DNA of 41,981 nucleotides, taken from NCBI GenBank assembly GCA_035629655.1, contig DASPHN010000022.1, positions 1 to 41,981 of the forward strand. The letters are read 5' to 3'. This DNA is from Candidatus Saccharimonadales bacterium (lineage in GTDB: Bacteria > Chloroflexota > Limnocylindria > Limnocylindrales > CSP1-4). Positions 1 through 41,981 of the stretch are shown here, piece by piece. The notes under the pieces are model-generated. The model worked only from the letters and a program-made list of their open reading frames with translations. It did not search any database and had not been told where the DNA came from. The number at the start of each line of letters is the position of its first letter. The first letter of the stretch is position 1. A program made the position numbers and the translations under genes.

Positions 1-1
1 C

Positions 2-1291
2 TACAACGGGACGATCTACCCGGGCGTCTACCAGGGCGAGCGGAGCGCGACGGTCGTCACGGTCTACGAGGCGATCGGCGCGTACCGGGCGGGCAAGATC
101 ACGCTCGACGAGCTGTACGAGGTGGAGAACGTCGCCTGCCCCGGGCCGGGCGCCTGCGGCGGCCAGTACACCGCGAACACGATGGCGATGGTCGTCGAGT
201 TCCTGGGCCTCTCCCCCGCCGGACTGAACGGCATCCCGGCCGAGGATCCGGCCAAGGACGGCGCGGCACGCCAGGCCGGCACGATCGTCATGGACCTGGT
301 CCGGCGCGACCGGCGGCCCTCCTACTTCGTGACCCGCGACGCGCTCGAGGACGCCATCGCGAGCGTGGCCGCGACGGGCGGCTCCACCAACGGCGTGCTG
401 CACCTGCTGGCCATCGCCCACGAGTACGGCATCCCGCTCGACATCGACGAGTTCGGGGCCATCGCCGACCGGACGCCGCTCATCGCCGACATGCGGCCGG
501 GCGGCCGCTACACGGCCTCCGATCTCTACGACGCGGGCGGTCTCGGGCTCGTCATGCGCCAGCTGCTCCGGCGTGACGGCCTCCTCCGTGGCGACCGGCT
601 CACGGTCGACGGGCGGACCATCGCCCAGGTCGCAACGGACGCGGTCGAGACCCAGGGTCAGCAGGTCATCGTGGACATCGACGCCCCGATCAAGCCCAAC
701 GGCGGCCTGGCGATCCTGCGTGGCACGCTCGCGCCGGACGGGTGCGTGGTCAAACTGGCGGGCCACGAGCGTCGCCAGCACACCGGCCCGGCGCGTGTCT
801 TCGACTCGGAGCAGGCCTGCTATGCGGCGGTCCGCGACCGGCGGATCGTGGCCGGCGACGTCGTCGTCATCCGCTACGAGGGCCCGGTCGGCGGACCGGG
901 CATGCAGGAGATGCTGCAGGTCACGGCCGCGCTCGTCGGCGAGGGCCTGGGCGATGCCGTCGCCCTCGTCACGGACGGCCGATTCAGTGGCGGCACCCAC
1001 GGGCTGATGATCGGTCACGTGGCCCCGGAGGCTGCGCTGGGCGGCCCGATCGCCGTCGTCCGGGAGGGCGACCTCATCGAGATCGACGTCGACCGCAAGG
1101 CCCTCGACCTGCACGTGCCGCCGGAGGAGGTCGCCGCGCGGTTCGCCGAGTGGGTCGCGCCGGAGCCCCATTACACGGGTGGCGTGCTGGCCAAGTACGC
1201 GGCGCTGGTCGGGTCCGCCTCCCAGGGCGCCGTGACGACCGGCCCGCGGATGACTGCCAACCTGCGGGGACGGGGGCCGGCCTCGACGTGA
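2..1291 (+). CDS. ilvD: Dihydroxy-acid dehydratase / IlvD-Edd family dehydratase, 5-prime truncated by window edge
   Basis: Frame is open from nt 2. The translation carries IlvD/Edd hallmarks ([37 protein letters not shown]). The TGA at 1289-1291 overlaps the next GTG (GTGA). Confidence 0.9.
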
Positions 1292-2190
1292 CCCGTCGGA
1301 TCCCCATCGGCATCAAGACCTCGCCGCAGGCCGTCGACTGGCCGACGCTCGATGCTGCTTGGGCGCGCATCGGGGAGCACGAGGTCTTCGATTCGGTCTG
1401 GATGAACGACCACCTCACGGACATCGCGCACCCGACCCATGGGCCGAGCTTCGAGGCGCTCACCGCCATGGCCGCGCTGGCACACCGCGTGCCCGGGCGG
1501 ACGATCGGGCATGTCGTGCTGTCGAACACGTTTCGCCACCCGACCGTGCTGGCCAAGGCGGCGACGGTCATGGACCATGCCACCGGCGGCCGTTTCGTCG
1601 TCGGGCTCGGCGCCGGCTGGCACGAGGGTGAGCACCTCCCGCTCGGGATCCCGATGGCGCCCATGCCCGAGCGCTTCGACCGGTTCGAATCCGCGGTGTA
1701 CGTGCTCAAGGCGCTCTGGTCCGAGGCGGCGACGACGCCGCCCGGCGTCACCCGGCCCGATCCCTTCTATCCGCTCGCGGCGGCGACGAACGAGCCGCCG
1801 CCCCTGACGCCTGGTGGACCACGGCTGTGGCTCGGCGGCCAGAAGCGGCGCGGGATCGCGCTTGCCGCGGCCGTGGCCGACGGCTGGCCCCTGCCCGCGA
1901 TCGTGCAGCCCGGACAGCCGGCCGACCTGACCTACTTCGCGGAAAAGCGCGACGCGATCCTGGCCGCCCTCGATGCGGCCGGCCGGGACCCGATCACGTT
2001 CGATATCGTGGCCCAGGTCGGGACGGGCACGACCGTCGACGACCGGCGATGGGCGTTGGGTCAGGCCCGTCAGGCCGTGGAGCTCGGCGCGACGCAGGTC
2101 ATCCTCGGGATGCCCGCCATGCTCGGCGGCGGTGGCGTGGACGACGTCGCCCGGGAGATCGCGACGCCCCTGCGCGAGGCGCTCGGCTGA
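1288..2190 (+). CDS. LLM-class (luciferase-like) F420/flavin-dependent oxidoreductase
   Basis: C-terminal 300 aa of ORF 742..2190 ([35 protein letters not shown]). GTG at 1288 forms a 4-nt overlap with the ilvD stop. The upstream part of the ORF overlaps ilvD out of frame. Confidence 0.8.
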
Positions 2191-2194
2191 GGCC

Positions 2195-3379
2195 CTAGGC
2201 CGGATCCGCTTCCTCGGCGGCCGCTCGTCGGCGCACCCAGACCGTGCCGTCGAGGATGTGCCGCGCGGTCCGACCCACGGCGATCGCCGCGATCGTCGAC
2301 GGATCGGCCGGGTCGCTGGCCCGCACGACGGCATGCATCACGCCGTACGGGTGGGCGATCCGGATGGTGTCGGGCTCCGGCCGATCGGATCGCCGCCGGA
2401 CCATCTCGTCGACGATCGTGCCGGGGACGAAGGCCGCGGCGGCGGTCGCGATGGCACCGGTCGTCATGTACGAGCGATGGGCCGTCTGCATGGACATCAG
2501 CCGGCCGACGATGTCGGCATCGCCGGCCGCGATGGTCGTGCCATCGGCGGCCGGGTGGTCGACCGGGGGGCTGACGAAGCCGACCTTCGGCAGGCCCGGC
2601 GTCGTCGCCGTGGCATCGCGTCGATCGGCCACGAGCCCGAGCCGCTCGGCGATGATCGAACGCGCCTCCTCGAGCGTGTCGGTCGCCGAGGTCGCCGCCT
2701 CGATACCGGCCGGGGACTCCGTGCCGGTCAGGCCCAGGTCGGTCGCCCGCAGGAAGACGGTGGGGTTGCCTGCGTCGACGACGGAGACCGTGATCGATCG
2801 GCCGTCCGCGAGCTCCAGCGTGTCGCACGGCGAGCCGGTCGGCAGGAGCATGCCGGTCACCGAGCCGGCCGGATCATCGAACTCGAGCAGGATCCGGGCG
2901 CTCGTGCCGGGCACACCCGGGATCGCGTAGTCGCCCTCGGTCGAGGCGCGCCGGCCGACCGTCGGCACGTGGGCGACGATCACCTTCGCCGTGTTCGTGT
3001 TGTGGATGCGGACCGTGGTCAGGTCGCCGGTGGCTCGCACGAGGCCCTGATCGATCGCGAACGGCCCGACGGCCGAGCTGATGTTCCCGCAGTTGCCGCC
3101 CCAGTCGACGAGGGCGTCGGTCACGCTGACCTGCGCGAAGGTGTAGTCGACGTCGGCATCGTCGCGGGTCGGCGGCCCGATGATCGCGGCCTTGCTGGTC
3201 TGCGAGGTGGCACCGCCCAGGCCGTCGATCTGACGCACGTCGGGGCTGCCGAAGACGTCGAGCAGGATCGGCTCGATGTCGGCTCGCGCGGTCGGCAGGT
3301 CGTTCTCGAGGAAGAACACGCCACGGCTCGTCCCGCCCCGCAGGATCGAGCATCGGATCGGGACGGCCTCGTGGCTCAT
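2195..3379 (-). CDS. PrpF / 3-methylitaconate isomerase / 4-oxalomesaconate tautomerase family protein
   Basis: 394 aa. N-terminus IRCSILRGGTSRGVFF and WGGNCGNISSAVGPFA are typical of the PrpF family. AGGAGG lies 7 nt upstream of the ATG. Confidence 0.85.
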   Translation of the reverse strand: MSHEAVPIRCSILRGGTSRGVFFLENDLPTARADIEPILLDVFGSPDVRQIDGLGGATSQTSKAAIIGPPTRDDADVDYTFAQVSVTDALVDWGGNCGNISSAVGPFAIDQGLVRATGDLTTVRIHNTNTAKVIVAHVPTVGRRASTEGDYAIPGVPGTSARILLEFDDPAGSVTGMLLPTGSPCDTLELADGRSITVSVVDAGNPTVFLRATDLGLTGTESPAGIEAATSATDTLEEARSIIAERLGLVADRRDATATTPGLPKVGFVSPPVDHPAADGTTIAAGDADIVGRLMSMQTAHRSYMTTGAIATAAAAFVPGTIVDEMVRRRSDRPEPDTIRIAHPYGVMHAVVRASDPADPSTIAAIAVGRTARHILDGTVWVRRRAAAEEADPA

Positions 3380-3415
3380 GGTTCGACCTCCTGTGGATGG
3401 GCGTCGGGTCGGCGG

Positions 3416-4291
3416 TCACCCGCCATAGCGTGCCTCGGCGGCGTCGATCTCGGCCAGGCCGACGAGTGCCTGGCGGTCGTCCCACGACAGCATCCGGTCC
3501 TGGAGCGCGGCGGCGTCGCCGGTCGTTCGCAGCTCCGCCAGCGCATCGCGGATGGCCGCCGCGCCGACACGCAGCGCGGTATTGGCAAAGAGGACGATCC
3601 GGTATCCGAACGCCCCGAGCTCGTCGACCGTGGCGAGGGGCGTCCGGCCACCCTCGACCATGTTCGCCATGAGTGGCACCGGGAGGCGGGCGGGCAGGGC
3701 CGCGAGGTCGTCCCGCGTCGGAGGCGCCTCGATGAACACGGCATCGGCGCCCGCCTCGGCGAAGGCCAGGCCGCGGTCGATCGCCGCCTCGAGCCCATGC
3801 GTGGCGATCGCGTCGGTCCTGGCGATGACCACGAGCGAGGCGTCGATGCGCGCGTCGAGGACGGCCCGGAGCTTGCCCAGCATCTCGGGCAGCGCGACGA
3901 CCTCCTTGCCGTCGAAGTGGCCGCAGCGCTTTGGGAAGACCTGGTCCTCGAGCTGCAGTGCCGCAGCCCCGGCCCGCTCGAAGGCGCGGGTCGCGCGCTG
4001 GGCATTGATCGCGTTGCCGAAGCCGGTGTCCATGTCGGCGACGACCGGGATGTCGACGACGTCACAGATGCGGGCTACCTGGTCGGCGGCCTCGGTCATC
4101 GTGGTGAGCCCGACGTCTGGCCGGCCGAGCAGGGCATTGGCGATCCCCGCGCCCGTGGCGTACACCGCGTCGTAGCCCACGGTGACCGCGATCCGGGCCA
4201 CCAGCGCATCGCTGCAGCCGGGCAGCACGAGTGGCTCGGGCCGGGCGAGCAGGGCCCGAAGGCGGACGCCCGGGGCGTCGGCGCTGGTCAC
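3416..4291 (-). CDS. Isocitrate lyase/PEP mutase superfamily lyase (2-methylisocitrate-lyase / dimethylmalate-lyase-like)
   Basis: 291 aa with ADMDTGFGN, LQLEDQVFPKRCGHFDGK and IARTDA motifs. GTG start. Confidence 0.85.
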   Translation of the reverse strand: MTSADAPGVRLRALLARPEPLVLPGCSDALVARIAVTVGYDAVYATGAGIANALLGRPDVGLTTMTEAADQVARICDVVDIPVVADMDTGFGNAINAQRATRAFERAGAAALQLEDQVFPKRCGHFDGKEVVALPEMLGKLRAVLDARIDASLVVIARTDAIATHGLEAAIDRGLAFAEAGADAVFIEAPPTRDDLAALPARLPVPLMANMVEGGRTPLATVDELGAFGYRIVLFANTALRVGAAAIRDALAELRTTGDAAALQDRMLSWDDRQALVGLAEIDAAEARYGG

Positions 4292-4307
4292 GGCGTCGCG
4301 ACCGCGG

Positions 4308-5189
4308 TCAGGCCGCGTAGCGCGGGAGGACGTCCCGCGCGAAGCGCTCGAGGACGCCGCGATCGGTGGTCAGCAGGATGACGTTGAGCAGATCGACGCC
4401 GGCATCCTGGTAGGCATCGAGCGCGGCAACGACATCGTCGTTCGTTCCGGTGTGCACGAGCTCGGGAAACGGCTTGCGCAGGGTGCCGTAATAGCGCAGC
4501 AGCAGGCGTTCGCCTTCCTCGAGGTCCGCCTGGTCCGTCGCGGGGAGGACGTAGGCCAGCGCCCCGACGGGAAACTCGGTCTTGCCCGCTGCGGTGGCCG
4601 CGGCGCGGATGGCCGGGACGCGCTCGCGGATCATGTCGACGCCCGGGGCGCCGAAGAGGTAGGCCTGACCGTAGGTCGCCGCGCGCTCGATGGCGGCGGG
4701 CGTGTAGCCACCGACCCAGAACGGCGGGTGAGGCTGCTGGAGCGACGCGGGCCCGGCGACCTGGCCGCTCTCGCGCGAGGCGGCGGCATCCGCCCAGAGT
4801 CCGATCAGCCGCTGGAGCTGGCCCTCGAAGATCCGTCCGCGGCCGGTCGTCGTTCGACCGAAGAGGCCGAAATCCTCGGGCCGGGAGCCCAGCGCCATGC
4901 CCAGGTCGAGGCGACCCTCCGAGACCTGGTCCAGGACGCTCGCCTGCTTGAACACGAGCGCCTCGTCGCGCATCGGGAGCAGCAGGGCGCCGGTCAGCAG
5001 GCGGACCCGGCTCGTGACCGGTGCCACGGCCAGCAGCGCCGCCATCGGCTCCCACGTGTCGTGGAATGGGCGGTCGTGCACGGCCAGGGCGGCGAAGCCG
5101 GCTTCGTCCGCAAACCTCGCCCAGTCCAGGACATCGCCACCCGAAACGACGTTCCCGAGCCACGTCGGCAGACCGATCCCGAGCCTCAC
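4308..5189 (-). CDS. LLM-class flavin/F420-dependent oxidoreductase
   Basis: C-terminal 293 aa of ORF 4308..5546 look luciferase-like. GTG at 5189 is preceded by AGGAGG with 5-nt spacing. The longer ORF start has no support. Confidence 0.75.
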   Translation of the reverse strand: MRLGIGLPTWLGNVVSGGDVLDWARFADEAGFAALAVHDRPFHDTWEPMAALLAVAPVTSRVRLLTGALLLPMRDEALVFKQASVLDQVSEGRLDLGMALGSRPEDFGLFGRTTTGRGRIFEGQLQRLIGLWADAAASRESGQVAGPASLQQPHPPFWVGGYTPAAIERAATYGQAYLFGAPGVDMIRERVPAIRAAATAAGKTEFPVGALAYVLPATDQADLEEGERLLLRYYGTLRKPFPELVHTGTNDDVVAALDAYQDAGVDLLNVILLTTDRGVLERFARDVLPRYAA

Positions 5190-5242
5190 GGACACCTCCT
5201 GGAGCGACGGATCCGGCGGTCGCCCGACCCCGCGCTGCCATA

Positions 5243-5258
5243 GTATGCGAATGCACAC
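5243..5258. promoter_or_regulatory. Operator-like site GTATGCGAATGCACAC (regulon motif copy 1)
   Basis: AT-rich near-palindrome in the divergent intergenic region between the LLM gene (start 5189, -) and nadX (start 5325, +). It matches the GTATrC-N4-GyAyAC pattern seen at 9 other promoters. Confidence 0.55.
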
Positions 5259-5324
5259 AACGGGTCCACGATGGTCGCCGAGTCGATCGTCGAGGGCTGA
5301 TCCGAGCGGGAGGACGGAGGCAGG

Positions 5325-6128
5325 ATGGGCGTTCGAGTCGTGGTCATCGGGTTCGGTGCGGTCGGCCGGCAGCTGCACGATCTGGTCGCCGATGGGGCGG
5401 CCGGCGAGGCCGAGGTCGTCGGCTTCCTCGTTCGCGACCTGGCGCGCTATCGGGAGATCGCGGCCCGCCAGAAGGTGCCCCTGGTCGCCTCCGTGAGCGA
5501 TGCGCTGGCCCTCCATCCTGACGTGGTCGTGGAAGCCGCCGGCCACGACGCGATGCGCTCGGTGGTGCCGGCCTTCCTCGCGGCGGGCTGCGACGTCATC
5601 GCCATCAGTGCGGGCGCGCTGGCCGACCCCGACCTCGTCGACGAGATCCGTGCCGCAGCCGAGCGAGGCGCGGCCCGCCTTCGGGTCCCCTCAGGGGCGA
5701 TCGCCGGGCTTGACGCCATCAGCGCGGCCGCGGTCGGTCGCATCGAGCGGGTCCGCCATACCGTCCGGAAGCCACCGGCGACGCTCCTGCCGCCGGATGA
5801 GGCCGCAGCGGTCGTCGCCGCCGGCGAGCCACGGGAGCTGTACGAAGGCACGGCCCGCGAGGCCGCCATCCGCTTCCCGGCCAACGTCAATGTGGTCGCC
5901 GCCGTCAGCCTCGCCGGGATCGGGCTCGATCGGACCATGGTCCAGGTCGTCGCGGATCCGGGCGTGACCCGGAACACGCATGAGGTCCTCGTGGAAGGGG
6001 CCTTCGGACGGCTCGAGGTGACCATCGCGAACACCCCGTCCGAGAACCCGAAGACGGGGGTGATCGTGGCCCAGAGCCTGGCCCGCGTGCTGCGTGCCTA
6101 CGGTGAGACGATCGTCGTCGGCGCCTGA
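5325..6128 (+). CDS. nadX: L-aspartate dehydrogenase
   Basis: 267 aa. It has the Rossmann N-terminus VVVIGFGAVG plus PSGAIAGLD and NVNVVAA motifs typical of the NadX family. GGAGG lies upstream. Confidence 0.85.
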   Translation: MGVRVVVIGFGAVGRQLHDLVADGAAGEAEVVGFLVRDLARYREIAARQKVPLVASVSDALALHPDVVVEAAGHDAMRSVVPAFLAAGCDVIAISAGALADPDLVDEIRAAAERGAARLRVPSGAIAGLDAISAAAVGRIERVRHTVRKPPATLLPPDEAAAVVAAGEPRELYEGTAREAAIRFPANVNVVAAVSLAGIGLDRTMVQVVADPGVTRNTHEVLVEGAFGRLEVTIANTPSENPKTGVIVAQSLARVLRAYGETIVVGA

Positions 6129-6384
6129 TCCGGCCGCGAGACCACGCATGACGCCCAAGACCCCCAGCCACCCGGCCGCCGTGGAACATCACTCGTGACG
6201 AACTCGGGTGGACCGGCCGCTCAGCGGTCCGGTGGAACAAGGGACGTGCCATCGGACGGAGGGACGGGCCGATACCGTCCACTCAAGCAGAGCTCGGAAC
6301 ACGTGATGTGCCGGGATGGCGCGGTAGCGCTGCTGCCTCGTCGCCTCGCCTCGCCGCGCCGCGGCCGCCTCGCCGGGGACGTGC

Positions 6385-6714
6385 TCAGCCGGGCGAGTAG
6401 TCCGTGAAGATGCTCCGCGACGGCCGCCCTTCGACGAACGGGGCGGCGATCTCGCGGATCCGGAACATCGACTCGCTGGCCGCGTACGCATCGAGGGCCG
6501 CCTGGTCCTGCCAGACCTGCAGGTAGACGTGCCGGCCGCTTTCGAAGTCGCCGAAGAACCGGAAGTCGAGCAGGCCCGGCACCATCCGGAAGGCCACGGC
6601 CGTGCGCTCGGCCAGCTGCTGCGCGTCCGCGACGGACATCGTCGGCGCCTGCCACTCGATGAGCGAGGTGATGCGGGTCTCGGTCGATCCGGTCGGTTCG
6701 TTCGGCTGGTCCAT
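6385..6714 (-). CDS. Small ABM-like (antibiotic-biosynthesis-monooxygenase fold) protein
   Basis: 109 aa from the internal ATG at 6714 (GGGAG upstream). The sequence pattern (GLLDFRFF...YLQVWQDQAALDAY) resembles ABM/ferredoxin-like barrels. High GC3. Confidence 0.5.
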   Translation of the reverse strand: MDQPNEPTGSTETRITSLIEWQAPTMSVADAQQLAERTAVAFRMVPGLLDFRFFGDFESGRHVYLQVWQDQAALDAYAASESMFRIREIAAPFVEGRPSRSIFTDYSPG

Positions 6715-6803
6715 GGCGGGCTCCCATCGGTGACATCGGCGGAGGTCGGCCCCGAATCGTCGCACGTTCGGGGAAGGTTCGACTGTCATCTCGCCGGCCG
6801 ACC

Positions 6804-6819
6804 GTATACAATCGGATAC
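6804..6819. promoter_or_regulatory. Operator-like site GTATACAATCGGATAC (regulon motif copy 2)
   Basis: Lies in the divergent intergenic region between the ABM-like gene (6714, -) and the small ORF/DHOD-like operon (6869, +). It has the CAATCG core shared with sites at 14770, 21157 and 24511. Confidence 0.6.
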
Positions 6820-6868
6820 CGAACCCGTCGCGCCCGCTCCGAGGGCGCCACCCGATGAGGACGACGCC

Positions 6869-7096
6869 ATGAGCGATACCGATTGCGAGGCTCTGCGGGC
6901 CGAGATCAAGACCCTGCAGGAGGAGTTCGAGGGGCTGTGGCTCCAGGTCTCGGCGGGAGCGACGCCCACGCCACGCTACCGGGAGCTGCGACGGATGATC
7001 GACGAGCTCCGCGCCAAGGCGACGGCCGAGTGCGATCCGGTCGGCGAGGACAGCGCTCTGCCGCGCAGCATCTCGTCGGACTGGCGGGCGGGCTGA
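6869..7096 (+). CDS. Hypothetical small coiled-coil protein (75 aa)
   Basis: ATG with GAGGA upstream and very high third-position GC. Heptad-like EALRAEIKTLQEEFEGL. No recognisable family. Confidence 0.45.
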   Translation: MSDTDCEALRAEIKTLQEEFEGLWLQVSAGATPTPRYRELRRMIDELRAKATAECDPVGEDSALPRSISSDWRAG

Positions 7097-7154
7097 CCCA
7101 GGGGCACCGTCGATCGGTCGGCACCCCGACCGCGACCGTGGCACCATCACCGCC

Positions 7155-8246
7155 ATGACCATCGACCTCAACGGCATCCGGCTCCGCAACCGCCTCCTGA
7201 CCTCGGCCAGCCTGCTCGGCTACGGCGCCTCGAAGCGCAAGCTCATCCTCTACGGCCTGAGCCCCATCGCCCAGTGGGTCCCCCTGGAGCGGTTCGGCGC
7301 GGTGACCACCAGGACCCTGACCGTCGAGCCCCGGGAGGGCCACTTCTCCCTCCGCGAGGACTGGTCGCTGACCGAGTTCCCGAAGATGCTCCAGCTCTAC
7401 GGCAAGGCGCTGCGCCGGGTCGATGCCGGCTGGATGAACGCCTTCGGCTGGTGCAACATCGGCATCGACGCGTACTTCGACGAGTACTTCCCACGGACCG
7501 CGGACCAGAACCGGATCGTCTCGCTCGGCGGCTTCTCCGCGGACGAGTTCGAGCGCCTGGTCGAGACCACCAATGAGCGCGCGAAGCCGGGTGAGATCGC
7601 CGCGGTCGAGTTCAACGTCTCGTGCCACAACGTGAACTTCCCGTTCGAGACGATCCTCGACGAGGTCCTGAGCCGCGCCGTCCCGAAGAGCCGCCACCCG
7701 GTCATCCTCAAGCTGTCGCCGGACGAGGACTACGTCGGCCAGGCTCAGATGGGCGCCCGGCACGGCGTCGCGGCACTGACTGCGATCAACGCGGTCAAGG
7801 GCCTGCGCCTCGACCCCGAGACCGGCGAGCCGTTCATGAAGAACCGCTACGGCAGCATCTCTGGACGGGCCATCAAGCCGATCGGCCTGCGCGTCGTCGC
7901 CGAGCTACGGGACGCCGGCATCCAGCTGCCGATCATCGCGACCGCGGGGATCCGCGATTACGACGACTGCCGTGAGTTCTTCTGGGCGGGCGCCGACGCG
8001 GTCAGTCTCGGCAGCGCGGTCTGGCTGACCCGCATGCCGCTCTACGCGCTGGGACCGCTCGAGGGCATCCGCCTCCGACGGCTGATCTCGCGCATGGAGC
8101 GGTTCACGCCGCCGGCCGGTGCGCCCCACTGGACACCTGAGGGCGCGCGCGACGGGACCCCGCTCCACGTGAACCTCGATCCGGTGCCCGAGCTCGTGGG
8201 CTTGGCGAATGGCGCCCATCCGAGCGCGTCGGTGCCGACCGCCTAG
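7155..8246 (+). CDS. Dihydroorotate dehydrogenase-like (class 1 PyrD/PreA family) FMN oxidoreductase, divergent
   Basis: 363 aa. Has an NVSCHN active-site-like loop (canonical N-x-S-C-P-N), GSISGRAIKP, and IIATAGI...GADAVSLGSA. Confidence 0.8.
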   Translation: MTIDLNGIRLRNRLLTSASLLGYGASKRKLILYGLSPIAQWVPLERFGAVTTRTLTVEPREGHFSLREDWSLTEFPKMLQLYGKALRRVDAGWMNAFGWCNIGIDAYFDEYFPRTADQNRIVSLGGFSADEFERLVETTNERAKPGEIAAVEFNVSCHNVNFPFETILDEVLSRAVPKSRHPVILKLSPDEDYVGQAQMGARHGVAALTAINAVKGLRLDPETGEPFMKNRYGSISGRAIKPIGLRVVAELRDAGIQLPIIATAGIRDYDDCREFFWAGADAVSLGSAVWLTRMPLYALGPLEGIRLRRLISRMERFTPPAGAPHWTPEGARDGTPLHVNLDPVPELVGLANGAHPSASVPTA

Positions 8247-8260
8247 GCCATGCCGGCCGT

Positions 8261-9349
8261 CTAGGCCGCGCCGGCCACCGCCCAGCGCTCGTACGCCGCG
8301 CGCAGGATCGCCAGCCGCCGCTCCACGTTGCGCTGCTCGTTCGTGCCGTGCTGCGACAGCTCCGAGAACTCGACGAGCGCTGGATCGCGCTCGGATTCGG
8401 GGAGATCCAGCGCCGCGAGCCGCGTCCGTCCGAACCACTCGAGGAATGTTCGGACCCGGTCGACCGCCGCCCGACCCGGCTTGGCCTCCGGCAGGGCCTC
8501 ACCCACGAACAGGTAGGCCAGGAGCGCCTGTGCCGGCGACCCCAGCAACGGGTCGCGCGGAGCGAACACGGCGTCGAGGCGGTCGAGCGTCGCGTCGACG
8601 GTCGCGAGGAGGGCCGGGCCCGCGTCACCCGGGAGCCGCCGGTTCGCTCGCGCGAAGGTGTCGAGGGCCGGCCCGCGCAGGTCCGGGATGGTCGTCTCGC
8701 CCTGTGCCCGCGCCCACTCGATCGCCAACAGCCGCGCCGCCAGGTCGTAGTGTTGGTGGCGCCCGTTCGAGAAGTGCAGCCGGTCCCGGAAGAACGGGCG
8801 GGCGCCGACCTCTCGGATCAGGCGGACGACGTCGCCACCCATGGCGTTGCGCTTCTCGGCCGCGTTGAGCGGCTCGCCATTGTTCAGGCGCGAGAAGAGA
8901 TCTTCGATGTCCTCGTCGGTGGCGTGCCGGATGAGGACGACCGACAGGAACGTGTCCTCGAACACGCTGCGCCAGCGCGGATCGAGCTCCGAGAAGCGCT
9001 GCCCGGCGACCGGCGTGACGGCGTCCTCGGGGAGCTCCGGGGGCACGTTCCGGGACTCGATCCGGAAGTCATCCGCGAGCGCGAACCCGTCGGTGAGGAA
9101 CGACCACAGCGTGGTGAGCCGCTGCTTGCCATCCACGATCGCGTAGACCTTGGTCGGATGCTCCCCACGCAGGTCGTGCAGGTAGATCTTCGGCACGTCG
9201 TAGCCGTTGAGCAAGGAATCGATGAAGAGCTGCTGCTTGTCGAGCGACCAGACCGCGCTCTCGCGCTGGTACGGCGGTCGCTCCTCGATGGCACTCTTCC
9301 AGCGGAGCGACTTCTTGATCGTGAAGTGCTGGGCCAGGATGCAGCGCAT
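8261..9349 (-). CDS. DUF262 domain protein (ParB-like / GmrSD N-terminal-like), no recognisable DUF1524/HNH domain
   Basis: PPYQRESAVWSLDKQQLFIDSLLNGYDVPKIYL and YAIVDGKQRLTTL match the DUF262 (DGQQR) signature. The ATG at 9349 was chosen because the longer TTG start at 9418 would overlap the upstream ORF. Confidence 0.75.
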   Translation of the reverse strand: MRCILAQHFTIKKSLRWKSAIEERPPYQRESAVWSLDKQQLFIDSLLNGYDVPKIYLHDLRGEHPTKVYAIVDGKQRLTTLWSFLTDGFALADDFRIESRNVPPELPEDAVTPVAGQRFSELDPRWRSVFEDTFLSVVLIRHATDEDIEDLFSRLNNGEPLNAAEKRNAMGGDVVRLIREVGARPFFRDRLHFSNGRHQHYDLAARLLAIEWARAQGETTIPDLRGPALDTFARANRRLPGDAGPALLATVDATLDRLDAVFAPRDPLLGSPAQALLAYLFVGEALPEAKPGRAAVDRVRTFLEWFGRTRLAALDLPESERDPALVEFSELSQHGTNEQRNVERRLAILRAAYERWAVAGAA

Positions 9350-9368
9350 CAGCCCGGCCGGCGGGCGG

Positions 9369-9596
9369 TCACTCGTAGACCGTGATGTTCGGCTCGTACT
9401 TGCAGCGGCATCCGGCAAGGCTGGTGCAATCGGCCAGCGGCAGCAGGGGCAGGCCCGACGGCAGGTAGGCCATGTCGGTCACGGCCAGGCACGCGGGACA
9501 GGCGTTCGAGTCGGCGGCGACCAGGGACACGCCGTCGATCGTGCCATCGAGGTACAGCTCGTTGAAGCGCTGGATCTCCGCCGGACGCTCGTCCAT
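9369..9596 (-). CDS. Hypothetical small Cys-rich protein (75 aa; C-P-A-C ... C-x5-C-R-C)
   Basis: High GC3. Its ATG overlaps the stop of the upstream FAD oxidoreductase (TGATG). Five Cys are arranged like a zinc knuckle. Confidence 0.55.
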   Translation of the reverse strand: MDERPAEIQRFNELYLDGTIDGVSLVAADSNACPACLAVTDMAYLPSGLPLLPLADCTSLAGCRCKYEPNITVYE

Positions 9597-10702
9597 CAGC
9601 CGATCAGCACGAAGCGGTCGAGCCGGTACGGGTCCAGCCGCGCGACGGGCTCCCCGAGCAGCTCATCGGCAACAAGGCGACCGAGGATCGGGGCGAGCGT
9701 CGCGCCGCTGTGCGAGACGACGACGTACAGGCCATCGACGGCCGGTGCGGGCCCCACCGCCGGGACACCGTCGACCGGGACGGACCGGATGCCGATGCGA
9801 ACCTCGTCCGCGGCCACGCCCCGGAGCCCGGGCACGAGCCGCGCGGCGCGGGCAAGCACGTCGGCCACTGCCGGGTCGTCGGGTGCCAGGTCGCGCGTCG
9901 AGGGCTCCAGCGCGGCGTCCGCCTCTCGCGACGAGACGAGCAGCCGGTCGTCACCGTCGGGTCGGAGCGCGACGTCGCCGGCGTGGATGACCCGCCCGAT
10001 CCGGGTCGCGGTCGGCTCGGTGCGCACGAGCAGCCCGGGGGATGGGGCCATCGGCAGCCGCACGTGCGCGGTCGCGGCGAGTGCCTCGGATGCCGGACCG
10101 GCGGCGATGACGACGTGATCCGCGACGTGGACCGCGCCAGTGGCGGTCCGGACGCCGGTGGCCCGGCCCTCGTGCACGGCGATCGAGGCGATGTCGTCAC
10201 TCATCAGCGCGGCGCCGGCCGTGGTCGCTGCTTCGACGAGCCGATCGACCAGCGCTCGGGCGTCGAGCCAGCCCTCGTCGGGAAAGTGGGCGGCAACGAA
10301 CGGCCCGTCGTCGTCACCGAGATCGAGCGCGGGCTCCAAGGCGAGGACCCCGGCCCGATCGAGCGACCGGACCGGGTAGCCAAGGGCCAGATGCCGTTCG
10401 ATCTTGTCCTGGAGCTTCGCCGCTCCCGGCCCACGGCCGACCGCCAGGTCGCCGCCGGCGTGGAACCAGTCACCACCCAGGGCCGCGGCGAGGTCAGCGT
10501 AGGCCGCGACGCCATCGCGGTTCAGCTCGAAGTAGGCCGCTGGTGCCTTCTCCTGGGCGTTGACCCAGGCGAAGCTGGACCCGGACGTGCCGCCACCGGG
10601 AGGACCCGAGTCGACCAGCGTGACCGGCGCGCCCCGGGTGGCGAGCTGGTGGGCGAGCGAGGCGCCGAGCAGGCCCGCGCCGACGACGATGATCCCGCTC
10701 AT
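9596..10702 (-). CDS. FAD-dependent oxidoreductase (DAO / glycine-D-amino-acid oxidase family)
   Basis: Start at ATG 10702 with GGAGG upstream. N-terminal IIVVGAGLLGASLA dinucleotide fold. The ORF part upstream of 10702 is Arg/Ser/Pro junk. Confidence 0.85.
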   Translation of the reverse strand: MSGIIVVGAGLLGASLAHQLATRGAPVTLVDSGPPGGGTSGSSFAWVNAQEKAPAAYFELNRDGVAAYADLAAALGGDWFHAGGDLAVGRGPGAAKLQDKIERHLALGYPVRSLDRAGVLALEPALDLGDDDGPFVAAHFPDEGWLDARALVDRLVEAATTAGAALMSDDIASIAVHEGRATGVRTATGAVHVADHVVIAAGPASEALAATAHVRLPMAPSPGLLVRTEPTATRIGRVIHAGDVALRPDGDDRLLVSSREADAALEPSTRDLAPDDPAVADVLARAARLVPGLRGVAADEVRIGIRSVPVDGVPAVGPAPAVDGLYVVVSHSGATLAPILGRLVADELLGEPVARLDPYRLDRFVLIG

Positions 10703-10733
10703 CGGGCTGCCTCCATCCGGCGACGACGACCGC

Positions 10734-10937
10734 TCAGGACGCCGGCTCCTTGGGGCGGTCCAGCGCCAGCTGGCCGGCCCGTGCGAAGTTCTCGGGTGGG
10801 ACCTCCTCGAACCGAAGGGTGACGATGTCCGGGTCGACGCCCCAGGCCTCGACGACGGCATCGGTCAGCCGTTTGGCGAGGTCCCGTTTCTGCTCGACCG
10901 TCCGGCCGCTGATGGCCTGGACGATGATCCTCGGCAT
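10734..10937 (-). CDS. 4-oxalocrotonate tautomerase family protein
   Basis: 67 aa, MPRIIVQ... with catalytic Pro1 and the typical length and pattern (GRTVEQKRDLAKRLTDAV). Confidence 0.85.
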   Translation of the reverse strand: MPRIIVQAISGRTVEQKRDLAKRLTDAVVEAWGVDPDIVTLRFEEVPPENFARAGQLALDRPKEPAS

Positions 10938-10958
10938 CGGTCGTCCCTCCTGTGCGCC

Positions 10959-12122
10959 CTACGGGCGCGCGATCGCTGTCTCGCGGTGTTCCACCTTCTC
11001 GTAGCCGGTCCACAGCGGCTCGTAGAAGTAGCGCACGCCGAACTCGATGCGAAGCGTCCGGGTCCTGGCGTCCGACGGATTGAAGTGCTCGTGTCGCGTC
11101 ATCTTGGGCGGGACGTGGACGGCGTCGCCGGCCTCCCAGTCGTAGTGCTCGAAGTCGATCTCCGAGAACCCGACCCCCTCGAGGACGTACAGCACGGCCT
11201 CCGTGTGCGAATGGCAGTGGCTCGAGGTGTGCGGGACCTCCTCGAAGATGTTCGTCATCGCGACCGAGACGGCCGTGAAGCCGTTGCGCTCCGCGCTCGG
11301 GCTCTCGCCGCCCCCCATGAGGATGTAGATGGCCCCGTGGCGGTGCGGGTTCTCCGAGCTGTGGCGCTTCACCTTGCCGTGGTCGGAGGTGTGGGCGTGG
11401 CCCGGCTCGCTGGCATGGCCGCCGCCACCGCCGTGGTCGCCATGACCATGGCCATCGTGACCGTTGCCGCTCGACGCGGACGGGCCGCCGGCGGCCTCGG
11501 CGGCCTTCGCTTCGGCCTTGGCCTGCTCGCGCCGCTGCTGCTCGTCGGGCGCGTCCTCGAGGTGCAGCGCGATGCGCCGGCCCTGCGTGTCGAACTGGCC
11601 GTCCTCGGCGGACAGGCGGTCCTCGAACCCGGCCTCGTTCGTGCCCTTGTCCTCGAGCTGCTCGAGCCGACCGAGCTTGACGTACAGGTCGAGGTCGATC
11701 GAGGACGCCGAGACGAGCTCGATCTCCTCGTCGCCGGTGTTGAACAGCTGATGGTCGGCCATGTACGGGACGTGGATGGTGGTCCCGGCGTGGAAGTCGT
11801 AACGGCGGCCCTCGACGACGATGCAGCCGCGCCCGCTCAGGACGTGGATCGCCTCCTCGCCGTGGCGATGCCGACCGGTGTGGGTCCCGACCGGGATGCC
11901 CACCTTGGTCACGCTGGTGCCCTGGGTGGGAAAGCCGACCTGCTCGCCGATGAGCATCGCGATCCGATGGTCCTGGCGTGTCTCGATCCAGATCAGGTCA
12001 CGACCGTGGGACACGACGGGGGTCGTGTTGACGCTCATCTCGTTGTGCTCGCTTCGGGCGAGCCAGTCCTCGTAGAAGTCGTTCCGCTCGAGGCGGGTGA
12101 TCGGATGCCACCCCGTCGTCAT
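10959..12122 (-). CDS. Bicupin metalloprotein (dioxygenase-like) with His/Gly-rich interdomain linker
   Basis: Two cupin motif-1 signatures (GTHTGRHRHGEEAIHVLSG and SHCHSHTEAVLYVLEG). ATG at 12122 with AGGAGA upstream. Confidence 0.8.
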   Translation of the reverse strand: MTTGWHPITRLERNDFYEDWLARSEHNEMSVNTTPVVSHGRDLIWIETRQDHRIAMLIGEQVGFPTQGTSVTKVGIPVGTHTGRHRHGEEAIHVLSGRGCIVVEGRRYDFHAGTTIHVPYMADHQLFNTGDEEIELVSASSIDLDLYVKLGRLEQLEDKGTNEAGFEDRLSAEDGQFDTQGRRIALHLEDAPDEQQRREQAKAEAKAAEAAGGPSASSGNGHDGHGHGDHGGGGGHASEPGHAHTSDHGKVKRHSSENPHRHGAIYILMGGGESPSAERNGFTAVSVAMTNIFEEVPHTSSHCHSHTEAVLYVLEGVGFSEIDFEHYDWEAGDAVHVPPKMTRHEHFNPSDARTRTLRIEFGVRYFYEPLWTGYEKVEHRETAIARP

Positions 12123-12207
12123 CGGGCTCTCCTGTGGTGCGTGGCGAGGGACCGGACGAGCCGGCGGGGCGTGACCGGGTGAGCCGGTCGCGCCCCGCCG
12201 GACCCGT

Positions 12208-13650
12208 TCAGTCGATCGGCGCGTTGACCAGGTTCGATCGGTCGCCGAGCGCCTTGAGGAGCCCGGCCGGATCGACGCGCTCGACCACATCCGGTGGGAC
12301 CCGGCAGGCGGGCGGGAACGTCACCGGCGGCGCCGGCTTCGTGCAGTCCAGGATCATCTTGGTCTCCTGGGGACCCTTCTCCTCTCGGTGGTACCCGTAG
12401 GTCACCGGGTTGAGGTGGCCGCCCAGGAAGTTGGGCATCACGATGAGGTCCCGGTCGCCCTGGAACCGCGTCGTCCAGGCCCACAGGACCTGGTCCATGT
12501 CATGCGGATCGATGTCGTCGTCGACGATGAAGATGTGCTTCAGGATGGGATCGACCGCGAACGCGGCCGAGGCGGCGATCTTGGGCTCGCCTTCCACTCG
12601 CTTCTTCATCGCGATGACGAGCGTGCTGCGGATACCCATGAGCGGGAGGCTCACGTCGGTCACCGTCGGCATCGACTCCCGGACGCGCCGGAAGATCGAG
12701 CCCATCCGCGGCAGGGCGCCGAGGACGAGGTGCTCGCGATGGGCGTTGAAGACGTCGACGTAGATCGGCTGGCGACGCATGGTCACCGCGGTCACCTGGA
12801 CCCAGGGCATCGGGCCAAGGCGTGTGTAGTACAGCGGATACTCGCCGAACGGTCCTTCGTTCTGGACCTTCTCCGGATCCGTGTCGACGATGCCCTCGAT
12901 GACGATCTCGGCACGCGCCGGGACCTCGAGGTCGACGGTCTTGCACTTGACCATCTCGACGGACTCGCCGAGCAGCCCACCGAAGACCTCCATCTCGCCG
13001 CCGATGCCCGGCAGCTTCGAGACGGCCGACATGAGCATGGCCGGGTGATGGCCGATGACGAGCGCGACCTCCATCGGCTTCTTCGCTTCGCGGTTGGCCC
13101 GCAGGATGTACGAGGTGTGATGGGCGGGGTTCGTCATGAACCCGACCTGCTTGGGGCCCTGGATCTGGTGCCGGAAGATCCCGGAGTTCAGGCGCCCGCT
13201 GTCGGGGTCGCGCGAGATCGTCGCCGCCGAGGTGATGTACTTCCCGGCGTCGAGCTCGTTGTGGACGAGGAAGGGCAACTTCGTGACGTCGATCTGGTCG
13301 CCCGTCCAGACGACCTCGTGGACCGGCGCCTGGGCGGACTCGACCATGGTGGTCGGGATGCCGCTGCCCTCACGCTTGGCGTACTCCGCGACCATCGACT
13401 TGATGTCGCTGTCGATGCTGCGCGCGACGCGGTCGTAGGTCCCGTGCAGGTTCAGCAGCAGCGGGACCTGCGAGCCCTTCACATTCTTGAAGAGGATCGC
13501 CGGGAAGCCCGGGAACTCATCGTCGTTGACGATCTTGTGGACGAGCGCGGTCGCCTCGAATTCGGGGTCGACCTCTTCCTCGACGACCTTGACCGCATCG
13601 GGCACGGCCGTCAGAAGGTCGTCGAGATAGGTTCGAAGGTCCTTTGCCAT
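12208..13650 (-). CDS. UbiD-family (prFMN-dependent) decarboxylase 1
   Basis: 480 aa. N-terminal DLRTYLDDL and EGPFGEYPLYY, with UbiD-like architecture throughout. GGAGAA upstream. Confidence 0.9.
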   Translation of the reverse strand: MAKDLRTYLDDLLTAVPDAVKVVEEEVDPEFEATALVHKIVNDDEFPGFPAILFKNVKGSQVPLLLNLHGTYDRVARSIDSDIKSMVAEYAKREGSGIPTTMVESAQAPVHEVVWTGDQIDVTKLPFLVHNELDAGKYITSAATISRDPDSGRLNSGIFRHQIQGPKQVGFMTNPAHHTSYILRANREAKKPMEVALVIGHHPAMLMSAVSKLPGIGGEMEVFGGLLGESVEMVKCKTVDLEVPARAEIVIEGIVDTDPEKVQNEGPFGEYPLYYTRLGPMPWVQVTAVTMRRQPIYVDVFNAHREHLVLGALPRMGSIFRRVRESMPTVTDVSLPLMGIRSTLVIAMKKRVEGEPKIAASAAFAVDPILKHIFIVDDDIDPHDMDQVLWAWTTRFQGDRDLIVMPNFLGGHLNPVTYGYHREEKGPQETKMILDCTKPAPPVTFPPACRVPPDVVERVDPAGLLKALGDRSNLVNAPID

Positions 13651-13711
13651 CGCTTCTCCATTCGCGTTGCTATGGACTGGATCACCGGTGATCTCCCGGC
13701 AGGGCCGGGGG

Positions 13712-14569
13712 CTAGAGCACGATCACGCCGAGCGTGACCAATACGGCGCCGAGCACGATCCGCCAGGTCAGTCGTTCCTTCCCTCGGAGGAGGAGCCAGG
13801 TGAAGATCAGCGTGAAGATCGGCGCACTCGCGGTGACCGGATACACGACGCTCACCTCACCTCCGGAGAGACCCAGGGTCAGGGCCAGGAAACCGATCGC
13901 CTGGAGGATCCCTGACAGGACGAAGAGACCGAACGCGGGCTCAGTGCGGGCCTTGAGGAGGCCCGATCGATCGCCGAACGTAAGTGCGTAGATGAGCGCG
14001 GCGATCGCGCCGACAAAGGCCGCGGTGAGCGGCAGATCGGCAGCCTCGAGCCCGAACTTCAGGAAGAGCGGACGGACCCCGTAGGAGAGCATCGCACCGA
14101 ACGCAGCGGCGACGCCGATGTCGAGCCACTGCCGGCGTCCCGATCCCGGCTTCCAGGTCACGAGCACGACGCCGGTCACGATCCCGATGACCGCCAGCCA
14201 GCGGATCGGCGTGACCGGCTCCTGGTAGACCAGGGCGGCCAGGAAGGTCGTGACGACCGGGGCGGAGTTCTTGATCGCCGTCGCCGGCGAGGCGCCGATC
14301 CGATCGATCGCGATGTACAGCCAGCGCCGACCGATGCCAGTCCCGAACAACCCACCCAGCACGAACCCGACGAACGCGGCCAGGGTCACCTGGTCCCAGT
14401 GGAGTCCACCACCGAACGGCAGGATCAGCAGGTACAGCGGGACCGCGATGAACAGGCCGAGGATCATCGCCGTGTCGGGCCGACCGCCCTTGCCGAAGCC
14501 GAGCTTCAGGGTCACGGGATTGAGCCCGAACGAGATGGCCGTGATCAGCGCGAAGACCTTCGGATCCAC
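13712..14569 (-). CDS. EamA/DMT-family transporter
   Basis: 285 aa, about 10 hydrophobic helices arranged as two EamA-like halves. GTG start. Confidence 0.8.
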   Translation of the reverse strand: MDPKVFALITAISFGLNPVTLKLGFGKGGRPDTAMILGLFIAVPLYLLILPFGGGLHWDQVTLAAFVGFVLGGLFGTGIGRRWLYIAIDRIGASPATAIKNSAPVVTTFLAALVYQEPVTPIRWLAVIGIVTGVVLVTWKPGSGRRQWLDIGVAAAFGAMLSYGVRPLFLKFGLEAADLPLTAAFVGAIAALIYALTFGDRSGLLKARTEPAFGLFVLSGILQAIGFLALTLGLSGGEVSVVYPVTASAPIFTLIFTWLLLRGKERLTWRIVLGAVLVTLGVIVL

Positions 14570-14769
14570 GGTCGACAGCGCGACTCAGCGACGCGGTCGG
14601 GTCGGGTCGAGTGGCCCCCCGCGAGACGTCAGGGAGGATCCGCTCGAGCGGAGGGAGGGCAGCGTGCCGGAGGCCGGGCGCGTCCACGAGATGGCTTGCT
14701 CCCTCCTTCACGCGCCAGCCCTCGGAAGGGGCCCGCGAGCCGTCGTCCGAGGCGTCGATGCGACGCGTC

Positions 14770-14785
14770 GTATGCGATTGTATCC
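14770..14785. promoter_or_regulatory. Operator-like site GTATGCGATTGTATCC (regulon motif copy 3)
   Basis: Lies in the 280-bp divergent intergenic region between EamA (-) and the AMDase-like gene (+). It has the CGATTG core. Confidence 0.6.
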
Positions 14786-14848
14786 TAGTGCATGGCGATG
14801 GCCGGCGCAACGCCGGGACGACCCGCCAGGAGGCCACCGGAGGCAACG

Positions 14849-15580
14849 ATGACCACGTGGATCGGTCGGATCGAGCCCAGCATGTGGATGGAGGGACCGT
14901 GGTGGCACGAGGTGCTGCCGGCGGACGTCCGACTCGCCGTCCTGTCCCTTGGCGTGCGACGCCTGCGTGACGAGGACCTCGAGGCTGCGCATGCCCAGAT
15001 CCTCGACAAGGTCGAGGCCCTCGACGCGGAGGGGGTCGACGTCATCAACGTCGGGGGCAGCCCCGTCGTGAGCCTGCACGGCAAGGCCGGCCACGAGCGG
15101 CTGCTGGCCGACATCGCGGCCCGCACGCAGCGTCCGTTCGTGACCTCGCTGCAGGCCGAGTACGAGGCCATCGCGGCGGTCGGCGGGACCCAGGTCCTCA
15201 TCGCCAGCCCCTATCCGATCGCCCAGACCGAGAAGCGCGTCACGGTCCTCGCCGACGAGGACATCCACACGGTCGCGCATGACAGCCTCGACATCGAACG
15301 CACCCGCGAGATCACCTCGCTCGATCCGGACCGCGTCGCCGAGCAGGCCATCGCGCTCGCGGCCGCGCATCCGGAGGGCGACGTCCTCTACCTGCCGTGC
15401 GGCTCGCTGCCGGTCGTGTCGGTCATCGAGCGGATCGAGTCCGAGACGGGCCTGCCGGTCGTGACCAACGTGGTCGCCCAAGTGCATGCCTGCCTCGTGC
15501 GCGCGGGCTACGACCAGCCCGTCGAAGGCTACGGCCGGCTCCTGCGCTCGCTCGGCGATCGACCCCTGGTCGCCGTCTAG
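14849..15580 (+). CDS. Asp/Glu-racemase superfamily protein, arylmalonate decarboxylase / maleate isomerase-like (single catalytic Cys)
   Basis: IGRIEPS N-terminus, LYLPCGSLPVVSVIERIESETGLPVVT, and a C-terminal GYGRLL. GGAGG lies 5 nt upstream of ATG 14849. An alternative ATG at 14792 is possible. Confidence 0.75.
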   Translation: MTTWIGRIEPSMWMEGPWWHEVLPADVRLAVLSLGVRRLRDEDLEAAHAQILDKVEALDAEGVDVINVGGSPVVSLHGKAGHERLLADIAARTQRPFVTSLQAEYEAIAAVGGTQVLIASPYPIAQTEKRVTVLADEDIHTVAHDSLDIERTREITSLDPDRVAEQAIALAAAHPEGDVLYLPCGSLPVVSVIERIESETGLPVVTNVVAQVHACLVRAGYDQPVEGYGRLLRSLGDRPLVAV

Positions 15581-15627
15581 GCGATCGCGGCGTTCACGGC
15601 CGGGGCCGGCGGCCGGCATCCGATCGC

Positions 15628-16422
15628 TCAGGTCGCCTTGGGGAAGATGGCCAGCAAGCCCCCGTCGCAGACGAGGTCTGCCCCGGTCACGAAGCCCGCC
15701 TCGTCCGATGCGAGGAAGAGGGCCGCCGCCGCCTGATCCGCCGGCTCCCCGAAGCGCCCGATCGGGATCCCGGCCGGCGCGCCCGACCGGTCCGCCGAGA
15801 ACGCCTCGTCGGCCATGCCGACCGGGCTGCCGGTCTGGGTCGGGGTGAGCGTGTTCACCCGGATGCCGTGCGGCGCGAGCTCCATCGCCATCGCGCGTGT
15901 CAGGTTGTTGACGCCACCCTTGGCCGCGGCATAGGCGACCTTGTTGCGGATGCCGCGGTGGCCGCTCGTCGAACCGACATTGACGATGGCGCCGCGGACC
16001 CCGCGATCGATCATCGACCGCGCCGCGTGCTTGCCGCACAGGAAGGTCGACCGAAGCGTGATGGCGACGACGCGATCCCATTCCTCGACGGTCGTGTCCA
16101 GGAGACCCTTGTTCGTCGTGGCCGCCACGTTGTTGACGAGGACGTGGACGTCGCCGAAGGCCTCCACGGCTCGAGCGACCGTCGCCTCGACCTGTGCCTC
16201 GTCCGTCACGTCCGCGGCGATCGCCACGGCGCGGCCGCCGGCGTCCGTGATCGCCGCGACCGTGCGCTCGGCGCGGGCCGCGTCGAGGTCCACGACGGCC
16301 ACGGCGCTGCCCTCCGACGCGAACCGCTCGGCCATCGCTCGGCCGATGTTCTGGCCAGCCCCGGTGATGATCGAGACCTTGCCGGCCAGCCGGCCGGTGG
16401 GCGTGCGCGTGCCTTCGGTCAC
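15628..16422 (-). CDS. SDR-family oxidoreductase
   Basis: TGAGQNIG cofactor motif, NNVA, and a Y-x3-K (YAAAKGG) catalytic motif. AGGAGG lies upstream of the GTG start. Confidence 0.9.
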   Translation of the reverse strand: MTEGTRTPTGRLAGKVSIITGAGQNIGRAMAERFASEGSAVAVVDLDAARAERTVAAITDAGGRAVAIAADVTDEAQVEATVARAVEAFGDVHVLVNNVAATTNKGLLDTTVEEWDRVVAITLRSTFLCGKHAARSMIDRGVRGAIVNVGSTSGHRGIRNKVAYAAAKGGVNNLTRAMAMELAPHGIRVNTLTPTQTGSPVGMADEAFSADRSGAPAGIPIGRFGEPADQAAAALFLASDEAGFVTGADLVCDGGLLAIFPKAT

Positions 16423-16531
16423 GTGACCCTCCTGTGTCTGGTTGCGGGCGACCCCCCCGACGGCGTGGCCGGAAGGGGCGGCGGGAGATCGGCCGCCAGA
16501 CCACGCGGCGACCGGAGGACGGGGGTGCCGA

Positions 16532-17368
16532 TCAGGCCCGGCGGCGCTTCTTGGAGGTGGCCGGGAGCCAGCTCGTCAGTCGCACGTCGATGATCTGGAC
16601 GATCTTCACGCAGATCAGGGCGACGACGATGATCAGGAGCAGGACGGCCAGGACACCCTCGGCGTCGAAGCGTTTGCCGGCCGATGTCACGACCGCGCCG
16701 AGACCGACGATCGCGATGAACATCTCGCCGTTGATCATGCCCTTCACCGCTCGCCCCATCCCGAGCCGCAGACCGGCGAAGATGAGCGGCGTGGCCGCCG
16801 GCAGGATGATCTTGAAGAAGAGCTGACGGTCGCTGGCGAGGTACGAGCGGCCCATCTCGATGAGCGGCTTGTTGACGTTCCGGATGCCCGCGACCGTGTT
16901 CACGATGACGATGAAGATCGTGTACAGGACGATCACGCCGATGACCGAGGGCCGGGGGTCGTTCGCACCGAAGATCGCGAAGAAGACGGGTGCGAAGACG
17001 AGCGACGGCGCGGTCAGCATGGCGTAGACGTAGACGTCGAGCGCCATCTCGACCTTGGTATAGGCACCCATCAGCACGCCGATCGTCACGCCCAGGACGG
17101 CCGACAGGGTGAAGCCGATGAAGAGATTGAAGAGGCTGTTGATGAGGTTCCCGATGATCAGCCCCGAGCCGACCAGCTCGAACAGCCGCATGAGCACGGC
17201 GGAGAACGGCGGGAAGAACGGCTGGTCCCAGACGCGCGCGAGCATCTCCCAGAGCACGGCGCCGATGACCAGGCCAAGGAAGCCCGGCCCGAGGCGGCCG
17301 CCAAGGGTGAACGGCCCGAGGCCGGGCGGGTGGACCCCGCGGCTGCGGGTCGCGGCCGCGACGCTCAC
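16532..17368 (-). CDS. ABC transporter permease (NitT/TauT-type)
   Basis: Hydrophobic, 278 aa. GTG at 17368 forms a GTGA overlap with the ATPase stop. Confidence 0.8.
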   Translation of the reverse strand: MSVAAATRSRGVHPPGLGPFTLGGRLGPGFLGLVIGAVLWEMLARVWDQPFFPPFSAVLMRLFELVGSGLIIGNLINSLFNLFIGFTLSAVLGVTIGVLMGAYTKVEMALDVYVYAMLTAPSLVFAPVFFAIFGANDPRPSVIGVIVLYTIFIVIVNTVAGIRNVNKPLIEMGRSYLASDRQLFFKIILPAATPLIFAGLRLGMGRAVKGMINGEMFIAIVGLGAVVTSAGKRFDAEGVLAVLLLIIVVALICVKIVQIIDVRLTSWLPATSKKRRRA

Positions 17369-18228
17369 GAGGCGACCCTCGCGGCGTCGGCCTCCACGGC
17401 CTCGGCGGTCGAGGGCCGGAACAGCTGCATCTCGCGCAATCGGTGCCACAGGTCCGCGGTGATCGCGGCGAACTCGGGCGAACCCTCGATCGTGTCGATG
17501 GTCGTCGAGCGCGGTCGTGCAAGGGGGACGTCGACGACGTCGACGATGCGCCCCGGCCGAGGTGACATGAGGACGATCCGATCCCCAAGGAGGACCGCCT
17601 CTTCCATGCTGTGCGTGATGAAGATGACCGTCTTGCGCGACGCCTCCCAGATGGCCAGGAGCTCCTCCTGGAGCAGCCGCCGGGTCTGCTCGTCGAGCGC
17701 ACCGAACGGCTCGTCCATCAGGAGGATCCGCGGGTCGACGGCGAGCGCCCGGGCAAGGCCCACGCGCTGCTGCATGCCGCCGGACAGGGCGCCCGGCAGG
17801 CGCCGCTCGAAGCCCTTCAGCCCGACCAGCTCGATCAGGCGCATCGCCCGATCCTCGCGCTCGGCCTTGGGGACGCCACGCAGCTCGAGCCCGAAGGCGA
17901 CGTTGTCGATGATCTTCGCCCAGGGCATGAGCGCGAAGCTCTGGAAGACCATCGCCCGATCGGGACCCGGTCCGGTGACGCTCTGGCCATCGACCCGGAC
18001 ATCACCGCTGTCGAACTGCTCGAGACCGGCCAGGATCCGGAGCAGCGTGGTCTTGCCGCAGCCGCTCGGGCCCAGGACGGTGATGAACTCGCCGTCCTTG
18101 ATGTCGAACGACACGTCCTTGAGCGCCTCGACGGGCTCGTCGTCACCACGCGCGGGGAAGATCTTGCAGAGACGATCGAACTCGATGAGCGTCTTGGCTT
18201 GGTCGTTCAACGCGCGGACCTCACTCAT
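17365..18228 (-). CDS. ABC transporter ATP-binding protein (NitT/TauT-type)
   Basis: Walker A GPSGCGKTT, signature LSGGMQQR, Walker B LLMDEPF. ATGA overlap with the upstream permease stop. Confidence 0.92.
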   Translation of the reverse strand: MSEVRALNDQAKTLIEFDRLCKIFPARGDDEPVEALKDVSFDIKDGEFITVLGPSGCGKTTLLRILAGLEQFDSGDVRVDGQSVTGPGPDRAMVFQSFALMPWAKIIDNVAFGLELRGVPKAEREDRAMRLIELVGLKGFERRLPGALSGGMQQRVGLARALAVDPRILLMDEPFGALDEQTRRLLQEELLAIWEASRKTVIFITHSMEEAVLLGDRIVLMSPRPGRIVDVVDVPLARPRSTTIDTIEGSPEFAAITADLWHRLREMQLFRPSTAEAVEADAARVAS

Positions 18229-19070
18229 TCGCTGAGCGCCGAGCCACGTGACCACGGCGCGAGACGGTATTCGAGCTTTCGGACGAGCGTGACGAGGATC
18301 AGGGCCTCGATCACGACGAGGACGACGACACCGTAGAGGAGCCCTGGCTCGAAGAGGCCGCGGAACTCCAGGATCAGGTTGCCGATGCCGACCGCGACCA
18401 TCAGGAGCTCGATGATCACCATGCCGGTGATGCCACGGCCAAGCCCCAGGCGCACGCCGGTCATGACCGCGGGCAGCGAGCCCGGGATCAGGATCTTCCG
18501 CCAGATCTGGCGCTCCGTCGCGCCGTAGCTGGTCGCCATCTCGATGAGCGAGGCGTCCACCTGACGGACCCCCGCGCGGCTGTTGACGATGATGACCGGG
18601 ATCGCGAAGACGATGACGAGCAGCACGCGAGCTTCGATCCCGATGCCCAGGGACATCAGCAGGATCGGGATCAGGGCCGCCATCGGCGTGACGAGCAGGA
18701 TGCTGAGATACGGGTCGAAGAAGGCCTCGATGGTCGGGTACCGTGCGGCTGCGAGGCCGGCCGGGATGCCAACGATCACCGCGATGCTGAACCCGATGAC
18801 GAGCGCCTGGTTGCTCAGCAGGAAGGCTTGGTAGGTCTCCGGCGACGTGAGCAGCGTGACCAGGCCTTCGACCGTCTCGGTGAAGGTCGGGATCAGGAGG
18901 CTGTCAGCGGCCTGGGCGTAGAGCTGCCAGACCGTCGCGAAGATCGCGAACGCGATCAGCCGGTAGGTCCAGGCCGAATCGTAGATCCGCGACGCGACGG
19001 AATGAGACGGGGGGCGGGCGAGCCCGCCCCCCGTGGCTGCGCGGCGCTGTTGGCTAACCGCCGAGCTCAT
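18225..19070 (-). CDS. ABC transporter permease (NitT/TauT-type)
   Basis: 281 aa hydrophobic protein with a BPD-transport-like loop. Overlaps the SBP gene end by 17 nt. Confidence 0.85.
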   Translation of the reverse strand: MSSAVSQQRRAATGGGLARPPSHSVASRIYDSAWTYRLIAFAIFATVWQLYAQAADSLLIPTFTETVEGLVTLLTSPETYQAFLLSNQALVIGFSIAVIVGIPAGLAAARYPTIEAFFDPYLSILLVTPMAALIPILLMSLGIGIEARVLLVIVFAIPVIIVNSRAGVRQVDASLIEMATSYGATERQIWRKILIPGSLPAVMTGVRLGLGRGITGMVIIELLMVAVGIGNLILEFRGLFEPGLLYGVVVLVVIEALILVTLVRKLEYRLAPWSRGSALSE

Positions 19071-20112
19071 CCAGAGCCGTCTGGAGGTACGACAGATCGG
19101 ACCACTGGTCGGGCGTGAGCTTGACCGTGGTCGAGCCCGTGCCCTCGGGACCGAAGAAGTCGGCCGTGTAGTCGATGTTCTCGGCGGTCAGGCCGCCGTC
19201 GGTCGGGAACATCCCGAGGTCCAGATACTTGGCGATGGCGGCATCGATCGTCGCGGCGTCGATCGCATCCGGGACGAACGTCTCGGCGATCTCCTTGAGG
19301 CGAGCCGGGTTGCCGTCGATCTCGCGGTTGATCTCGAGGACCGCCTTGACGAGCGCGGCCACGGAGCCCGGGTTCTCGGCGGCGAAGTCGCCATTGGTGT
19401 AGATCGACGTGGTCTGCAGGTCCGGCAGGTCGTTCGCGAAGCTCGCGATCTGGTGGTACCGGTCGCTGGCGGTCTCGTCGATGTTGGTCGCGTCGGTCAG
19501 CTCGAGCGGGCTGGCGTCGATCTGGTCGGCGAGCATGGCGGCGACGCGGTTCGGTGAGCCTTCGATGACGACGTATTCCGGCTCGGTGCCGGGGCAGGTG
19601 GTGTCGATGTAGTTCTTGACCATGGCCGTGCTGACGGCGCCCTGGCTATGGATGGCCAGACGCTTGCCATCGAGGCCAGCGCAGTCGGCGATGTCCGTCT
19701 TGGCGTACAGGGTCCATTCGTTCTGGACCCGGGCGACGACCGACTTGAGGTTGGCGCCCTTCTCGATCGCGGCCATCGTCGCGTTGTTCGCGCCGGAGCC
19801 GAAGGCGAAGTCACCGGCCGCGACACCCGCCGTGACGAGCTCCGACTCGGCGATCTCCTGGGTGGTGATGTTGTAGCCGCCTTCCTTGTTCAGCTTGTCG
19901 ATCGCCGCCAGGAAGGGGGCGCTGGACAGGCCGACCGAGGTGAAGGCCACTCCGAATTCCTTGGTGCCGGGCTGCTCGGCGGCGCCGGATGGCGCCGTGC
20001 TGGCTGCTCCGGAGGCTGGGGCCGCGGATCCGCCTGTGTTGGAACAGGCTCCGATGGCGAGAGTCGCGACAGCGACGAGAGTCACCCATCGCATCGACCG
20101 GGAACGACGCAT
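19054..20112 (-). CDS. ABC substrate-binding lipoprotein (NMT1/THI5-like, NitT/TauT family)
   Basis: Signal peptide plus lipobox (LAIGAC) after ATG 20112, followed by a Ser/Ala/Gly linker. First gene of the SBP-permease-ATPase-permease operon. Confidence 0.8.
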   Translation of the reverse strand: MRRSRSMRWVTLVAVATLAIGACSNTGGSAAPASGAASTAPSGAAEQPGTKEFGVAFTSVGLSSAPFLAAIDKLNKEGGYNITTQEIAESELVTAGVAAGDFAFGSGANNATMAAIEKGANLKSVVARVQNEWTLYAKTDIADCAGLDGKRLAIHSQGAVSTAMVKNYIDTTCPGTEPEYVVIEGSPNRVAAMLADQIDASPLELTDATNIDETASDRYHQIASFANDLPDLQTTSIYTNGDFAAENPGSVAALVKAVLEINREIDGNPARLKEIAETFVPDAIDAATIDAAIAKYLDLGMFPTDGGLTAENIDYTADFFGPEGTGSTTVKLTPDQWSDLSYLQTALDELGG

Positions 20113-20204
20113 GTCCGCACTCCAATGGCAGGATGGACGGGTCGCGAACCGGCTCCTCCACATGATCGCCGGTCTCGGGTCGCGACCAACCGCGTGACGC
20201 CACG

Positions 20205-20220
20205 GTATGCCGCGGTATTC
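20205..20220. promoter_or_regulatory. Operator-like site GTATGCCGCGGTATTC (regulon motif copy 4)
   Basis: Lies 93 nt upstream of the SBP start, in the divergent region shared with gntR. Confidence 0.5.
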
Positions 20221-20314
20221 TACGGATGCAAGGGGGCCGGGTCAATGCTCCACGCGATTCCTCACCGGGCCTCGCGCACGGACGGACAAATGTGGATTCA
20301 CACGGATCGCGGTG

Positions 20315-20347
20315 CCGTATACTGCCGCGAAACTCCTATGTATACGG
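20315..20347. promoter_or_regulatory. Inverted repeat CCGTATAC-N17-GTATACGG immediately upstream of gntR
   Basis: Perfect 8-bp arms, each containing the palindromic GTATAC half-site. The repeat ends 5 nt before ATG 20352. Confidence 0.55.
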
Positions 20348-20351
20348 TGCC

Positions 20352-21074
20352 ATGCCAGTGGTCGAGCGAGCCAAGACGATGACGGTCCGGCCCCGGTCGA
20401 AGGGCAAGACCGACGGACTTCCCAGCAGCGAGGTCGTCTATCGTCGGCTCAAGCACGAGATCATCAGTGGCGAGATGGCCCCCGACAGCCGCTTGGTCGA
20501 GCTGACCATCGCCGCCGAGTTCGGCGTGAGCCGCACGCCCGTCCGCGAAGCGCTCAAGCGCCTGGCCGCCGAGAACCTCGTCTTCGCGGATCCCGCCCGC
20601 GGGATGATCGTCCACCGCCCCGACGCCGCGGAGATCGAGGATGTCTTCGTCGTCCGTGAGGTGCTCGACGGGCTGGCCGCACAGCTGGCCGCGCATCGCA
20701 TCACGCCCTCCGAGCTCTCGAAGCTGGAGCTGATCGTGAACACGATGGGCGAGGCCATCGAGACCGGCCGCCGGGAGCAGATCGTGGCCGCCAACCAGCG
20801 GTTCCACGATGTCATCTACTCGGCCGCCGGGAATCCCGTGCTGGCCCGAGTCGCGAGCGAGCTTCGCGACTACGTGCGCCGCTACAGCACCCTCCCGTTC
20901 GCGAGCCCCGACCGCGTCGAGCACGTGTTGTCCGAGCATCGGGCGATCCTCACGGCGCTCCAGAAGCACGACCCCAAGGCCGCCGAGCAGGCCTCCGGCG
21001 GGCACCTTTCCGCCGCCCGCGCGTACGTGGTCCGCATGGACCTCGAGGACTACGCGGAGAACCGCCTGGGCTGA
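20352..21074 (+). CDS. GntR-family transcriptional regulator, FadR subfamily (wHTH + FCD domain)
   Basis: ELTIAAEFGVSRTPVREALKRLAAENLV wHTH, followed by a helical FCD-like C-terminal domain. Start is uncertain (ATG 20352 or ATG 20379). Confidence 0.88.
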   Translation: MPVVERAKTMTVRPRSKGKTDGLPSSEVVYRRLKHEIISGEMAPDSRLVELTIAAEFGVSRTPVREALKRLAAENLVFADPARGMIVHRPDAAEIEDVFVVREVLDGLAAQLAAHRITPSELSKLELIVNTMGEAIETGRREQIVAANQRFHDVIYSAAGNPVLARVASELRDYVRRYSTLPFASPDRVEHVLSEHRAILTALQKHDPKAAEQASGGHLSAARAYVVRMDLEDYAENRLG

Positions 21075-21156
21075 GGTCCGGGTCCGGACATCGCCCCCCG
21101 GCATCGCCTCGACGACGAGATCCGGCGACGCCATCGAATGCAGCGTCCGTGCCATG

Positions 21157-21172
21157 GGATACGATTGTCCAC
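21157..21172. promoter_or_regulatory. Operator-like site GGATACGATTGTCCAC (regulon motif copy 5)
   Basis: Lies 52 nt upstream of the asparaginase ATG. It has the CGATTG core. Confidence 0.5.
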
Positions 21173-21223
21173 AACCGAGCACATGGCCCCGTCGGTACCG
21201 GACCGACCACCCAGGAGGCACTG

Positions 21224-22225
21224 ATGGCAGCAGCACGGCCGCGGGTCGCCCTCGTCTTCACCGGTGGCACGATCGACTCGGTCGGCGTCGACCGGCTCGA
21301 CCTCGCCTGGTACATCGAAGCCGGCAAGCGGCTCGATGACGGTGAGCTCGTGGAGCGCGTCCCGGAGCTCGACCGCATCGCCGCGGTCGAGGAAGTGCCG
21401 TTCCGCCGACTGCCCAGCCAGTCCATCACCGACGGCGACCTGGCCGACCTCGTCACCACGATCCACGAGATCTTCGAGTCCGATCGCGCCGACGGGGTCG
21501 TCATCACCCACGGCACGAACACGCTCGAGGAGACGGCCTACTACCTGCACCTGGCCCTCAAGACCGACCGACCGGTCGTCATCGTCGGGTCGATGCGCCC
21601 GTCCTCCGCCGTCAGCGCCGACGGCTACCTGAACCTGCTCAACGGCGTCCGCGTCGCCGCCGATCCGGCATCGGCGGGGATGGGCGTCCTGGTCGTCCTG
21701 AACGACACGATCCTCGGGGCGCGGGACGTCACCAAGACCGCCACGTACCGGGTCGAGACGTTCCAGGGTCGCGACCTCGGGCCTCTCGGCTATGCAGACA
21801 ACGACGGCCGGGTCCTCTTCTACCACCGGCCGGTCCGGCCGCACACGACCGCGACCGAGTTCCAGGTCGGCGAGGCGGCGCTCCCACGCGTCGACGTCGT
21901 CGTGAGCTACCTCGGCGCCGATGCGACGATGATCGATGCCGCGGTGGCGGCGGGCGCGAAAGGCATCGTCAGCGCCGGCACGGGAGCCGGCCGGCCGACG
22001 CCGGCCGAGGACGCCGCGCTCCTGCGCGCCAGCGAGGCCGGCGTGGTCATCTGCCAGGGCACCCGGGTCGGGAGCGGTCGAGCGGTCCGCAGCCCAGGGC
22101 TCGTCAAGCGCGGCTGGGTCGCCTCGGACAACCTCCAGCCCTGGAAGGCGCGGATCCTGCTCCGCTTCGCGCTCGCGACCACGTCCGACGTGGACGAGAT
22201 CCAGCGGATGTTCGACACCTACTGA
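21224..22225 (+). CDS. L-asparaginase (type II / AnsA-AnsB family)
   Basis: VFTGGTIDS nucleophile motif, ITHGTNTLEETAYYL, and GSMRPSSAVSADG. AGGAGG lies 5 nt upstream of ATG 21224. Confidence 0.88.
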   Translation: MAAARPRVALVFTGGTIDSVGVDRLDLAWYIEAGKRLDDGELVERVPELDRIAAVEEVPFRRLPSQSITDGDLADLVTTIHEIFESDRADGVVITHGTNTLEETAYYLHLALKTDRPVVIVGSMRPSSAVSADGYLNLLNGVRVAADPASAGMGVLVVLNDTILGARDVTKTATYRVETFQGRDLGPLGYADNDGRVLFYHRPVRPHTTATEFQVGEAALPRVDVVVSYLGADATMIDAAVAAGAKGIVSAGTGAGRPTPAEDAALLRASEAGVVICQGTRVGSGRAVRSPGLVKRGWVASDNLQPWKARILLRFALATTSDVDEIQRMFDTY

Positions 22226-22264
22226 GCGAGGCGACCGATGGTGGGTCCGCTCGGGAGCCCGGAT

Positions 22265-22813
22265 TCAGCCCAGGCCGAGCCCGGTGCGCGTGAACAGCGC
22301 GGCGTACGGGATGCCGGCCTCGGCCATCGCCGCTTCGCCACCCTCCTCGCGATCGATGACGGCCACGATCGCCGTCACGACCCCGCCCGCCTCGCGGATC
22401 CGCTCGGCCGCCCGGATGGCCTGCGCACCGCTGGTGATGACGTCCTCGACGACGACCACCCGGTCGCCGGCAGCGAGCTCCCCCTCGACGAGCTTGGCGG
22501 TGCTGTACTCCTTGCTTGCCTTGCGTGCGATGACGAACGGCAGGTCCGTCTCGAGCGAGACGGCCGCCGCCAGCGCCACCGCCCCGAGCTCCGTGCCGGC
22601 GATCCGCTGCGTGTCGGCGGGGACGTGCACCGCGAGCGCGCGACCCAGACGCCGAAGGATCCCGGGCTGCGTCTCGAACAGGTACTTGTCCAGGTAATAG
22701 GTGCTGCGCGCCCCGGAGCTCAACACGAAGTCACCATGCAGCAGCGACGCGTCCATGACGTCGCGACCCAGCGCGGCCAGGTCCTCGGGGTCGGCCACGA
22801 CGGGCTCGGGCAT
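22265..22813 (-). CDS. pyrE: Orotate phosphoribosyltransferase-like type I PRTase
   Basis: 182 aa. FVLSSGARSTYYLD and the PRPP motif VVVVEDVITSGAQ. GGAGGA lies upstream of ATG 22813. Confidence 0.8.
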   Translation of the reverse strand: MPEPVVADPEDLAALGRDVMDASLLHGDFVLSSGARSTYYLDKYLFETQPGILRRLGRALAVHVPADTQRIAGTELGAVALAAAVSLETDLPFVIARKASKEYSTAKLVEGELAAGDRVVVVEDVITSGAQAIRAAERIREAGGVVTAIVAVIDREEGGEAAMAEAGIPYAALFTRTGLGLG

Positions 22814-22950
22814 GGACGGATCCTCCGACGGCGCCCGTCGGCATCCGCCGGTCGCGTCGTACGACCGAGGGGGACGGGACGGACCACAGGATACGTCGCG
22901 GCGTCGCTCGCCGAGCGGGGCGGACGGGCCGCCCGAAGGGAGTCTGATCG

Positions 22951-23658
22951 ATGACCGAGCGTGTTTGGGACCGGTTCCTGAGCGAGGGAGACCGGCAACG
23001 GAACGTCGTCCAGCCAGCGGCCCGCAAGGGCGCCGGGACCAAGCCGGCACTCCTGCTCGTGGACCTCTATCGATGGGTCTTCGGCGATGAGCCGCAGCCC
23101 CTCCTCGAGGCCATCGAGTCCTGGCCGGGGAGCTGCGGCCTCAATGGCTGGACGGCCCTGCCCCACATCCAGGCACTGCTCGCCGAGGCGCGGTCGCTCG
23201 GCCATCCGGTCGTCCACGTCAGCGGGTTCGACGGGATGCCCGGCTGGCGCGACCCGCATCCGCGCGGCCGGGCGAGCGAGGACCCGGCGATGTCCGATCG
23301 ACGGCGACGCCGCTACGACATCGTGGACGAGGTGGCGCCGCTGCCCGGCGAGGTCGTGCTTCGCAAGGTGGCACCGAGCGCGTTCTGGGGGACGCCCCTC
23401 ATCGGCCACCTCGTGTCGCTCGGGGTCGACACCCTGGTCGTGGCCGGCGAATCGACGAGTGGTTGCGTCCGGGCGACGGTGGTCGATGGCAAGAGCCATC
23501 GATTCCGGATGCTCGTGCCCGAACCATGTGTCTTCGACCGTGACGACGCGTCGCACGCGATCAACCTGTACGACCTCGACCAGAAATACGCCGACGTCAT
23601 CGGACTCGAGGAGGCGATCGCGTACCTGCGCTCGGTCGCACCCGCCGGCGGAGGGTGA
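22951..23658 (+). CDS. Isochorismatase-family cysteine hydrolase (maleamate/ureidoacrylate/N-carbamoylsarcosine amidase-like)
   Basis: Candidate D-K-C triad context: ALLLVDLY, VLRKVAPSAF, VVAGESTSGCVRATV. Confidence 0.8.
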   Translation: MTERVWDRFLSEGDRQRNVVQPAARKGAGTKPALLLVDLYRWVFGDEPQPLLEAIESWPGSCGLNGWTALPHIQALLAEARSLGHPVVHVSGFDGMPGWRDPHPRGRASEDPAMSDRRRRRYDIVDEVAPLPGEVVLRKVAPSAFWGTPLIGHLVSLGVDTLVVAGESTSGCVRATVVDGKSHRFRMLVPEPCVFDRDDASHAINLYDLDQKYADVIGLEEAIAYLRSVAPAGGG

Positions 23659-23694
23659 CCCCGCCGCACGGCTGAGGTTGCCCCGGAGCCGAGC

Positions 23695-24456
23695 TCAGGC
23701 CAGGAGCTCGCTGAGTCCGCGCCAGAGCAGGTTGAGGCCACCGACGAGCAGCACGATGAGCACCGCCCGGTAGATGGTCACCCTGGGCAGCCGACCCTGC
23801 AGTCGAAAGCCGAGCCGCTGGACGACCATCGACGGCACGGCCAGCGTCACCGCGATGACGATCAGGACGGCCGTGTACTGCTGCAGCGCCACGAGCAGGC
23901 CCACCCGCAGGATGCCCATGGTGAAGAAGGCGAAGGAGATCACGACCGCGAACTCGGCGCCACGAAGGCCGATCGCCGTCAGGTAGGTCCCGAAGACGGG
24001 CCCCGACGCGCCGAGGGCCCCGTTCGAGATCCCTCCCACCGTGCCGGCCACCGGCCCGAGCCAGCGTTGTGTGCCATGGGTGAGGGGCGGGCGCTCGGCC
24101 CGAAGGCTGGAGGCGACGAACCACAACGTGAAGATCCCGAGCGCCACCGAGACGGCCGGCGCCGGCAGGATGACGAGCAGTTGCGTCCCGATGACCGACC
24201 CGACCAGCGCCCCGATGATCAGGCCGCGGGTGCGCCGCACCATGCCGATCCGGGTCCGGTGGTGCCACAGCTGCGAGCCGCTCATCAACGGGGCGAGCAG
24301 GCTCATGACGATGACCCCGTCCTTGGCCGGCAGCACCAGCGCCAACGCGTTGATCGCGAGCAGGGCGAACCCGAAGCCGACCATGCCGTTGACCAGGGCG
24401 GCGATCGAGACCAGGACCGCGAGCAGGACGAGCAGCGCCGGGTCGGCCAGGGGCAT
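23695..24456 (-). CDS. TauE/SafE-family anion (sulfite/organosulfonate) exporter
   Basis: 253 aa from ATG 24456, polytopic, with Gly-rich helices typical of TauE. Confidence 0.75.
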   Translation of the reverse strand: MPLADPALLVLLAVLVSIAALVNGMVGFGFALLAINALALVLPAKDGVIVMSLLAPLMSGSQLWHHRTRIGMVRRTRGLIIGALVGSVIGTQLLVILPAPAVSVALGIFTLWFVASSLRAERPPLTHGTQRWLGPVAGTVGGISNGALGASGPVFGTYLTAIGLRGAEFAVVISFAFFTMGILRVGLLVALQQYTAVLIVIAVTLAVPSMVVQRLGFRLQGRLPRVTIYRAVLIVLLVGGLNLLWRGLSELLA

Positions 24457-24510
24457 CCATCCCACCTCATCGGACCCGCGAGCGCCCCGCGCCACGCCGC
24501 ACGCTTCGCT

Positions 24511-24526
24511 GTATCCAATCGCATAC
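24511..24526. promoter_or_regulatory. Operator-like site GTATCCAATCGCATAC (regulon motif copy 6)
   Basis: Lies 55 nt upstream of the TauE start. Its reverse complement GTATGCGATTGGATAC differs from the site at 14770 at only 3 of 16 positions. Confidence 0.6.
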
Positions 24527-24614
24527 GGTACAGCCCACGGTGGCGTCCTGCGGGACGGTCCAGGCGACCCGCATCGCGCCATGGGACGTTGACCGCAGGC
24601 CTCGGAAGACCATA

Positions 24615-24630
24615 AGATACCGCTGCATAC
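24615..24630. promoter_or_regulatory. Operator-like site AGATACCGCTGCATAC (regulon motif copy 7)
   Basis: Lies 40-55 nt upstream of the UbiD-2 start. It is the second site in the same divergent region. Confidence 0.5.
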
Positions 24631-24671
24631 ATTGGTCCCCGTCGGAGGCGACGGGCCCGTGGACTCGCAGG

Positions 24672-26195
24672 GTGGGAGCGATCTTGGCCATCACCGACCG
24701 ACCGACCGAGACGACGACGGGACGACTGCCCACATGGCGCGATACGCGCGAATGGATCGACCGCGCCCGAGCGATCGGCGAGCTGCGCGACGTCCATGGC
24801 GTGGACTGGGAGCAGGGCATCGGCGAGGTCACCGAGATGCTCGACCACGCCGAGGGCAGCCCGTCCGTCCTGTTCGATGACATCCCGGGCTATCCGTCCG
24901 GGCGGCGCGTCATCGTCAACTGCAGCGGCACGCCGGGCCGCCAGGCCGTGACCCTCAATCTGCCCCAGAGCGAAGCCACGCACGACGGTCTCTTCCGGTT
25001 CTGGCGGAGCGTCCTGGAGGGCTTCCAGCCGGTCGATCCGGTGGACGTGGAGATCGGACCGGTGTTCGAGAACGTCGTCGAAGGCGATGACGTCGATCTC
25101 GAGGCGTTCCCGGTGCCTCTCTGGCACCCGCACGACGGTGGCCGGTTCATCGGGACGGCCAGCATGAACATCCTCAAGGACCCCGATTCCGACTGGGTCA
25201 ACATCGGGACGTATCGCAACCAGATCTTCGCCCGTGACGAGATGGGCATCTATATCAGCCCCGGCAAGCACGGCCGCCTCATCCGCGACAAGTACCTGGC
25301 GCGCGGCGAGCGCATCCCGGTCGTCGTGGTCGTCGGCGCCGATCCGCTGCTGTTCATGGCCTCCTGTGCCGAGGGCATCCCGTACGGCATGAGCGAGCTC
25401 GCCTGGGCGGGCGCGGTGCGTGGCGAGCCGATCGAGGTGGTCCGCGGCCGCCACACCGGCCTCCCCTTCCCGGCCACGGCCGAGATCGCGATCGAAGGCT
25501 GGATCGACCCGACGGCGCCCCTGCACGACGAGGGCCCGTACGGCGAGTGGATGGGCTACTACGCGAGCGGCGAGGGCCAGACCCACGTGATCAAGGTCGC
25601 GGCGATCTATCACCGCAACGATCCGATCCTGCTCGGGTGCCCGCAGGGCAAGCCGCCACATGAGGACAATCGGTTCCTGGCCTACCTGAAGTCCGCCCTC
25701 ATCGAGCAACAGCTGCGAGCCGCCGGCGTGCCCAAGGTCACCGGCGTCTGGTGCCCGCCCGAGGCCGGTAACCGGATGATGACCGTCATCGCGGTGGACC
25801 AGTCCTATCCCGGCCATGCGACCCAGGCGCTGCTGGTCGGCAGCCAGACCGGCACCTCGGCGTACGCCGGCCGGGTGGCCGTCGTCGTGGACCCCGATAT
25901 CGACATCACGAGCCTCGACGACGTGATGTGGGCGATCATGACCCGCTGCGATCCGGTCCGCGACGTCCGGATCATCGACCGCGCGTGGAGCGGCCCACTC
26001 GACCCGGCCATCCACCCAGACCATCGGGGCATGAACTCACGGCTCCTCATCGACGCCACCAAGCCGTGGGAATGGCGGGAGCGGTTCGCCGAGCCCGTCG
26101 TGACCGCCGAGATGAGCCGCGCCGCCCGGCAGCGCTGGGGCTGGATCCTCGATCCGGCCGGGACGCCCCCCGCCACCGACCAGGGACGATCGTAA
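24672..26195 (+). CDS. UbiD-family (prFMN-dependent) decarboxylase 2
   Basis: EGPYGEWMGYY, with a UbiD-like N-terminus (WRDTREWIDRARAIGELRDV) and C-terminus. There is no in-frame ATG near the start. Candidates are GTG 24672 or TTG 24684 (GGGAG 5 nt upstream). Confidence 0.88.
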   Translation: MGAILAITDRPTETTTGRLPTWRDTREWIDRARAIGELRDVHGVDWEQGIGEVTEMLDHAEGSPSVLFDDIPGYPSGRRVIVNCSGTPGRQAVTLNLPQSEATHDGLFRFWRSVLEGFQPVDPVDVEIGPVFENVVEGDDVDLEAFPVPLWHPHDGGRFIGTASMNILKDPDSDWVNIGTYRNQIFARDEMGIYISPGKHGRLIRDKYLARGERIPVVVVVGADPLLFMASCAEGIPYGMSELAWAGAVRGEPIEVVRGRHTGLPFPATAEIAIEGWIDPTAPLHDEGPYGEWMGYYASGEGQTHVIKVAAIYHRNDPILLGCPQGKPPHEDNRFLAYLKSALIEQQLRAAGVPKVTGVWCPPEAGNRMMTVIAVDQSYPGHATQALLVGSQTGTSAYAGRVAVVVDPDIDITSLDDVMWAIMTRCDPVRDVRIIDRAWSGPLDPAIHPDHRGMNSRLLIDATKPWEWRERFAEPVVTAEMSRAARQRWGWILDPAGTPPATDQGRS

Positions 26196-26279
26196 GGGAA
26201 CGACCCTCGCCCACGACGGCCTGATCGGATGCGTCCGCCAGGGTCGCCACCACCCATCGCGCAAGGAGAGACAGCAGGA

Positions 26280-27656
26280 ATGGCTGACACCGTGGATCTC
26301 ATCGTCAAGAACGGCACCGTCGTCACCAGCGACTCGACGTTCGACGCGGACATCGCGATCAAGGACGGCAAGTTCGTCGAGATCGCCGACCCGGGGACCC
26401 TGACCGCGACCGCCGCCGAGGAATACGACGCCGCCGGGAAGTACGTGATCCCCGGCGTCATCGACGGCCACGTCCACTTCCGCGAGCCGGGCCTCGAGTA
26501 CAAGGAAGACTGGCGGACCGGATCGACCGCGGCCATCCATGGCGGCGTGACGACCGTCATCGAGATGCCGAACACCAACCCCAAGACCGACACGGTCGCG
26601 GGCGTCGAGCTCAAGCAGAAGCTCGCCGAGGAGAAGTCGTACGTCGACTTCGGGATCATCGGCCTGCTCGTCCAGGACAGCGTCCCGGCCCTGCGTTCGC
26701 TTGCCGAGGCCGGCGTCGTGGGCTACAAGTGCTTCCTTGGCGAGACGATCGGGAACATCCCGGCGCCGGACGACGGCATGATGCTGGACGGGTTGCGCGA
26801 GATCGCGGCGACCGGCCTGCGCATCGGCTTCCACGCCGAGAACAACGAGATCATGCAGCACCTCATCCGCCAGCTGAAGGCGGAGGGCCGGACGGACCCG
26901 CTCGCCCACGTCGACTCGCGGCCGGCGCTCGCCGAAGTCGAATCGATCCAGCGCATGGGCCTGTACGCGCAGCACACGGGCGCGAAGATGCACATCTTCC
27001 ACCTGTCCAGCCGAGACGGCCTGGACATGATCGATGAGTGGCGCGCCAAGGGCGTCGACGTGACGACCGAGACGGGCGCCCACTACGTGTTCATGAAGGC
27101 CGAGGACATGGAGCGCGTCGGCGTCCGACTGCGCATGAACCCGCCGGTCCGCTACGGCACCGAGGGCCACGGCGACTACCTGCTCGAGGGCATCAAGGAC
27201 GGGCGCGTGAACATGATCGCGACCGACCACTCGCCGCACACGGCCGAGGAGAAGCTCAACGACGACATCTGGAAGGCGATCTCGGGCTTCCCGGGCGTCG
27301 AGACCAGCGTCCGCTTCTTCCTGACCTTCGGCGTCAACGCCGGCCGGATGACGCTCCAGCAGTTCGTCCGGGCGAGCTCCGAGGGTCCCGCCAAGACCTG
27401 GGACATCTACCCGCAGAAGGGCACGATCGCCGTCGGCTCCGATGGCGACCTCACGATCCTCGATCTCGACAAGGAAGGCGTCATCCGCGATGACGAACTC
27501 CACAGCAAGAACCATGTCACGCCCTTCGATGGCACGGCCACCAAGGGCGCCCCTGTCGCGACCATCGTCCGCGGCCAGATCGTCATGCGTGACGGCGAGG
27601 TCGTGGGTGAGGCGCGAGGCCGGATGGTCCGGCCGCGGGTGGCCGTCCCGGCCTGA
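26280..27656 (+). CDS. Cyclic amidohydrolase (dihydroorotase / allantoinase / hydantoinase family)
   Basis: Metal ligand pattern DGHVHF, carboxylated-Lys context GYKCFLGE, FHAEN, HIFHLSS, ATDHSPH. AAGGAGA lies upstream of ATG 26280. Confidence 0.9.
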   Translation: MADTVDLIVKNGTVVTSDSTFDADIAIKDGKFVEIADPGTLTATAAEEYDAAGKYVIPGVIDGHVHFREPGLEYKEDWRTGSTAAIHGGVTTVIEMPNTNPKTDTVAGVELKQKLAEEKSYVDFGIIGLLVQDSVPALRSLAEAGVVGYKCFLGETIGNIPAPDDGMMLDGLREIAATGLRIGFHAENNEIMQHLIRQLKAEGRTDPLAHVDSRPALAEVESIQRMGLYAQHTGAKMHIFHLSSRDGLDMIDEWRAKGVDVTTETGAHYVFMKAEDMERVGVRLRMNPPVRYGTEGHGDYLLEGIKDGRVNMIATDHSPHTAEEKLNDDIWKAISGFPGVETSVRFFLTFGVNAGRMTLQQFVRASSEGPAKTWDIYPQKGTIAVGSDGDLTILDLDKEGVIRDDELHSKNHVTPFDGTATKGAPVATIVRGQIVMRDGEVVGEARGRMVRPRVAVPA

Positions 27657-27664
27657 CCCGTCGG

Positions 27665-27680
27665 GGAGCGAGCTCGCTCC
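27665..27680 (+). terminator. GC-rich palindrome GGAGCGAGCTCGCTCC after the amidohydrolase gene
   Basis: Perfect 16-bp palindrome 9 nt after the stop, followed by a T/C-rich tract. Confidence 0.5.
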
Positions 27681-28069
27681 TCTCCTCCTCCGTGGACGGG
27701 CCCGTCGCCTCGGCGGCGGGCCCGTTCATCGTGTCCGGTGCGGGGATCGCGGCTGCCCGGCCCGAGCACCCGACCCCGCACCGGTCCGCCGCCCGGCCGG
27801 CGATGGCTTGGATGGTCGTGGCGCCCGATCATGAACAACGCGCAGACCAACCACGCAATGGCCGGCCGGCGAGCGATCCGGCGGCGATACAAGCGCGGGA
27901 CTGTGCCGAACGTGCATCACCAGCACCGTCGGTGGTGATCCTGGCCTGACGCGGCCGGCGACACTGACGCTACCGGTCATTGCGTGGCTCACGTGTGAAT
28001 CACGCATGGTCGCGAGAGCGCAGGAGCCGACGTTGCACCCGAACCGCCCCGCCAGCGGACTCGCGGAGG

Positions 28070-28525
28070 TCAGGGGGCGGCGGCGATCTCCTTCGCGGCG
28101 TTCTTCGCGAAGTCGCCGACCATCTGGTCCGCCTTGCGGCGCATGACGGCCTGTCCGAATTCGCCGAGCTTGCCCAGGATCGATGCCTCGGTGTGGATGA
28201 CCAGCTCGGTCTCGGCGTCACTGATCGGGACCAGCGTCATCGACGTCTTGGCCGACACCGTGCTGTTGATGCGCTTCTCGGTGGCCGAGACGTCGAGCCG
28301 GGAGGTGAGGTTCTCGCGGTCGCGCTCCGCGACGACGATCTTGCCCTGCAGGCGCACCCCGATCGGCCCGACCTTGACCTTCAGCGCCCCGCTGAACGTG
28401 TCGTCGTCGATGCGCTCGAACTCCTCGACGCCGGGGACGCACCGGCTGACCGCCGGGATGTCGGTGACGAATGCCCAGACGCGGTCCACCGATGCCGGGA
28501 TGCGCGCCTTCTGGTCGATGATCAT
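28070..28525 (-). CDS. coxG: CoxG-family SRPBCC protein
   Basis: 151 aa with a typical CoxG pattern (VWAFVTDIPAVSRCVPGVE...GPIGVRLQGK). AAGGAG lies upstream. It is the last gene of the hydroxylase operon. Confidence 0.85.
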   Translation of the reverse strand: MIIDQKARIPASVDRVWAFVTDIPAVSRCVPGVEEFERIDDDTFSGALKVKVGPIGVRLQGKIVVAERDRENLTSRLDVSATEKRINSTVSAKTSMTLVPISDAETELVIHTEASILGKLGEFGQAVMRRKADQMVGDFAKNAAKEIAAAP

Positions 28526-28578
28526 CGGTCAAGACTCCTTCGCGGGCCGGCGGCCCGCCACTCGATGGCTTCGGATCC

Positions 28579-30933
28579 CTAGTCTGCCGGAGACGTCGCT
28601 CCGGTCGTCGTCTGGCGTTCCGCCAGGGCGGCCAGCAGTCGTTCCGCGTTGATGGGCAGGCGGTCGACCCGGATGCCGACCGCATCGGCAACCGCGTTGG
28701 CGATGGCCGGTGCGACCGGCGCATTCGTGACCTCGCCGGCCGCCTTGGCGCCGAACGCCCCGGGGCCGACGGTCGTCGGGAGCTGGACGATCCGAAGCGG
28801 CGGCATGTCGCCGGCCGTCGGCAGCTTCATCTCGCCGAGGTTGAGCGTCGTGATGGCGCCATCCTCGACCTCGAGGCCCTCCATCAGCGCGGCGCCGAGC
28901 CCGAAGGCGAACCCTCCAGCCAGCTGGCCCCGATGGGCGACCGGGTTGATGACCGTGCCCACATCGACGACGAGCAGCGCATCGATCACCCGGACGGTGC
29001 CACTCGCCTCGTCGACCTCCACCTCGACGGCGCACGCCCCGAAGTCATGGTCGCCGGGCTCGTCCGGACCGTGCGGCGCCGACGCGTCGAAGACGACCGA
29101 CAGCTCGACCGGCTCGGCCTCGGGAACGAGGCGGGCGGTGACCGCCTCGAAGGTCGCGATCTCCCGTCCATCCGCCGGATCCACGAGGCGATCGTCTCGC
29201 CACGTCGCGCCGCTCGGCACGTCCGGGATCGCCTGCGGCAGGCGCTCGTCGATCCACGCCTCCACGGCCGTGGCCAGATCCGCCGCACCGCGACTGGCCA
29301 GGTGGGTGATGCGGCTGCCCCCGATGCCGGGGTCGAACGGGGCGTCGGCCGTGCTGACCTTGGTCACGAGCACCCGGGCCTCGCTCACGCCGAGACTCAT
29401 GGCCAGGACCCGGCGCAGCACCGTCCAGCCACCGCTCCCCTGGTCGGGGAGGCCGGTGAGGATCTCGAGCCGTCCGTCGTGGTGCAGGCGGACGCGGAGC
29501 GGCAGCTTGCCACCACCCACGTGCCGGGCGCTCATCGCCACGCCGATGCCGCGGCCGGGCCGGCGGGGCCGGTCCCAGGGCAGCTCGCGGGCGACGGCAT
29601 CGAGGACTTCGACGGCACGCGTCTCGCGGAACCTCGCGCCGGTCGCGCCGACCTCGCCGTCCCGGACCGCCACCCGGCGTCGGAAGGCGAGTGCATCCTC
29701 GCCGAGGGCGCGGGCGATCTCATCGAGGTGGGACTCACCGGCGAACAACGCCTGGACTTCGCCTGGGGCGCGCATGTGCCCACCGGGCACGGTGTTCGTG
29801 TAGATCGTCGTGGCGACGATCCGGACGTGCGGGATGCGATACGCGGCGAGCGTCGCGGTCGCGCCGGCGAGCGACAGGTGGGGCAACGGCTTGGCGGCCG
29901 CGTAGGCGCCGCCATCGAGCCGGATCTCCGCGTCGTGCGCGAGCAGGTTGCCCTCCGCGTCGAGCGCGGTCCGAAGCCGCATCGTGGCCGCGTGTCGGAC
30001 GTTCTGGGCGCCGATCTCCTCGGCGTAGCGGGTCACGGCCTTGATCGGCCGGCCGGTGGCGCGGGCGAGGGCCACACAGGCGTACTCGTCGACGCAGTAG
30101 CCCTTGCCCCCGAAGTCGCCGCCGATGAAGCCGGCGTCGACGTCGATCTGGTCGGCCGTCAGGCCGAACGTGGCCATCAGCTGCTTGCGGAGCGGGAAGG
30201 GGGTCTTGTTCGTCGTGATGACCCGGATCACACCGGCCTCGTCCACCCAGACGAGCGTGGCGTGCGGCTCGATGTAGCCGGCGTGCTGGCGCGGCGTCGT
30301 GAACCGATGCTCGAAGACCCGCGCCGCGCTCGCGAAGACCGCCTCGAGGTCGGCGTCGTCGCGGCGGACCCGGACGGCGCCCTGGACGTTCGGGTGCGGG
30401 ACGGGCTGTCGCTCGCCATCGACGTAGCGATAGGAGGCGAAGTCGGGATGGAGGACGGGCGCATCCGGATCGAGCGCAGAATCGAGATCGAGGACGGCTG
30501 GCAGCGGCTCGAGGTCCACGTCGATCTCGGCCAGGGCGGCATCCGCCTGGGCCACGGTCTCGGCGGCGACAGCGGCCAGCCGGTCGCCGACGAAGCGGAC
30601 CTGATCCCAGGCCAACACCGGGCGGTCCGCCAGGCGACGGCCGTGCAGCAACCCGCGCAGATCGTCGCCGGTCAGCACGGCATGGACGCCGGGCATCGCC
30701 CGAGCGCGGGTCGCGTCGATCGATCGGATGCGGGCATGCGGCAGCGGGCTCCCGAGGAAGCGCGCCCAGAGCATCCCGGGCATCACATGGTCCGCGGCAT
30801 ACCGGGCGGCGCCGGTCACCTTGGCCCGTCCCTCGACGCGCTCCTCGGGCCGGGCGAGCGCCTCGAGCGTCCCGGCGTCGGGCGGCGCGGGCCGGCCGTG
30901 GTCGTCGTGGTCGTCGTGCCCGCCGCCGCTCAT
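28579..30933 (-). CDS. Molybdopterin-binding large subunit of a xanthine-dehydrogenase-family hydroxylase (set 1)
   Basis: 784 aa from ATG 30933 (ATGA overlap with the medium-subunit stop). GGDFGGKG, YTNTVPGGHMRAPG, and a C-terminal GAKAAGEV. No CODH VAYRCSFR loop was seen. Confidence 0.9.
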   Translation of the reverse strand: MSGGGHDDHDDHGRPAPPDAGTLEALARPEERVEGRAKVTGAARYAADHVMPGMLWARFLGSPLPHARIRSIDATRARAMPGVHAVLTGDDLRGLLHGRRLADRPVLAWDQVRFVGDRLAAVAAETVAQADAALAEIDVDLEPLPAVLDLDSALDPDAPVLHPDFASYRYVDGERQPVPHPNVQGAVRVRRDDADLEAVFASAARVFEHRFTTPRQHAGYIEPHATLVWVDEAGVIRVITTNKTPFPLRKQLMATFGLTADQIDVDAGFIGGDFGGKGYCVDEYACVALARATGRPIKAVTRYAEEIGAQNVRHAATMRLRTALDAEGNLLAHDAEIRLDGGAYAAAKPLPHLSLAGATATLAAYRIPHVRIVATTIYTNTVPGGHMRAPGEVQALFAGESHLDEIARALGEDALAFRRRVAVRDGEVGATGARFRETRAVEVLDAVARELPWDRPRRPGRGIGVAMSARHVGGGKLPLRVRLHHDGRLEILTGLPDQGSGGWTVLRRVLAMSLGVSEARVLVTKVSTADAPFDPGIGGSRITHLASRGAADLATAVEAWIDERLPQAIPDVPSGATWRDDRLVDPADGREIATFEAVTARLVPEAEPVELSVVFDASAPHGPDEPGDHDFGACAVEVEVDEASGTVRVIDALLVVDVGTVINPVAHRGQLAGGFAFGLGAALMEGLEVEDGAITTLNLGEMKLPTAGDMPPLRIVQLPTTVGPGAFGAKAAGEVTNAPVAPAIANAVADAVGIRVDRLPINAERLLAALAERQTTTGATSPAD

Positions 30934-31796
30934 CGGGGACCGGCGCCGATGGCACGAGCCAGGGCGCGTGCCGTCCAGAGCCGGACCATCGCCTGCTTGT
31001 AGGTGCGCGACCCCCTGACGTCGTCGACCGGATCCGAGGCATCCGCGGCGGCCGCGGCGGCACCCTCGAACGCGCCGGACGACGGCGTCGTGCCGCGCAG
31101 GATGGCCTCCGCCTCGACGGCCCGGAACGGGATGGGGCCGGCGTTGCCGAGCGCGATCCGGGCATCGGCGACCGCGCCGTCCGCGTCCAGGTCGAGCCGA
31201 ACGGCGACGCTGACCGTCGCGTAATCGTCGACGGTCCGCGGGAGGAACTTCTCGTACGCGAAACGGGCGGCGGTGGCCGGTCTGGGCACCCGGATGGCCG
31301 TGAGGATCTCGTCCGGCTCGATGGCCGTCTCGAAGACATCGACGAAGAAGTCCGCGAGCTCGACGGTCCTCGTGCCGCGCTCGCTGGCGAGGACGACCGA
31401 GGCGTCGTGGGCGAGAAGCATCGGCGGCGGGTCCTGCGCCGGGTCGGCATGGACCAGGTTGCCTCCGATCGTCGCCTGGTTCCGGATCCGGATGGTGGCC
31501 ACCCGCGCGACCGCGGCCGCCAGGGCTGGGGCATGCGCACGCACGAGCGGATGGCGCTCCACGTCGCGCAGGCTGGTGAGCGCACCGACCTCGAGGGTGT
31601 CGCCGTCGATGGCGACCGCTCGGAGGGCATCGAGCCCGCCGAGCCCGATCACGATCGAGGGCTGGATCAGGCCCTGCTTGAGGAGCGGGACGACGGCCGT
31701 GCCGCCGGCCAGGAGGTGGGCCGCATCGCCGTGCGCAGCGAGCGCGGCGATCGCCTCGGCCGTGCTGGCCGGCCCGAGATACGCGAAAGCGCTCAC
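30930..31796 (-). CDS. FAD-binding medium subunit (CoxM/XdhB-like), set 1
   Basis: LLAGGTAVVPLLK and IRNQATIGGNL motifs. GTG 31796 forms a GTGA overlap with the small-subunit stop. Confidence 0.88.
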   Translation of the reverse strand: MSAFAYLGPASTAEAIAALAAHGDAAHLLAGGTAVVPLLKQGLIQPSIVIGLGGLDALRAVAIDGDTLEVGALTSLRDVERHPLVRAHAPALAAAVARVATIRIRNQATIGGNLVHADPAQDPPPMLLAHDASVVLASERGTRTVELADFFVDVFETAIEPDEILTAIRVPRPATAARFAYEKFLPRTVDDYATVSVAVRLDLDADGAVADARIALGNAGPIPFRAVEAEAILRGTTPSSGAFEGAAAAAADASDPVDDVRGSRTYKQAMVRLWTARALARAIGAGPR

Positions 31797-32302
31797 CGGC
31801 CGTCGCCGCTGGGCGTGGCATGGCCGGGCCGGGCGGCCAGGACCGAGGCGACGATGCCGTCGTACCCGGTACAACGGCACAGGTTCCCGGTCATCCACTC
31901 GCGGATGGCCGGCTCGTCAGCGTCGGGCTGCTCGGCGAGCAGCGCCGTCGCCGCCACCACCTGGCCCGGCGTGCAGATCCCGCACTGGAATCCGCCGTGC
32001 TGGAGGAACGCGTCCTGCACCTTCGAGAGGCTCCCGTCATCGCCGGCGATCCCCTCGATGGTCGTGATCGAGCGGCCGGCCAGCGACACGACCGGGAGGA
32101 GGCATGCCGACTGCAGCGCGCCGTCGACCAGGACGCTACAGGCCCCGCACACGCCGATGGAGCAACCCTCCTTCGTGCCGGTCAGGCCGAGGTCGTCGCG
32201 GAGGAGGTCGATGAGCAGGCGATCGGCCGGGACGGCCTCGTCGAACCGGCGGCCGTTGACCGTCAGCTGCATCCGGATGTGCTCGGCGGGCATGGTCCCC
32301 AT
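31793..32302 (-). CDS. [2Fe-2S] small subunit (CoxS-like), set 1
   Basis: CSIGVCGACSVLVDG and QCGICTPG...NLCRCTGY cluster motifs. The start could be ATG 32302 or 32293. Confidence 0.92.
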   Translation of the reverse strand: MGTMPAEHIRMQLTVNGRRFDEAVPADRLLIDLLRDDLGLTGTKEGCSIGVCGACSVLVDGALQSACLLPVVSLAGRSITTIEGIAGDDGSLSKVQDAFLQHGGFQCGICTPGQVVAATALLAEQPDADEPAIREWMTGNLCRCTGYDGIVASVLAARPGHATPSGDGR

Positions 32303-32319
32303 GGTCTCGCCATGTTAGC

Positions 32320-32335
32320 GTATACCGCAGTACAC
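32320..32335. promoter_or_regulatory. Operator-like site GTATACCGCAGTACAC (regulon motif copy 8)
   Basis: Lies in the divergent region between coxS-like (-) and the ThDP enzyme (+), 18 nt from the coxS-like ATG. Confidence 0.5.
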
Positions 32336-32403
32336 GAAGGCACATCGATGACGTCGTCCGCACGCTTTGACGACGCTTCGGCGCGATCCCCGAGGTGCCC
32401 CCG

Positions 32404-34152
32404 ATGGCTGCGAGCGACGCCCCCAGATTCGGCTCGGACGTGATGGTGGACCTGCTCATCGAGCAGGACATCCCCTACGTCGCGCTCAACCCGGGCGCGA
32501 GCTTCCGGGGGCTCCACGACTCACTGGTGAACCGGCCGGGTGCGCCCGAGATCATCGTCTGTCCGCACGAGAAGCTGGCGGTCAACCTGGCCCACGGCTA
32601 CGCGAAGGCGACCGGCAAGCCGATGGCCGCGATCCTGCACAACGTCGTCGGACTCCTGCACGGGACGTTGGGCGTGTTCACTGCCTACGTGGACCGCTCG
32701 CCGGTCATCGTGCTGGGTGGCTGCGGCCCGATGGACACCGAACGCCGCCGACCGTGGATCGATTGGCTCCACACAGCCAACATCCAGGGCAACGCGGTCC
32801 GAGACTTCACGAAGTGGGATGACCAGCCGGCCTCGATCGAGGCCATGCCCGCGGCCTTCGCGCGGGCCCGGCGGATCGCCCTGACCGAACCGGCAGGTCC
32901 GGTCTACCTCGCGCTCGATGCCGACCTGCAGGAGCGCGAGTTCTCCGGCGAGGTCCCGGTCATCGACTGGGCGAAGGTCGGTCCGGGCAGCCCGATGGCG
33001 CCTGATCAGACGGCCCTGAACGACGCGGTCGACCGCCTGGTCGCCGCCGAGCGGCCGGTGATCGTCGCCGGCTACGCCGGTCGCGAGCCGCGTGCCTTCG
33101 AATGGATCCCGACCCTCGCCGAGAGCCTCGGCGCCGGGGTCATCGACATGAACAGCCGGCTGAACCTGCCGACGACCCATCGGCTGAACGTGACCGGCAC
33201 CGAGGCGCTGGCCGACGCCGACGTCGTCCTGTTGCTGGACATGAAGGACACGTCCAAGGTCCTGCGCGAGGTCGACTCCGCCACGCGCATCCAGTCCTCG
33301 AAGGTCGCGGCCGGGACGCAGCTCATCGAGATCGGGTTCAACGACCTCCAGGCGTCGTCCTGGATCCACGACGTCGGACCGATCCACGCGATGGACGTCT
33401 CGATCACGGCCGACACCACGGTCGCGCTGCCGATCCTCATCGAGCGGGTCGGCGAGCGGGTGGCGGCCGACACGCCAGCCCGCGCCGAGGCGCGCGAGGC
33501 GCGTCGGACGAGCCTGGCCGACCTCCACCGCGAGCGCCGTGCGAGCTGGCGGGCGGTCGCGGAACGGCGCTGGGAGGAGACCCCCATCTCGCCGGCTCGC
33601 CTGGCGGCCGAGGTCGGCGATGCGATCGCCGAGCATGACTGGGTCCTGACAGCCGGCACGGCGAACGAGTGGGCGCTGCGCCTGTGGGACTTCGACAAGG
33701 CGTACCGGCATCCCGGTCGCACCCTAGGGACGGCGACCCAGATCGGCCTCTCGCTCGGCGTGGCCCTGGCCCATCGCGACCAGGGCCGGCTGGTCGTGGA
33801 CCTGCAGCCTGACGGCGACCTGATGTTCGACCCGGGCGCGCTCTGGGTCGCCTCGGCGCACCGCATCCCGATGCTCGTCGTGATGTTCAACAACCGCGCC
33901 TACTACAACGACTGGGAGCACCAGATCCGCCTGGCCAAGGCGCGCGGCTCGGACCTGGAGAAGGCCCACATCGGCGTCAACATCGACGGCCCCGCCCCGG
34001 ACTTCGCCGGGCTCGCCCGGTCGTTCGGCTGGGCTGCCGAGGGCCCGATCGAGGATCCGGATGCGATCGGCGACGCGGTCCGGCGGGCCGTTCGGATCGT
34101 CCTGGAGGAGGGACGGCCCGCGCTGGTCGACGTGGTCTGCGCCCATCGTTGA
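32404..34152 (+). CDS. Thiamine-diphosphate-dependent enzyme (acetolactate synthase / benzoylformate decarboxylase-like)
   Basis: N-terminal Pyr domain (HEKLAVNLAHGYAKATGKP) and a C-terminal ThDP motif (DGDLMF...NNRAYYN). ATG 32404 is preferred over GTG 32395. Confidence 0.88.
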   Translation: MAASDAPRFGSDVMVDLLIEQDIPYVALNPGASFRGLHDSLVNRPGAPEIIVCPHEKLAVNLAHGYAKATGKPMAAILHNVVGLLHGTLGVFTAYVDRSPVIVLGGCGPMDTERRRPWIDWLHTANIQGNAVRDFTKWDDQPASIEAMPAAFARARRIALTEPAGPVYLALDADLQEREFSGEVPVIDWAKVGPGSPMAPDQTALNDAVDRLVAAERPVIVAGYAGREPRAFEWIPTLAESLGAGVIDMNSRLNLPTTHRLNVTGTEALADADVVLLLDMKDTSKVLREVDSATRIQSSKVAAGTQLIEIGFNDLQASSWIHDVGPIHAMDVSITADTTVALPILIERVGERVAADTPARAEAREARRTSLADLHRERRASWRAVAERRWEETPISPARLAAEVGDAIAEHDWVLTAGTANEWALRLWDFDKAYRHPGRTLGTATQIGLSLGVALAHRDQGRLVVDLQPDGDLMFDPGALWVASAHRIPMLVVMFNNRAYYNDWEHQIRLAKARGSDLEKAHIGVNIDGPAPDFAGLARSFGWAAEGPIEDPDAIGDAVRRAVRIVLEEGRPALVDVVCAHR

Positions 34153-34193
34153 GCCGCGTGGCTGTGTACCGCCACGGCGGCGAGTACTTGTTC

Positions 34194-34209
34194 GTATGCG
34201 ATAGCATGC
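34194..34209. promoter_or_regulatory. Operator-like site GTATGCGATAGCATGC (regulon motif copy 9)
   Basis: Lies about 30 nt upstream of the ABC-2 ATPase start. Confidence 0.55.
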
Positions 34210-34240
34210 AATCACCCCAGTACCCGAGGGCGTGCACCCG

Positions 34241-35410
34241 ATGATCCGCGTCACCGACCTGGTCAAGATCTATCCCAACGGGAGCGTGCGCGCCGTGGAC
34301 GGCGTCTCCTTCGAGGTGGAGGAGGGCGCGTTCTACACGCTGCTGGGGCCGAGCGGCTGCGGCAAGACGACGACCCTCCGCTGCATCGCCGGCCTGGAGC
34401 GTGCGGACGGCGGATCCATCGACCTGGGCGACGTCACGGTCGTCTCGGACAAGGTCTTCGTCCCCACCTACCGACGCGACCTCGGGATGGTCTTCCAGAG
34501 CTATGCCGTCTGGCCGCACATGACCGTCTTCGAGAATGTCGCGTTCCCGCTTCGGGTCGGCGGCGAACGGGTCAAGCGCGAGACCCTGCGCGACCGGGTC
34601 GAGAAGGCGCTCACCCTCGTCGGACTCGAGCAGTACACGACAAGGATGGCGACCCAGCTCTCTGGTGGGCAGCAGCAGCGCCTCTCGCTCGCGCGGGCGA
34701 TCGTCCGGGAGCCGAAGGTGCTGCTCCTTGATGAGCCGCTCTCGAATCTCGACGCGAAGCTCCGCGAGCGGATGCGCGGCGAGCTGTCCGTGATCCAGCG
34801 CCGGCTTGGGGTCACGACCCTGTTCGTCACGCACGACCAGGTGGAGGCGCTGTCGATGTCGGACCGCATCGCGGTCATGGACAGCGGCCGGATCGCCCAG
34901 GAGGGCAGCCCACAGGAGATCTACGGCAACCCGGTGAACGAGTTCGTGGCGAGCTTCATCGGCTCCACGAACCTGTTCCTGGGCACCATCGACGGCCCCT
35001 CCGCCACCGACCCGGGGCGGGTCAGGATCACCACCGAGTTCGGATCGCTCGAGGCCGACGCCAACCCGGCGATCGACATCGGCTCGAAGGTCATCGTCGC
35101 CATCCGGCCGGAGGACGTCGTCCTCCATCGGGACGGCGGCGTCGCGCCGACCATGCCGAACCGATTCGAGGCGAAGGTCGGGATCGGCCTCTTCACGGGA
35201 AACTCCGTCGAGTATTACGTCGACGTCGACCGGACCCTGATCCAGGCGCGCAGCCCGTCGCGCCACCCGCTGAAGCGCGGCGACGCCGTGCACATCGAGT
35301 TCCCCGTCGACGCCCTCAAGACGTTCGTGCTCGACGGCGAGCCCAAGGTCCGGATCGGGAGCCGCCGGCTGGCGACCCTGGCCCGGGTCGACGATGACGG
35401 CGACGGCTGA
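34241..35410 (+). CDS. ABC transporter ATP-binding protein (PotA/FbpC/MalK-like, with C-terminal TOBE-like domain)
   Basis: GPSGCGKTT, LSGGQQQR, LLLDEPLS. ATG 34241 (MIRVTDL) is preferred because GAGGG lies 10 nt upstream. Confidence 0.92.
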   Translation: MIRVTDLVKIYPNGSVRAVDGVSFEVEEGAFYTLLGPSGCGKTTTLRCIAGLERADGGSIDLGDVTVVSDKVFVPTYRRDLGMVFQSYAVWPHMTVFENVAFPLRVGGERVKRETLRDRVEKALTLVGLEQYTTRMATQLSGGQQQRLSLARAIVREPKVLLLDEPLSNLDAKLRERMRGELSVIQRRLGVTTLFVTHDQVEALSMSDRIAVMDSGRIAQEGSPQEIYGNPVNEFVASFIGSTNLFLGTIDGPSATDPGRVRITTEFGSLEADANPAIDIGSKVIVAIRPEDVVLHRDGGVAPTMPNRFEAKVGIGLFTGNSVEYYVDVDRTLIQARSPSRHPLKRGDAVHIEFPVDALKTFVLDGEPKVRIGSRRLATLARVDDDGDG

Positions 35411-37172
35411 CCAGGGGGCGCCGCTGACCCCGCCCGTGCGAGCGGCACGGCCGGCGAGAGTCGCCCGTTTCGAGTCGAGGACCATCGCGATCATCGGGAC
35501 GGTCGTCGTCCTGTGCTACCTCGTCCTCGGACCGGTCCTGATGCTCGTGGTGAGCAGCTTCAAGGGGACCGACGGGACGCTCCCATTCGAGTCCGGCGTG
35601 CCTTGGACGCTCGACAACTACATCACGGTGCTCACCAACCCGGCGACCTACGAGGTCCTGGGCAACACCTTCATCTTCGCGATCGGCGCATTGGCGCTGA
35701 GCTTCTCGCTGAGCATCGCGTTCGCCTGGCTCATCGAACGCACCGACATGCCGCTCCGGAACGCCCTCTTCGTGGTCATCGTGGCCTCGATCGGCATCCC
35801 CAACGTCATCATCGGGATCGCCTACGCACTCCTCCTGAACCCGACGAACGGGCTCGTCAACCTCGTGCTTCGCGACGTCTTCGGCCTCGACACGCGGCTC
35901 GGCCCGCTCAATGTCTACACCCTCCCGGGCATGGTCTTCGTGCAGGGCGTCACCCTCGTCCCGATCACGTTCCTGCTCATCGCCGCTGCCTTCCGCGGGC
36001 TCGACGCCGCGATGGAGGACGCAGGCTCGACGTCCGGCGCGACGTTCCGGACGGTCATCCGCAGGATCAGCCTGCCGCTCCTCACACCCGCACTGCTGAG
36101 CGCGCTGGTCTACCAGTTCGTCAGCGTCATCGAATCGTTCGACATCCCGCTCGTGCTCGGCCTGCGCGGCGGGATCACGGTCCTCAGCACCCAGATCTAC
36201 ATCGAGTCACGTCCGGCCGGTGGGCTGCCCGACTTCGGGCTCGCAGCGGCCTACAGCATGCTGTTGCTGGCGCTGGCCATCGGCCCGCTGCTCCTCTACA
36301 ACCGCGTGATCGGCAACTCGGAGCGCTACGCCACCATCGGCGGTCACAGCTACACGCCACGTCGGATGCGGCTCGGCTCCTGGAAGTGGCCGTCCGTGGC
36401 GCTGTCGCTCACGTTCATCACGATCAGCCTCCTCCTGCCCGGGCTCGTGATGCTGTGGACCAGCCTCCAGCCGTTCTACGCCATCCCGAGTGCGGAATCG
36501 ATCGCCCGCATCTCGCTCGACGCGTACGCCGACGTCCTGACCGATCCGCGGTTCCACGAGGCGGTCGTCAACACCCTCATCCTGGGTGTCTCGACGGCCG
36601 TGCTGGCGATGGGCGTCGGCCTGTCCGTGTCGTGGGTCCTCGTCCGGACCAAGAGCCGCCTGCGTCCCCTGCTCGACATCCTGGCCTTCACCCCCCACGC
36701 GATGCCCGGCGTGATCATCGGCCTGAGCGTCCTCCTCATCTACCTGATCCTGCCCGTGCCCATCTACGGGACGATCTGGATCATGGTCATCGCCCTCGGG
36801 ACGCAGTACATCAGCATCTCGACCCGGCTCATGACGGGTGGCATCAGCCAGGTCCAGAACGAGCTCGAGGAGGCGGCCGCCGTCAGCGGGGCGTCGTGGT
36901 GGCCGTCCATCCGGCGGATCGTCTTCCCACTCGTCCTGCCGGCGGTCATCAACGGGTTGCTGCTGGTCTTCCTGCTCGCCATCAAGAACCTGACCCTGCC
37001 CCTGATCCTCTACACCCCCGAGACCGTCGTCCTGTCCACCCTGCTGTGGACCTACTGGGACCGTGCCAACACGGCCGACACGGCGGCGCTCGGCACGATC
37101 CTCGTCGTCATCACCCTGATCCTCGGCACCCTGTTGCGGCGCTTCAGCCGCGAGGGGCCTCAGCTCACCTGA
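35394..37172 (+). CDS. ABC transporter permease, duplicated 12-TM type (FbpB/ThiP-like)
   Basis: 592 aa with two BPD-transport halves. The start overlaps the ATPase gene end by 17 nt. Confidence 0.88.
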   Translation: MTATADQGAPLTPPVRAARPARVARFESRTIAIIGTVVVLCYLVLGPVLMLVVSSFKGTDGTLPFESGVPWTLDNYITVLTNPATYEVLGNTFIFAIGALALSFSLSIAFAWLIERTDMPLRNALFVVIVASIGIPNVIIGIAYALLLNPTNGLVNLVLRDVFGLDTRLGPLNVYTLPGMVFVQGVTLVPITFLLIAAAFRGLDAAMEDAGSTSGATFRTVIRRISLPLLTPALLSALVYQFVSVIESFDIPLVLGLRGGITVLSTQIYIESRPAGGLPDFGLAAAYSMLLLALAIGPLLLYNRVIGNSERYATIGGHSYTPRRMRLGSWKWPSVALSLTFITISLLLPGLVMLWTSLQPFYAIPSAESIARISLDAYADVLTDPRFHEAVVNTLILGVSTAVLAMGVGLSVSWVLVRTKSRLRPLLDILAFTPHAMPGVIIGLSVLLIYLILPVPIYGTIWIMVIALGTQYISISTRLMTGGISQVQNELEEAAAVSGASWWPSIRRIVFPLVLPAVINGLLLVFLLAIKNLTLPLILYTPETVVLSTLLWTYWDRANTADTAALGTILVVITLILGTLLRRFSREGPQLT

Positions 37173-37230
37173 ACCCGGTGGTGAAGGGCGACGAGTGCTC
37201 GACCTCGCCACGATCGTCAAGGAGGAGACC

Positions 37231-38376
37231 ATGGAAGCTCGGATCGGAACCCGCCGCTGGTGGCGGAGTCTGGCCCTCGGTGTGGGGATGGCGATGTTCA
37301 TCGCCGCGTGCTCCACACCCGGGACGAGCCAGGCGCCGTCGACCGCGCCAACGACCGCAGCCTCGGAGGCCGCTCCGTCGGCTGGCGCCTCGGAGGCTGC
37401 TCCGTCGGCTGGCGCCTCGGAGGCCGCTCCGTCGGCCAGCGCCTCGGGCGAGGCCCTGGCCGAGGTCTGCGCCGCGGCCGTGACCGAGGGCAAGCTCGTC
37501 CACTGGCACAACCACTCGGACAACTTCAGCCAGGTCATCGACGCGTTCAAGGCCGCCTACCCGGGCATCGAGGTCGAGGACCTCGTCCTCAGCCCCGACG
37601 AGGCCGCTCAGCGCATCCTGACCGAGATCGCGGCCGGTCGGCCGCCGACCCCGGATCTCACCGCGACCGGGCTCGATGTCTTCAAGCCGCTCATCGACCG
37701 CGGCGCGGCCGAGACCGACGTCGATTGGGCCGCCCTGGGCGTGCCGGCCGACGTGCTGCACCAGGACAACTTCGTCCGCATCCATCGCATCGCGCTCGGG
37801 CTCGGCTACAACACCGACGCGCTGACGCCCGACCAGCTGCCGAACACCTGGGAGGAGCTCGTCGACGCCAAGTGGGCCGGCCGGGTCATCGTCGACCCGC
37901 GCGGTCGCCCGTTCGACACCATCGGCCTCGCCTGGGGCAACGAGAAGACGCTCGACTACGTCCAGCGCCTCAAGGACATCGCCCAGCCGCTCGTCATCGA
38001 GGGCGGCACGGCCGGCCTCGTGGCCGTGGCCGGCGGCGAAGCGGACATCACCACCGGTGGCCGTTCGGCGGAGACCCTCGAGCAGCAGGCCGAGGGCGCC
38101 CCGATCGGCATCAAGTACCTCGATGTCGTGAGCACCATCGACAACTACAACGTGCCGCTCAAGGACGCGGCGCACCCGAACGCGGCGAAGTGCTGGATCG
38201 GGTGGTTCTCCTCGGAGGGCCAGGCGCTCTACGACGAGATCGAGTTCAAGACCAACGAGGCGGTCCCCGTGGACGCCCCTGCGGGCGCGACGATCGTCAC
38301 GATCGAGACGCCGGAGCAGGCCGACACGGTCAAGGACCTCGGCACGGAGATCGGACGGATCTGGACGGGCGGTTGA
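37231..38376 (+). CDS. Extracellular solute-binding lipoprotein (Fe3+/thiamine/polyamine-type family 1 SBP)
   Basis: AAGGAGGAG lies upstream of ATG 37231. N-terminal RRWWRS followed by lipobox FIAAC, then an Ala/Ser/Pro repeat linker and the SBP body. Confidence 0.85.
   Translation: MEARIGTRRWWRSLALGVGMAMFIAACSTPGTSQAPSTAPTTAASEAAPSAGASEAAPSAGASEAAPSASASGEALAEVCAAAVTEGKLVHWHNHSDNFSQVIDAFKAAYPGIEVEDLVLSPDEAAQRILTEIAAGRPPTPDLTATGLDVFKPLIDRGAAETDVDWAALGVPADVLHQDNFVRIHRIALGLGYNTDALTPDQLPNTWEELVDAKWAGRVIVDPRGRPFDTIGLAWGNEKTLDYVQRLKDIAQPLVIEGGTAGLVAVAGGEADITTGGRSAETLEQQAEGAPIGIKYLDVVSTIDNYNVPLKDAAHPNAAKCWIGWFSSEGQALYDEIEFKTNEAVPVDAPAGATIVTIETPEQADTVKDLGTEIGRIWTGG
37360..37440 (+). repeat. In-frame 27-bp tandem repeat x3 (ASEAAPSAG) in the SBP linker
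   Basis: Units at 37360-37386, 37387-37413 and 37414-37440 differ by 1-3 nt. Confidence 0.95.
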
Positions 38377-38430
38377 GCTCGTTCGCCACTGACGTGACGC
38401 CTGGCCAGCGGGTCGGGCGTCACGGCCCCC

Positions 38431-38458
38431 ACACCCCGGGCGGTGACGCCCGGGGTGT
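38431..38458 (+). terminator. Perfect 12-bp stem / GTGA loop hairpin after ABC-2 operon
   Basis: ACACCCCGGGCG-GTGA-CGCCCGGGGTGT, 55 nt after the SBP stop. There is no U-tract, which is common in high-GC genomes. Confidence 0.55.
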
Positions 38459-38485
38459 CGCGTGGGTGCGCCGCGCCGGCCGCCC

Positions 38486-39859
38486 ATGAGCGACGCGACG
38501 GTCGGGGGGCCGTCGACGGCCCAGCCCGACGGGGACTGGCGCCGCGGATTCATCCTGCAGCTCCTCATCGCCGGCATCTCGGTCACCGCCATCCAGGCCG
38601 GCCGCCCGATGGTCACCTACCGGTCCCTCGAGCTTGGTGCCACGCCCCTCGAGATCGGCCTCGTGGTCTCGGCCTTCTCGATCCTGCCGGTGCTGACCGC
38701 CGTCGCCATCGGGCGTTGGATCGATCGCATCGGCGAAGCGTGGTTCCTCGTCGCGGCCATGGCGATGATCGCCTCGGGCAGCTTGGTGACCGCGTTCGCC
38801 GGGACGCTCCTGCTGCTCGCCGTCGGCAACGCGATCACCGGCTTCGGCCAGATCACCAGCCTCGTCGCGGGCCAGACGATGATCGCCAACCGGGGGCCGC
38901 GCGACCGGCGTGAGGACCGCTACGGCTGGTACTCGACGGTCGCCTCGCTGGGCCAGCTGCTGGGGCCGGCCATCGCCGCGATCCTGGTCGGCGGTGCGAT
39001 CGCGAGCGCTGCCGAGATCGGCGGCATCCTGCCAGAGGGCGCGGACAACCCGGTCGCCCCGGTCTTCCTGTTCGGCGCGCTTGCGGGGGCCGTCTGCGTC
39101 GTGCTGGCCCTCATGCTCCCCCGGCGACGGCCGCCACGGCCCGCCCACGTCGAGGGCGATGCCCCGTCGATGGGGCTTCGAGCTGCCACCTCGCAGGTCC
39201 TCCGTCGCCCGGGGATGGTCTCGGCGATGCTCGTGAGCGTCACCGTCATCTCGTCGGTCGACGTGCTCATCGCATACCTGCCGGTCTACGGCCAGGCGGC
39301 CGGTCTCTCGGTCGAGACGGTCGCGATCCTGCTCTCGGTGCGAGCCGGCGCGTCACTCATCTCGCGGATCTTCATGACCCGGCTGATCGACGTGCTGGGC
39401 CGGACCCGGCTGCTCACGATCAGCATGGTGATGGCCGGGGTCTCCGTCGCGGCCCTGCCGTTCATCACGTCGGTCCCGGTCCTGTTCCTGCTCATGGTCC
39501 TCATCGGACTCGGGCTCGGCCTCGGTCAGCCGATGACCATCGCCTGGGTCGCCAACCGCTCACCGCGCAACGAGCGGGCGCTCGCCCTCGGTGTCCGGTT
39601 GACCGGCAATCGCGCGGCCCTGCTGATCGTGCCGACGATCATGGGCGCGATCGCGGGGGCCAGCGGCATCACCGCGATCTGGCTCGTCCTGGCGGCCTTC
39701 CTGGGCTTCGGGGCGAACGTCGCGCGGCGAGCCCCGCTGGACGACCCTCCGAGTCGCCCGTCCGATCCGACGAGCCCCGTGCAGCCCGTGGCGCAGCCGG
39801 AACCGTCGCGGCCCGGGTCGCGGACCGGCATGCCTGGTGAGGTCGAGCTGCCCGCCTGA
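38486..39859 (+). CDS. MFS transporter
   Basis: About 12 hydrophobic helices and a GRWIDRIG loop (the MFS D-R-x-G-R-like motif). Start at ATG 38486 or GTG 38462. Confidence 0.85.
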   Translation: MSDATVGGPSTAQPDGDWRRGFILQLLIAGISVTAIQAGRPMVTYRSLELGATPLEIGLVVSAFSILPVLTAVAIGRWIDRIGEAWFLVAAMAMIASGSLVTAFAGTLLLLAVGNAITGFGQITSLVAGQTMIANRGPRDRREDRYGWYSTVASLGQLLGPAIAAILVGGAIASAAEIGGILPEGADNPVAPVFLFGALAGAVCVVLALMLPRRRPPRPAHVEGDAPSMGLRAATSQVLRRPGMVSAMLVSVTVISSVDVLIAYLPVYGQAAGLSVETVAILLSVRAGASLISRIFMTRLIDVLGRTRLLTISMVMAGVSVAALPFITSVPVLFLLMVLIGLGLGLGQPMTIAWVANRSPRNERALALGVRLTGNRAALLIVPTIMGAIAGASGITAIWLVLAAFLGFGANVARRAPLDDPPSRPSDPTSPVQPVAQPEPSRPGSRTGMPGEVELPA

Positions 39860-39875
39860 CCGGCCGGCGCGATCC

Positions 39876-40430
39876 TCAGTCGGCGGCGGTCTCGCCCTCG
39901 GCCGCGCCGGGACCGACGCGGCCCTTGGCGTCCATCACCGCGTCGAGGATCTTCACGTAGCTCCCGCAGCGGCATAGGTTCCCGGCGAGGTAGTGCTTGG
40001 CCTCGTCACGGGTCGGGTCCGGCTGCTCCTCGAGCAGGGCCTTCGTCGCGAGGAGGAAGCCCGGCGTGCAGTACGAGCACTGGAACGCGGTGTGGTCCAC
40101 GTAGGCCTGCTGGATCGGGTGCAGCGAGCCGTCCGCGCCCTCCAGGCCCTCGACGGTCACGATGTCGCGGCCCTCGGCCAGGCCCGCGAGGAGGAGGCAG
40201 CCGGACACGGGCGCGCCGTCGAGCAGGACCGTGCACGCGCCGCACATCCCGACGCCGCAGCCCTCGCGCGGCCCGGTCAGCCCGAGCTCGCCGCGGAGCA
40301 CCTCGAGGAGCGTGTGGTGCGTCCGGGCACGGACCGTGTGGTCGCGGCCGTTGACGTGGAGGGTCAGCGTCGACTTGCCCTCGGCGTCCATCGGTGCCGG
40401 ATCGGTCCCGGTCGTGGGTTGCATCGTCAT
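39876..40430 (-). CDS. [2Fe-2S] small subunit of a second xanthine-dehydrogenase-family hydroxylase (set 2)
   Basis: CGVGMCGACTVLLDG and QCSYCTPG...NLCRCGSY. ATGA overlap with the large-subunit stop. Confidence 0.92.
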   Translation of the reverse strand: MTMQPTTGTDPAPMDAEGKSTLTLHVNGRDHTVRARTHHTLLEVLRGELGLTGPREGCGVGMCGACTVLLDGAPVSGCLLLAGLAEGRDIVTVEGLEGADGSLHPIQQAYVDHTAFQCSYCTPGFLLATKALLEEQPDPTRDEAKHYLAGNLCRCGSYVKILDAVMDAKGRVGPGAAEGETAAD

Positions 40431-41981
40431 GGCGCCGGGGCCTCCTCGCTGGCACGCGCCCGCAGGCCGCGCAGCACCTTCTCGGGGGTGATGGGCAGAT
40501 CCGTGATGCGGACGCCGGTCGCCCGGTAGACCGCGTTGCCGATGGCCGGCATCACGGGCGGCAACGACGTCTCGCCGATGCCATGGATGTCGTTGGCCTC
40601 GAGATGCTCGAGGACGTCGGGATGCATGTCGTCGGGCAGGTCGACGATGCTCGCGATCATGTAGTCGGCGAGGTTGCCGTTCTGGAGCTGGCCGTTGTCG
40701 AAGATCATGTCCTCGAACAGGGCCTGGCCCAGCCCGAACGCGATGTTGCCCTCGGTCTGGAGCTCGGCCTGGACCGGGTTGATGATCCGGCCGGCGTAGA
40801 CCCCGGCGTGGTAACGCAGGACGTCGACCTTGCCCGTCTCGAGATCGACCTCGACCTCCGCCGCGCCTGCCGCCTGGTGCCAGTGGACCGAGCCGATGCC
40901 CTGGCCCGTCTCCGGGTCGAGCCCGCCCTCCGAACGGAAGGTCGAGCTGCCCAGGAGGTTGCCCGAGCGAGAGCGGCGCACGAGCTCGCCGAAGTCCACC
41001 GCCCGGTCCGGGGTGCCCTTCACGCGTACGACACCGTCGACGAGCTCCAGGTCGTCGGCGTCGATCTCGAGCTCCTCGGCCGCCAGATCGCGCAACTGAC
41101 CACGCACGTCGTCCACGGCGCCCATGATCGCGGTGCCCATCGCGTGGGTCGTCCGGCTCGAGCTCGTCTGCTGGTCGTACGGCGTGATGTCGGTGTCCGG
41201 CGCCGTGACATTGACCCGGTCGACCGGGATGCCGAGGCGCTCGGCGGCGAAGAGGGCCATCGAGGTCTGCATCCCCTGCCCCATCTCGACCGAGCTCGTC
41301 AGGACGTCGAGGCTGCTGTCGTCGTTGAGCTTCACGGAGGCCGTCGAGGTGGACGGCGTGACCGTGCCCTTGATGATGCAGCTGATGCCCTTGGCCCGGA
41401 CCTTGGAGCCGTTCCGCGCCGGCGCTTCGGCGTTGTCCCAGCCGATCCAGGTCGCCGCCCGATCGAGCAGCTCCTTGAAGCGCGCATCGAACATCGGCTC
41501 GCCGGTCATGACCGTCTGGCCGTCCTCGAGCAGGTTCTGCATGCGGAAGGCGAACGGGTCCCAGCCCATCTGCTCGGCGATCATGTCCATCTGGGTCTCG
41601 TAGGCCCACGCCGCCTGGCTGACGCCGTATCCGCGGAATGCCCCGGCCGGGACGATGTTCGTGTAGACCGCGTACGAATCCACCCACACATTCGGGATGA
41701 AGTGCGGGCCGCCCGTCCCGTAGCCACCGTTCTTGATGAGCCGTGGCCCGATGTCGCCGTATGCCCCGGTGTTGAAGTGGCACTCGCTCTGGCGCGCGAT
41801 GATCGTCCCGTCCCGCTTGACGCCCGTGCGGAGCTTGATCCGCACGCCGTGCTTGGTGATGGTGACGAACTCCTCCTCGCGGGTCAGGTGGAGGCGGACC
41901 GGCTTGCGAGCGAAGAACGACAGCATCGCGGTGACGGGCTCGATCTTCGGGTAGGTCTTCGCCCCGTAGCCGCCGCCGAGC
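40427..41981 (-). CDS. Molybdopterin-binding large subunit, set 2 (N-terminus beyond window end)
   Basis: The frame stays open to nt 41980 (LGGGYGAKTYPKIEPV precedes the listed Met). YTNIVPAGAFRGYG and GIGETSLPPVMPAIGNAV motifs. Confidence 0.9.
   Translation of the reverse strand, partial: LGGGYGAKTYPKIEPVTAMLSFFARKPVRLHLTREEEFVTITKHGVRIKLRTGVKRDGTIIARQSECHFNTGAYGDIGPRLIKNGGYGTGGPHFIPNVWVDSYAVYTNIVPAGAFRGYGVSQAAWAYETQMDMIAEQMGWDPFAFRMQNLLEDGQTVMTGEPMFDARFKELLDRAATWIGWDNAEAPARNGSKVRAKGISCIIKGTVTPSTSTASVKLNDDSSLDVLTSSVEMGQGMQTSMALFAAERLGIPVDRVNVTAPDTDITPYDQQTSSSRTTHAMGTAIMGAVDDVRGQLRDLAAEELEIDADDLELVDGVVRVKGTPDRAVDFGELVRRSRSGNLLGSSTFRSEGGLDPETGQGIGSVHWHQAAGAAEVEVDLETGKVDVLRYHAGVYAGRIINPVQAELQTEGNIAFGLGQALFEDMIFDNGQLQNGNLADYMIASIVDLPDDMHPDVLEHLEANDIHGIGETSLPPVMPAIGNAVYRATGVRITDLPITPEKVLRGLRARASEEAPAP

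What the first reader, a model, noticed from the sequence alone, without database searches (positions are those of the whole stretch)
1288..41981. Very large catabolic island combining two Mo-hydroxylases, two UbiD decarboxylases, an AMDase-like enzyme, ring-cleavage and amide-hydrolysis genes: candidate undescribed N-heteroaromatic carboxylate pathway
The gene content matches the logic of aerobic pyridine/pyrimidine-carboxylate degradation:
- hydroxylation adjacent to ring N by xanthine-DH-family enzymes (two sets here, as in two-step hydroxylation routes for nicotinate/isonicotinate-type substrates)
- decarboxylation (two UbiD paralogs and an AMDase-like protein)
- ring cleavage (bicupin)
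- tautomerisation (4-OT)
- amide hydrolysis (an isochorismatase-type enzyme like NicF/RutB, a cyclic amidohydrolase, asparaginase)
- nitrogen release (aspartate dehydrogenase, DAO-type FAD oxidase)

Five transport systems are also present.

This combination does not match any described nic, pic, rut or oxidative pyrimidine cluster that I know. In particular I saw no NicC/NicX-type or barbiturase-type genes. UbiD enzymes occupy the position where those pathways use flavin monooxygenases or Zn-decarboxylases.
Basis: inference. Interest (0 to 1): 0.75.

Follow-up and report, generated by a model that had tools for sequence, protein, structure and literature searches.

The report
Uncharacterised N-heterocycle acid breakdown island
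This 42-kb contig, probably from an uncultured soil Chloroflexota bacterium, carries a conserved and apparently co-regulated set of genes that most likely breaks down carboxylated nitrogen-ring compounds by adding oxygen from water, removing CO2 with a prenylated-flavin enzyme and opening the ring by hydrolysis; this enzyme combination matches no described pathway I could find, and the substrate is unknown.

Summary
Forty genes fill the window. They include two xanthine-dehydrogenase-family Mo hydroxylases, two UbiD decarboxylases, an AMDase-like protein, a bicupin, a 4-OT tautomerase, an isochorismatase-type hydrolase, a hydantoinase/allantoinase-like amidohydrolase, asparaginase, aspartate dehydrogenase and five transporters.

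The proposed refutation test (co-localisation) is passed for a core. In about 20 Chloroflexota/Actinomycetota MAG loci, UbiD#2 sits next to the amidohydrolase (17/20) and recurs with Mo hydroxylase #2. That hydroxylase is translationally coupled to UbiD#2 in two loci, and in one locus UbiX lies in the same operon. The same loci also carry the NMT1-type ABC importer, GntR, asparaginase, a PrpF-like/PrpB-like pair, isochorismatase, AspDH and the bicupin, in shuffled order.

A 16-bp palindrome occurs in five promoter regions of the window (0.33 expected) and recurs in relatives. This suggests one GntR regulon.

The island is modular, with at least two mobile sub-operons. IlvD and LLM1 have no synteny support.

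No enzyme reaches an equivalog cut-off for nic, rut or other characterised pathways. The exceptions are PyrE, AspDH and a marginal allantoinase hit. The invariant triad suggests hydroxylate, then decarboxylate, then hydrolyse. The substrate is unresolved: an orotate-like pyrimidine, a pyridine carboxylate or a purine derivative.

The "Saccharimonadales" label is almost certainly a binning error.

Verdict: new variant of a known kind, moderately interesting.

The parts
2..1291 (+). IlvD/Edd-family dehydratase (5' end off contig). Overlaps the next gene by 4 nt. Probably not part of the conserved cluster.
   Evidence: Pfam ILVD_EDD_N/C. 0/41 related loci carry a homologue near UbiD#2.
1288..2190 (+). 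LLM1, a luciferase-like (F420/FMN) oxidoreductase. Membership of the cluster is doubtful.
   Evidence: PF00296. TIGR03560 145.7 bits, below the cut-off of 231. No synteny support.
2195..3379 (-). PrpF-family allylic isomerase/tautomerase. Closest to E. barkeri 3-methylitaconate isomerase.
   Evidence: PF04303. PDB 3g7k 347 bits, against PrpF 250 and LigU 211. NCBIfam OMA tautomerase 333 and PrpF 291, both below the 440 cut-off. Present in 8/20 related loci.
3416..4291 (-). PEP-mutase/isocitrate-lyase superfamily C-C lyase (PrpB-like).
   Evidence: PF13714. PrpB 279 bits, below the cut-off of 354. PDB hits: methylisocitrate lyase 201, petal death protein 180, oxaloacetate acetylhydrolase 175, dimethylmalate lyase 171. 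Present in 6/20 loci, always next to the PrpF-like gene.
4308..5189 (-). LLM2, a luciferase-like (F420/FMN) oxidoreductase or monooxygenase. The start is probably the GTG at 5189.
   Evidence: PF00296. Start analysis with a GGAGG upstream. Homologues in L007, L008, L040 and L058-61.
5243..5258 (.). Operator-like 16-bp imperfect palindrome (GTATGCGAATGCACAC) between the LLM2 operon and AspDH.
5325..6128 (+). L-aspartate dehydrogenase (NadX family).
   Evidence: PF01958/PF03447. NF009828 201 bits, above the cut-off of 177. Next to the isochorismatase gene in L005 and L039.
6385..6714 (-). Small ABM-like protein.
   Evidence: Weak PF03992 hit. Homologues in L008 and L040.
6804..6819 (.). Operator-like palindrome (GTATACAATCGGATAC) between ABM and sm1-DHOD-like.
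6869..7096 (+). sm1, a conserved 75-aa protein with no known family.
   Evidence: No Pfam hit. Homologues beside EamA/UbiD#1 in L007 and L008.
7155..8246 (+). Divergent DHOD/DPD-family FMN enzyme (candidate ring ene-reductase/dehydrogenase).
   Evidence: PF01180. PyrD 149 bits, below the cut-off of 269. The alignment to 1ep1 keeps the N-x-S-C-x-N catalytic Cys motif and the ring-binding Asn residues. 77-81% homologues sit directly upstream of UbiX/Mo#2 in L011 and L013.
8261..9349 (-). DUF262 (GmrSD_N-only) protein, last gene of the UbiD#1 operon.
   Evidence: PF03235 over residues 23-169 only, with no nuclease domain. Next to the bicupin in L007, L010 and L066.
9369..9596 (-). sm2, a conserved Cys-rich 75-aa protein.
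   Evidence: No Pfam hit. Homologues in L013 and L065.
9596..10702 (-). DAO-family FAD amine oxidoreductase (ThiO/sarcosine-oxidase-like).
   Evidence: PF01266. ThiO 111 bits, below the cut-off of 251. Same operon position in L065 (54%).
10734..10937 (-). 4-oxalocrotonate-tautomerase-family protein.
   Evidence: PF01361. Same position in L065 (63%).
10959..12122 (-). Bicupin with both metal motifs and a His/Gly-rich linker. Function unresolved (possible dioxygenase).
   Evidence: Two Cupin_2 domains. HxH..E motifs seen in both halves of the sequence. 28 bits to gentisate 1,2-dioxygenase. AF2 mean pLDDT 51. Homologues in L007, L010, L013, L058-61 and L065.
12208..13605 (-). UbiD#1, a prFMN-dependent decarboxylase closest to the 2,5-furandicarboxylate decarboxylase HmfF.
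   Evidence: TIGR00148 308.8 bits, above the cut-off of 244.85. PDB 6h6v 277 bits. Catalytic motifs present. 51-81% homologues in L007, L008, L013, L040, L062 and L065. Adjacent to UbiD#2 in 17/21 Binatia-type loci.
13712..14569 (-). EamA/DMT transporter, first gene of the UbiD#1 operon.
   Evidence: PF00892. Conserved beside UbiD#1.
14770..14785 (.). Operator-like palindrome (GTATGCGATTGTATCC) between the EamA-UbiD#1 operon and the AMDase-like gene.
14849..15580 (+). AMDase/Asp-Glu-racemase-superfamily protein with a single catalytic Cys (decarboxylase-like pattern).
   Evidence: PF17645. PDB AMDase 52 bits, maleate isomerase 33 bits. The alignment shows the Cys188 equivalent kept and the Gly74 equivalent as Gly. 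Present in 5/20 loci plus L065.
15628..16422 (-). SDR oxidoreductase, last gene of the ABC importer operon.
   Evidence: PF13561. Same position in L009, L011, L012 and L065.
16532..19950 (-). NMT1/THI5(TauA/SsuA)-type ABC importer: binding protein 19054-19950, permeases 18225-19070 and 16532-17368, ATPase 17365-18255.
   Evidence: Pfam. Conserved next to UbiD#2/Mo#2 in Chloroflexota-type loci (binding protein in 8/20) and in Binatia-type loci (ATPase and permeases in 10-11/21 at 45% identity or more; the binding proteins there are only 26-30% identical).
20358..21074 (+). GntR/FCD (FadR-type) regulator, the candidate binder of the palindrome.
   Evidence: PF00392 + PF07729. Present in 8/20 loci plus L058 and L065.
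21157..21172 (.). Weaker operator-like site upstream of asparaginase.
   Evidence: PWM score 14.1.
21224..22225 (+). Type II-like L-asparaginase.
   Evidence: PF00710/PF17763. TIGR00520 310.1 bits against a cut-off of 314.3. Present in 9/20 loci plus L058 and L065 (78-80%).
22265..22813 (-). PyrE-type orotate phosphoribosyltransferase.
   Evidence: TIGR00336 130.8 bits, above the cut-off of 106.8. In-cluster homologues in L001 (68%) and L065 (71%, inside the UbiD#1 operon).
22951..23658 (+). Isochorismatase-family cysteine hydrolase (N-carbamoylsarcosine amidase / NicF / RutB-like).
   Evidence: PF00857. PDB hits: CSHase 95 bits, NicF 3ot4 93 bits, Ami 4l07 82 bits, RutB 37 bits. The nucleophile Cys in TSGCVRAT is conserved. 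Present in 7/20 loci.
23695..24456 (-). TauE/SafE-family anion permease, divergent from UbiD#2.
   Evidence: PF01925. Conserved upstream of UbiD#2. Four paralogues around the UbiD#2 homologue in L063.
24511..24526 (.). Operator-like palindrome (GTATCCAATCGCATAC) between TauE and UbiD#2.
24684..26195 (+). UbiD#2, a prFMN-dependent decarboxylase closest to the phenazine-1-carboxylate decarboxylase PhdA. Anchor of the conserved cluster.
   Evidence: TIGR00148 277.5 bits, above the cut-off of 244.85. PDB 7pda 352 bits, HudA 192 bits. Motifs present. The NCBI start gives 503 aa.
26280..27656 (+). Cyclic amidohydrolase (hydantoinase/allantoinase/dihydroorotase-like), the constant neighbour of UbiD#2.
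   Evidence: PF01979. TIGR03178 364.5 bits against a cut-off of 357.85, and pyrC_multi 329. PDB L-hydantoinase 1gkr 321 bits. The HxH, K, H, H and D metal ligands are present. Adjacent to UbiD#2 in 17/20 loci, with overlapping stop/start codons in L058 and L062.
28070..32302 (-). Mo hydroxylase #1 operon: CoxS-like 31793-32302, CoxM-like FAD subunit 30930-31796, CoxL-like Mo subunit 28579-30933, CoxG/SRPBCC 28070-28525.
   Evidence: Pfam. The catalytic Glu (AAGE) is present and the CODH AYRCSFR loop is absent. No equivalog cut-off is reached. 57-64% homologues in L002, L007, L039 and L058-61.
32395..34152 (+). ThDP-dependent enzyme of unknown specificity that travels with Mo hydroxylase #1.
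   Evidence: TPP_enzyme_N/M/C. PRK08327 266 bits, below the cut-off of 456. Homologues in L002, L007 and L010.
34194..34209 (.). Operator-like palindrome (GTATGCGATAGCATGC) upstream of the second ABC transporter.
34232..38376 (+). Second ABC importer: ATPase with a TOBE domain, fused double permease, and an SBP_bac_1 binding protein.
   Evidence: Pfam. Homologues in L004, L010 and L039.
38462..39859 (+). MFS transporter.
   Evidence: PF07690. Follows Amidohyd-CoxG in 9/20 loci.
39876..41980 (-). Mo hydroxylase #2 (truncated by the contig end): [2Fe-2S] subunit 39876-40391 and Mo subunit 40427-41980.
   Evidence: Pfam. Catalytic Glu (GIGE) present. A full-length proxy from L004 (82% identical) scores 361 bits to 4-HBCR alpha and 252 + 144 bits to the two halves of E. 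barkeri nicotinate dehydrogenase. CoxS2 stop/start overlaps UbiD#2 by 4 nt in L011 and L062, and lies directly upstream of it in L009-L014.

Best explanation
The window is a modular catabolic island, apparently controlled by a GntR-type regulator. It most likely comes from a high-GC soil Chloroflexota bacterium (Limnocylindria-like) and degrades carboxylated N-heteroaromatic compounds without committed ring oxygenases in its core.

**Proposed core sequence**
1. The acid is taken up by an NMT1/TauA-type ABC system and/or by the TauE, EamA and MFS permeases.
2. One or two xanthine-dehydrogenase-family Mo hydroxylases insert OH from water next to a ring nitrogen. This turns the ring into an electron-rich lactam or imide.
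3. A prFMN-dependent UbiD decarboxylase removes a ring carboxylate that the new oxo group has activated. UbiD#2 does this in the core. UbiD#1 acts in a second funnel operon.
4. The hydantoinase/allantoinase/dihydroorotase-like amidohydrolase encoded immediately downstream of UbiD#2 opens the lactam, imide or ureide ring hydrolytically. In some lineages a DHOD/DPD-like flavoenzyme reduces the ring first.
5. An isochorismatase-type cysteine hydrolase and an asparaginase remove carbamoyl or amide nitrogen.
6. Aspartate dehydrogenase, the PrpF-like isomerase/tautomerase and the PrpB-like lyase convert the resulting C4-C6 amino or keto diacid to central metabolites.

**Shown:** gene content, intact catalytic motifs, conserved neighbourhoods, translational coupling and the shared operator-like motif.

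**Inferred:** the reaction order, every substrate and the identity of the regulator.

**My favoured specific version (about 0.35):** the central intermediate is an alpha-carboxy lactam of the orotate or 6-hydroxypicolinate type, and the products are Asn/Asp. The reasons are that the cluster repeatedly contains paralogues of three consecutive pyrimidine-biosynthesis enzymes (DHOase-like, DHOD-like, PyrE) together with asparaginase and AspDH, and that it encodes more N-releasing enzymes than a single-nitrogen ring needs.
For: - **Gene content and motifs:**
- **Nearest solved relatives of the UbiDs** are heteroaromatic-acid decarboxylases: HmfF 277 bits and PhdA 352 bits.
- **Mechanistic fit:** UbiD heteroaromatic decarboxylation is proposed to proceed by electrophilic aromatic substitution, and so needs electron-rich rings (PMC7976604). 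This fits hydroxylation before decarboxylation.
- **Neighbourhood conservation:**
  - Amidohyd is adjacent to UbiD#2 in 17/20 loci.
  - CoxM-MoL2-CoxS2 lies directly upstream of UbiD#2 in L009-L014. CoxS2 and UbiD#2 overlap by 4 nt in L011 and L062.
  - UbiD#2 and Amidohyd overlap in L058 and L062.
  - UbiX lies inside the L011 operon.
- **Compact cluster in L058-61** holds both Mo hydroxylases, LLM2, GntR, the bicupin, CoxG, UbiD#2-Amidohyd and asparaginase within 19 kb.
- **L065** keeps EamA-UbiD#1-bicupin-4OT-DAO-PyrE-sm2 as one operon, next to the ABC-SDR operon, the AMDase-like gene and GntR-asparaginase.
- **L062** has amidohydrolase-isochorismatase-RidA, a RutB/RutC-like pair, upstream of Mo#2-UbiD#2-Amidohyd.
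- **Operator-like motif:** five sites in promoter regions against 0.33 expected, with 0/100 shuffles reaching five. Related loci hold 11 PWM hits against 0.85 expected, and 7 of the 11 lie in the 11% of DNA that is non-coding.
- **DHOD-like protein** keeps the catalytic Cys and the ring-binding Asn residues.
- **PyrE** passes its curated cut-off and is in-cluster in three genomes.
- **Transporter family:** NMT1/TauA-type binding-protein genes are linked to oxidised-purine metabolism by the xanthine riboswitch (PMC7373994).
Against: - No substrate is known for any protein here. All assignments apart from PyrE, AspDH and (marginally) allantoinase fall below the curated family cut-offs.
- The DHOD-like gene occurs in only 2 of 20 related loci, and PyrE in 2. 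The orotate-type version therefore rests on few genomes.
- Asparaginase, AspDH and the PrpF/PrpB-like pair could simply be a nitrogen or amino-acid utilisation module that happens to be co-regulated.
- The island also carries possible oxygen-dependent enzymes (bicupin, two LLMs, DAO), so 'oxygenase-independent' may hold only for the core.
- Binatia-type loci have the UbiD pair, the Mo hydroxylases and the importer but no amidohydrolase within 10 kb.
- The best single PDB hit of MoL2 is 4-hydroxybenzoyl-CoA reductase.
- UbiX is missing from the window.
- Many loci are truncated by contig ends, so the co-occurrence counts are lower bounds. They are also anchored on UbiD#2, which biases what can be seen.
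Confidence: 0.55

Rival explanations
1. Pyridine-carboxylate version. The island degrades nicotinate, isonicotinate, picolinate or pyridine dicarboxylates. Two Mo hydroxylases produce a 2,6-dihydroxypyridine carboxylate, as in Bacillus niacini or Mycobacterium INA1. UbiD removes the carboxylate non-oxidatively, in place of NicC or PicC. The resulting cyclic imide (glutaconimide type) is either hydrolysed by the imidase-like amidohydrolase, or hydroxylated and cleaved (LLM + bicupin) to maleamate. Maleamate is then processed by the NicF-like hydrolase and the AMDase/maleate-isomerase-like protein.
For: - Two Mo hydroxylases sit in one cluster.
- The summed score of MoL2 to the split E. barkeri nicotinate dehydrogenase (252 + 144 bits) exceeds any other hit.
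- The isochorismatase protein scores 93 bits to NicF and 82 bits to Ami.
- An alpha/beta hydrolase (a NicD-like role) lies next to the bicupin or the AMDase-like gene in L010-L012.
- The PrpF-like protein is closest to Mii, and the PrpB-like protein is related to dimethylmalate lyase, both from the nicotinate fermentation.
- B. niacini uses two Mo hydroxylases and has nicF/nicE homologues in a cluster that is otherwise uncharacterised (PMC4256190).
- Hydrolytic opening after ring saturation is known for nicotinate (PMC9304392).
Against: - A one-nitrogen ring does not explain the number of N-releasing enzymes: ureidohydrolase-like, asparaginase, AspDH and DAO, plus RidA and a second amidohydrolase in relatives.
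- The AMDase-like protein has a single catalytic Cys, whereas maleate isomerases use two.
- PyrE and the DHOD/DHOase-like proteins point to pyrimidine-type chemistry.
- No B12 mutase, enamidase or Hnr homologue is present.
Confidence: 0.3
2. Mosaic explanation. The window is a catabolic 'hot spot' in which several unrelated operons lie side by side: amino-acid and amide utilisation, an aromatic-acid decarboxylase operon, Mo-dependent dehydrogenases and transporters. There is no single pathway.
For: - Gene order is strongly shuffled between genomes.
- UbiD#1 lies within 10 kb of UbiD#2 in only 4/20 Chloroflexota-type loci.
- IlvD and LLM1 never co-occur with UbiD#2.
- The bicupin + DUF262 pair stands alone in L066.
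- Binatia-type loci lack the hydrolases.
Against: - The same roughly 20 families re-associate in many different orders and across phyla. Re-association in varied orders is the signature of functional linkage.
- Mo#2, UbiD#2 and Amidohyd are translationally coupled.
- A shared palindrome lies in five promoter regions spanning the modules and recurs in relatives.
Confidence: 0.15
3. Purine version. Mo hydroxylases convert purines to xanthine. The amidohydrolase opens the pyrimidine ring of xanthine to give 4-ureido-5-imidazolecarboxylate. The isochorismatase-type hydrolase removes the ureido group. UbiD#2 decarboxylates 4-amino-5-imidazolecarboxylate. Further hydrolysis gives formiminoglycine and then glycine, which the ThiO-like DAO oxidises. 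This is the classical clostridial route. My recollection is that its genes are still largely unassigned (my own knowledge, not checked here).
For: - XDH-family enzymes occur in 2-3 paralogues.
- The amidohydrolase gets an allantoinase/DHOase-like assignment.
- The hydrolase is ureidohydrolase-like.
- A second amidohydrolase paralogue and RidA are present in L011 and L062.
- The best family hit of DAO is the glycine oxidase ThiO.
- NMT1/TauA-type binding proteins are tied to xanthine and urate by a riboswitch.
Against: - No Mo subunit reaches an XDH equivalog cut-off.
- No formiminotransferase, uricase or other downstream purine gene is present.
- It does not explain asparaginase, AspDH, the PrpF/PrpB-like pair, the DHOD-like enzyme, PyrE or the bicupin.
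- DAO is not conserved near UbiD#2.
Confidence: 0.1
4. Non-nitrogen aromatic-acid version. The UbiDs decarboxylate furan, phthalate or hydroxybenzoate-type acids. The Mo enzymes act as aldehyde oxidoreductases or as 4-hydroxybenzoyl-CoA/furoyl-CoA-type enzymes. The nitrogen-handling genes are unrelated neighbours.
For: - UbiD#1 is closest to HmfF.
- The top PDB hit of MoL2 is 4-HBCR.
- The UbiD#2 homologue in A. aromaticum EbN1 (46%) lies beside the phthaloyl-CoA decarboxylase cluster.
- The related cluster in P. caribensis contains an AMP-dependent ligase.
Against: - There is no CoA ligase or CoA transferase in the window or in the Chloroflexota loci examined.
- The invariant partner of UbiD#2 is a cyclic amidohydrolase.
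- Amidases and AspDH are consistently co-located.
Confidence: 0.08

Closest known systems
Bacillus niacini nicotinate pathway (two Mo hydroxylases, then 2,6-dihydroxynicotinate, then 2,3,6-trihydroxypyridine, then maleamate)
   Same: Two XDH-family hydroxylases sit in one cluster. NicF-like and NicE-superfamily genes are present. It is a soil bacterium. The gene cluster is itself largely uncharacterised (PMC4256190).
   Different: No UbiD or hydantoinase-like enzyme has been reported for B. niacini. Here the AMDase-like protein has a single Cys. Regulators differ: TetR/IclR there, GntR here. No sequence comparison was possible with these tools.
Eubacterium barkeri / Azorhizobium caulinodans reductive-hydrolytic nicotinate route
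   Same: Mo hydroxylation is followed by ring reduction and hydrolytic ring opening. MoL2 resembles NdhL/NdhM. The PrpF-like protein is closest to Mii (347 bits). The PrpB-like lyase is related to dimethylmalate lyase.
   Different: There is no Hnr, enamidase, Hgd/Hmd, B12-dependent 2-methyleneglutarate mutase or DmdAB. Ring opening would use a hydantoinase/allantoinase-like enzyme. UbiD decarboxylases are added.
Pseudomonas putida nic and Alcaligenes faecalis pic clusters
   Same: A Mo hydroxylase acts first. A decarboxylation step follows hydroxylation. A NicF-type amidase is present.
   Different: NicC, NicX/PicD, PicB and PicC (Amidohydro_2) are absent from the window. UbiD takes the place of the flavin monooxygenase or the Zn decarboxylase. 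The hydroxylases here are three-subunit CoxSML-type enzymes rather than NicAB with a cytochrome c domain.
Pyrimidine catabolism (reductive Pyd/PreTA; Rut; Clostridium oroticum orotate fermentation)
   Same: A DPD/DHOD-like flavoenzyme, a DHPase/DHOase-like amidohydrolase and a RutB/CSHase-like ureidohydrolase are present. Relatives add RidA (RutC-like) and an alpha/beta hydrolase. SDR, PyrE, and Asp as the plausible product also fit.
   Different: No protein reaches the RutA, RutB, PydB or PyrC/PyrD cut-offs. There is no beta-ureidopropionase. Mo hydroxylases and UbiD are not part of any of these pathways.
hmf cluster of Cupriavidus basilensis (HmfFG decarboxylase + HmfABC Mo dehydrogenase)
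   Same: It is the only described system I know of that pairs a UbiD/UbiX decarboxylase with an XDH-family Mo enzyme for a heteroaromatic dicarboxylate. UbiD#1 is HmfF-like.
   Different: HmfABC acts on furoyl-CoA, and no CoA ligase (HmfD) or HmfE is present here. The cluster here is rich in C-N hydrolases.

Membership tests
UbiD family of prFMN-dependent (de)carboxylases | UbiD_N/UbiD/UbiD_C architecture, score above the TIGR00148 cut-off, and the E-R-E catalytic network and Mn/prFMN-binding motifs. | tested here: met
   Both proteins have all three Pfam domains. TIGR00148 scores are 308.8 and 277.5, above the cut-off of 244.85. N-x-G-x-[FY]-R-x-Q and EGP[FY]GE are present. The motif definitions come from my knowledge of Fdc1/UbiD.
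UbiD family of prFMN-dependent (de)carboxylases | A UbiX flavin prenyltransferase is available to make prFMN. | tested here: inconclusive
   There is no UbiX homologue in the window (tblastn). A PF02441 UbiX gene lies inside the orthologous operon of L011. The rest of the genome is not available.
Xanthine-dehydrogenase-family Mo hydroxylases (hydroxylase type, not CO dehydrogenase) | [2Fe-2S] + FAD + MoCo subunits, a catalytic Glu near the C-terminus, and absence of the CODH VAYRCSFR loop. | tested here: met
   Pfam domains. AAGE (CoxL) and GIGE (MoL2) are present and there is no AYRC motif. CODH equivalog scores lie far below the cut-off. The FAD subunit of set #2 lies off the contig but is present in relatives.
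P. putida nic cluster (NicABCDEFX) | NicC 6-hydroxynicotinate 3-monooxygenase and NicX 2,5-dihydroxypyridine dioxygenase. | tested here: not met
   None of the 40 proteins hits a FAD_binding_3 or NicX-type family.
P. putida nic cluster (NicABCDEFX) | NicF maleamate amidohydrolase and NicE maleate isomerase (two catalytic Cys). | tested here: inconclusive
   The isochorismatase protein scores 93 bits to NicF (3ot4/3uao) but equally to N-carbamoylsarcosine amidase. The AMDase-like protein has only one of the two Cys.
E. barkeri nicotinate fermentation cluster | Enamidase, 6-hydroxynicotinate reductase, B12-dependent 2-methyleneglutarate mutase, Mii and Dml. | tested here: not met
   Only Mii-like (347 bits) and Dml-related (171 bits) proteins are present. 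No B12 mutase or Hnr family hit was found. Among solved structures the amidohydrolase is closest to L-hydantoinase and allantoinase, and enamidase is not among the 60 best matches shown.
Rut pyrimidine pathway | RutA (LLM monooxygenase) and RutB equivalogs. | tested here: not met
   RutA 28.3 bits against a cut-off of 498. RutB 34.6 bits against a cut-off of 378.
Oxidative pyrimidine pathway | Barbiturase (AtzD/TrzD family). | tested here: not met
   No such Pfam hit among the 40 proteins.
De novo pyrimidine enzymes PyrC / PyrD / PyrE | Scores above the curated equivalog cut-offs. | tested here: inconclusive
   PyrE is met (130.8, above 106.8). The PyrD-like protein is not met (149, below 269). 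The amidohydrolase passes the broad pyrC_multi subfamily_domain model (329, above 279) and narrowly the allantoinase model TIGR03178 (364.5, above 357.85), but none of the specific dihydroorotase equivalogs.
Methylcitrate cycle PrpB / PrpF | Equivalog scores, and the presence of PrpC and PrpD/AcnD. | tested here: not met
   PrpB 279, below 354. PrpF 291, below 440.55. There is no citrate-synthase or aconitase-family gene in the window.
hmf furan pathway | HmfF + HmfG (UbiX) + HmfABC + furoyl-CoA synthetase HmfD. | tested here: not met
   UbiD#1 is HmfF-like (277 bits) and Mo enzymes are present, but there is no AMP-binding ligase and no UbiX in the window.
GntR/FadR (FCD) regulon | The regulator binds a palindromic operator repeated before the controlled operons. 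| not testable with these tools
   A palindrome is present in five promoter regions, with one weaker site, and is conserved in relatives. Binding itself needs EMSA or footprinting.

The most novel reading that the evidence does not exclude
The invariant triad (Mo hydroxylase, UbiD#2 with UbiX, hydantoinase-like amidohydrolase) is a previously undescribed, O2-independent 'hydroxylate, decarboxylate, hydrolyse' strategy for mineralising carboxylated N-heteroaromatics. It is widespread in uncultured soil Chloroflexota (Limnocylindria), Actinomycetota and Binatia. UbiD#2 would catalyse a new reaction class: decarboxylation of a hydroxylated diazine or pyridine carboxylate. The pathway would converge on an orotate-type intermediate that is both catabolised to Asp/Asn and salvaged into nucleotides by the in-cluster PyrE.
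Probability: 0.2. Interest if true: 0.8.

Novelty: new variant of a known kind. Interest (0 to 1): 0.55.

Why it matters
If the core triad works as proposed, three things follow.
- It would add a new substrate class to the small set of characterised UbiD enzymes, which are sought after as reversible (de)carboxylation biocatalysts.
- It would show how abundant but uncultured soil lineages (Limnocylindria, Binatia) recycle nitrogen-rich heteroaromatic acids without oxygenases.
- It could supply candidate genes for old biochemical pathways whose genes, as far as I know (my own knowledge), have not been assigned: Bacillus-type nicotinate, isonicotinate/citrazinate and clostridial xanthine degradation.

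The UbiD#2 family is common in metagenomes. The search found 2,672 proteins at E<=1e-50, and the 120 best-scoring 90%-identity clusters are all at least 67% identical to it. None of them has any annotation beyond 'UbiD family decarboxylase' or the automated '4-hydroxy-3-polyprenylbenzoate decarboxylase'.

The practical limit is that everything beyond gene content, synteny and the operator motif is inference.

Tried and rejected
- **Literature.** I ran ten searches, covering UbiD with picolinate, pyridine dicarboxylates and Mo hydroxylases, and also dipicolinate, quinolinate, isonicotinate/citrazinate and B. niacini. No described pathway combines UbiD with a Mo hydroxylase for N-heterocycles. 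The library is open-access only, so this is absence of evidence.
- **Dipicolinate dip cluster.** Rejected as a match. It is monooxygenase-based, and deleting the molybdenum-cofactor genes did not abolish dipicolinate degradation.
- **Simple palindrome scan of intergenic regions.** This gave nothing shared. The motif emerged only from a mismatch-tolerant k-mer count.
- **Rfam (E<=1) and tRNA scans.** No riboswitch or RNA gene was found that could have named the ligand.
- **Bicupin.** The PDB sequence search gave only 28 bits to gentisate dioxygenase. AF2 with a 31-sequence alignment gave a mean pLDDT of 51, so I ran no fold search. Its function stays open.
- **Extending the contig.** An exact-match look-up of the CoxS2 protein found nothing.
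- **Heteromeric UbiD idea (as in phenylphosphate carboxylase).** The two UbiDs are adjacent in Binatia-type loci. In Chloroflexota-type loci UbiD#1 is within 10 kb of UbiD#2 in only 4/20, so an obligate complex is unlikely there.
- **Second amidohydrolase in L011.** I first read it as a deaminase from its HutF_N hit. It is in fact a 31%-identical paralogue of the cyclic amidohydrolase.
- **Flavin/lumichrome, thiamine-pyrimidine, ectoine, quinolinate and kynurenate scenarios.** I considered all of them. None explains more genes than the versions listed, and none could be tested here.

Full report
**1. What is in the window**

The window is 70% G+C throughout. Most mechanically listed ORFs are therefore spurious. 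Calling genes by third-position G+C gives 40 genes that tile the window almost without gaps.

They also add several it did not list:
- a PyrE-type phosphoribosyltransferase (22265-22813; TIGR00336 130.8 bits, cut-off 106.8)
- a divergent DHOD/DPD-family flavoenzyme (7155-8246)
- a PrpF-family isomerase and a PrpB-like lyase (2195-4291)
- two luciferase-like oxidoreductases
- a ThDP enzyme
- a DUF262 protein
- two conserved 75-aa proteins

Mo hydroxylase #2 is cut by the right end of the contig. Its FAD subunit lies just beyond in relatives.

None of the 40 proteins hits a NicC, NicX or barbiturase family. Catalytic motifs are intact in both UbiDs, both Mo subunits (catalytic Glu present, no CO-dehydrogenase loop), the binuclear-metal amidohydrolase and the cysteine hydrolase.

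**2. Where it comes from**

Exact look-up shows the window is an entire 41,981-bp contig of a TPA MAG labelled 'Candidatus Saccharimonadales bacterium'. The closest relatives of UbiD#2 (70-81% identity), and of nearly every neighbouring gene, are in 'Ca. Limnocylindria/Limnocylindrales' and other Chloroflexota MAGs, with a few in Actinomycetota. Those loci have the same 68-71% G+C.

Saccharimonadia are small-genome, lower-GC episymbionts without such metabolism (my own knowledge). The contig is therefore almost certainly misbinned. Contigs from two other metagenomes reproduce 2.7-5.4 kb of the window at 98-100% identity.

**3. Is the co-localisation conserved?**

I fetched 53 loci around UbiD#2 relatives and mapped all window proteins onto them.

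In the 20 Chloroflexota/Actinomycetota loci, counting hits of at least 45% identity within 10 kb, and with many loci truncated:

| Gene | Loci (of 20) |
|---|---|
| Cyclic amidohydrolase (immediately downstream of UbiD#2) | 17 |
| CoxS2 (Mo hydroxylase #2) | 13 |
| CoxG | 10 |
| MoL2 (Mo hydroxylase #2) | 9 |
| Asparaginase | 9 |
| MFS | 9 |
| PrpF-like | 8 |
| GntR | 8 |
| NMT1-type binding protein | 8 |
| Isochorismatase | 7 |
| PrpB-like | 6 |
| AMDase-like | 5 |
| UbiD#1 / EamA / SDR | 4 each |

Gene order differs from genome to genome, but the same families re-associate. Four arrangements are especially informative.
- **L011** has one same-strand operon: CoxG, DHOD-like, UbiX, CoxM, MoL2, CoxS2, UbiD#2, amidohydrolase, ABC importer, SDR, then a second amidohydrolase. 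Start and stop codons overlap between CoxS2 and UbiD#2.
- **L058-L061**, from another organism, pack asparaginase, Mo hydroxylase #1, LLM2, GntR, the bicupin, CoxG, UbiD#2-amidohydrolase (overlapping) and Mo hydroxylase #2 into 19 kb.
- **L062** places amidohydrolase-isochorismatase-RidA upstream of Mo#2-UbiD#2-amidohydrolase. It adds two more MoL2 paralogues and a UbiD#1-like gene.
- **L065** keeps the window's operon EamA-UbiD#1-bicupin-4OT-DAO-(PyrE)-sm2 as a unit, next to the ABC-SDR operon, the AMDase-like gene and GntR-asparaginase.

In 21 loci from Binatia and other phyla (53-56% identity), the core shrinks to UbiD#1-UbiD#2 side by side, an extra Mo subunit, CoxM-MoL2-CoxS2 and the NMT1-type importer. 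One locus also has a third UbiD and an Amidohydro_2 protein.

IlvD and LLM1 never co-occur with the cluster. The island is therefore real but modular. Module B is TauE | UbiD#2-amidohydrolase with Mo#2. Module A is EamA-UbiD#1-bicupin-4OT-DAO. Around them sit an importer/SDR/AMDase-like unit, a GntR-asparaginase-PrpF/PrpB-like-isochorismatase-AspDH unit, and Mo#1 with the ThDP enzyme.

**4. Evidence for co-regulation**

A mismatch-tolerant k-mer count over intergenic regions found one motif. Its 11-nt core, allowing at most one mismatch, occurs five times in the window against 0.33 expected, and 0 of 100 shuffles reached five.

All five sites lie in promoter-bearing intergenic regions, four of them between divergent operons. 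They extend to a 16-bp imperfect palindrome, GTAT[G/C]C-GATT-G[G/C/T]ATAC:
- LLM2-PrpB-like-PrpF-like <-> AspDH
- ABM <-> sm1-DHOD-like
- EamA-UbiD#1 operon <-> AMDase-like
- TauE <-> UbiD#2-amidohydrolase
- upstream of the second ABC importer

A matrix scan adds a weaker site upstream of asparaginase.

In the 20 related loci, the matrix finds 11 sites against 0.85 in shuffles (maximum 3). Seven of these lie in the 11% of sequence that is non-coding, for example upstream of CoxM, the NMT1 binding protein, CoxS2, asparaginase and the ThDP enzyme.

GTATAC-type half-sites are typical of FadR-type GntR regulators. One example is DipR of the dipicolinate cluster, which binds GWATAC (PMC11472048). 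The in-cluster GntR/FCD protein is therefore the obvious candidate binder, but that is inference.

**5. What the enzymes resemble**

- **UbiD#1** is closest to the 2,5-furandicarboxylate decarboxylase HmfF (277 bits).
- **UbiD#2** is closest to the phenazine-1-carboxylate decarboxylase PhdA (352 bits), then to the pyrrole-2-carboxylate decarboxylase HudA. All three act on heteroaromatic acids.
- UbiD chemistry on heteroaromatics is proposed to go through electrophilic aromatic substitution and to favour electron-rich rings (PMC7976604). This argues that hydroxylation precedes decarboxylation.
- **MoL2**, via a full-length 82% proxy, scores 361 bits to 4-hydroxybenzoyl-CoA reductase. It scores 252 + 144 bits to the two halves of E. 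barkeri nicotinate dehydrogenase.
- **The amidohydrolase** is nearest L-hydantoinase (321 bits) and allantoinase (276 bits).
- **The isochorismatase-type protein** is equally near N-carbamoylsarcosine amidase and the maleamate amidohydrolases NicF and Ami. It is more distant from RutB.
- **The AMDase-like protein** keeps only one of the two Cys used by racemases and maleate isomerases.
- **The PrpF-like protein** is closest to the nicotinate-fermentation enzyme Mii (347 bits). **The lyase** is PrpB-like.
- **The DHOD-like protein** keeps the catalytic Cys motif and the ring-binding Asn residues.
- **The bicupin** has both metal motifs but no informative relative.

Apart from PyrE, AspDH and a marginal allantoinase hit, nothing reaches a curated equivalog cut-off.

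**6. Most likely mechanism**

The invariant, translationally coupled triad supports a four-step core: uptake, hydroxylation with water-derived oxygen, prFMN-dependent decarboxylation of the activated ring, and hydrolytic opening of the resulting lactam, imide or ureide. Some lineages would reduce the ring first with the DHOD/DPD-like enzyme. Deamidation and entry into central metabolism follow.

I put 0.55 on this general scheme. Gene content, synteny, coupling and the motif are shown. Reaction order and substrates are inferred.

Within the scheme, I favour (about 0.35) an alpha-carboxy-lactam intermediate of the orotate or 6-hydroxypicolinate type that yields Asn/Asp. Three observations point that way.
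- DHOase-like, DHOD-like and PyrE genes recur in the cluster. PyrE is in-cluster in three genomes, and once lies inside the UbiD#1 operon.
- Asparaginase and AspDH are among the most constant accessory genes.
- There are more N-releasing enzymes than a one-nitrogen ring needs.

A pyridine-carboxylate version of the Bacillus niacini type is nearly as good (0.3). The purine, non-nitrogen aromatic and 'mosaic' alternatives are weaker.

**7. Comparison with known systems, and novelty**

The cluster fails the defining features of the nic, pic, rut, oxidative-pyrimidine, hmf, methylcitrate and E. barkeri clusters (see the membership table). It borrows logic from several of them.

Known nicotinate routes open the ring in one of two ways. 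P. putida and Bacillus do it oxidatively. E. barkeri, A. caulinodans and A. nidulans do it hydrolytically after partial saturation (PMC9304392). B. niacini uses two Mo hydroxylases, and its cluster is still uncharacterised (PMC4256190).

The only described pairing of UbiD/UbiX with an XDH-family enzyme that I know of is the furan hmf pathway (my own knowledge). That pathway works through CoA esters, which are absent here.

Ten open-access literature searches found no description of a Mo hydroxylase + UbiD + hydantoinase-like pathway.

I therefore rate the finding a new variant of a known kind. It is a catabolic gene cluster for N-heterocycles built from known families in an undescribed combination.

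It is common in metagenomes. The UbiD#2 search found 2,672 proteins at E<=1e-50, and the best 120 clusters are all at least 67% identical to UbiD#2. The bicupin search found 589 homologues. At high identity the cluster is restricted to uncultured lineages.

More distant relatives of the UbiD#2/Mo hydroxylase/CoxG association exist in the culturable Paraburkholderia caribensis MBA4. Another UbiD#2 relative lies next to the phthalate cluster of A. aromaticum EbN1.

**8. Verdict**

- **Observation:** confirmed.
- **Interpretation:** partly supported. The undescribed N-heteroaromatic-acid catabolic system is plausible and passes the synteny test. However, it is modular rather than one 40-kb pathway. 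Its best-supported ring-opening step is hydrolytic rather than bicupin-dependent. The substrate remains unknown.
- **Interest:** 0.55.

Noticed in passing
whole window (1-41981): The contig is deposited as 'Candidatus Saccharimonadales bacterium' (proteins HYH91745-HYH91767, locus tags VD763_012xx). Its 70% G+C, its gene content and its best homologues (70-89% identity, all Limnocylindria/Chloroflexota) indicate a misbinned Chloroflexota contig.
   Followed up: partly
window 5243-5258, 6804-6819, 14770-14785, 24511-24526, 34194-34209 (weaker: 21157-21172): A 16-bp imperfect palindrome, GTAT[G/C]C-GATT-G[G/C/T]ATAC, occurs in five promoter regions. It is enriched about 15-fold over chance and recurs at promoter-like positions in related loci. 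It is probably the operator of the in-cluster GntR/FCD regulator.
   Followed up: yes
window 22265-22813; L001 ~7850; L065 12620-13192: A PyrE-type orotate phosphoribosyltransferase that passes its curated cut-off is a recurrent member of this catabolic cluster. In L065 it lies inside the UbiD#1-bicupin-4OT-DAO operon. That is an unusual place for a nucleotide-biosynthesis enzyme.
   Followed up: partly
window 8261-9349; L007, L010, L066 11186-12268: A DUF262 (GmrSD_N-only) protein with no nuclease domain is repeatedly encoded next to the bicupin. In L066 the bicupin + DUF262 pair stands alone beside an integrase gene. This suggests a two-gene unit whose role is unknown.
   Followed up: partly
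window 10959-12122 (residues ~205-255): The bicupin carries a His/Gly-rich low-complexity linker (GHDGHGHGDHGGGGGH...) between its two cupin domains. Both domains keep HxH...E metal motifs. The linker is present but variable across 31 homologues.
   Followed up: partly
window 6869-7096 and 9369-9596: Two 75-aa proteins have no family assignment but are conserved in relatives. sm1 sits beside EamA/UbiD#1 in L007 and L008. sm2 is Cys-rich (CxxC...C...CxC) and closes the UbiD#1 operon in L065 and the window.
   Followed up: no
L059 12163-15141 (GCA_009772855.1, WNGE01000078.1): In this assembly UbiD#2 and the amidohydrolase are called as a single 992-aa protein. In the sister contigs L058 and L060 they are two genes overlapping by 4 nt. 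This is either a frameshift or assembly error, or a natural fusion.
   Followed up: no
L063 1758-7022: Four TauE/SafE paralogues and an EamA transporter surround a 70%-identical UbiD#2 homologue and a MoL2-like gene. This suggests that this permease family carries the UbiD#2 substrate or product rather than sulfite.
   Followed up: no
L054 (Aromatoleum aromaticum EbN1 plasmid 2, 74091-75605): The best match to UbiD#2 among plasmid records, in a cultured bacterium (46% identity), lies with an ABC importer of the same family, a porin and a DMT transporter. It sits between two copies of the UbiX-UbiD unit of what I take, from memory, to be the anaerobic phthalate (phthaloyl-CoA decarboxylase) cluster. 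Its function is unannotated.
   Followed up: partly
window (absence); L011 1590-2204: No UbiX flavin prenyltransferase is encoded in the 42-kb window although it holds two UbiD genes. In L011 a UbiX gene sits inside the orthologous operon, between the DHOD-like gene and CoxM.
   Followed up: yes
L009 12791-16237: In an Actinomycetes MAG the ABC-SDR unit is followed by three genes: a creatinase/M24 (DoeA-like), an ornithine-cyclodeaminase-family (EutC-like) and an MmgE/PrpD-family gene. This is reminiscent of ectoine/hydroxyectoine utilisation genes. The window's AMDase-like protein also gives a weak EutA hit (69.6 bits).
   Followed up: no

Follow-up and report, generated by a model that had tools for sequence, protein, structure and literature searches.

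The 40-kb nutrient-breakdown cluster of an uncultured soil bacterium raises the question of whether the AT-rich near-palindromes upstream of nearly all of its transcription units are operators of a single regulon and, if so, which protein reads them. The stretch of DNA analyzed, referred to here as the window, spans 41,981 nucleotides and has a GC content of 70.1%, in agreement with the background of roughly 70% given in a preliminary description of the locus. The gene switch found in this cluster is of an ordinary, known bacterial kind. Judged from sequence and its conservation, the sites are likely to be the operators of one regulon, with the FCD-type GntR protein encoded at 20352–21074 as the best candidate for the repressor that binds them. 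The main use of the operator motif is in delimiting a catabolic pathway that is uncharacterized.

All nine 16-mers listed in the preliminary description are present exactly, each as a single copy in the window, and a tenth 16-bp site, GTATACGGTGCCATGC, is found at 20340–20355. The ten sites are distributed over eight intergenic regions, such that the earlier figure of ten holds for sites but not for promoter regions. The shared spacers had also been read correctly, with CGATTG/CAATCG in four sites and CGCN in three. At up to two mismatches, GTATRCNNNNGYAYAC gives 20 strand-hits, a count never attained in 100 dinucleotide shuffles of the whole window (4.2 ± 2.2). A stricter test was confined to the 3.66 kb of intergenic DNA, each region being shuffled individually with its dinucleotide and AT content preserved. 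Here, the self-complementary pattern GTATRCNNNNGYATAC matches 7, 9, and 13 sites at up to one, two, and three mismatches, respectively, where 0.01, 0.15, and 1.5 are expected; the observed counts were matched in none of 2000 regional shuffles. The approximately 38 kb of coding DNA in the window contains no GTATRC-N4-GYATAC site at up to two mismatches. Across all 42 kb, 10 of the 13 GTATRC/GYATAC hexamers are intergenic. When dyads were enumerated without a predefined pattern, GTA-N0-TAC, GAT-N8-ATC, and TAT-N8-ATA ranked at the top.

The recognition unit is a self-complementary hexamer, GYATRC, which is almost always found as a pair of copies exactly 10 bp apart, center to center, and so yields the 16-bp dyad GTATRC-N4-GYATAC. 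A partner matching at least five of six positions is found at exactly 10 bp for 34 of the 49 exact intergenic hexamers and at 20 bp for 7 of them; other spacings show no enrichment in this set. The earlier reading of the sites as classic GT...AC palindromes of the GntR family was therefore too loose. The weight matrix is dyad-symmetric and its flanks carry no information, so that a repeat element is ruled out. Within the hexamer, G1/C6 and A3/T4 are conserved to an equal degree. At position 5, G is preferred on the inner side only, and the symmetric unit is thus the 16-mer and not the lone hexamer. At several sites, a third hexamer is visible in the same 10-bp register.

The sites lie 17–68 nt from the nearest refined start codon, compared with the roughly 20–95 nt first given for most of them, with the exceptions of the EamA operon (approximately 200 nt) and the DHOD-like gene, which is reached from its operator via a small open reading frame (ORF). 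At the left end, the exact site GTATGCGAATGCACAC (5243–5258) separates a minus-strand unit of LLM2, a PEP-mutase/ICL-type lyase, and PrpF (2195–5189; Pfam, start codon) from a plus-strand, nadX-like aspartate dehydrogenase gene (5325–6128; Pfam); the LLM2 GTG (5189) is 53 nt away from it and the nadX ATG (5325) 66 nt. Its counterparts at the lyase promoter are in L001 (14271/14281) and L012 (15248), where L numbers denote related loci. By eye, a minus-strand promoter may be placed here, TGGACC (5263–5268, reverse complement)-17-TACTAT (5240–5245, reverse complement), with the site in its spacer and −10 box. A second exact site, GTATACAATCGGATAC (6804–6819), lies between orfS on the minus strand and a plus-strand unit (6869–8246; Pfam, start codon) of a conserved 75-aa ORF (6869–7096) and the DHOD-like gene (7155–8246). 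The small ORF is 65% identical to that of L015 (tblastn), in which the counterpart site, GTATACAATTGGATAC at 4248, is 37 nt upstream of the homologous ORF. The −10 box of a predicted promoter, CTGTCA-18-TACAAT (6783–6812), falls within the 6804 site. The operator GTATGCGATTGTATCC, with a third hexamer, GCATGG, in the 10-bp register (14770–14795), lies in the region between the minus-strand EamA-UbiD1-bicupin-4OT-FAD oxidase-75-aa Cys-rich ORF-DUF262/GmrSD_N operon (8261–14569; Pfam), whose gene order is the same in L013, L015, and L017, and the plus-strand AMDase/maleate-isomerase-like gene (14849–15580; Pfam). The start of the latter has a GGAGG ribosome-binding site and gives 243 aa, equal to its orthologs. 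This operator is conserved in L012, L013, L014, L017, and L018 with the invariant block GGTATGCnnnnGTATCCTAsTGCATGG, and alignment A4 suggests a minus-strand −10 box, TAGGAT (14782–14787, reverse complement), and −35 box, TTGCGC (14805–14810, reverse complement).

On the right side of gntR, the plus-strand asparaginase-unknown-isochorismatase-family hydrolase unit (21224–23658; Pfam, start codon) is preceded by the weakest site, GGATACGATTGTCCAC (21157–21172), which has three mismatches to the symmetric pattern and lies 51 nt upstream of the ATG at 21224, itself furnished with an AGGAGG ribosome-binding site; counterparts are found in L013 (GTATACGATTGTTCAC at 10799) and L001 (10781). The exact, TauE-proximal site GTATCCAATCGCATAC (24511–24526; counterpart GTATCCAACCGTATAC at 2346 of L019) is 54 nt upstream of the ATG at 24456 of a minus-strand TauE/SafE-type exporter gene (23695–24456; Pfam, start codon). 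The plus-strand unit of UbiD2 and a cyclic, allantoinase/dihydroorotase-like amidohydrolase (24684–27656; Pfam, NCBIfam) has AGATACCGCTGCATAC at its promoter (24615–24630), an identical 16-mer in L012, L013, L018, and L019. This site overlaps the −10 box of the predicted promoter TTGACC-18-TAAGAT (24589–24618), which is invariant in alignment A5. The CoxS-CoxM-CoxL-CoxG-type molybdenum hydroxylase operon (28070–32302, minus strand; Pfam) diverges from the gene of a ThDP-dependent enzyme (32404–34152, plus strand; Pfam; 582-aa form according to the NCBI annotation), and between them lies GTATACCGCAGTACAC (32320–32335) with degenerate flanking hexamers (32310–32345 in all). L019 (9959, plus 9893), L020 (9956), and L021 (9923) have counterparts that share the TTAGC/GTAGC left flank, and a plus-strand promoter, TGGTCC-17-TAGCGT (32293–32321), may be recognized at this site by eye. 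Finally, the exact site GTATGCGATAGCATGC (34194–34209) is 31 nt upstream of the ATG at 34241 of the plus-strand ABC-2 operon (ATPase-permease-binding protein, possibly co-transcribed with an MFS transporter gene; 34241–39859; Pfam). The same ThDP/ATPase position in L019, where the ABC-2 gene order is retained, has the perfect site GTATGCGGTAGCATAC. In the intergenic set of the window, no operator is found in the 85-nt gap upstream of the MFS gene. The regulon span of 5243–34209 first given is extended, with regulated genes from 2195 to at least 38376; co-transcription of the MFS gene would move this limit to 39859. More of the regulon probably lies beyond the right end of the window, since in L019 a site is present upstream of the second Mo-hydroxylase operon.

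The gntR region itself contains two operators. O1, GTATGCCGCGGTATTC (20205–20220), lies at the promoter of the minus-strand ABC-1/SDR operon (NMT1-type binding protein-permease-ATPase-permease-SDR; 15628–20163; Pfam), which adjoins gntR in all eight GntR-anchored loci for which flanking genes are known and is absent from this position in L015. O1 is present in all nine loci of alignment A3, in which 12 of the 24 invariant columns are inside or adjoining it, and overlaps the −10 box of a predicted minus-strand promoter, TTGACC-17-TAGAAT (20245–20217, 10 of 12 matches), both boxes of which are invariant across loci. O2, the tenth site (20340–20355, two mismatches), lies over the gntR start codon, ATG at 20352, an arrangement that we propose to reflect autoregulation. 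Its left hexamer (20340–20345) reads GYATRC in eight of nine loci and keeps a constant 10-bp distance to an invariant ATGC, and the full site is detected at up to two mismatches in L001, L009, L016, and L018. The preliminary description had paired this hexamer with GTATAC at 20317–20322 as a GTATAC-N17-GTATAC repeat and counted the repeat as an operator, a reading that has to be abandoned. The 20317 hexamer has no partner 10 bp away and belongs to the plus-strand −10 box of gntR, TATACT (20318–20323), of which four of six positions (A, A, C, T) are invariant among the nine loci and the other two conserved in most of them. The base preceding this box varies (G/C/T), and hence the hexamer as such is not conserved. 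GntR (20352–21074, plus strand; Pfam) comprises PF00392 (E = 5.7e-19) and PF07729 (E = 1.6e-32) domains, with no NCBIfam equivalog. It has a conserved MP... N terminus, a basic extension of approximately 26 residues, a recognition helix SRTPVR (R61, R65), and the FCD histidines His152, His196, and His218. Its PDB relatives include Atu1419 (6z74, E = 9e-18) and, more distantly, NanR (6on4). As had been noted earlier, this FadR-type protein is the sole regulator in the window, where Pfam and NCBIfam detect no other, and a site lies in its own promoter.

To assess conservation, the pattern defined on the window was applied to orthologous loci, ten in all, of uncultured Chloroflexota-type genomes, such that the statistics cover the window and approximately 200 kb of related loci. 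Intergenic DNA (21.7 kb) holds 34 matches, compared with 0.75 expected and a maximum of five in 500 shuffles, and coding DNA (174 kb) holds two, a density ratio of approximately 85- to 140-fold. Each site of the window has a positional counterpart at the orthologous promoter, also where gene order differs: the lyase promoter site is kept in L001 and L012, both of which lack LLM2, and the EamA site is kept in L017, from which the AMDase gene is absent. The motif columns are invariant in intergenic alignments with a mean column identity of 41–53%. In one long contig (L012 and L020), the regulon spreads across 34 kb or more and includes a single GntR, 25 kb from the ThDP sites in the same cluster. 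Because the loci were mostly retrieved by GntR anchoring, the co-occurrence of GntR and motif is partly built in; the others are ThDP-anchored and have the motif and lack a regulator in the surrounding 10 kb, a neutral observation. An IclR-type gene is located near the L014 locus. Taken together, these comparative data support the earlier proposal that one motif links the units into one regulon, probably under GntR.

Because structurally characterized FCD relatives bind one dimer per hexamer (PMC7797058, PMC11472048, PMC8012715), the 16-mer probably represents a pair of dimer sites separated by one helical turn. By analogy, each hexamer would probably take one GntR dimer, placing two, sometimes three, dimers side by side on one helix face. 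It is possible, albeit doubtful, that one dimer instead spans the full 16-bp palindrome with each winged-helix domain reading one hexamer, which corresponds to the earlier GT...AC palindrome reading. HutC-type GntRs have 16-bp operators similar to such an arrangement, and the mirrored asymmetry of the dyad (R at position 5, Y at position 12), the strict 10-bp spacing, and the presence of only two hexamers at most sites fit it. A monomer per hexamer, however, gives no reason for the self-complementarity of the hexamers, in which G1/C6 and A3/T4 are equal, and does not account for in-register third hexamers at several sites. In addition, one GTATAC suffices for DipR (PMC11472048), and the dimers of Atu1419 (site ATGTATACAT) and FadR (site TGGTNxACCA) described in PMC7797058 read guanines that are, by our count, approximately 5–8 bp apart, not 15. 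The operators overlap σ70-type promoters at the −10 box, the −35/−10 spacer, or the beginning of the transcribed sequence, so that GntR bound there would keep RNA polymerase from approximately 13 transcription units with some 35 genes (2195–39859), gntR included. Binding of a small-molecule effector to the metal-containing FCD domain would release GntR; this effector is probably either an intermediate of the pathway or a carboxylated N-heterocycle.

The overlap of conserved σ70-like promoters with the sites fits repression, and all three σ70-like matches in 5100–25000 overlap operators. Since no convincing −35/−10 pair could be placed for several sites (34194, 24511, and 21157), occlusion is documented for only about five promoters. 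At these three sites, the position relative to the promoter is not fixed, and FadR is known as a dual regulator; activation or dual regulation by GntR at some promoters is nevertheless improbable, given that the site overlaps the −10 box, spacer, or transcript start wherever a promoter is recognizable and that the closest characterized analogues, DipR, Atu1419, and NanR, are repressors. We also consider it unlikely that the operator is a true one read by a regulator encoded elsewhere, with GntR controlling something else or only itself. The visible genome is 42 kb, the sites of the ThDP-anchored loci have no regulator nearer than 10 kb, and an IclR-type gene is near L014, but GntR is the sole regulator common to the loci, lies mid-cluster with conserved sites at its own promoter and start codon, belongs with FCD GntRs that recognize a GTATAC-type hexamer (PMC11472048, PMC7797058), and on the long contig shares one cluster with ThDP sites 25 kb away. 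That the hexamers are simply −10 elements or AT-rich promoter composition with no dedicated protein is highly improbable. The 20317 hexamer is indeed a −10 box, and several operators share bases with TAGAAT, TAAGAT, and TACAAT, yet the constant 10-bp distance to a second hexamer and the dyad symmetry are left unexplained, as is the −10 register, which differs among sites (internal, left-edge, or opposite-strand), and AT-preserving regional shuffles give 0.15 sites versus 9.

The arrangement in this cluster is reminiscent of that of DipR, a GntR/FadR protein of the dipicolinic acid (DPA) dip cluster of Alcaligenes faecalis JQ135, which binds GWATAC at six promoters, its own included, and is a repressor released by substrate (PMC11472048). 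Both are FCD-type GntRs inside a catabolic cluster, that of DipR being for an N-heterocyclic acid, and in both the hexamer (GWATAC/GTATAC) recurs at several promoters, including that of the regulator. The DNA-reading i, i+4 arginines R63/R67 of DipR correspond to R61/R65, and the effector histidines H196 and H218 have identical residue numbers. The main differences are that single hexamers are described for DipR rather than pairs exactly 10 bp apart, that its host is a proteobacterium rather than a source of Chloroflexota-type metagenome-assembled genomes, and that the gene content is not the same: two UbiD decarboxylases and several molybdenum hydroxylases are encoded in the present cluster, whereas DPA degradation in JQ135 is reported to be independent of the molybdenum cofactor (PMC11472048).

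Atu1419 of Agrobacterium fabrum (FCD/VanR subfamily; 6Z74, 6ZA3, 6ZAB), a sequence homolog of the present GntR (PDB match, E = 9e-18), binds as a dimer to the 10-bp palindrome ATGTATACAT, with an Arg of helix α3 reading its G, and has operators that overlap −10 boxes, autoregulation, and a metal-containing FCD domain (PMC7797058). The GTATAC core of ATGTATACAT is the same, and the present GntR has an equivalent R-T-x-x-R. In contrast, the present motif does not retain the AT flanks of the Atu1419 site, and the Atu1419 tetramer binds by looping, with its two dimers on palindromes 109–190 bp apart (PMC7797058), whereas the present hexamers are adjacent, 10 bp apart. In Escherichia coli NanR, a FadR-subfamily GntR, three dimers bind (GGTATA)3, neighboring dimers cooperating via an N-terminal extension (PMC8012715). 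Arrays of GTATA-containing hexamers, with one dimer per hexamer in NanR, and a basic extension of approximately 26 residues in the present GntR are shared features; the NanR array consists of three direct GGTATA repeats, in place of self-complementary hexamers, usually two, arranged as a dyad. With the generic FadR-subfamily consensus TNGTNNNACNA (Rigali et al., cited in PMC11472048), the present system shares the dyad, the G...C reading, and a GntR winged helix-turn-helix joined to an all-helical FCD effector domain, but its motif falls outside TNGT-N3-ACNA and within the GTA-TAC subclass, as that subclass is discussed in PMC11472048.

Every one of the nine 16-bp motifs in the preliminary description is present in the window exactly where it had been placed, each occurring once. 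The G+C content of the window is 70.1%, and the originally proposed pattern gives 20 strand-hits at ≤2 mismatches versus 4.2 ± 2.2 in whole-window shuffles. Because AT-rich words are expected between the genes of a GC-rich genome, an intergenic-only comparison was made in which the regions were shuffled one by one. Intergenic DNA was defined by a gene map combining GC3 frames, Pfam matches, start codons, and small ORFs; GC3 gene calls alone missed several genes, which is why the map was settled with Pfam. In this intergenic DNA, the self-complementary pattern GTATRCNNNNGYATAC occurs at 7, 9, and 13 sites at ≤1, ≤2, and ≤3 mismatches, respectively, whereas region-wise dinucleotide shuffles predict 0.01, 0.15, and 1.5, and none of 2000 shuffles reached the observed counts. 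Similarly, the 42 kb contains 13 GTATRC/GYATAC hexamers, 10 of them intergenic, and enumeration of trinucleotide dyads with no preset pattern ranks GTA-N0-TAC first. These shuffles and the contrast between intergenic and coding DNA rule out a chance or composition artefact. Ten sites map to eight intergenic regions, which are exactly those that must hold promoters, and the convergent and intra-operon gaps of the window contain no sites. The convergent gaps at 27657–28069 (413 nt) and 39860–40426 (567 nt) also lack a Pfam-positive ORF; the equivalent gap in L019, a related locus, is only 133 nt.

The symmetrised matrix from 45 sites reads G1 t2 A3 T4 r5 C6-N4-G11 y12 A13 T14 a15 C16. Outside of these 16 bp, information content does not exceed ~0.6 bit at the immediately adjacent positions and is ~0 further out. 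Since the flanks carry almost no information, and similarity does not run into them, a repeat or mobile element (REP, MITE) is ruled out. Every site has GTATAC or a one-position variant, and the hexamer consensus, GYATRC, is self-complementary on its own. Among exact intergenic hexamers, 34 of 49 have a partner (≥5/6 positions) at exactly 10 bp and 7 of 49 have one at 20 bp, with no enrichment at other distances; anchor-offset scoring was used in place of exact-pair counts because one hexamer per pair is usually imperfect. Three hexamers in register are observed at 14770–14795 and 32310–32345 in the window, at 14271/14281 in L001, and at 183/193 in L009. A block, TAsTGCATGG, directly follows the EamA operator (14786–14795) and is invariant in L012, L013, L014, L017, and L018. 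This block may represent a third hexamer (GCATGG) in the 10-bp register and not a start codon. Initiation of the AMDase-like gene at the conserved ATG (14792) was rejected for two reasons: L012 and L018 have this ATG out of frame, and L017 retains the block despite lacking an AMDase gene. Ortholog lengths agree with initiation at 14849, where the ribosome-binding site is GGAGG.

Related loci were collected by two routes: using GntR as the anchor (L001, L009, and L012–L018) and, independently, using homologs of the ThDP enzyme (L019–L021). Representative genomes yielded a single close GntR relative, in a Chloroflexia MAG (L001; 69% identity), and soil metagenomes yielded 913 homologs at E ≤ 1e-20; the best 120 of the 913 are 65–100% identical, and among the matches listed, one is labelled Candidatus Limnocylindrales. 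The gene set is kept across these loci and its order is shuffled. In L001, L012, L013, and L014, the asparaginase gene is the neighbour of the PrpF-lyase pair; in L017, it is followed by the Cox genes. When the pattern defined on the window was applied to ten other loci at ≤2 mismatches, 34 matches were found in 21.7 kb of intergenic DNA versus 0.75 expected (maximum of 5 in 500 shuffles) and 2 in 174 kb of coding DNA. The motif is thus enriched in intergenic DNA, relative to coding and shuffled sequence, both in the window and in these ten loci. The few "coding" matches in the per-locus tables lie at or beside called starts, and those in L001, L013, and L021 are unreliable because the gene calls there are frame-shifted or fused. 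Such calls occur on the contigs of the long-read relatives at L001 13194–14100, at L013 13225–14967, and in L021; the L001 lyase is in three pieces, and L013 has a 580-aa "isochorismatase". Loci of distant GntR homologs in other phyla (L002–L007, L010, and L011; 26–33% identity) were uninformative: the motif is absent from them except for a single match, with 2 mismatches, in L007.

For each site in the window, a counterpart occupies the corresponding position elsewhere. The ABC-1 promoter site (20205) has counterparts in all nine aligned loci, the EamA operon site (14770) in L012, L013, L014, L017, and L018, and the site at the gntR start (20340) in L001, L009, L016, and L018. The site in the UbiD2 promoter (24615) is found as an identical 16-mer in L012, L013, L018, and L019. 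Counterparts of the Cox/ThDP site (32320) are present in L019, L020, and L021, of the lyase promoter site (5243) in L001 and L012, of the asparaginase unit site (21157) in L001 and L013, of the TauE (24511) and ABC-2 (34194) sites in L019, and of the site before a small ORF (6804) in L015. Orthologous intergenic alignments have a mean column identity of 41–53%, yet none of the motif columns varies. L012 and L020 come from the same contig, and the sites on it extend over at least 34 kb surrounding a single GntR. Comparative genomics therefore supports the earlier proposal of a single regulon, with one site and the reading of the operator architecture corrected. An extra motif copy in L013 at 8471 (GTATGCAGGTGCATTC), between the permease and binding-protein genes of the ABC-1 operon, suggests an internal promoter in that operon.

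Dyad-symmetric sites are located in the promoters of the putative regulon genes as well as in that of gntR itself. A sigma-70 consensus scan of 5100–25000 returned only three promoter-like matches, all three overlapping operators. The −10 box of TTGACC-17-TAGAAT (20245..20217, minus strand) is the right end of the ABC-1 operator (20205–20220), that of TTGACC-18-TAAGAT (24589–24618) forms the left edge of the UbiD2 operator, and that of CTGTCA-18-TACAAT (6783–6812) is inside the operator. TTGACC and the −10 boxes are invariant across loci. The apparent defects GCATTC and AGATAC in the sites are explained by the requirement that the hexamer double as a −10 box. Promoters of a similar kind, picked out by eye, may be present at 5243, 14770, and 32320; at 21157, 24511, and 34194, a promoter could not be placed with confidence. 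In the alignment of the gntR/ABC-1 intergenic region, TATACT is conserved, with four of six positions invariant over nine loci. TATACT is the gntR −10 box and includes the first GTATAC (20317) of what had been described as a GTATAC-N17-GTATAC repeat. The base preceding TATACT differs among loci, and the hexamer at 20317 is without a partner. The second GTATAC of that pair is instead the start of the tenth operator (20340–20355), whose second hexamer includes the conserved gntR ATG; the N terminus of GntR (MP...) is also conserved. The EamA operon has an apparent leader of ~200 nt (14570–14787), from the predicted −10 box to the start codon, with no Rfam match; the site-to-start distance is 173–213 nt in five other loci. 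A structured RNA or riboswitch was also considered, and over the whole window, no Rfam family scored above threshold.

The only regulator in the window, by Pfam and NCBIfam, comprises a GntR winged helix-turn-helix (wHTH; PF00392, E = 5.7e-19, residues 69–129 of the long ORF form) and an all-helical, C-terminal FCD effector domain (PF07729, E = 1.6e-32). No NCBIfam equivalog matches this 240-aa GntR. Its homologs in the PDB are all FCD-type regulators, including Atu1419 (6Z74, E = 9e-18) and, more distantly, NanR. By inspection, the recognition helix (S60-R61-T62-P63-V64-R65, SRTPVR) contains R-T-x-x-R, the residues with which relatives contact DNA, and in the sequence, His152, His196, and His218, candidate metal ligands of the FCD pocket, fall at the expected FCD helices. 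The wHTH, the FCD domain, and the recognition helix place GntR in the FadR/FCD subfamily of the GntR superfamily. A basic N-terminal extension of ~26 residues precedes the wHTH (20352–20430), and its MP...PRS..DGLPSSE sequence is conserved in the related protein P0051. A second regulator was sought among the ORFs at 6385–6789, 22238–22954, 27407–27892, and 39993–40529, none of which has a Pfam or NCBIfam match.

The enzymes of the cluster, judged by family functions, point to catabolism of a carboxylated N-heterocycle. They include two UbiD decarboxylases, CoxSML-type hydroxylases, an allantoinase/dihydroorotase-like amidohydrolase, a DHOD-like enzyme, an asparaginase, an isochorismatase-type hydrolase, an aspartate dehydrogenase, an AMDase/maleate-isomerase-like enzyme, a bicupin, a 4-OT, PrpF with an ICL-type lyase, and a ThDP enzyme, together with two ABC importers and exporters. 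The PrpF isomerase and PEP-mutase/ICL lyase (2195–4291, minus strand) may resemble methylitaconate isomerase and 2,3-dimethylmalate lyase of the anaerobic nicotinate pathway of Eubacterium barkeri; an ilvD-type dehydratase (1–1291) lies near this pair. The two UbiD enzymes would need prenylated FMN. A UbiX-like flavoprotein (PF02441) is encoded in L020 (5495–6172), and the window has no such gene. The last gene of the EamA-UbiD1-bicupin-4OT-oxidase operon (8261–9418, minus strand) encodes a GmrSD_N/DUF262 domain, which is known from restriction endonucleases and is an unexpected partner of catabolic enzymes; its position is kept in L014, L015, and L017. Simple ORF and Pfam screening missed two 75-aa ORFs. 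One (6869–7096, plus strand), between the operator at 6804 and the DHOD-like gene, is conserved, with 65% identity to an L015 ORF. The other (9372–9596, minus strand), between the FAD oxidase and DUF262 genes, is Cys-rich, ends in ...CRCRYEPxVTVYE, and is conserved in L012, L015, and L017. The ThDP protein (32404–34152; P0121) carries the NCBI label "MAG TPA ... Candidatus Saccharimonadales bacterium". The 70% GC, the large catabolic cluster, and closest relatives among Chloroflexia, Limnocylindria, and Chloroflexota MAGs conflict with this label, and the window is therefore probably a mis-binned contig.

With the operator map, a large, uncharacterised catabolic supercluster that is common in soil metagenomes, in lineages without cultured representatives, can be bounded on evidence and divided into transcription units. 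The map connects genes that annotation alone would not: the two UbiD decarboxylases, the Mo-hydroxylases, the cyclic amidohydrolase, the ThDP enzyme, the two ABC systems, and small unannotated ORFs. Its main use is as a map of this widespread regulon and a route to the substrate, for which GntR offers a handle through effector screening. Without inducer, GntR would bind paired hexamers at positions shared with the −10 box, the spacer, or the +1 region, repressing ~13 transcription units (2195–39859) and its own gene; a pathway metabolite would then bind the FCD domain and release it.

How GntR might assemble on the 16-mer can be considered in light of characterised relatives. The Atu1419 dimer binds ATGTATACAT, with Arg45 reading G (PMC7797058), and the DNA-contacting residues are Arg45/Thr46/Arg49 in Atu1419 (PMC7797058) and R63/R67 in DipR (PMC11472048). 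In this branch, one GTATAC-type hexamer is sufficient for a whole dimer, and thus the 16-mer is read as a pair of dimer sites separated by one helical turn, an assignment that we consider somewhat probable and that the internal self-complementarity of the hexamer fits. A single dimer spanning the whole 16 bp, which the dyad symmetry of the site would also accommodate, is possible but doubtful. The strictly phased pairs of hexamers also offer a clean test of FCD regulator assembly on adjacent sites. A broader proposal, which we advance tentatively, joins operator and pathway. Instead of a conventional one-dimer palindrome, the operator would consist of two or three self-complementary GYATRC hexamers in phase, with one FCD-GntR dimer on each and cooperativity via the basic N-terminal extension, which would amount to the NanR mechanism in dyad form. 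The >35 genes of the regulon, among them those for two UbiD decarboxylases, two to four molybdenum hydroxylases, a cyclic amidohydrolase, a DHOD-like enzyme, and a PrpF/ICL-type lyase pair, would encode a pathway not yet described, acting on a carboxylated N-heterocycle and widespread among uncultured Chloroflexota of soil (Limnocylindria-like). If so, the effector of GntR would name the substrate.

The sites are probably GTATAC-class FCD/GntR operators and do not represent a new mechanism; a GntR/FCD repressor with promoter-overlapping operators of this type is ordinary and has already been described for DipR, Atu1419, and NanR. DipR, which belongs to the GntR/FadR group and represses the dipicolinate cluster of Alcaligenes faecalis, recognises GWATAC at six promoters, one of them its own, and dipicolinate brings about its release; its residues R63/R67 and H196/H218 are essential (PMC11472048). 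Similar to DipR, a GWATAC-type hexamer is present here at each promoter, and the 10-bp pairing is additional. The gene content looks different from that of the dip cluster, in that Mo-hydroxylases and UbiD are present here. In NanR, three dimers bind (GGTATA)3 cooperatively via the N-terminal extension (PMC8012715), a feature that the extension of GntR recalls. Three direct GGTATA repeats, as in NanR, are not seen at the sites described here, where a third hexamer is present at some sites only; instead, self-complementary hexamers are arranged as a dyad, mostly in two copies.

Follow-up and report, generated by a model that had tools for sequence, protein, structure and literature searches.

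Look-alikes of pyrimidine-biosynthesis enzymes in a catabolic island of Limnocylindria: a possible orotate-type node

Background

What is the role of look-alikes of three consecutive pyrimidine-biosynthesis enzymes in an island of heterocycle-catabolic genes? The question is raised by a 42-kb stretch of DNA (41,981 nucleotides, contig DASPHN010000022.1; hereafter the window) from an uncultured soil bacterium of the Limnocylindria (Chloroflexota), which encodes a dihydroorotate dehydrogenase (DHOD)-like flavoprotein (DHODl), an orotate phosphoribosyltransferase (OPRT)-type protein and a dihydroorotase (DHOase)-like amidohydrolase. Families were assigned with Pfam domains, NCBIfam models with their cut-offs, and PDB sequence matches; Foldseek was run with an AF2 model of DHODl. 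About 170 related loci (labeled L001, L006, L175, etc.) were compared. Counts of DHODl neighbors refer to 80 species, the count for the amidohydrolase and a PhdA-like UbiD decarboxylase (UbiD2) to 29 informative loci, and the survey of OPRT contexts to 27 loci, two of which were picked on size of contig alone. No experiment or publication covering this system was found in the literature.

Pfam, NCBIfam and PDB matches confirm that the three genes are real and lie at the positions given for them, and Pfam and NCBIfam do the same for the asparaginase and aspartate dehydrogenase recognized in an earlier, sequence-only reading. No pyrB, carAB or pyrF domains were present among the ORFs scanned across the window.

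Family assignment of the three proteins

DHODl (7155-8246, plus strand, 363 aa) is a divergent protein of the class-1 dihydroorotate-dehydrogenase fold (Pfam DHO_dh, E 2e-27). Its top NCBIfam models are those of class-1B PyrD, at 149 bits versus a cut-off of 269, and it falls below every PyrD cut-off; the nearest PDB sequence is L. lactis DHODB (1EP1). With the AF2 model (pLDDT 75, pTM 0.80), the top 50 Foldseek matches are class 1B/1A DHODs throughout, and the predicted TIM barrel resembles those of L. lactis PyrDb (1EP1/5UE9) and PyrDa (1DOR) with TM scores of 0.6-0.74. Shared with these enzymes are the KLSP FMN strand, the catalytic Cys loop (NVSCHN in the window, catalytic Cys and Asn kept) and the four pyrimidine-binding Asn residues; DHODl and its relatives retain the Cys and the four Asn within N[AV]SCHN and W.NAFGW.N.G. 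Unlike the L. lactis enzymes, to which it is 23-33% identical, DHODl replaces the canonical Lys with Arg (GAVTTRT) and the Pro of SCPN with His (SCHN), contains an insertion of ~25 aa after PREG and a C-terminal tail of ~60 aa, and in the window has no PyrK neighbor. The family forms a separate tight cluster at 50% identity. Given the scores far below the PyrD models, both substitutions and the insertion, its substrate may not be orotate.

The OPRT-type protein (22265-22813, minus strand, ATG at 22813, 182 aa) exceeds the TIGR00336 pyrE cut-off (129 > 106.8 bits) and contains the motifs GDFVLSSGARSTYYLD, RKASKEYST, VVVVEDVITSG and VIDREEGG. With PyrE proteins (the OPRT domain of UMP synthase, PDB ID: 3QW4/2WNS, and M. 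tuberculosis 5HKF) it shares the PRPP loop, the DR motif and the N-terminal orotate/PRPP motif. It differs from them in the flexible loop (RK..K.YST, with Gly replaced by Ser; RP..[KR]DHGP in the fused forms described below) and in being seen only within a catabolic network, in some contigs fused to DHODl.

The third protein is a cyclic amidohydrolase (26280-27656, plus strand; Pfam Amidohydro_1) that combines a hydantoinase/allantoinase-like scaffold with motifs of dihydroorotase type. Its ORF spans 26229-27656; the start at 26280 is preferred because a Shine-Dalgarno sequence (AAGGAGAG) lies upstream and homologs align from this position. The protein passes TIGR00857 pyrC_multi (329 > 279) and TIGR03178 allantoinase (364 > 358) and fails all DHOase equivalog cut-offs; among PDB sequences, L-hydantoinase 1GKR is the best match (321 bits), with allantoinase at 276 and bacterial DHOases at about 216 bits. 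It has the Amidohydro_1 fold and the metal ligands in common with type I dihydroorotase (PyrC), L-hydantoinase 1GKR and allantoinase 3HM7, and with PyrC also HVHFREPG, MPNTNP and TDHSPH. These motifs (the second as MPNTxP) are invariant among its orthologs, and we take them to be the DHOase carboxylate and metal signature. Unlike PyrC, the protein is closer overall to L-hydantoinase and allantoinase, and its partner is a UbiD decarboxylase, never pyrB; pyr genes were never seen beside it in the related loci. The partner, UbiD2 (24540-26195, plus strand, N-terminal start uncertain; Pfam UbiD N, core and C), is a prFMN decarboxylase whose top PDB match is the phenazine-1-carboxylate decarboxylase PhdA (7PDA, 352 bits), and the amidohydrolase lies at most 300 bp 3' of it in 20 of the 29 informative loci, as part of operons with Mo-hydroxylase and ABC-transporter genes. 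This linkage supports the amidohydrolase as a dedicated partner of the UbiD decarboxylase and a Mo-hydroxylase.

A firm position in a PreA, hydantoinase or other-phosphoribosyltransferase clade, which the sequence-only reading had set against its own proposal, was not observed.

Linkage in related loci

In the window the three genes belong to three transcription units spread over 20 kb, as might be expected if unrelated paralogs had been brought together by chance in a large island. This explanation is contradicted by the comparative data and is extremely unlikely: across more than 100 independent loci the genes are repeatedly joined in operons, fused or preceded by a shared operator, and because the association returns in relatives as operons and fusions, it goes far beyond chance. 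The amidohydrolase, DHODl and OPRT genes lie in this order on one strand in L060, L065, L069 and L075; L006 has the order DHODl, OPRT, GntR, amidohydrolase, luciferase-like gene (LLM) and TPP enzyme. In 10 of 80 species OPRT is the direct neighbor of DHODl, and in two contigs (L078, 521 aa with both Pfam domains, and L118) the two are fused in frame. In L077, L083 and L106 the order is asparaginase-CoxG-DHODl-MoM-MoL-MoS-UbiD2-amidohydrolase-SBP-ABC.

The asparaginase of the window (21149-22225, plus strand) is type-II-like, with both Asparaginase N and C domains in Pfam and 311 vs 314 bits for TIGR00520; in 42 of 80 species its ortholog is found no more than 300 bp from DHODl. In L087 and L088, which have the order IlvD-LLM-(GNAT)-DHODl-asparaginase-M20, the two genes overlap. 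Some relatives contain a canonical pair of PyrK and class-1B PyrD, either next to DHODl (L089 and L090, 355 > 269 bits) or in its slot, at the head of an analogous operon of Mo-hydroxylase, amidohydrolase and ABC genes, in which the amidohydrolase shares 56% identity with that of the window (L175, a MAG). The remark that none of the three genes has a pyr operon context holds, and linkage in relatives reveals what they are tied to instead: each other, asparaginase and a heterocycle-catabolic regulon.

Operator, neighborhood and the biosynthetic alternative

The predicted operator GTATnC-N4-GnATAC has 14 strand-matches in the window, i.e., seven palindromic sites, versus 0.13 expected. One site (GTATACAATCGGATAC, 6804-6819) lies between a divergent gene and the unit containing DHODl, and another (GTATCCAATCGCATAC, 24511-24526) upstream of UbiD2-amidohydrolase; others belong to the aspartate dehydrogenase gene (5243-5258), the GntR/FCD regulator gene (20205-20220) and the CoxG/Mo-hydroxylase unit (32320-32335). 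In relatives, such sites also precede the UbiD2-amidohydrolase unit, the asparaginase-CoxG-DHODl unit and an OPRT-M20-PyrK-PyrD cassette (L094). A search in front of the OPRT gene of the window found none. The GntR/FCD regulator (20226-21074, plus strand, true start probably downstream of 20226; Pfam GntR and FCD) is a candidate for binding the operator; a GntR gene also accompanies the trio in L006.

DHODl is co-transcribed with a 75-aa helical protein (6869-7096, plus strand; weak DUF6247 match only), whose gene is found 5' of DHODl also in L001-L005, L007, L009, L011, L014, L020, L026, L031, L034 and L070. The divergent gene (6385-6715, minus strand) encodes a conserved protein of ~110 aa that we read as ABM-like; it is 60% identical to the product of a 112-aa gene in L005 and kept in eight relatives, and a Pfam search gave no match. 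Further upstream are the L-aspartate dehydrogenase family protein (5325-6128, plus strand; Pfam Asp_DH_C and NAD_binding_3; NF009828, 201 > 177 bits), with homologs in the related operons L083 and L139, and a luciferase-like (F420/FMN-type) oxidoreductase (4308-5240, minus strand; Pfam Bac_luciferase; TIGR03619 134 bits, below cut-off). Genes of the latter kind recur beside DHODl: in 52 of 80 species an LLM is located no more than 2.5 kb away. At the edge of the window, a unit at 2-2190 on the plus strand comprises an ilvD-type dehydratase gene (2-1291) and an LLM (1288-2190) that is translationally coupled to it. IlvD is found no more than 5 kb from DHODl in 43 of 80 species, which retain the order ilvD-LLM...DHODl, and this order can still be recognized in the window; the unit represents the ancestral upstream neighborhood of DHODl.

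These observations bear on the possibility that DHODl and the phosphoribosyltransferase are simply the working pyrD and pyrE of the lineage, with only the amidohydrolase truly catabolic and the catabolic island accreted around an old ilvD-LLM-pyrD locus. DHODl occurs once per genome among the 80 species, its tree is clade-congruent and indicates vertical inheritance, and its identity across the class (73-91%) exceeds that of ilvD (65-74%); in a clade of 50 members its surroundings look like a housekeeping array, and the operator is absent. Such a pattern would be typical of a core biosynthetic gene, and the single copy, vertical inheritance and strong conservation make a biosynthetic role possible. 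OPRT, present once per locus with a tree roughly congruent with that of DHODl, appears co-inherited and could be the only pyrE of the lineage; a PyrD-PyrE fusion would be natural for consecutive biosynthetic steps, and L. lactis shows that one organism can possess two DHODs. Nevertheless, this explanation is unlikely, as the operator of the catabolic regulon precedes the 75-aa/DHODl unit in the window and 11 relatives, DHODl is flanked by CoxG and Mo-hydroxylase genes within tight operons, canonical PyrK/PyrD coexists with it in relatives, and OPRT was never found in a neutral context in the 27 loci (two picked on size of contig alone). For the earlier view of the three paralogs as catabolic recruits, the operator, the operons and the canonical PyrK/PyrD beside DHODl are favorable, whereas the coupling to OPRT and the core-gene-like conservation of DHODl are not.

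Catabolic enzymes and the nature of the substrate

A CoxG-like protein and the large, FAD and 2Fe-2S subunits of a Mo-hydroxylase (28070-32302, minus strand; Pfam) belong to the same operator regulon. The large subunit of a second Mo-hydroxylase (40427-41981, minus strand, cut by the window end; Pfam) shares 66-81% identity with the Mo subunits of L077, L083, L106 and L113, and is the ortholog of the one in the DHODl/UbiD2/amidohydrolase operons of relatives. An isochorismatase-family cysteine hydrolase (22951-23658, plus strand; Pfam Isochorismatase) is a candidate carbamoyl or amide hydrolase: among PDB sequences, it matches N-carbamoylsarcosine amidohydrolase with 95 bits and, almost as well (93 bits), 3OT4/3UAO, deposited as putative isochorismatase, which we take to be the maleamate amidase NicF.

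The latter match would suit a substrate other than orotate. DHODl might function as an ene-reductase, and the amidohydrolase as a hydrolase of lactams or imides, both acting on a hydroxylated pyridine or azine carboxylate, such as 6-hydroxynicotinate, citrazinate or 6-hydroxypicolinate (from pyridine (di)carboxylates), or on a phenazine/quinoxaline fragment, in a pathway resembling the nicotinate fermentation of Eubacterium barkeri or an isonicotinate/citrazinate route; OPRT would then act on a pyridone analog or be peripheral. The island encodes Mo-hydroxylases and UbiD decarboxylases, two of each (the latter PhdA-like and HmfF-like), along with PrpF-like and PEP-mutase/ICL-family proteins, an SDR and the IlvD-type dehydratase, families that presumably echo the E. 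barkeri pathway, and the window encodes an Asp/Glu-racemase-fold (maleate-isomerase/AMDase-like) protein; moreover, DHODl is clearly outside canonical PyrD. We consider this reading somewhat unlikely: in L175 a PyrD above the equivalog cut-off occupies the same operon slot, the signature residues of OPRT and DHOase are strictly kept, as are all four pyrimidine-binding Asn, and neither a B12 mutase nor an enamidase-type relative was seen.

A possible orotate-type node

The repeated linkage and fusion point to an undescribed route with orotate or a close analog as its hub. In the reading that we prefer, tentatively and with a probability of roughly 45%, the three genes have an accessory role in an N-heterocycle catabolic network that is under GntR control and conserved in Limnocylindria, where they operate around an orotate/dihydroorotate-type node. 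We infer as follows which compound is used, in which direction the DHOD reaction runs and what asparaginase, the isochorismatase-family hydrolase and OPRT contribute. An N-heteroaromatic carboxylate would be imported by the NMT1-type ABC system, oxidized by a Mo-hydroxylase and trimmed by a prFMN (UbiD) decarboxylase to an orotate-like 2-oxo-heterocycle-carboxylate. DHODl, or in some relatives the canonical PyrK/PyrD pair, would interconvert this compound and its 5,6-dihydro form, and the dihydroorotase-like amidohydrolase would open the dihydro ring. Aspartate might then be freed by amide/carbamoyl hydrolases (asparaginase and the isochorismatase-family protein here, M20 enzymes in relatives, the latter two being candidates for the missing carbamoylase step) and deaminated by aspartate dehydrogenase. 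OPRT could divert the same base into its ribonucleotide (OMP), in which case the node would be a source of both food and nucleotides.

The orotate route run in reverse, from orotate through dihydroorotate and carbamoyl-aspartate to aspartate, had been put forward from the sequence alone. It agrees with the conserved DHOD and DHOase motifs and with the PyrK/PyrD pair of L175, but leaves OPRT without a place. No protein is coupled to DHODl more closely than OPRT, and their adjacency and fusions agree with the forward order, from dihydroorotate through orotate to OMP, no less well than with the reverse; the fusions as such match the biosynthetic order better. Similarly, of the suggestion that orotate is the substrate, the orotate-type chemistry is supported; since orotate offers no obvious site to the Mo-hydroxylases or UbiD decarboxylases, it probably occurs as an intermediate rather than as the compound taken up.

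Comparison with known systems

Cluster I of Cupriavidus sp. LA-1 comprises a Mo lumazine dehydrogenase, an amidohydrolase-fold isomerase and a prFMN xanthine-8-carboxylate decarboxylase (PMC12391406), which together remodel a ring to a salvageable nucleobase. By analogy with its conversion of lumazine to xanthine, the same three enzyme types of the window might remodel a lumazine-, pterin- or alloxazine-type ring to a nucleobase salvaged by the phosphoribosyltransferase. The transporter binding protein is of the NMT1/THI5 type, a family that presumably includes pyrimidine and flavin binders. Several differences render this scheme highly improbable. The Cupriavidus isomerase is an Amidohydro_2 heterotetramer, whereas the window protein is an Amidohydro_1 member with DHOase motifs; cluster I is without DHOD, OPRT and asparaginase (PMC12391406); the DHOD-type enzyme and asparaginase would be left without a role; and UbiX, pterin deaminase and an LA1_0143-like GTPase were not seen in the window.

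A known parallel to the orotate-type node is orotate fermentation in Clostridium oroticum, which reportedly proceeds through an NADH-dependent orotate reductase of the class-1B DHOD type, dihydroorotase and ureidosuccinase. Unlike C. oroticum, the host belongs to an aerobic-type soil lineage of Chloroflexota, the genes lie among those for Mo-hydroxylases, for prFMN decarboxylases and for an ABC importer, the DHOD of the window is of a divergent PyrK-less subfamily, OPRT is tightly coupled or fused, and the counterparts of ureidosuccinase are candidates. Both systems nonetheless combine an enzyme of DHOD type with a ring hydrolase of dihydroorotase type and a (here candidate) carbamoyl hydrolase towards aspartate, and in L175 and L089, as in C. 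oroticum, the DHOD is a PyrK/PyrD class-1B pair, in L175 presumably the same enzyme type as the orotate reductase.

Gene content and regulation of the island

The window has a G+C content of about 70%, and its genes were called from third-position G+C bias in combination with Pfam and NCBIfam scans. Judged by the names of its homologs, it belongs to Candidatus Limnocylindrales/Limnocylindria (phylum Chloroflexota). The scans recovered all five genes from which a catabolic, reversed pyrimidine route had been proposed on the sequence only: a DHOD-like flavoprotein (DHODl, 7155-8246, plus strand, 363 aa; PF01180 DHO_dh, E 2e-27), an OPRT-type phosphoribosyltransferase (OPRT, 22265-22813, minus strand, ATG at 22813), a cyclic amidohydrolase (26280-27656, plus strand), a type-II-like asparaginase (21149-22225) and an aspartate dehydrogenase (AspDH, 5325-6128). 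The amidohydrolase start at 26280 is backed by a AAGGAGAG ribosome-binding site and by the alignment start of its homologues. The absence of a pyr-operon context also holds, as no pyrB, carAB, pyrF or pyrK domains were found among the window ORFs scanned. Elsewhere, the island encodes two Mo-hydroxylases with CoxG, two UbiD decarboxylases (UbiD1, 12208-13650; UbiD2, 24540-26195), a bicupin, a 4-OT tautomerase, an FAD oxidase, an Asp/Glu-racemase-fold protein, PrpF-like and PEP-mutase/ICL-family proteins, two luciferase-like oxidoreductases (LLM), a ThDP enzyme, an isochorismatase-family hydrolase, a GntR/FCD regulator and several transporters.

The EamA-UbiD1-bicupin-4OT-FAD oxidase operon is closed by a DUF262/GmrSD_N-domain gene (8261-9418, minus strand) and a gene for a 76-aa Cys-containing protein (9372-9599, minus strand). 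Both types of gene recur with OPRT in relatives (e.g., FAD oxidase, 82-aa protein, GmrSD_N, 112-aa protein and OPRT, in this order, in locus L005). The small conserved partners of the network (75, 110 and 82 aa, and a 162-189-aa protein of the PyrK/PyrD cassette described below) gave no informative Pfam or NCBIfam match; that of the last one was marginal and PRT-like.

The window contains seven palindromic GTATnC-N4-GnATAC sites with at most one mismatch, where 0.13 matches would be expected, and all seven are located in promoter regions. The site at 6804 precedes the unit of the 75-aa protein and DHODl, and that at 24511 precedes UbiD2-amidohydrolase; the others stand before LLM/AspDH, EamA/AMDase-like, ABC/GntR-asparaginase, Mo-hydroxylase/ThDP enzyme and the second ABC system. 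Eleven relatives have this operator before the 75-aa/DHODl unit, and in relatives it is also found upstream of asparaginase-CoxG-DHODl and of Mo-hydroxylase genes. The window's OPRT does not seem to be controlled by the operator, as its promoter region holds no site with up to three mismatches. The only clear case before OPRT is that of L094, where the operator lies 115 bp upstream of an OPRT-M20-PyrK-PyrD cassette.

A divergent DHOD subfamily

DHODl has the class-1 DHOD TIM-barrel fold, the best 50 Foldseek matches of its AF2 model (pLDDT 75, pTM 0.80) all being class 1B or 1A DHODs. The catalytic cysteine is kept (NVSCHN, aligned with NISCPN of PDB ID: 1EP1), with the loop proline replaced by histidine, and so are four asparagines (within NVSCHN, W.NAFGW.N.G and AINA). 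All 88 family members have arginine in place of the conserved lysine (GAVTTRT), whereas the canonical PyrD of the same lineage has TKT. The lysine corresponds to Lys43 of L. lactis DHODA, which contacts FMN and the orotate carboxylate. DHODl also carries an insertion of about 25 residues and a C-terminal tail beyond canonical PyrD, and it misses the PyrD cut-offs (NF005574, 149 vs 269 bits; TIGR01037, 138 vs 270 bits). These departures (Arg for Lys, His for Pro, the insertion and the tail) are invariant in 85-88 of the 88 family members. A DHODB_Fe-S_bind (PyrK) gene beside DHODl was found neither in the window nor in the 80 species loci; PyrK accompanies canonical PyrD only.

A search against 1.8 billion representatives groups the family, at 50% identity, into about two full-length clusters. 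Low-G+C organisms supply the next full-length relatives, which share 41-44% identity with DHODl; canonical DHODs reach 38% at most. Five of these relatives (P0384, P0395, P0398, P0401 and P0404; about 280-320 aa) all possess the insertion and the W.N..GW.N.G motif and keep SCPN, and all except P0395, which has Lys, share the arginine. The DHODl subfamily therefore extends beyond Limnocylindria.

Linkage in relatives

Linkage was assessed in 80 species-level genome loci for DHODl and 80 metagenome loci for the amidohydrolase, with a dozen additional Pfam-annotated contigs. Asparaginase lies within 300 bp of DHODl in 42 of the 80 species loci and within 10 kb in 49, and the two genes overlap in L087 and L088. 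The corresponding numbers for OPRT are 10 and 17; the amidohydrolase is found within 10 kb in 8. One strand carries amidohydrolase, DHODl and OPRT in four loci (L060, L065, L069 and L075), and L006 has the order DHODl, OPRT, GntR, amidohydrolase, LLM, ThDP enzyme. A chance co-location of the three genes was ruled out by this recurrence. Second paralogs of DHOD, OPRT or amidohydrolase were sought in 86 loci (about 1.5 Mb), where only a distant amidohydrolase (L084) was found.

In one clade, hydantoinase A/B (oxoprolinase/acetone-carboxylase family) and a type-III CoA-transferase accompany the network (L002, L003, L005 and L091; about 6 kb beside DHODl or OPRT), joined by a short citrate-synthase-like gene in L005 and L091 and by an IclR regulator in L002, L005 and L091. 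The hydantoinase A/B and CoA-transferase set is absent from the window. Typical Limnocylindria-type DHODl loci also occur in MAGs labelled Eisenbacteria, Actinomycetota and Steroidobacteraceae (L016, L078 and L082); these labels are probably binning or labelling errors, rather than signs of horizontal transfer.

The OPRT-type phosphoribosyltransferase

OPRT passes the curated pyrE model TIGR00336 (129 bits, cut-off 106.8) and has type-I PRT/OPRT motifs throughout. Each of 27 loci was found to have a single copy, which always lies within the heterocycle-catabolic network: beside DHODl, last in the EamA-UbiD1-bicupin-4OT-FAD oxidase operon, in a PyrK-PyrD cassette, or, as in the window, between asparaginase and the isochorismatase-family gene. 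Its tree is roughly congruent with that of DHODl. Horizontal gain of OPRT, suggested by a low GC3, was rejected: the low value was due to an over-long ORF, and the correct coordinates give a neighbor-like GC3 of 0.92. In two loci (L078:10001-11566 and L118:15253-17001, minus strand) DHODl and OPRT are fused in frame, with DHODl at the N-terminus and OPRT at the C-terminus, into ORFs of 521 and 582 aa, respectively, with a linker rich in Pro, Gly and Ala. The flexible loop of the fused OPRT domains reads RP..[KR]DHGP instead of RK..K.YST.

The amidohydrolase

The amidohydrolase matches Amidohydro_1 and contains the metal-ligand motifs GHVHF, GYKCF, FHAEN, FHLSS and TDHSPH, as expected for the type I dihydroorotase ligand set of HxH, a bridging Lys or Asp, two His and an Asp. 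It also contains HVHFREPG, EMPNTNP and TDHSPH, which are of the dihydroorotase type and invariant in its orthologs; they make up the dihydroorotase signature, in which the Arg of HxHxR(E)PG and the Asn of MPNTxP (PROSITE-type motifs) would hold the substrate carboxylate. Its best overall similarity is to L-hydantoinase (PDB ID: 1GKR, 321 bits), followed by allantoinase (276 bits), with bacterial dihydroorotases at about 216 bits. The equivalog cut-offs for dihydroorotase are missed (PRK09060, 358 vs 482 bits; PRK02382, 342 vs 452 bits), and the broad domain model TIGR00857 is the only dihydroorotase-type model passed (329 > 279). In 20 of the 29 loci whose upstream sequence is long enough, orthologs with at least 60% identity lie within 300 bp downstream of UbiD2. 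Their operons follow the pattern MoM-MoL-MoS-UbiD2-amidohydrolase-NMT1 binding protein-ABC (MoM, MoL and MoS being Mo-hydroxylase subunits), and no pyr gene, including pyrB, adjoins them among the loci compared. Judged by its gene neighborhood, the amidohydrolase is a component of a catabolic operon and not PyrC, because it resides in UbiD2/Mo-hydroxylase operons and never beside pyr genes.

The retained carboxylate-binding residues also speak against a route from thymine through 5-carboxyuracil to uracil with subsequent reductive uracil catabolism, and so does the gene neighborhood, which suggests aspartate and not beta-alanine. This route has been set aside as less probable.

Biosynthetic or catabolic roles

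DHODl and OPRT might instead be the working pyrD and pyrE of the lineage. Each of the 80 species has a single DHODl, with identities of 73-91% (ilvD, 65-74%), and a 50-member clade has an ilvD-LLM-(GNAT)-DHODl-asparaginase-M20 array without the operator. In 43 of the 80 species no more than 5 kb separate ilvD from DHODl, and the ilvD-LLM pair precedes DHODl in relatives. In the window, ilvD and the coupled LLM are still present at 2-2190, the island apparently having been inserted before DHODl; the GTG start of this LLM (1288-2190, plus strand) overlaps the ilvD stop (GTGA). Since relatives keep ilvD-LLM before DHODl, it seems that an ancient syntenic arrangement was interrupted by the catabolic genes at 2195-7096. 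DHODl is nevertheless not the only DHOD-family enzyme of the lineage, because a canonical class-1B PyrD (355 bits vs a cut-off of 269 in L089) and a PyrK-like subunit share loci with it in L089 and L090. The biosynthetic reading is considered less likely than an accessory role.

A canonical PyrK/PyrD pair was never seen in a pyr operon in the loci compared. Four loci (L089:8001-12349, L093:6553-10960, L094:6521-10957 and L090) contain a five-gene cassette of OPRT, the 162-189-aa protein, an M20 (M20/M28) hydrolase, a PyrK-like protein and class-1B PyrD. ICL-family genes are located downstream of it in L089 and L090, and PrpF as well in L089. In a Limnocylindrales MAG (L175:7440-19050), class-1B PyrK/PyrD are found at the head of a unit with the order IclR-PyrK-PyrD-NMT1-ABC-split ThDP enzyme-Mo-hydroxylase-amidohydrolase, the amidohydrolase being 56% identical to that of the window. 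This PyrD passes the equivalog model and stands where L077, L083 and L106 have CoxG-DHODl. Of all observations, this shared position argues most strongly for a DHOD-type step within the catabolic route and for an orotate-like substrate of that step.

A substrate other than orotate, an azine or pyridone carboxylate, would suit the divergence of DHODl and the PrpF-like, ICL-family, SDR, IlvD-type and NicF-like, and maleate-isomerase-like genes of the island. It agrees poorly with the strict OPRT and dihydroorotase signatures and with a canonical PyrD at the DHODl position in L175, and is regarded as rather unlikely. Firm placement in a PreA, hydantoinase or other PRTase clade, which would have spoken against the orotate assignment of the sequence-only reading, was looked for and not observed.

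A proposed orotate-type branch node

The preferred interpretation, with a probability of roughly 0.45, is that these genes form an accessory module around an orotate/dihydroorotate-type node. The linkage, motifs, fusions and operator on which it is based are observed, and the substrate, direction of flux and individual roles are inferred. An imported N-heteroaromatic carboxylate would be hydroxylated by a Mo enzyme and decarboxylated by UbiD2, whose best PDB relative is the phenazine-1-carboxylate decarboxylase PhdA (PDB ID: 7PDA, 352 bits). For UbiD1, the best PDB relatives are 6H6V/6H6X (278 bits), of the furandicarboxylate decarboxylase HmfF; no gene for UbiX, the prFMN synthase, was seen in the 42 kb. 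DHODl or PyrK/PyrD might then interconvert a 2-oxo-heterocycle-carboxylate and its dihydro form, and the dihydroorotase-like hydrolase might open the dihydro ring. Amide or carbamoyl groups could be removed by asparaginase, the isochorismatase-family protein or, in relatives, the M20 enzymes. The isochorismatase-family protein is closest to N-carbamoylsarcosine amidohydrolase (95 bits), followed by 3OT4/3UAO (93 bits), which correspond to NicF. Aspartate dehydrogenase would finally deaminate aspartate, and OPRT could take the same base into nucleotide.

The reversed orotate route is retained in part. Candidate genes for the orotate reductase, dihydroorotase and ureidosuccinase steps are linked within the catabolic network, but purely reversed flow does not accommodate the coupling to OPRT, its main misfit. 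Because this coupling is at least equally compatible with the forward order (dihydroorotate, orotate, OMP), a branch node is favored over a one-way catabolic chain.

A more elaborate version, which is speculative and in its entirety doubtful, is an undescribed aerobic pathway of Limnocylindria. In it, orotate or dihydroorotate would be made by Mo-hydroxylase and prFMN decarboxylase from an N-heteroaromatic (di)carboxylate that is abundant in the environment. A new DHOD class (Arg for Lys, SCHN loop, without PyrK and sometimes fused to OPRT) would perform the redox step and a hydantoinase-scaffold dihydroorotase the ring opening, the latter two dividing the product between OMP, as a source of nucleotides, and aspartate, as a source of carbon and nitrogen. 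If true, a catabolic pathway would end inside pyrimidine biosynthesis, comparable to the conversion of lumazine to xanthine.

Significance and comparison with known systems

Biochemical knowledge of orotate breakdown by reversed enzymes of pyrimidine synthesis goes back to the 1950s. A literature search (orotate catabolic gene cluster, ureidosuccinase genes) returned nothing relevant, and no genetic description was found beyond the anaerobic setting. In the present case, a widespread uncultured class of soil and freshwater has a conserved, regulated set of DHOD-, dihydroorotase- and OPRT-type genes that is connected to Mo-hydroxylases and prFMN decarboxylases, as well as a distinct DHOD subfamily and natural DHOD-OPRT fusions. 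If confirmed, the module would represent a new fate of N-heterocycles in soil, provide a function for a very conserved orphan flavoprotein, and be an example of biosynthetic enzymes being recruited for, or shared with, catabolism. It also calls for caution in automated annotation, where such genes are named plain pyrD, pyrC and pyrE.

Lumazine cluster I of Cupriavidus LA-1 comprises an Amidohydro_2 6,7-dihydroxylumazine isomerase with a GTPase partner, UbiX and pterin deaminase (PMC12391406). UbiX, GTPase and pterin deaminase of this type are absent among the window ORFs scanned. The window's amidohydrolase was ruled out as such an isomerase, as it belongs to Amidohydro_1. A pteridine-type route by analogy with this cluster would share its operon logic, but the amidohydrolase families differ and the route is very unlikely. 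As a branch node of the orotate type, the module is closest in function to the orotate fermentation of C. oroticum, and in operon logic to the Cupriavidus lumazine cluster (PMC12391406).
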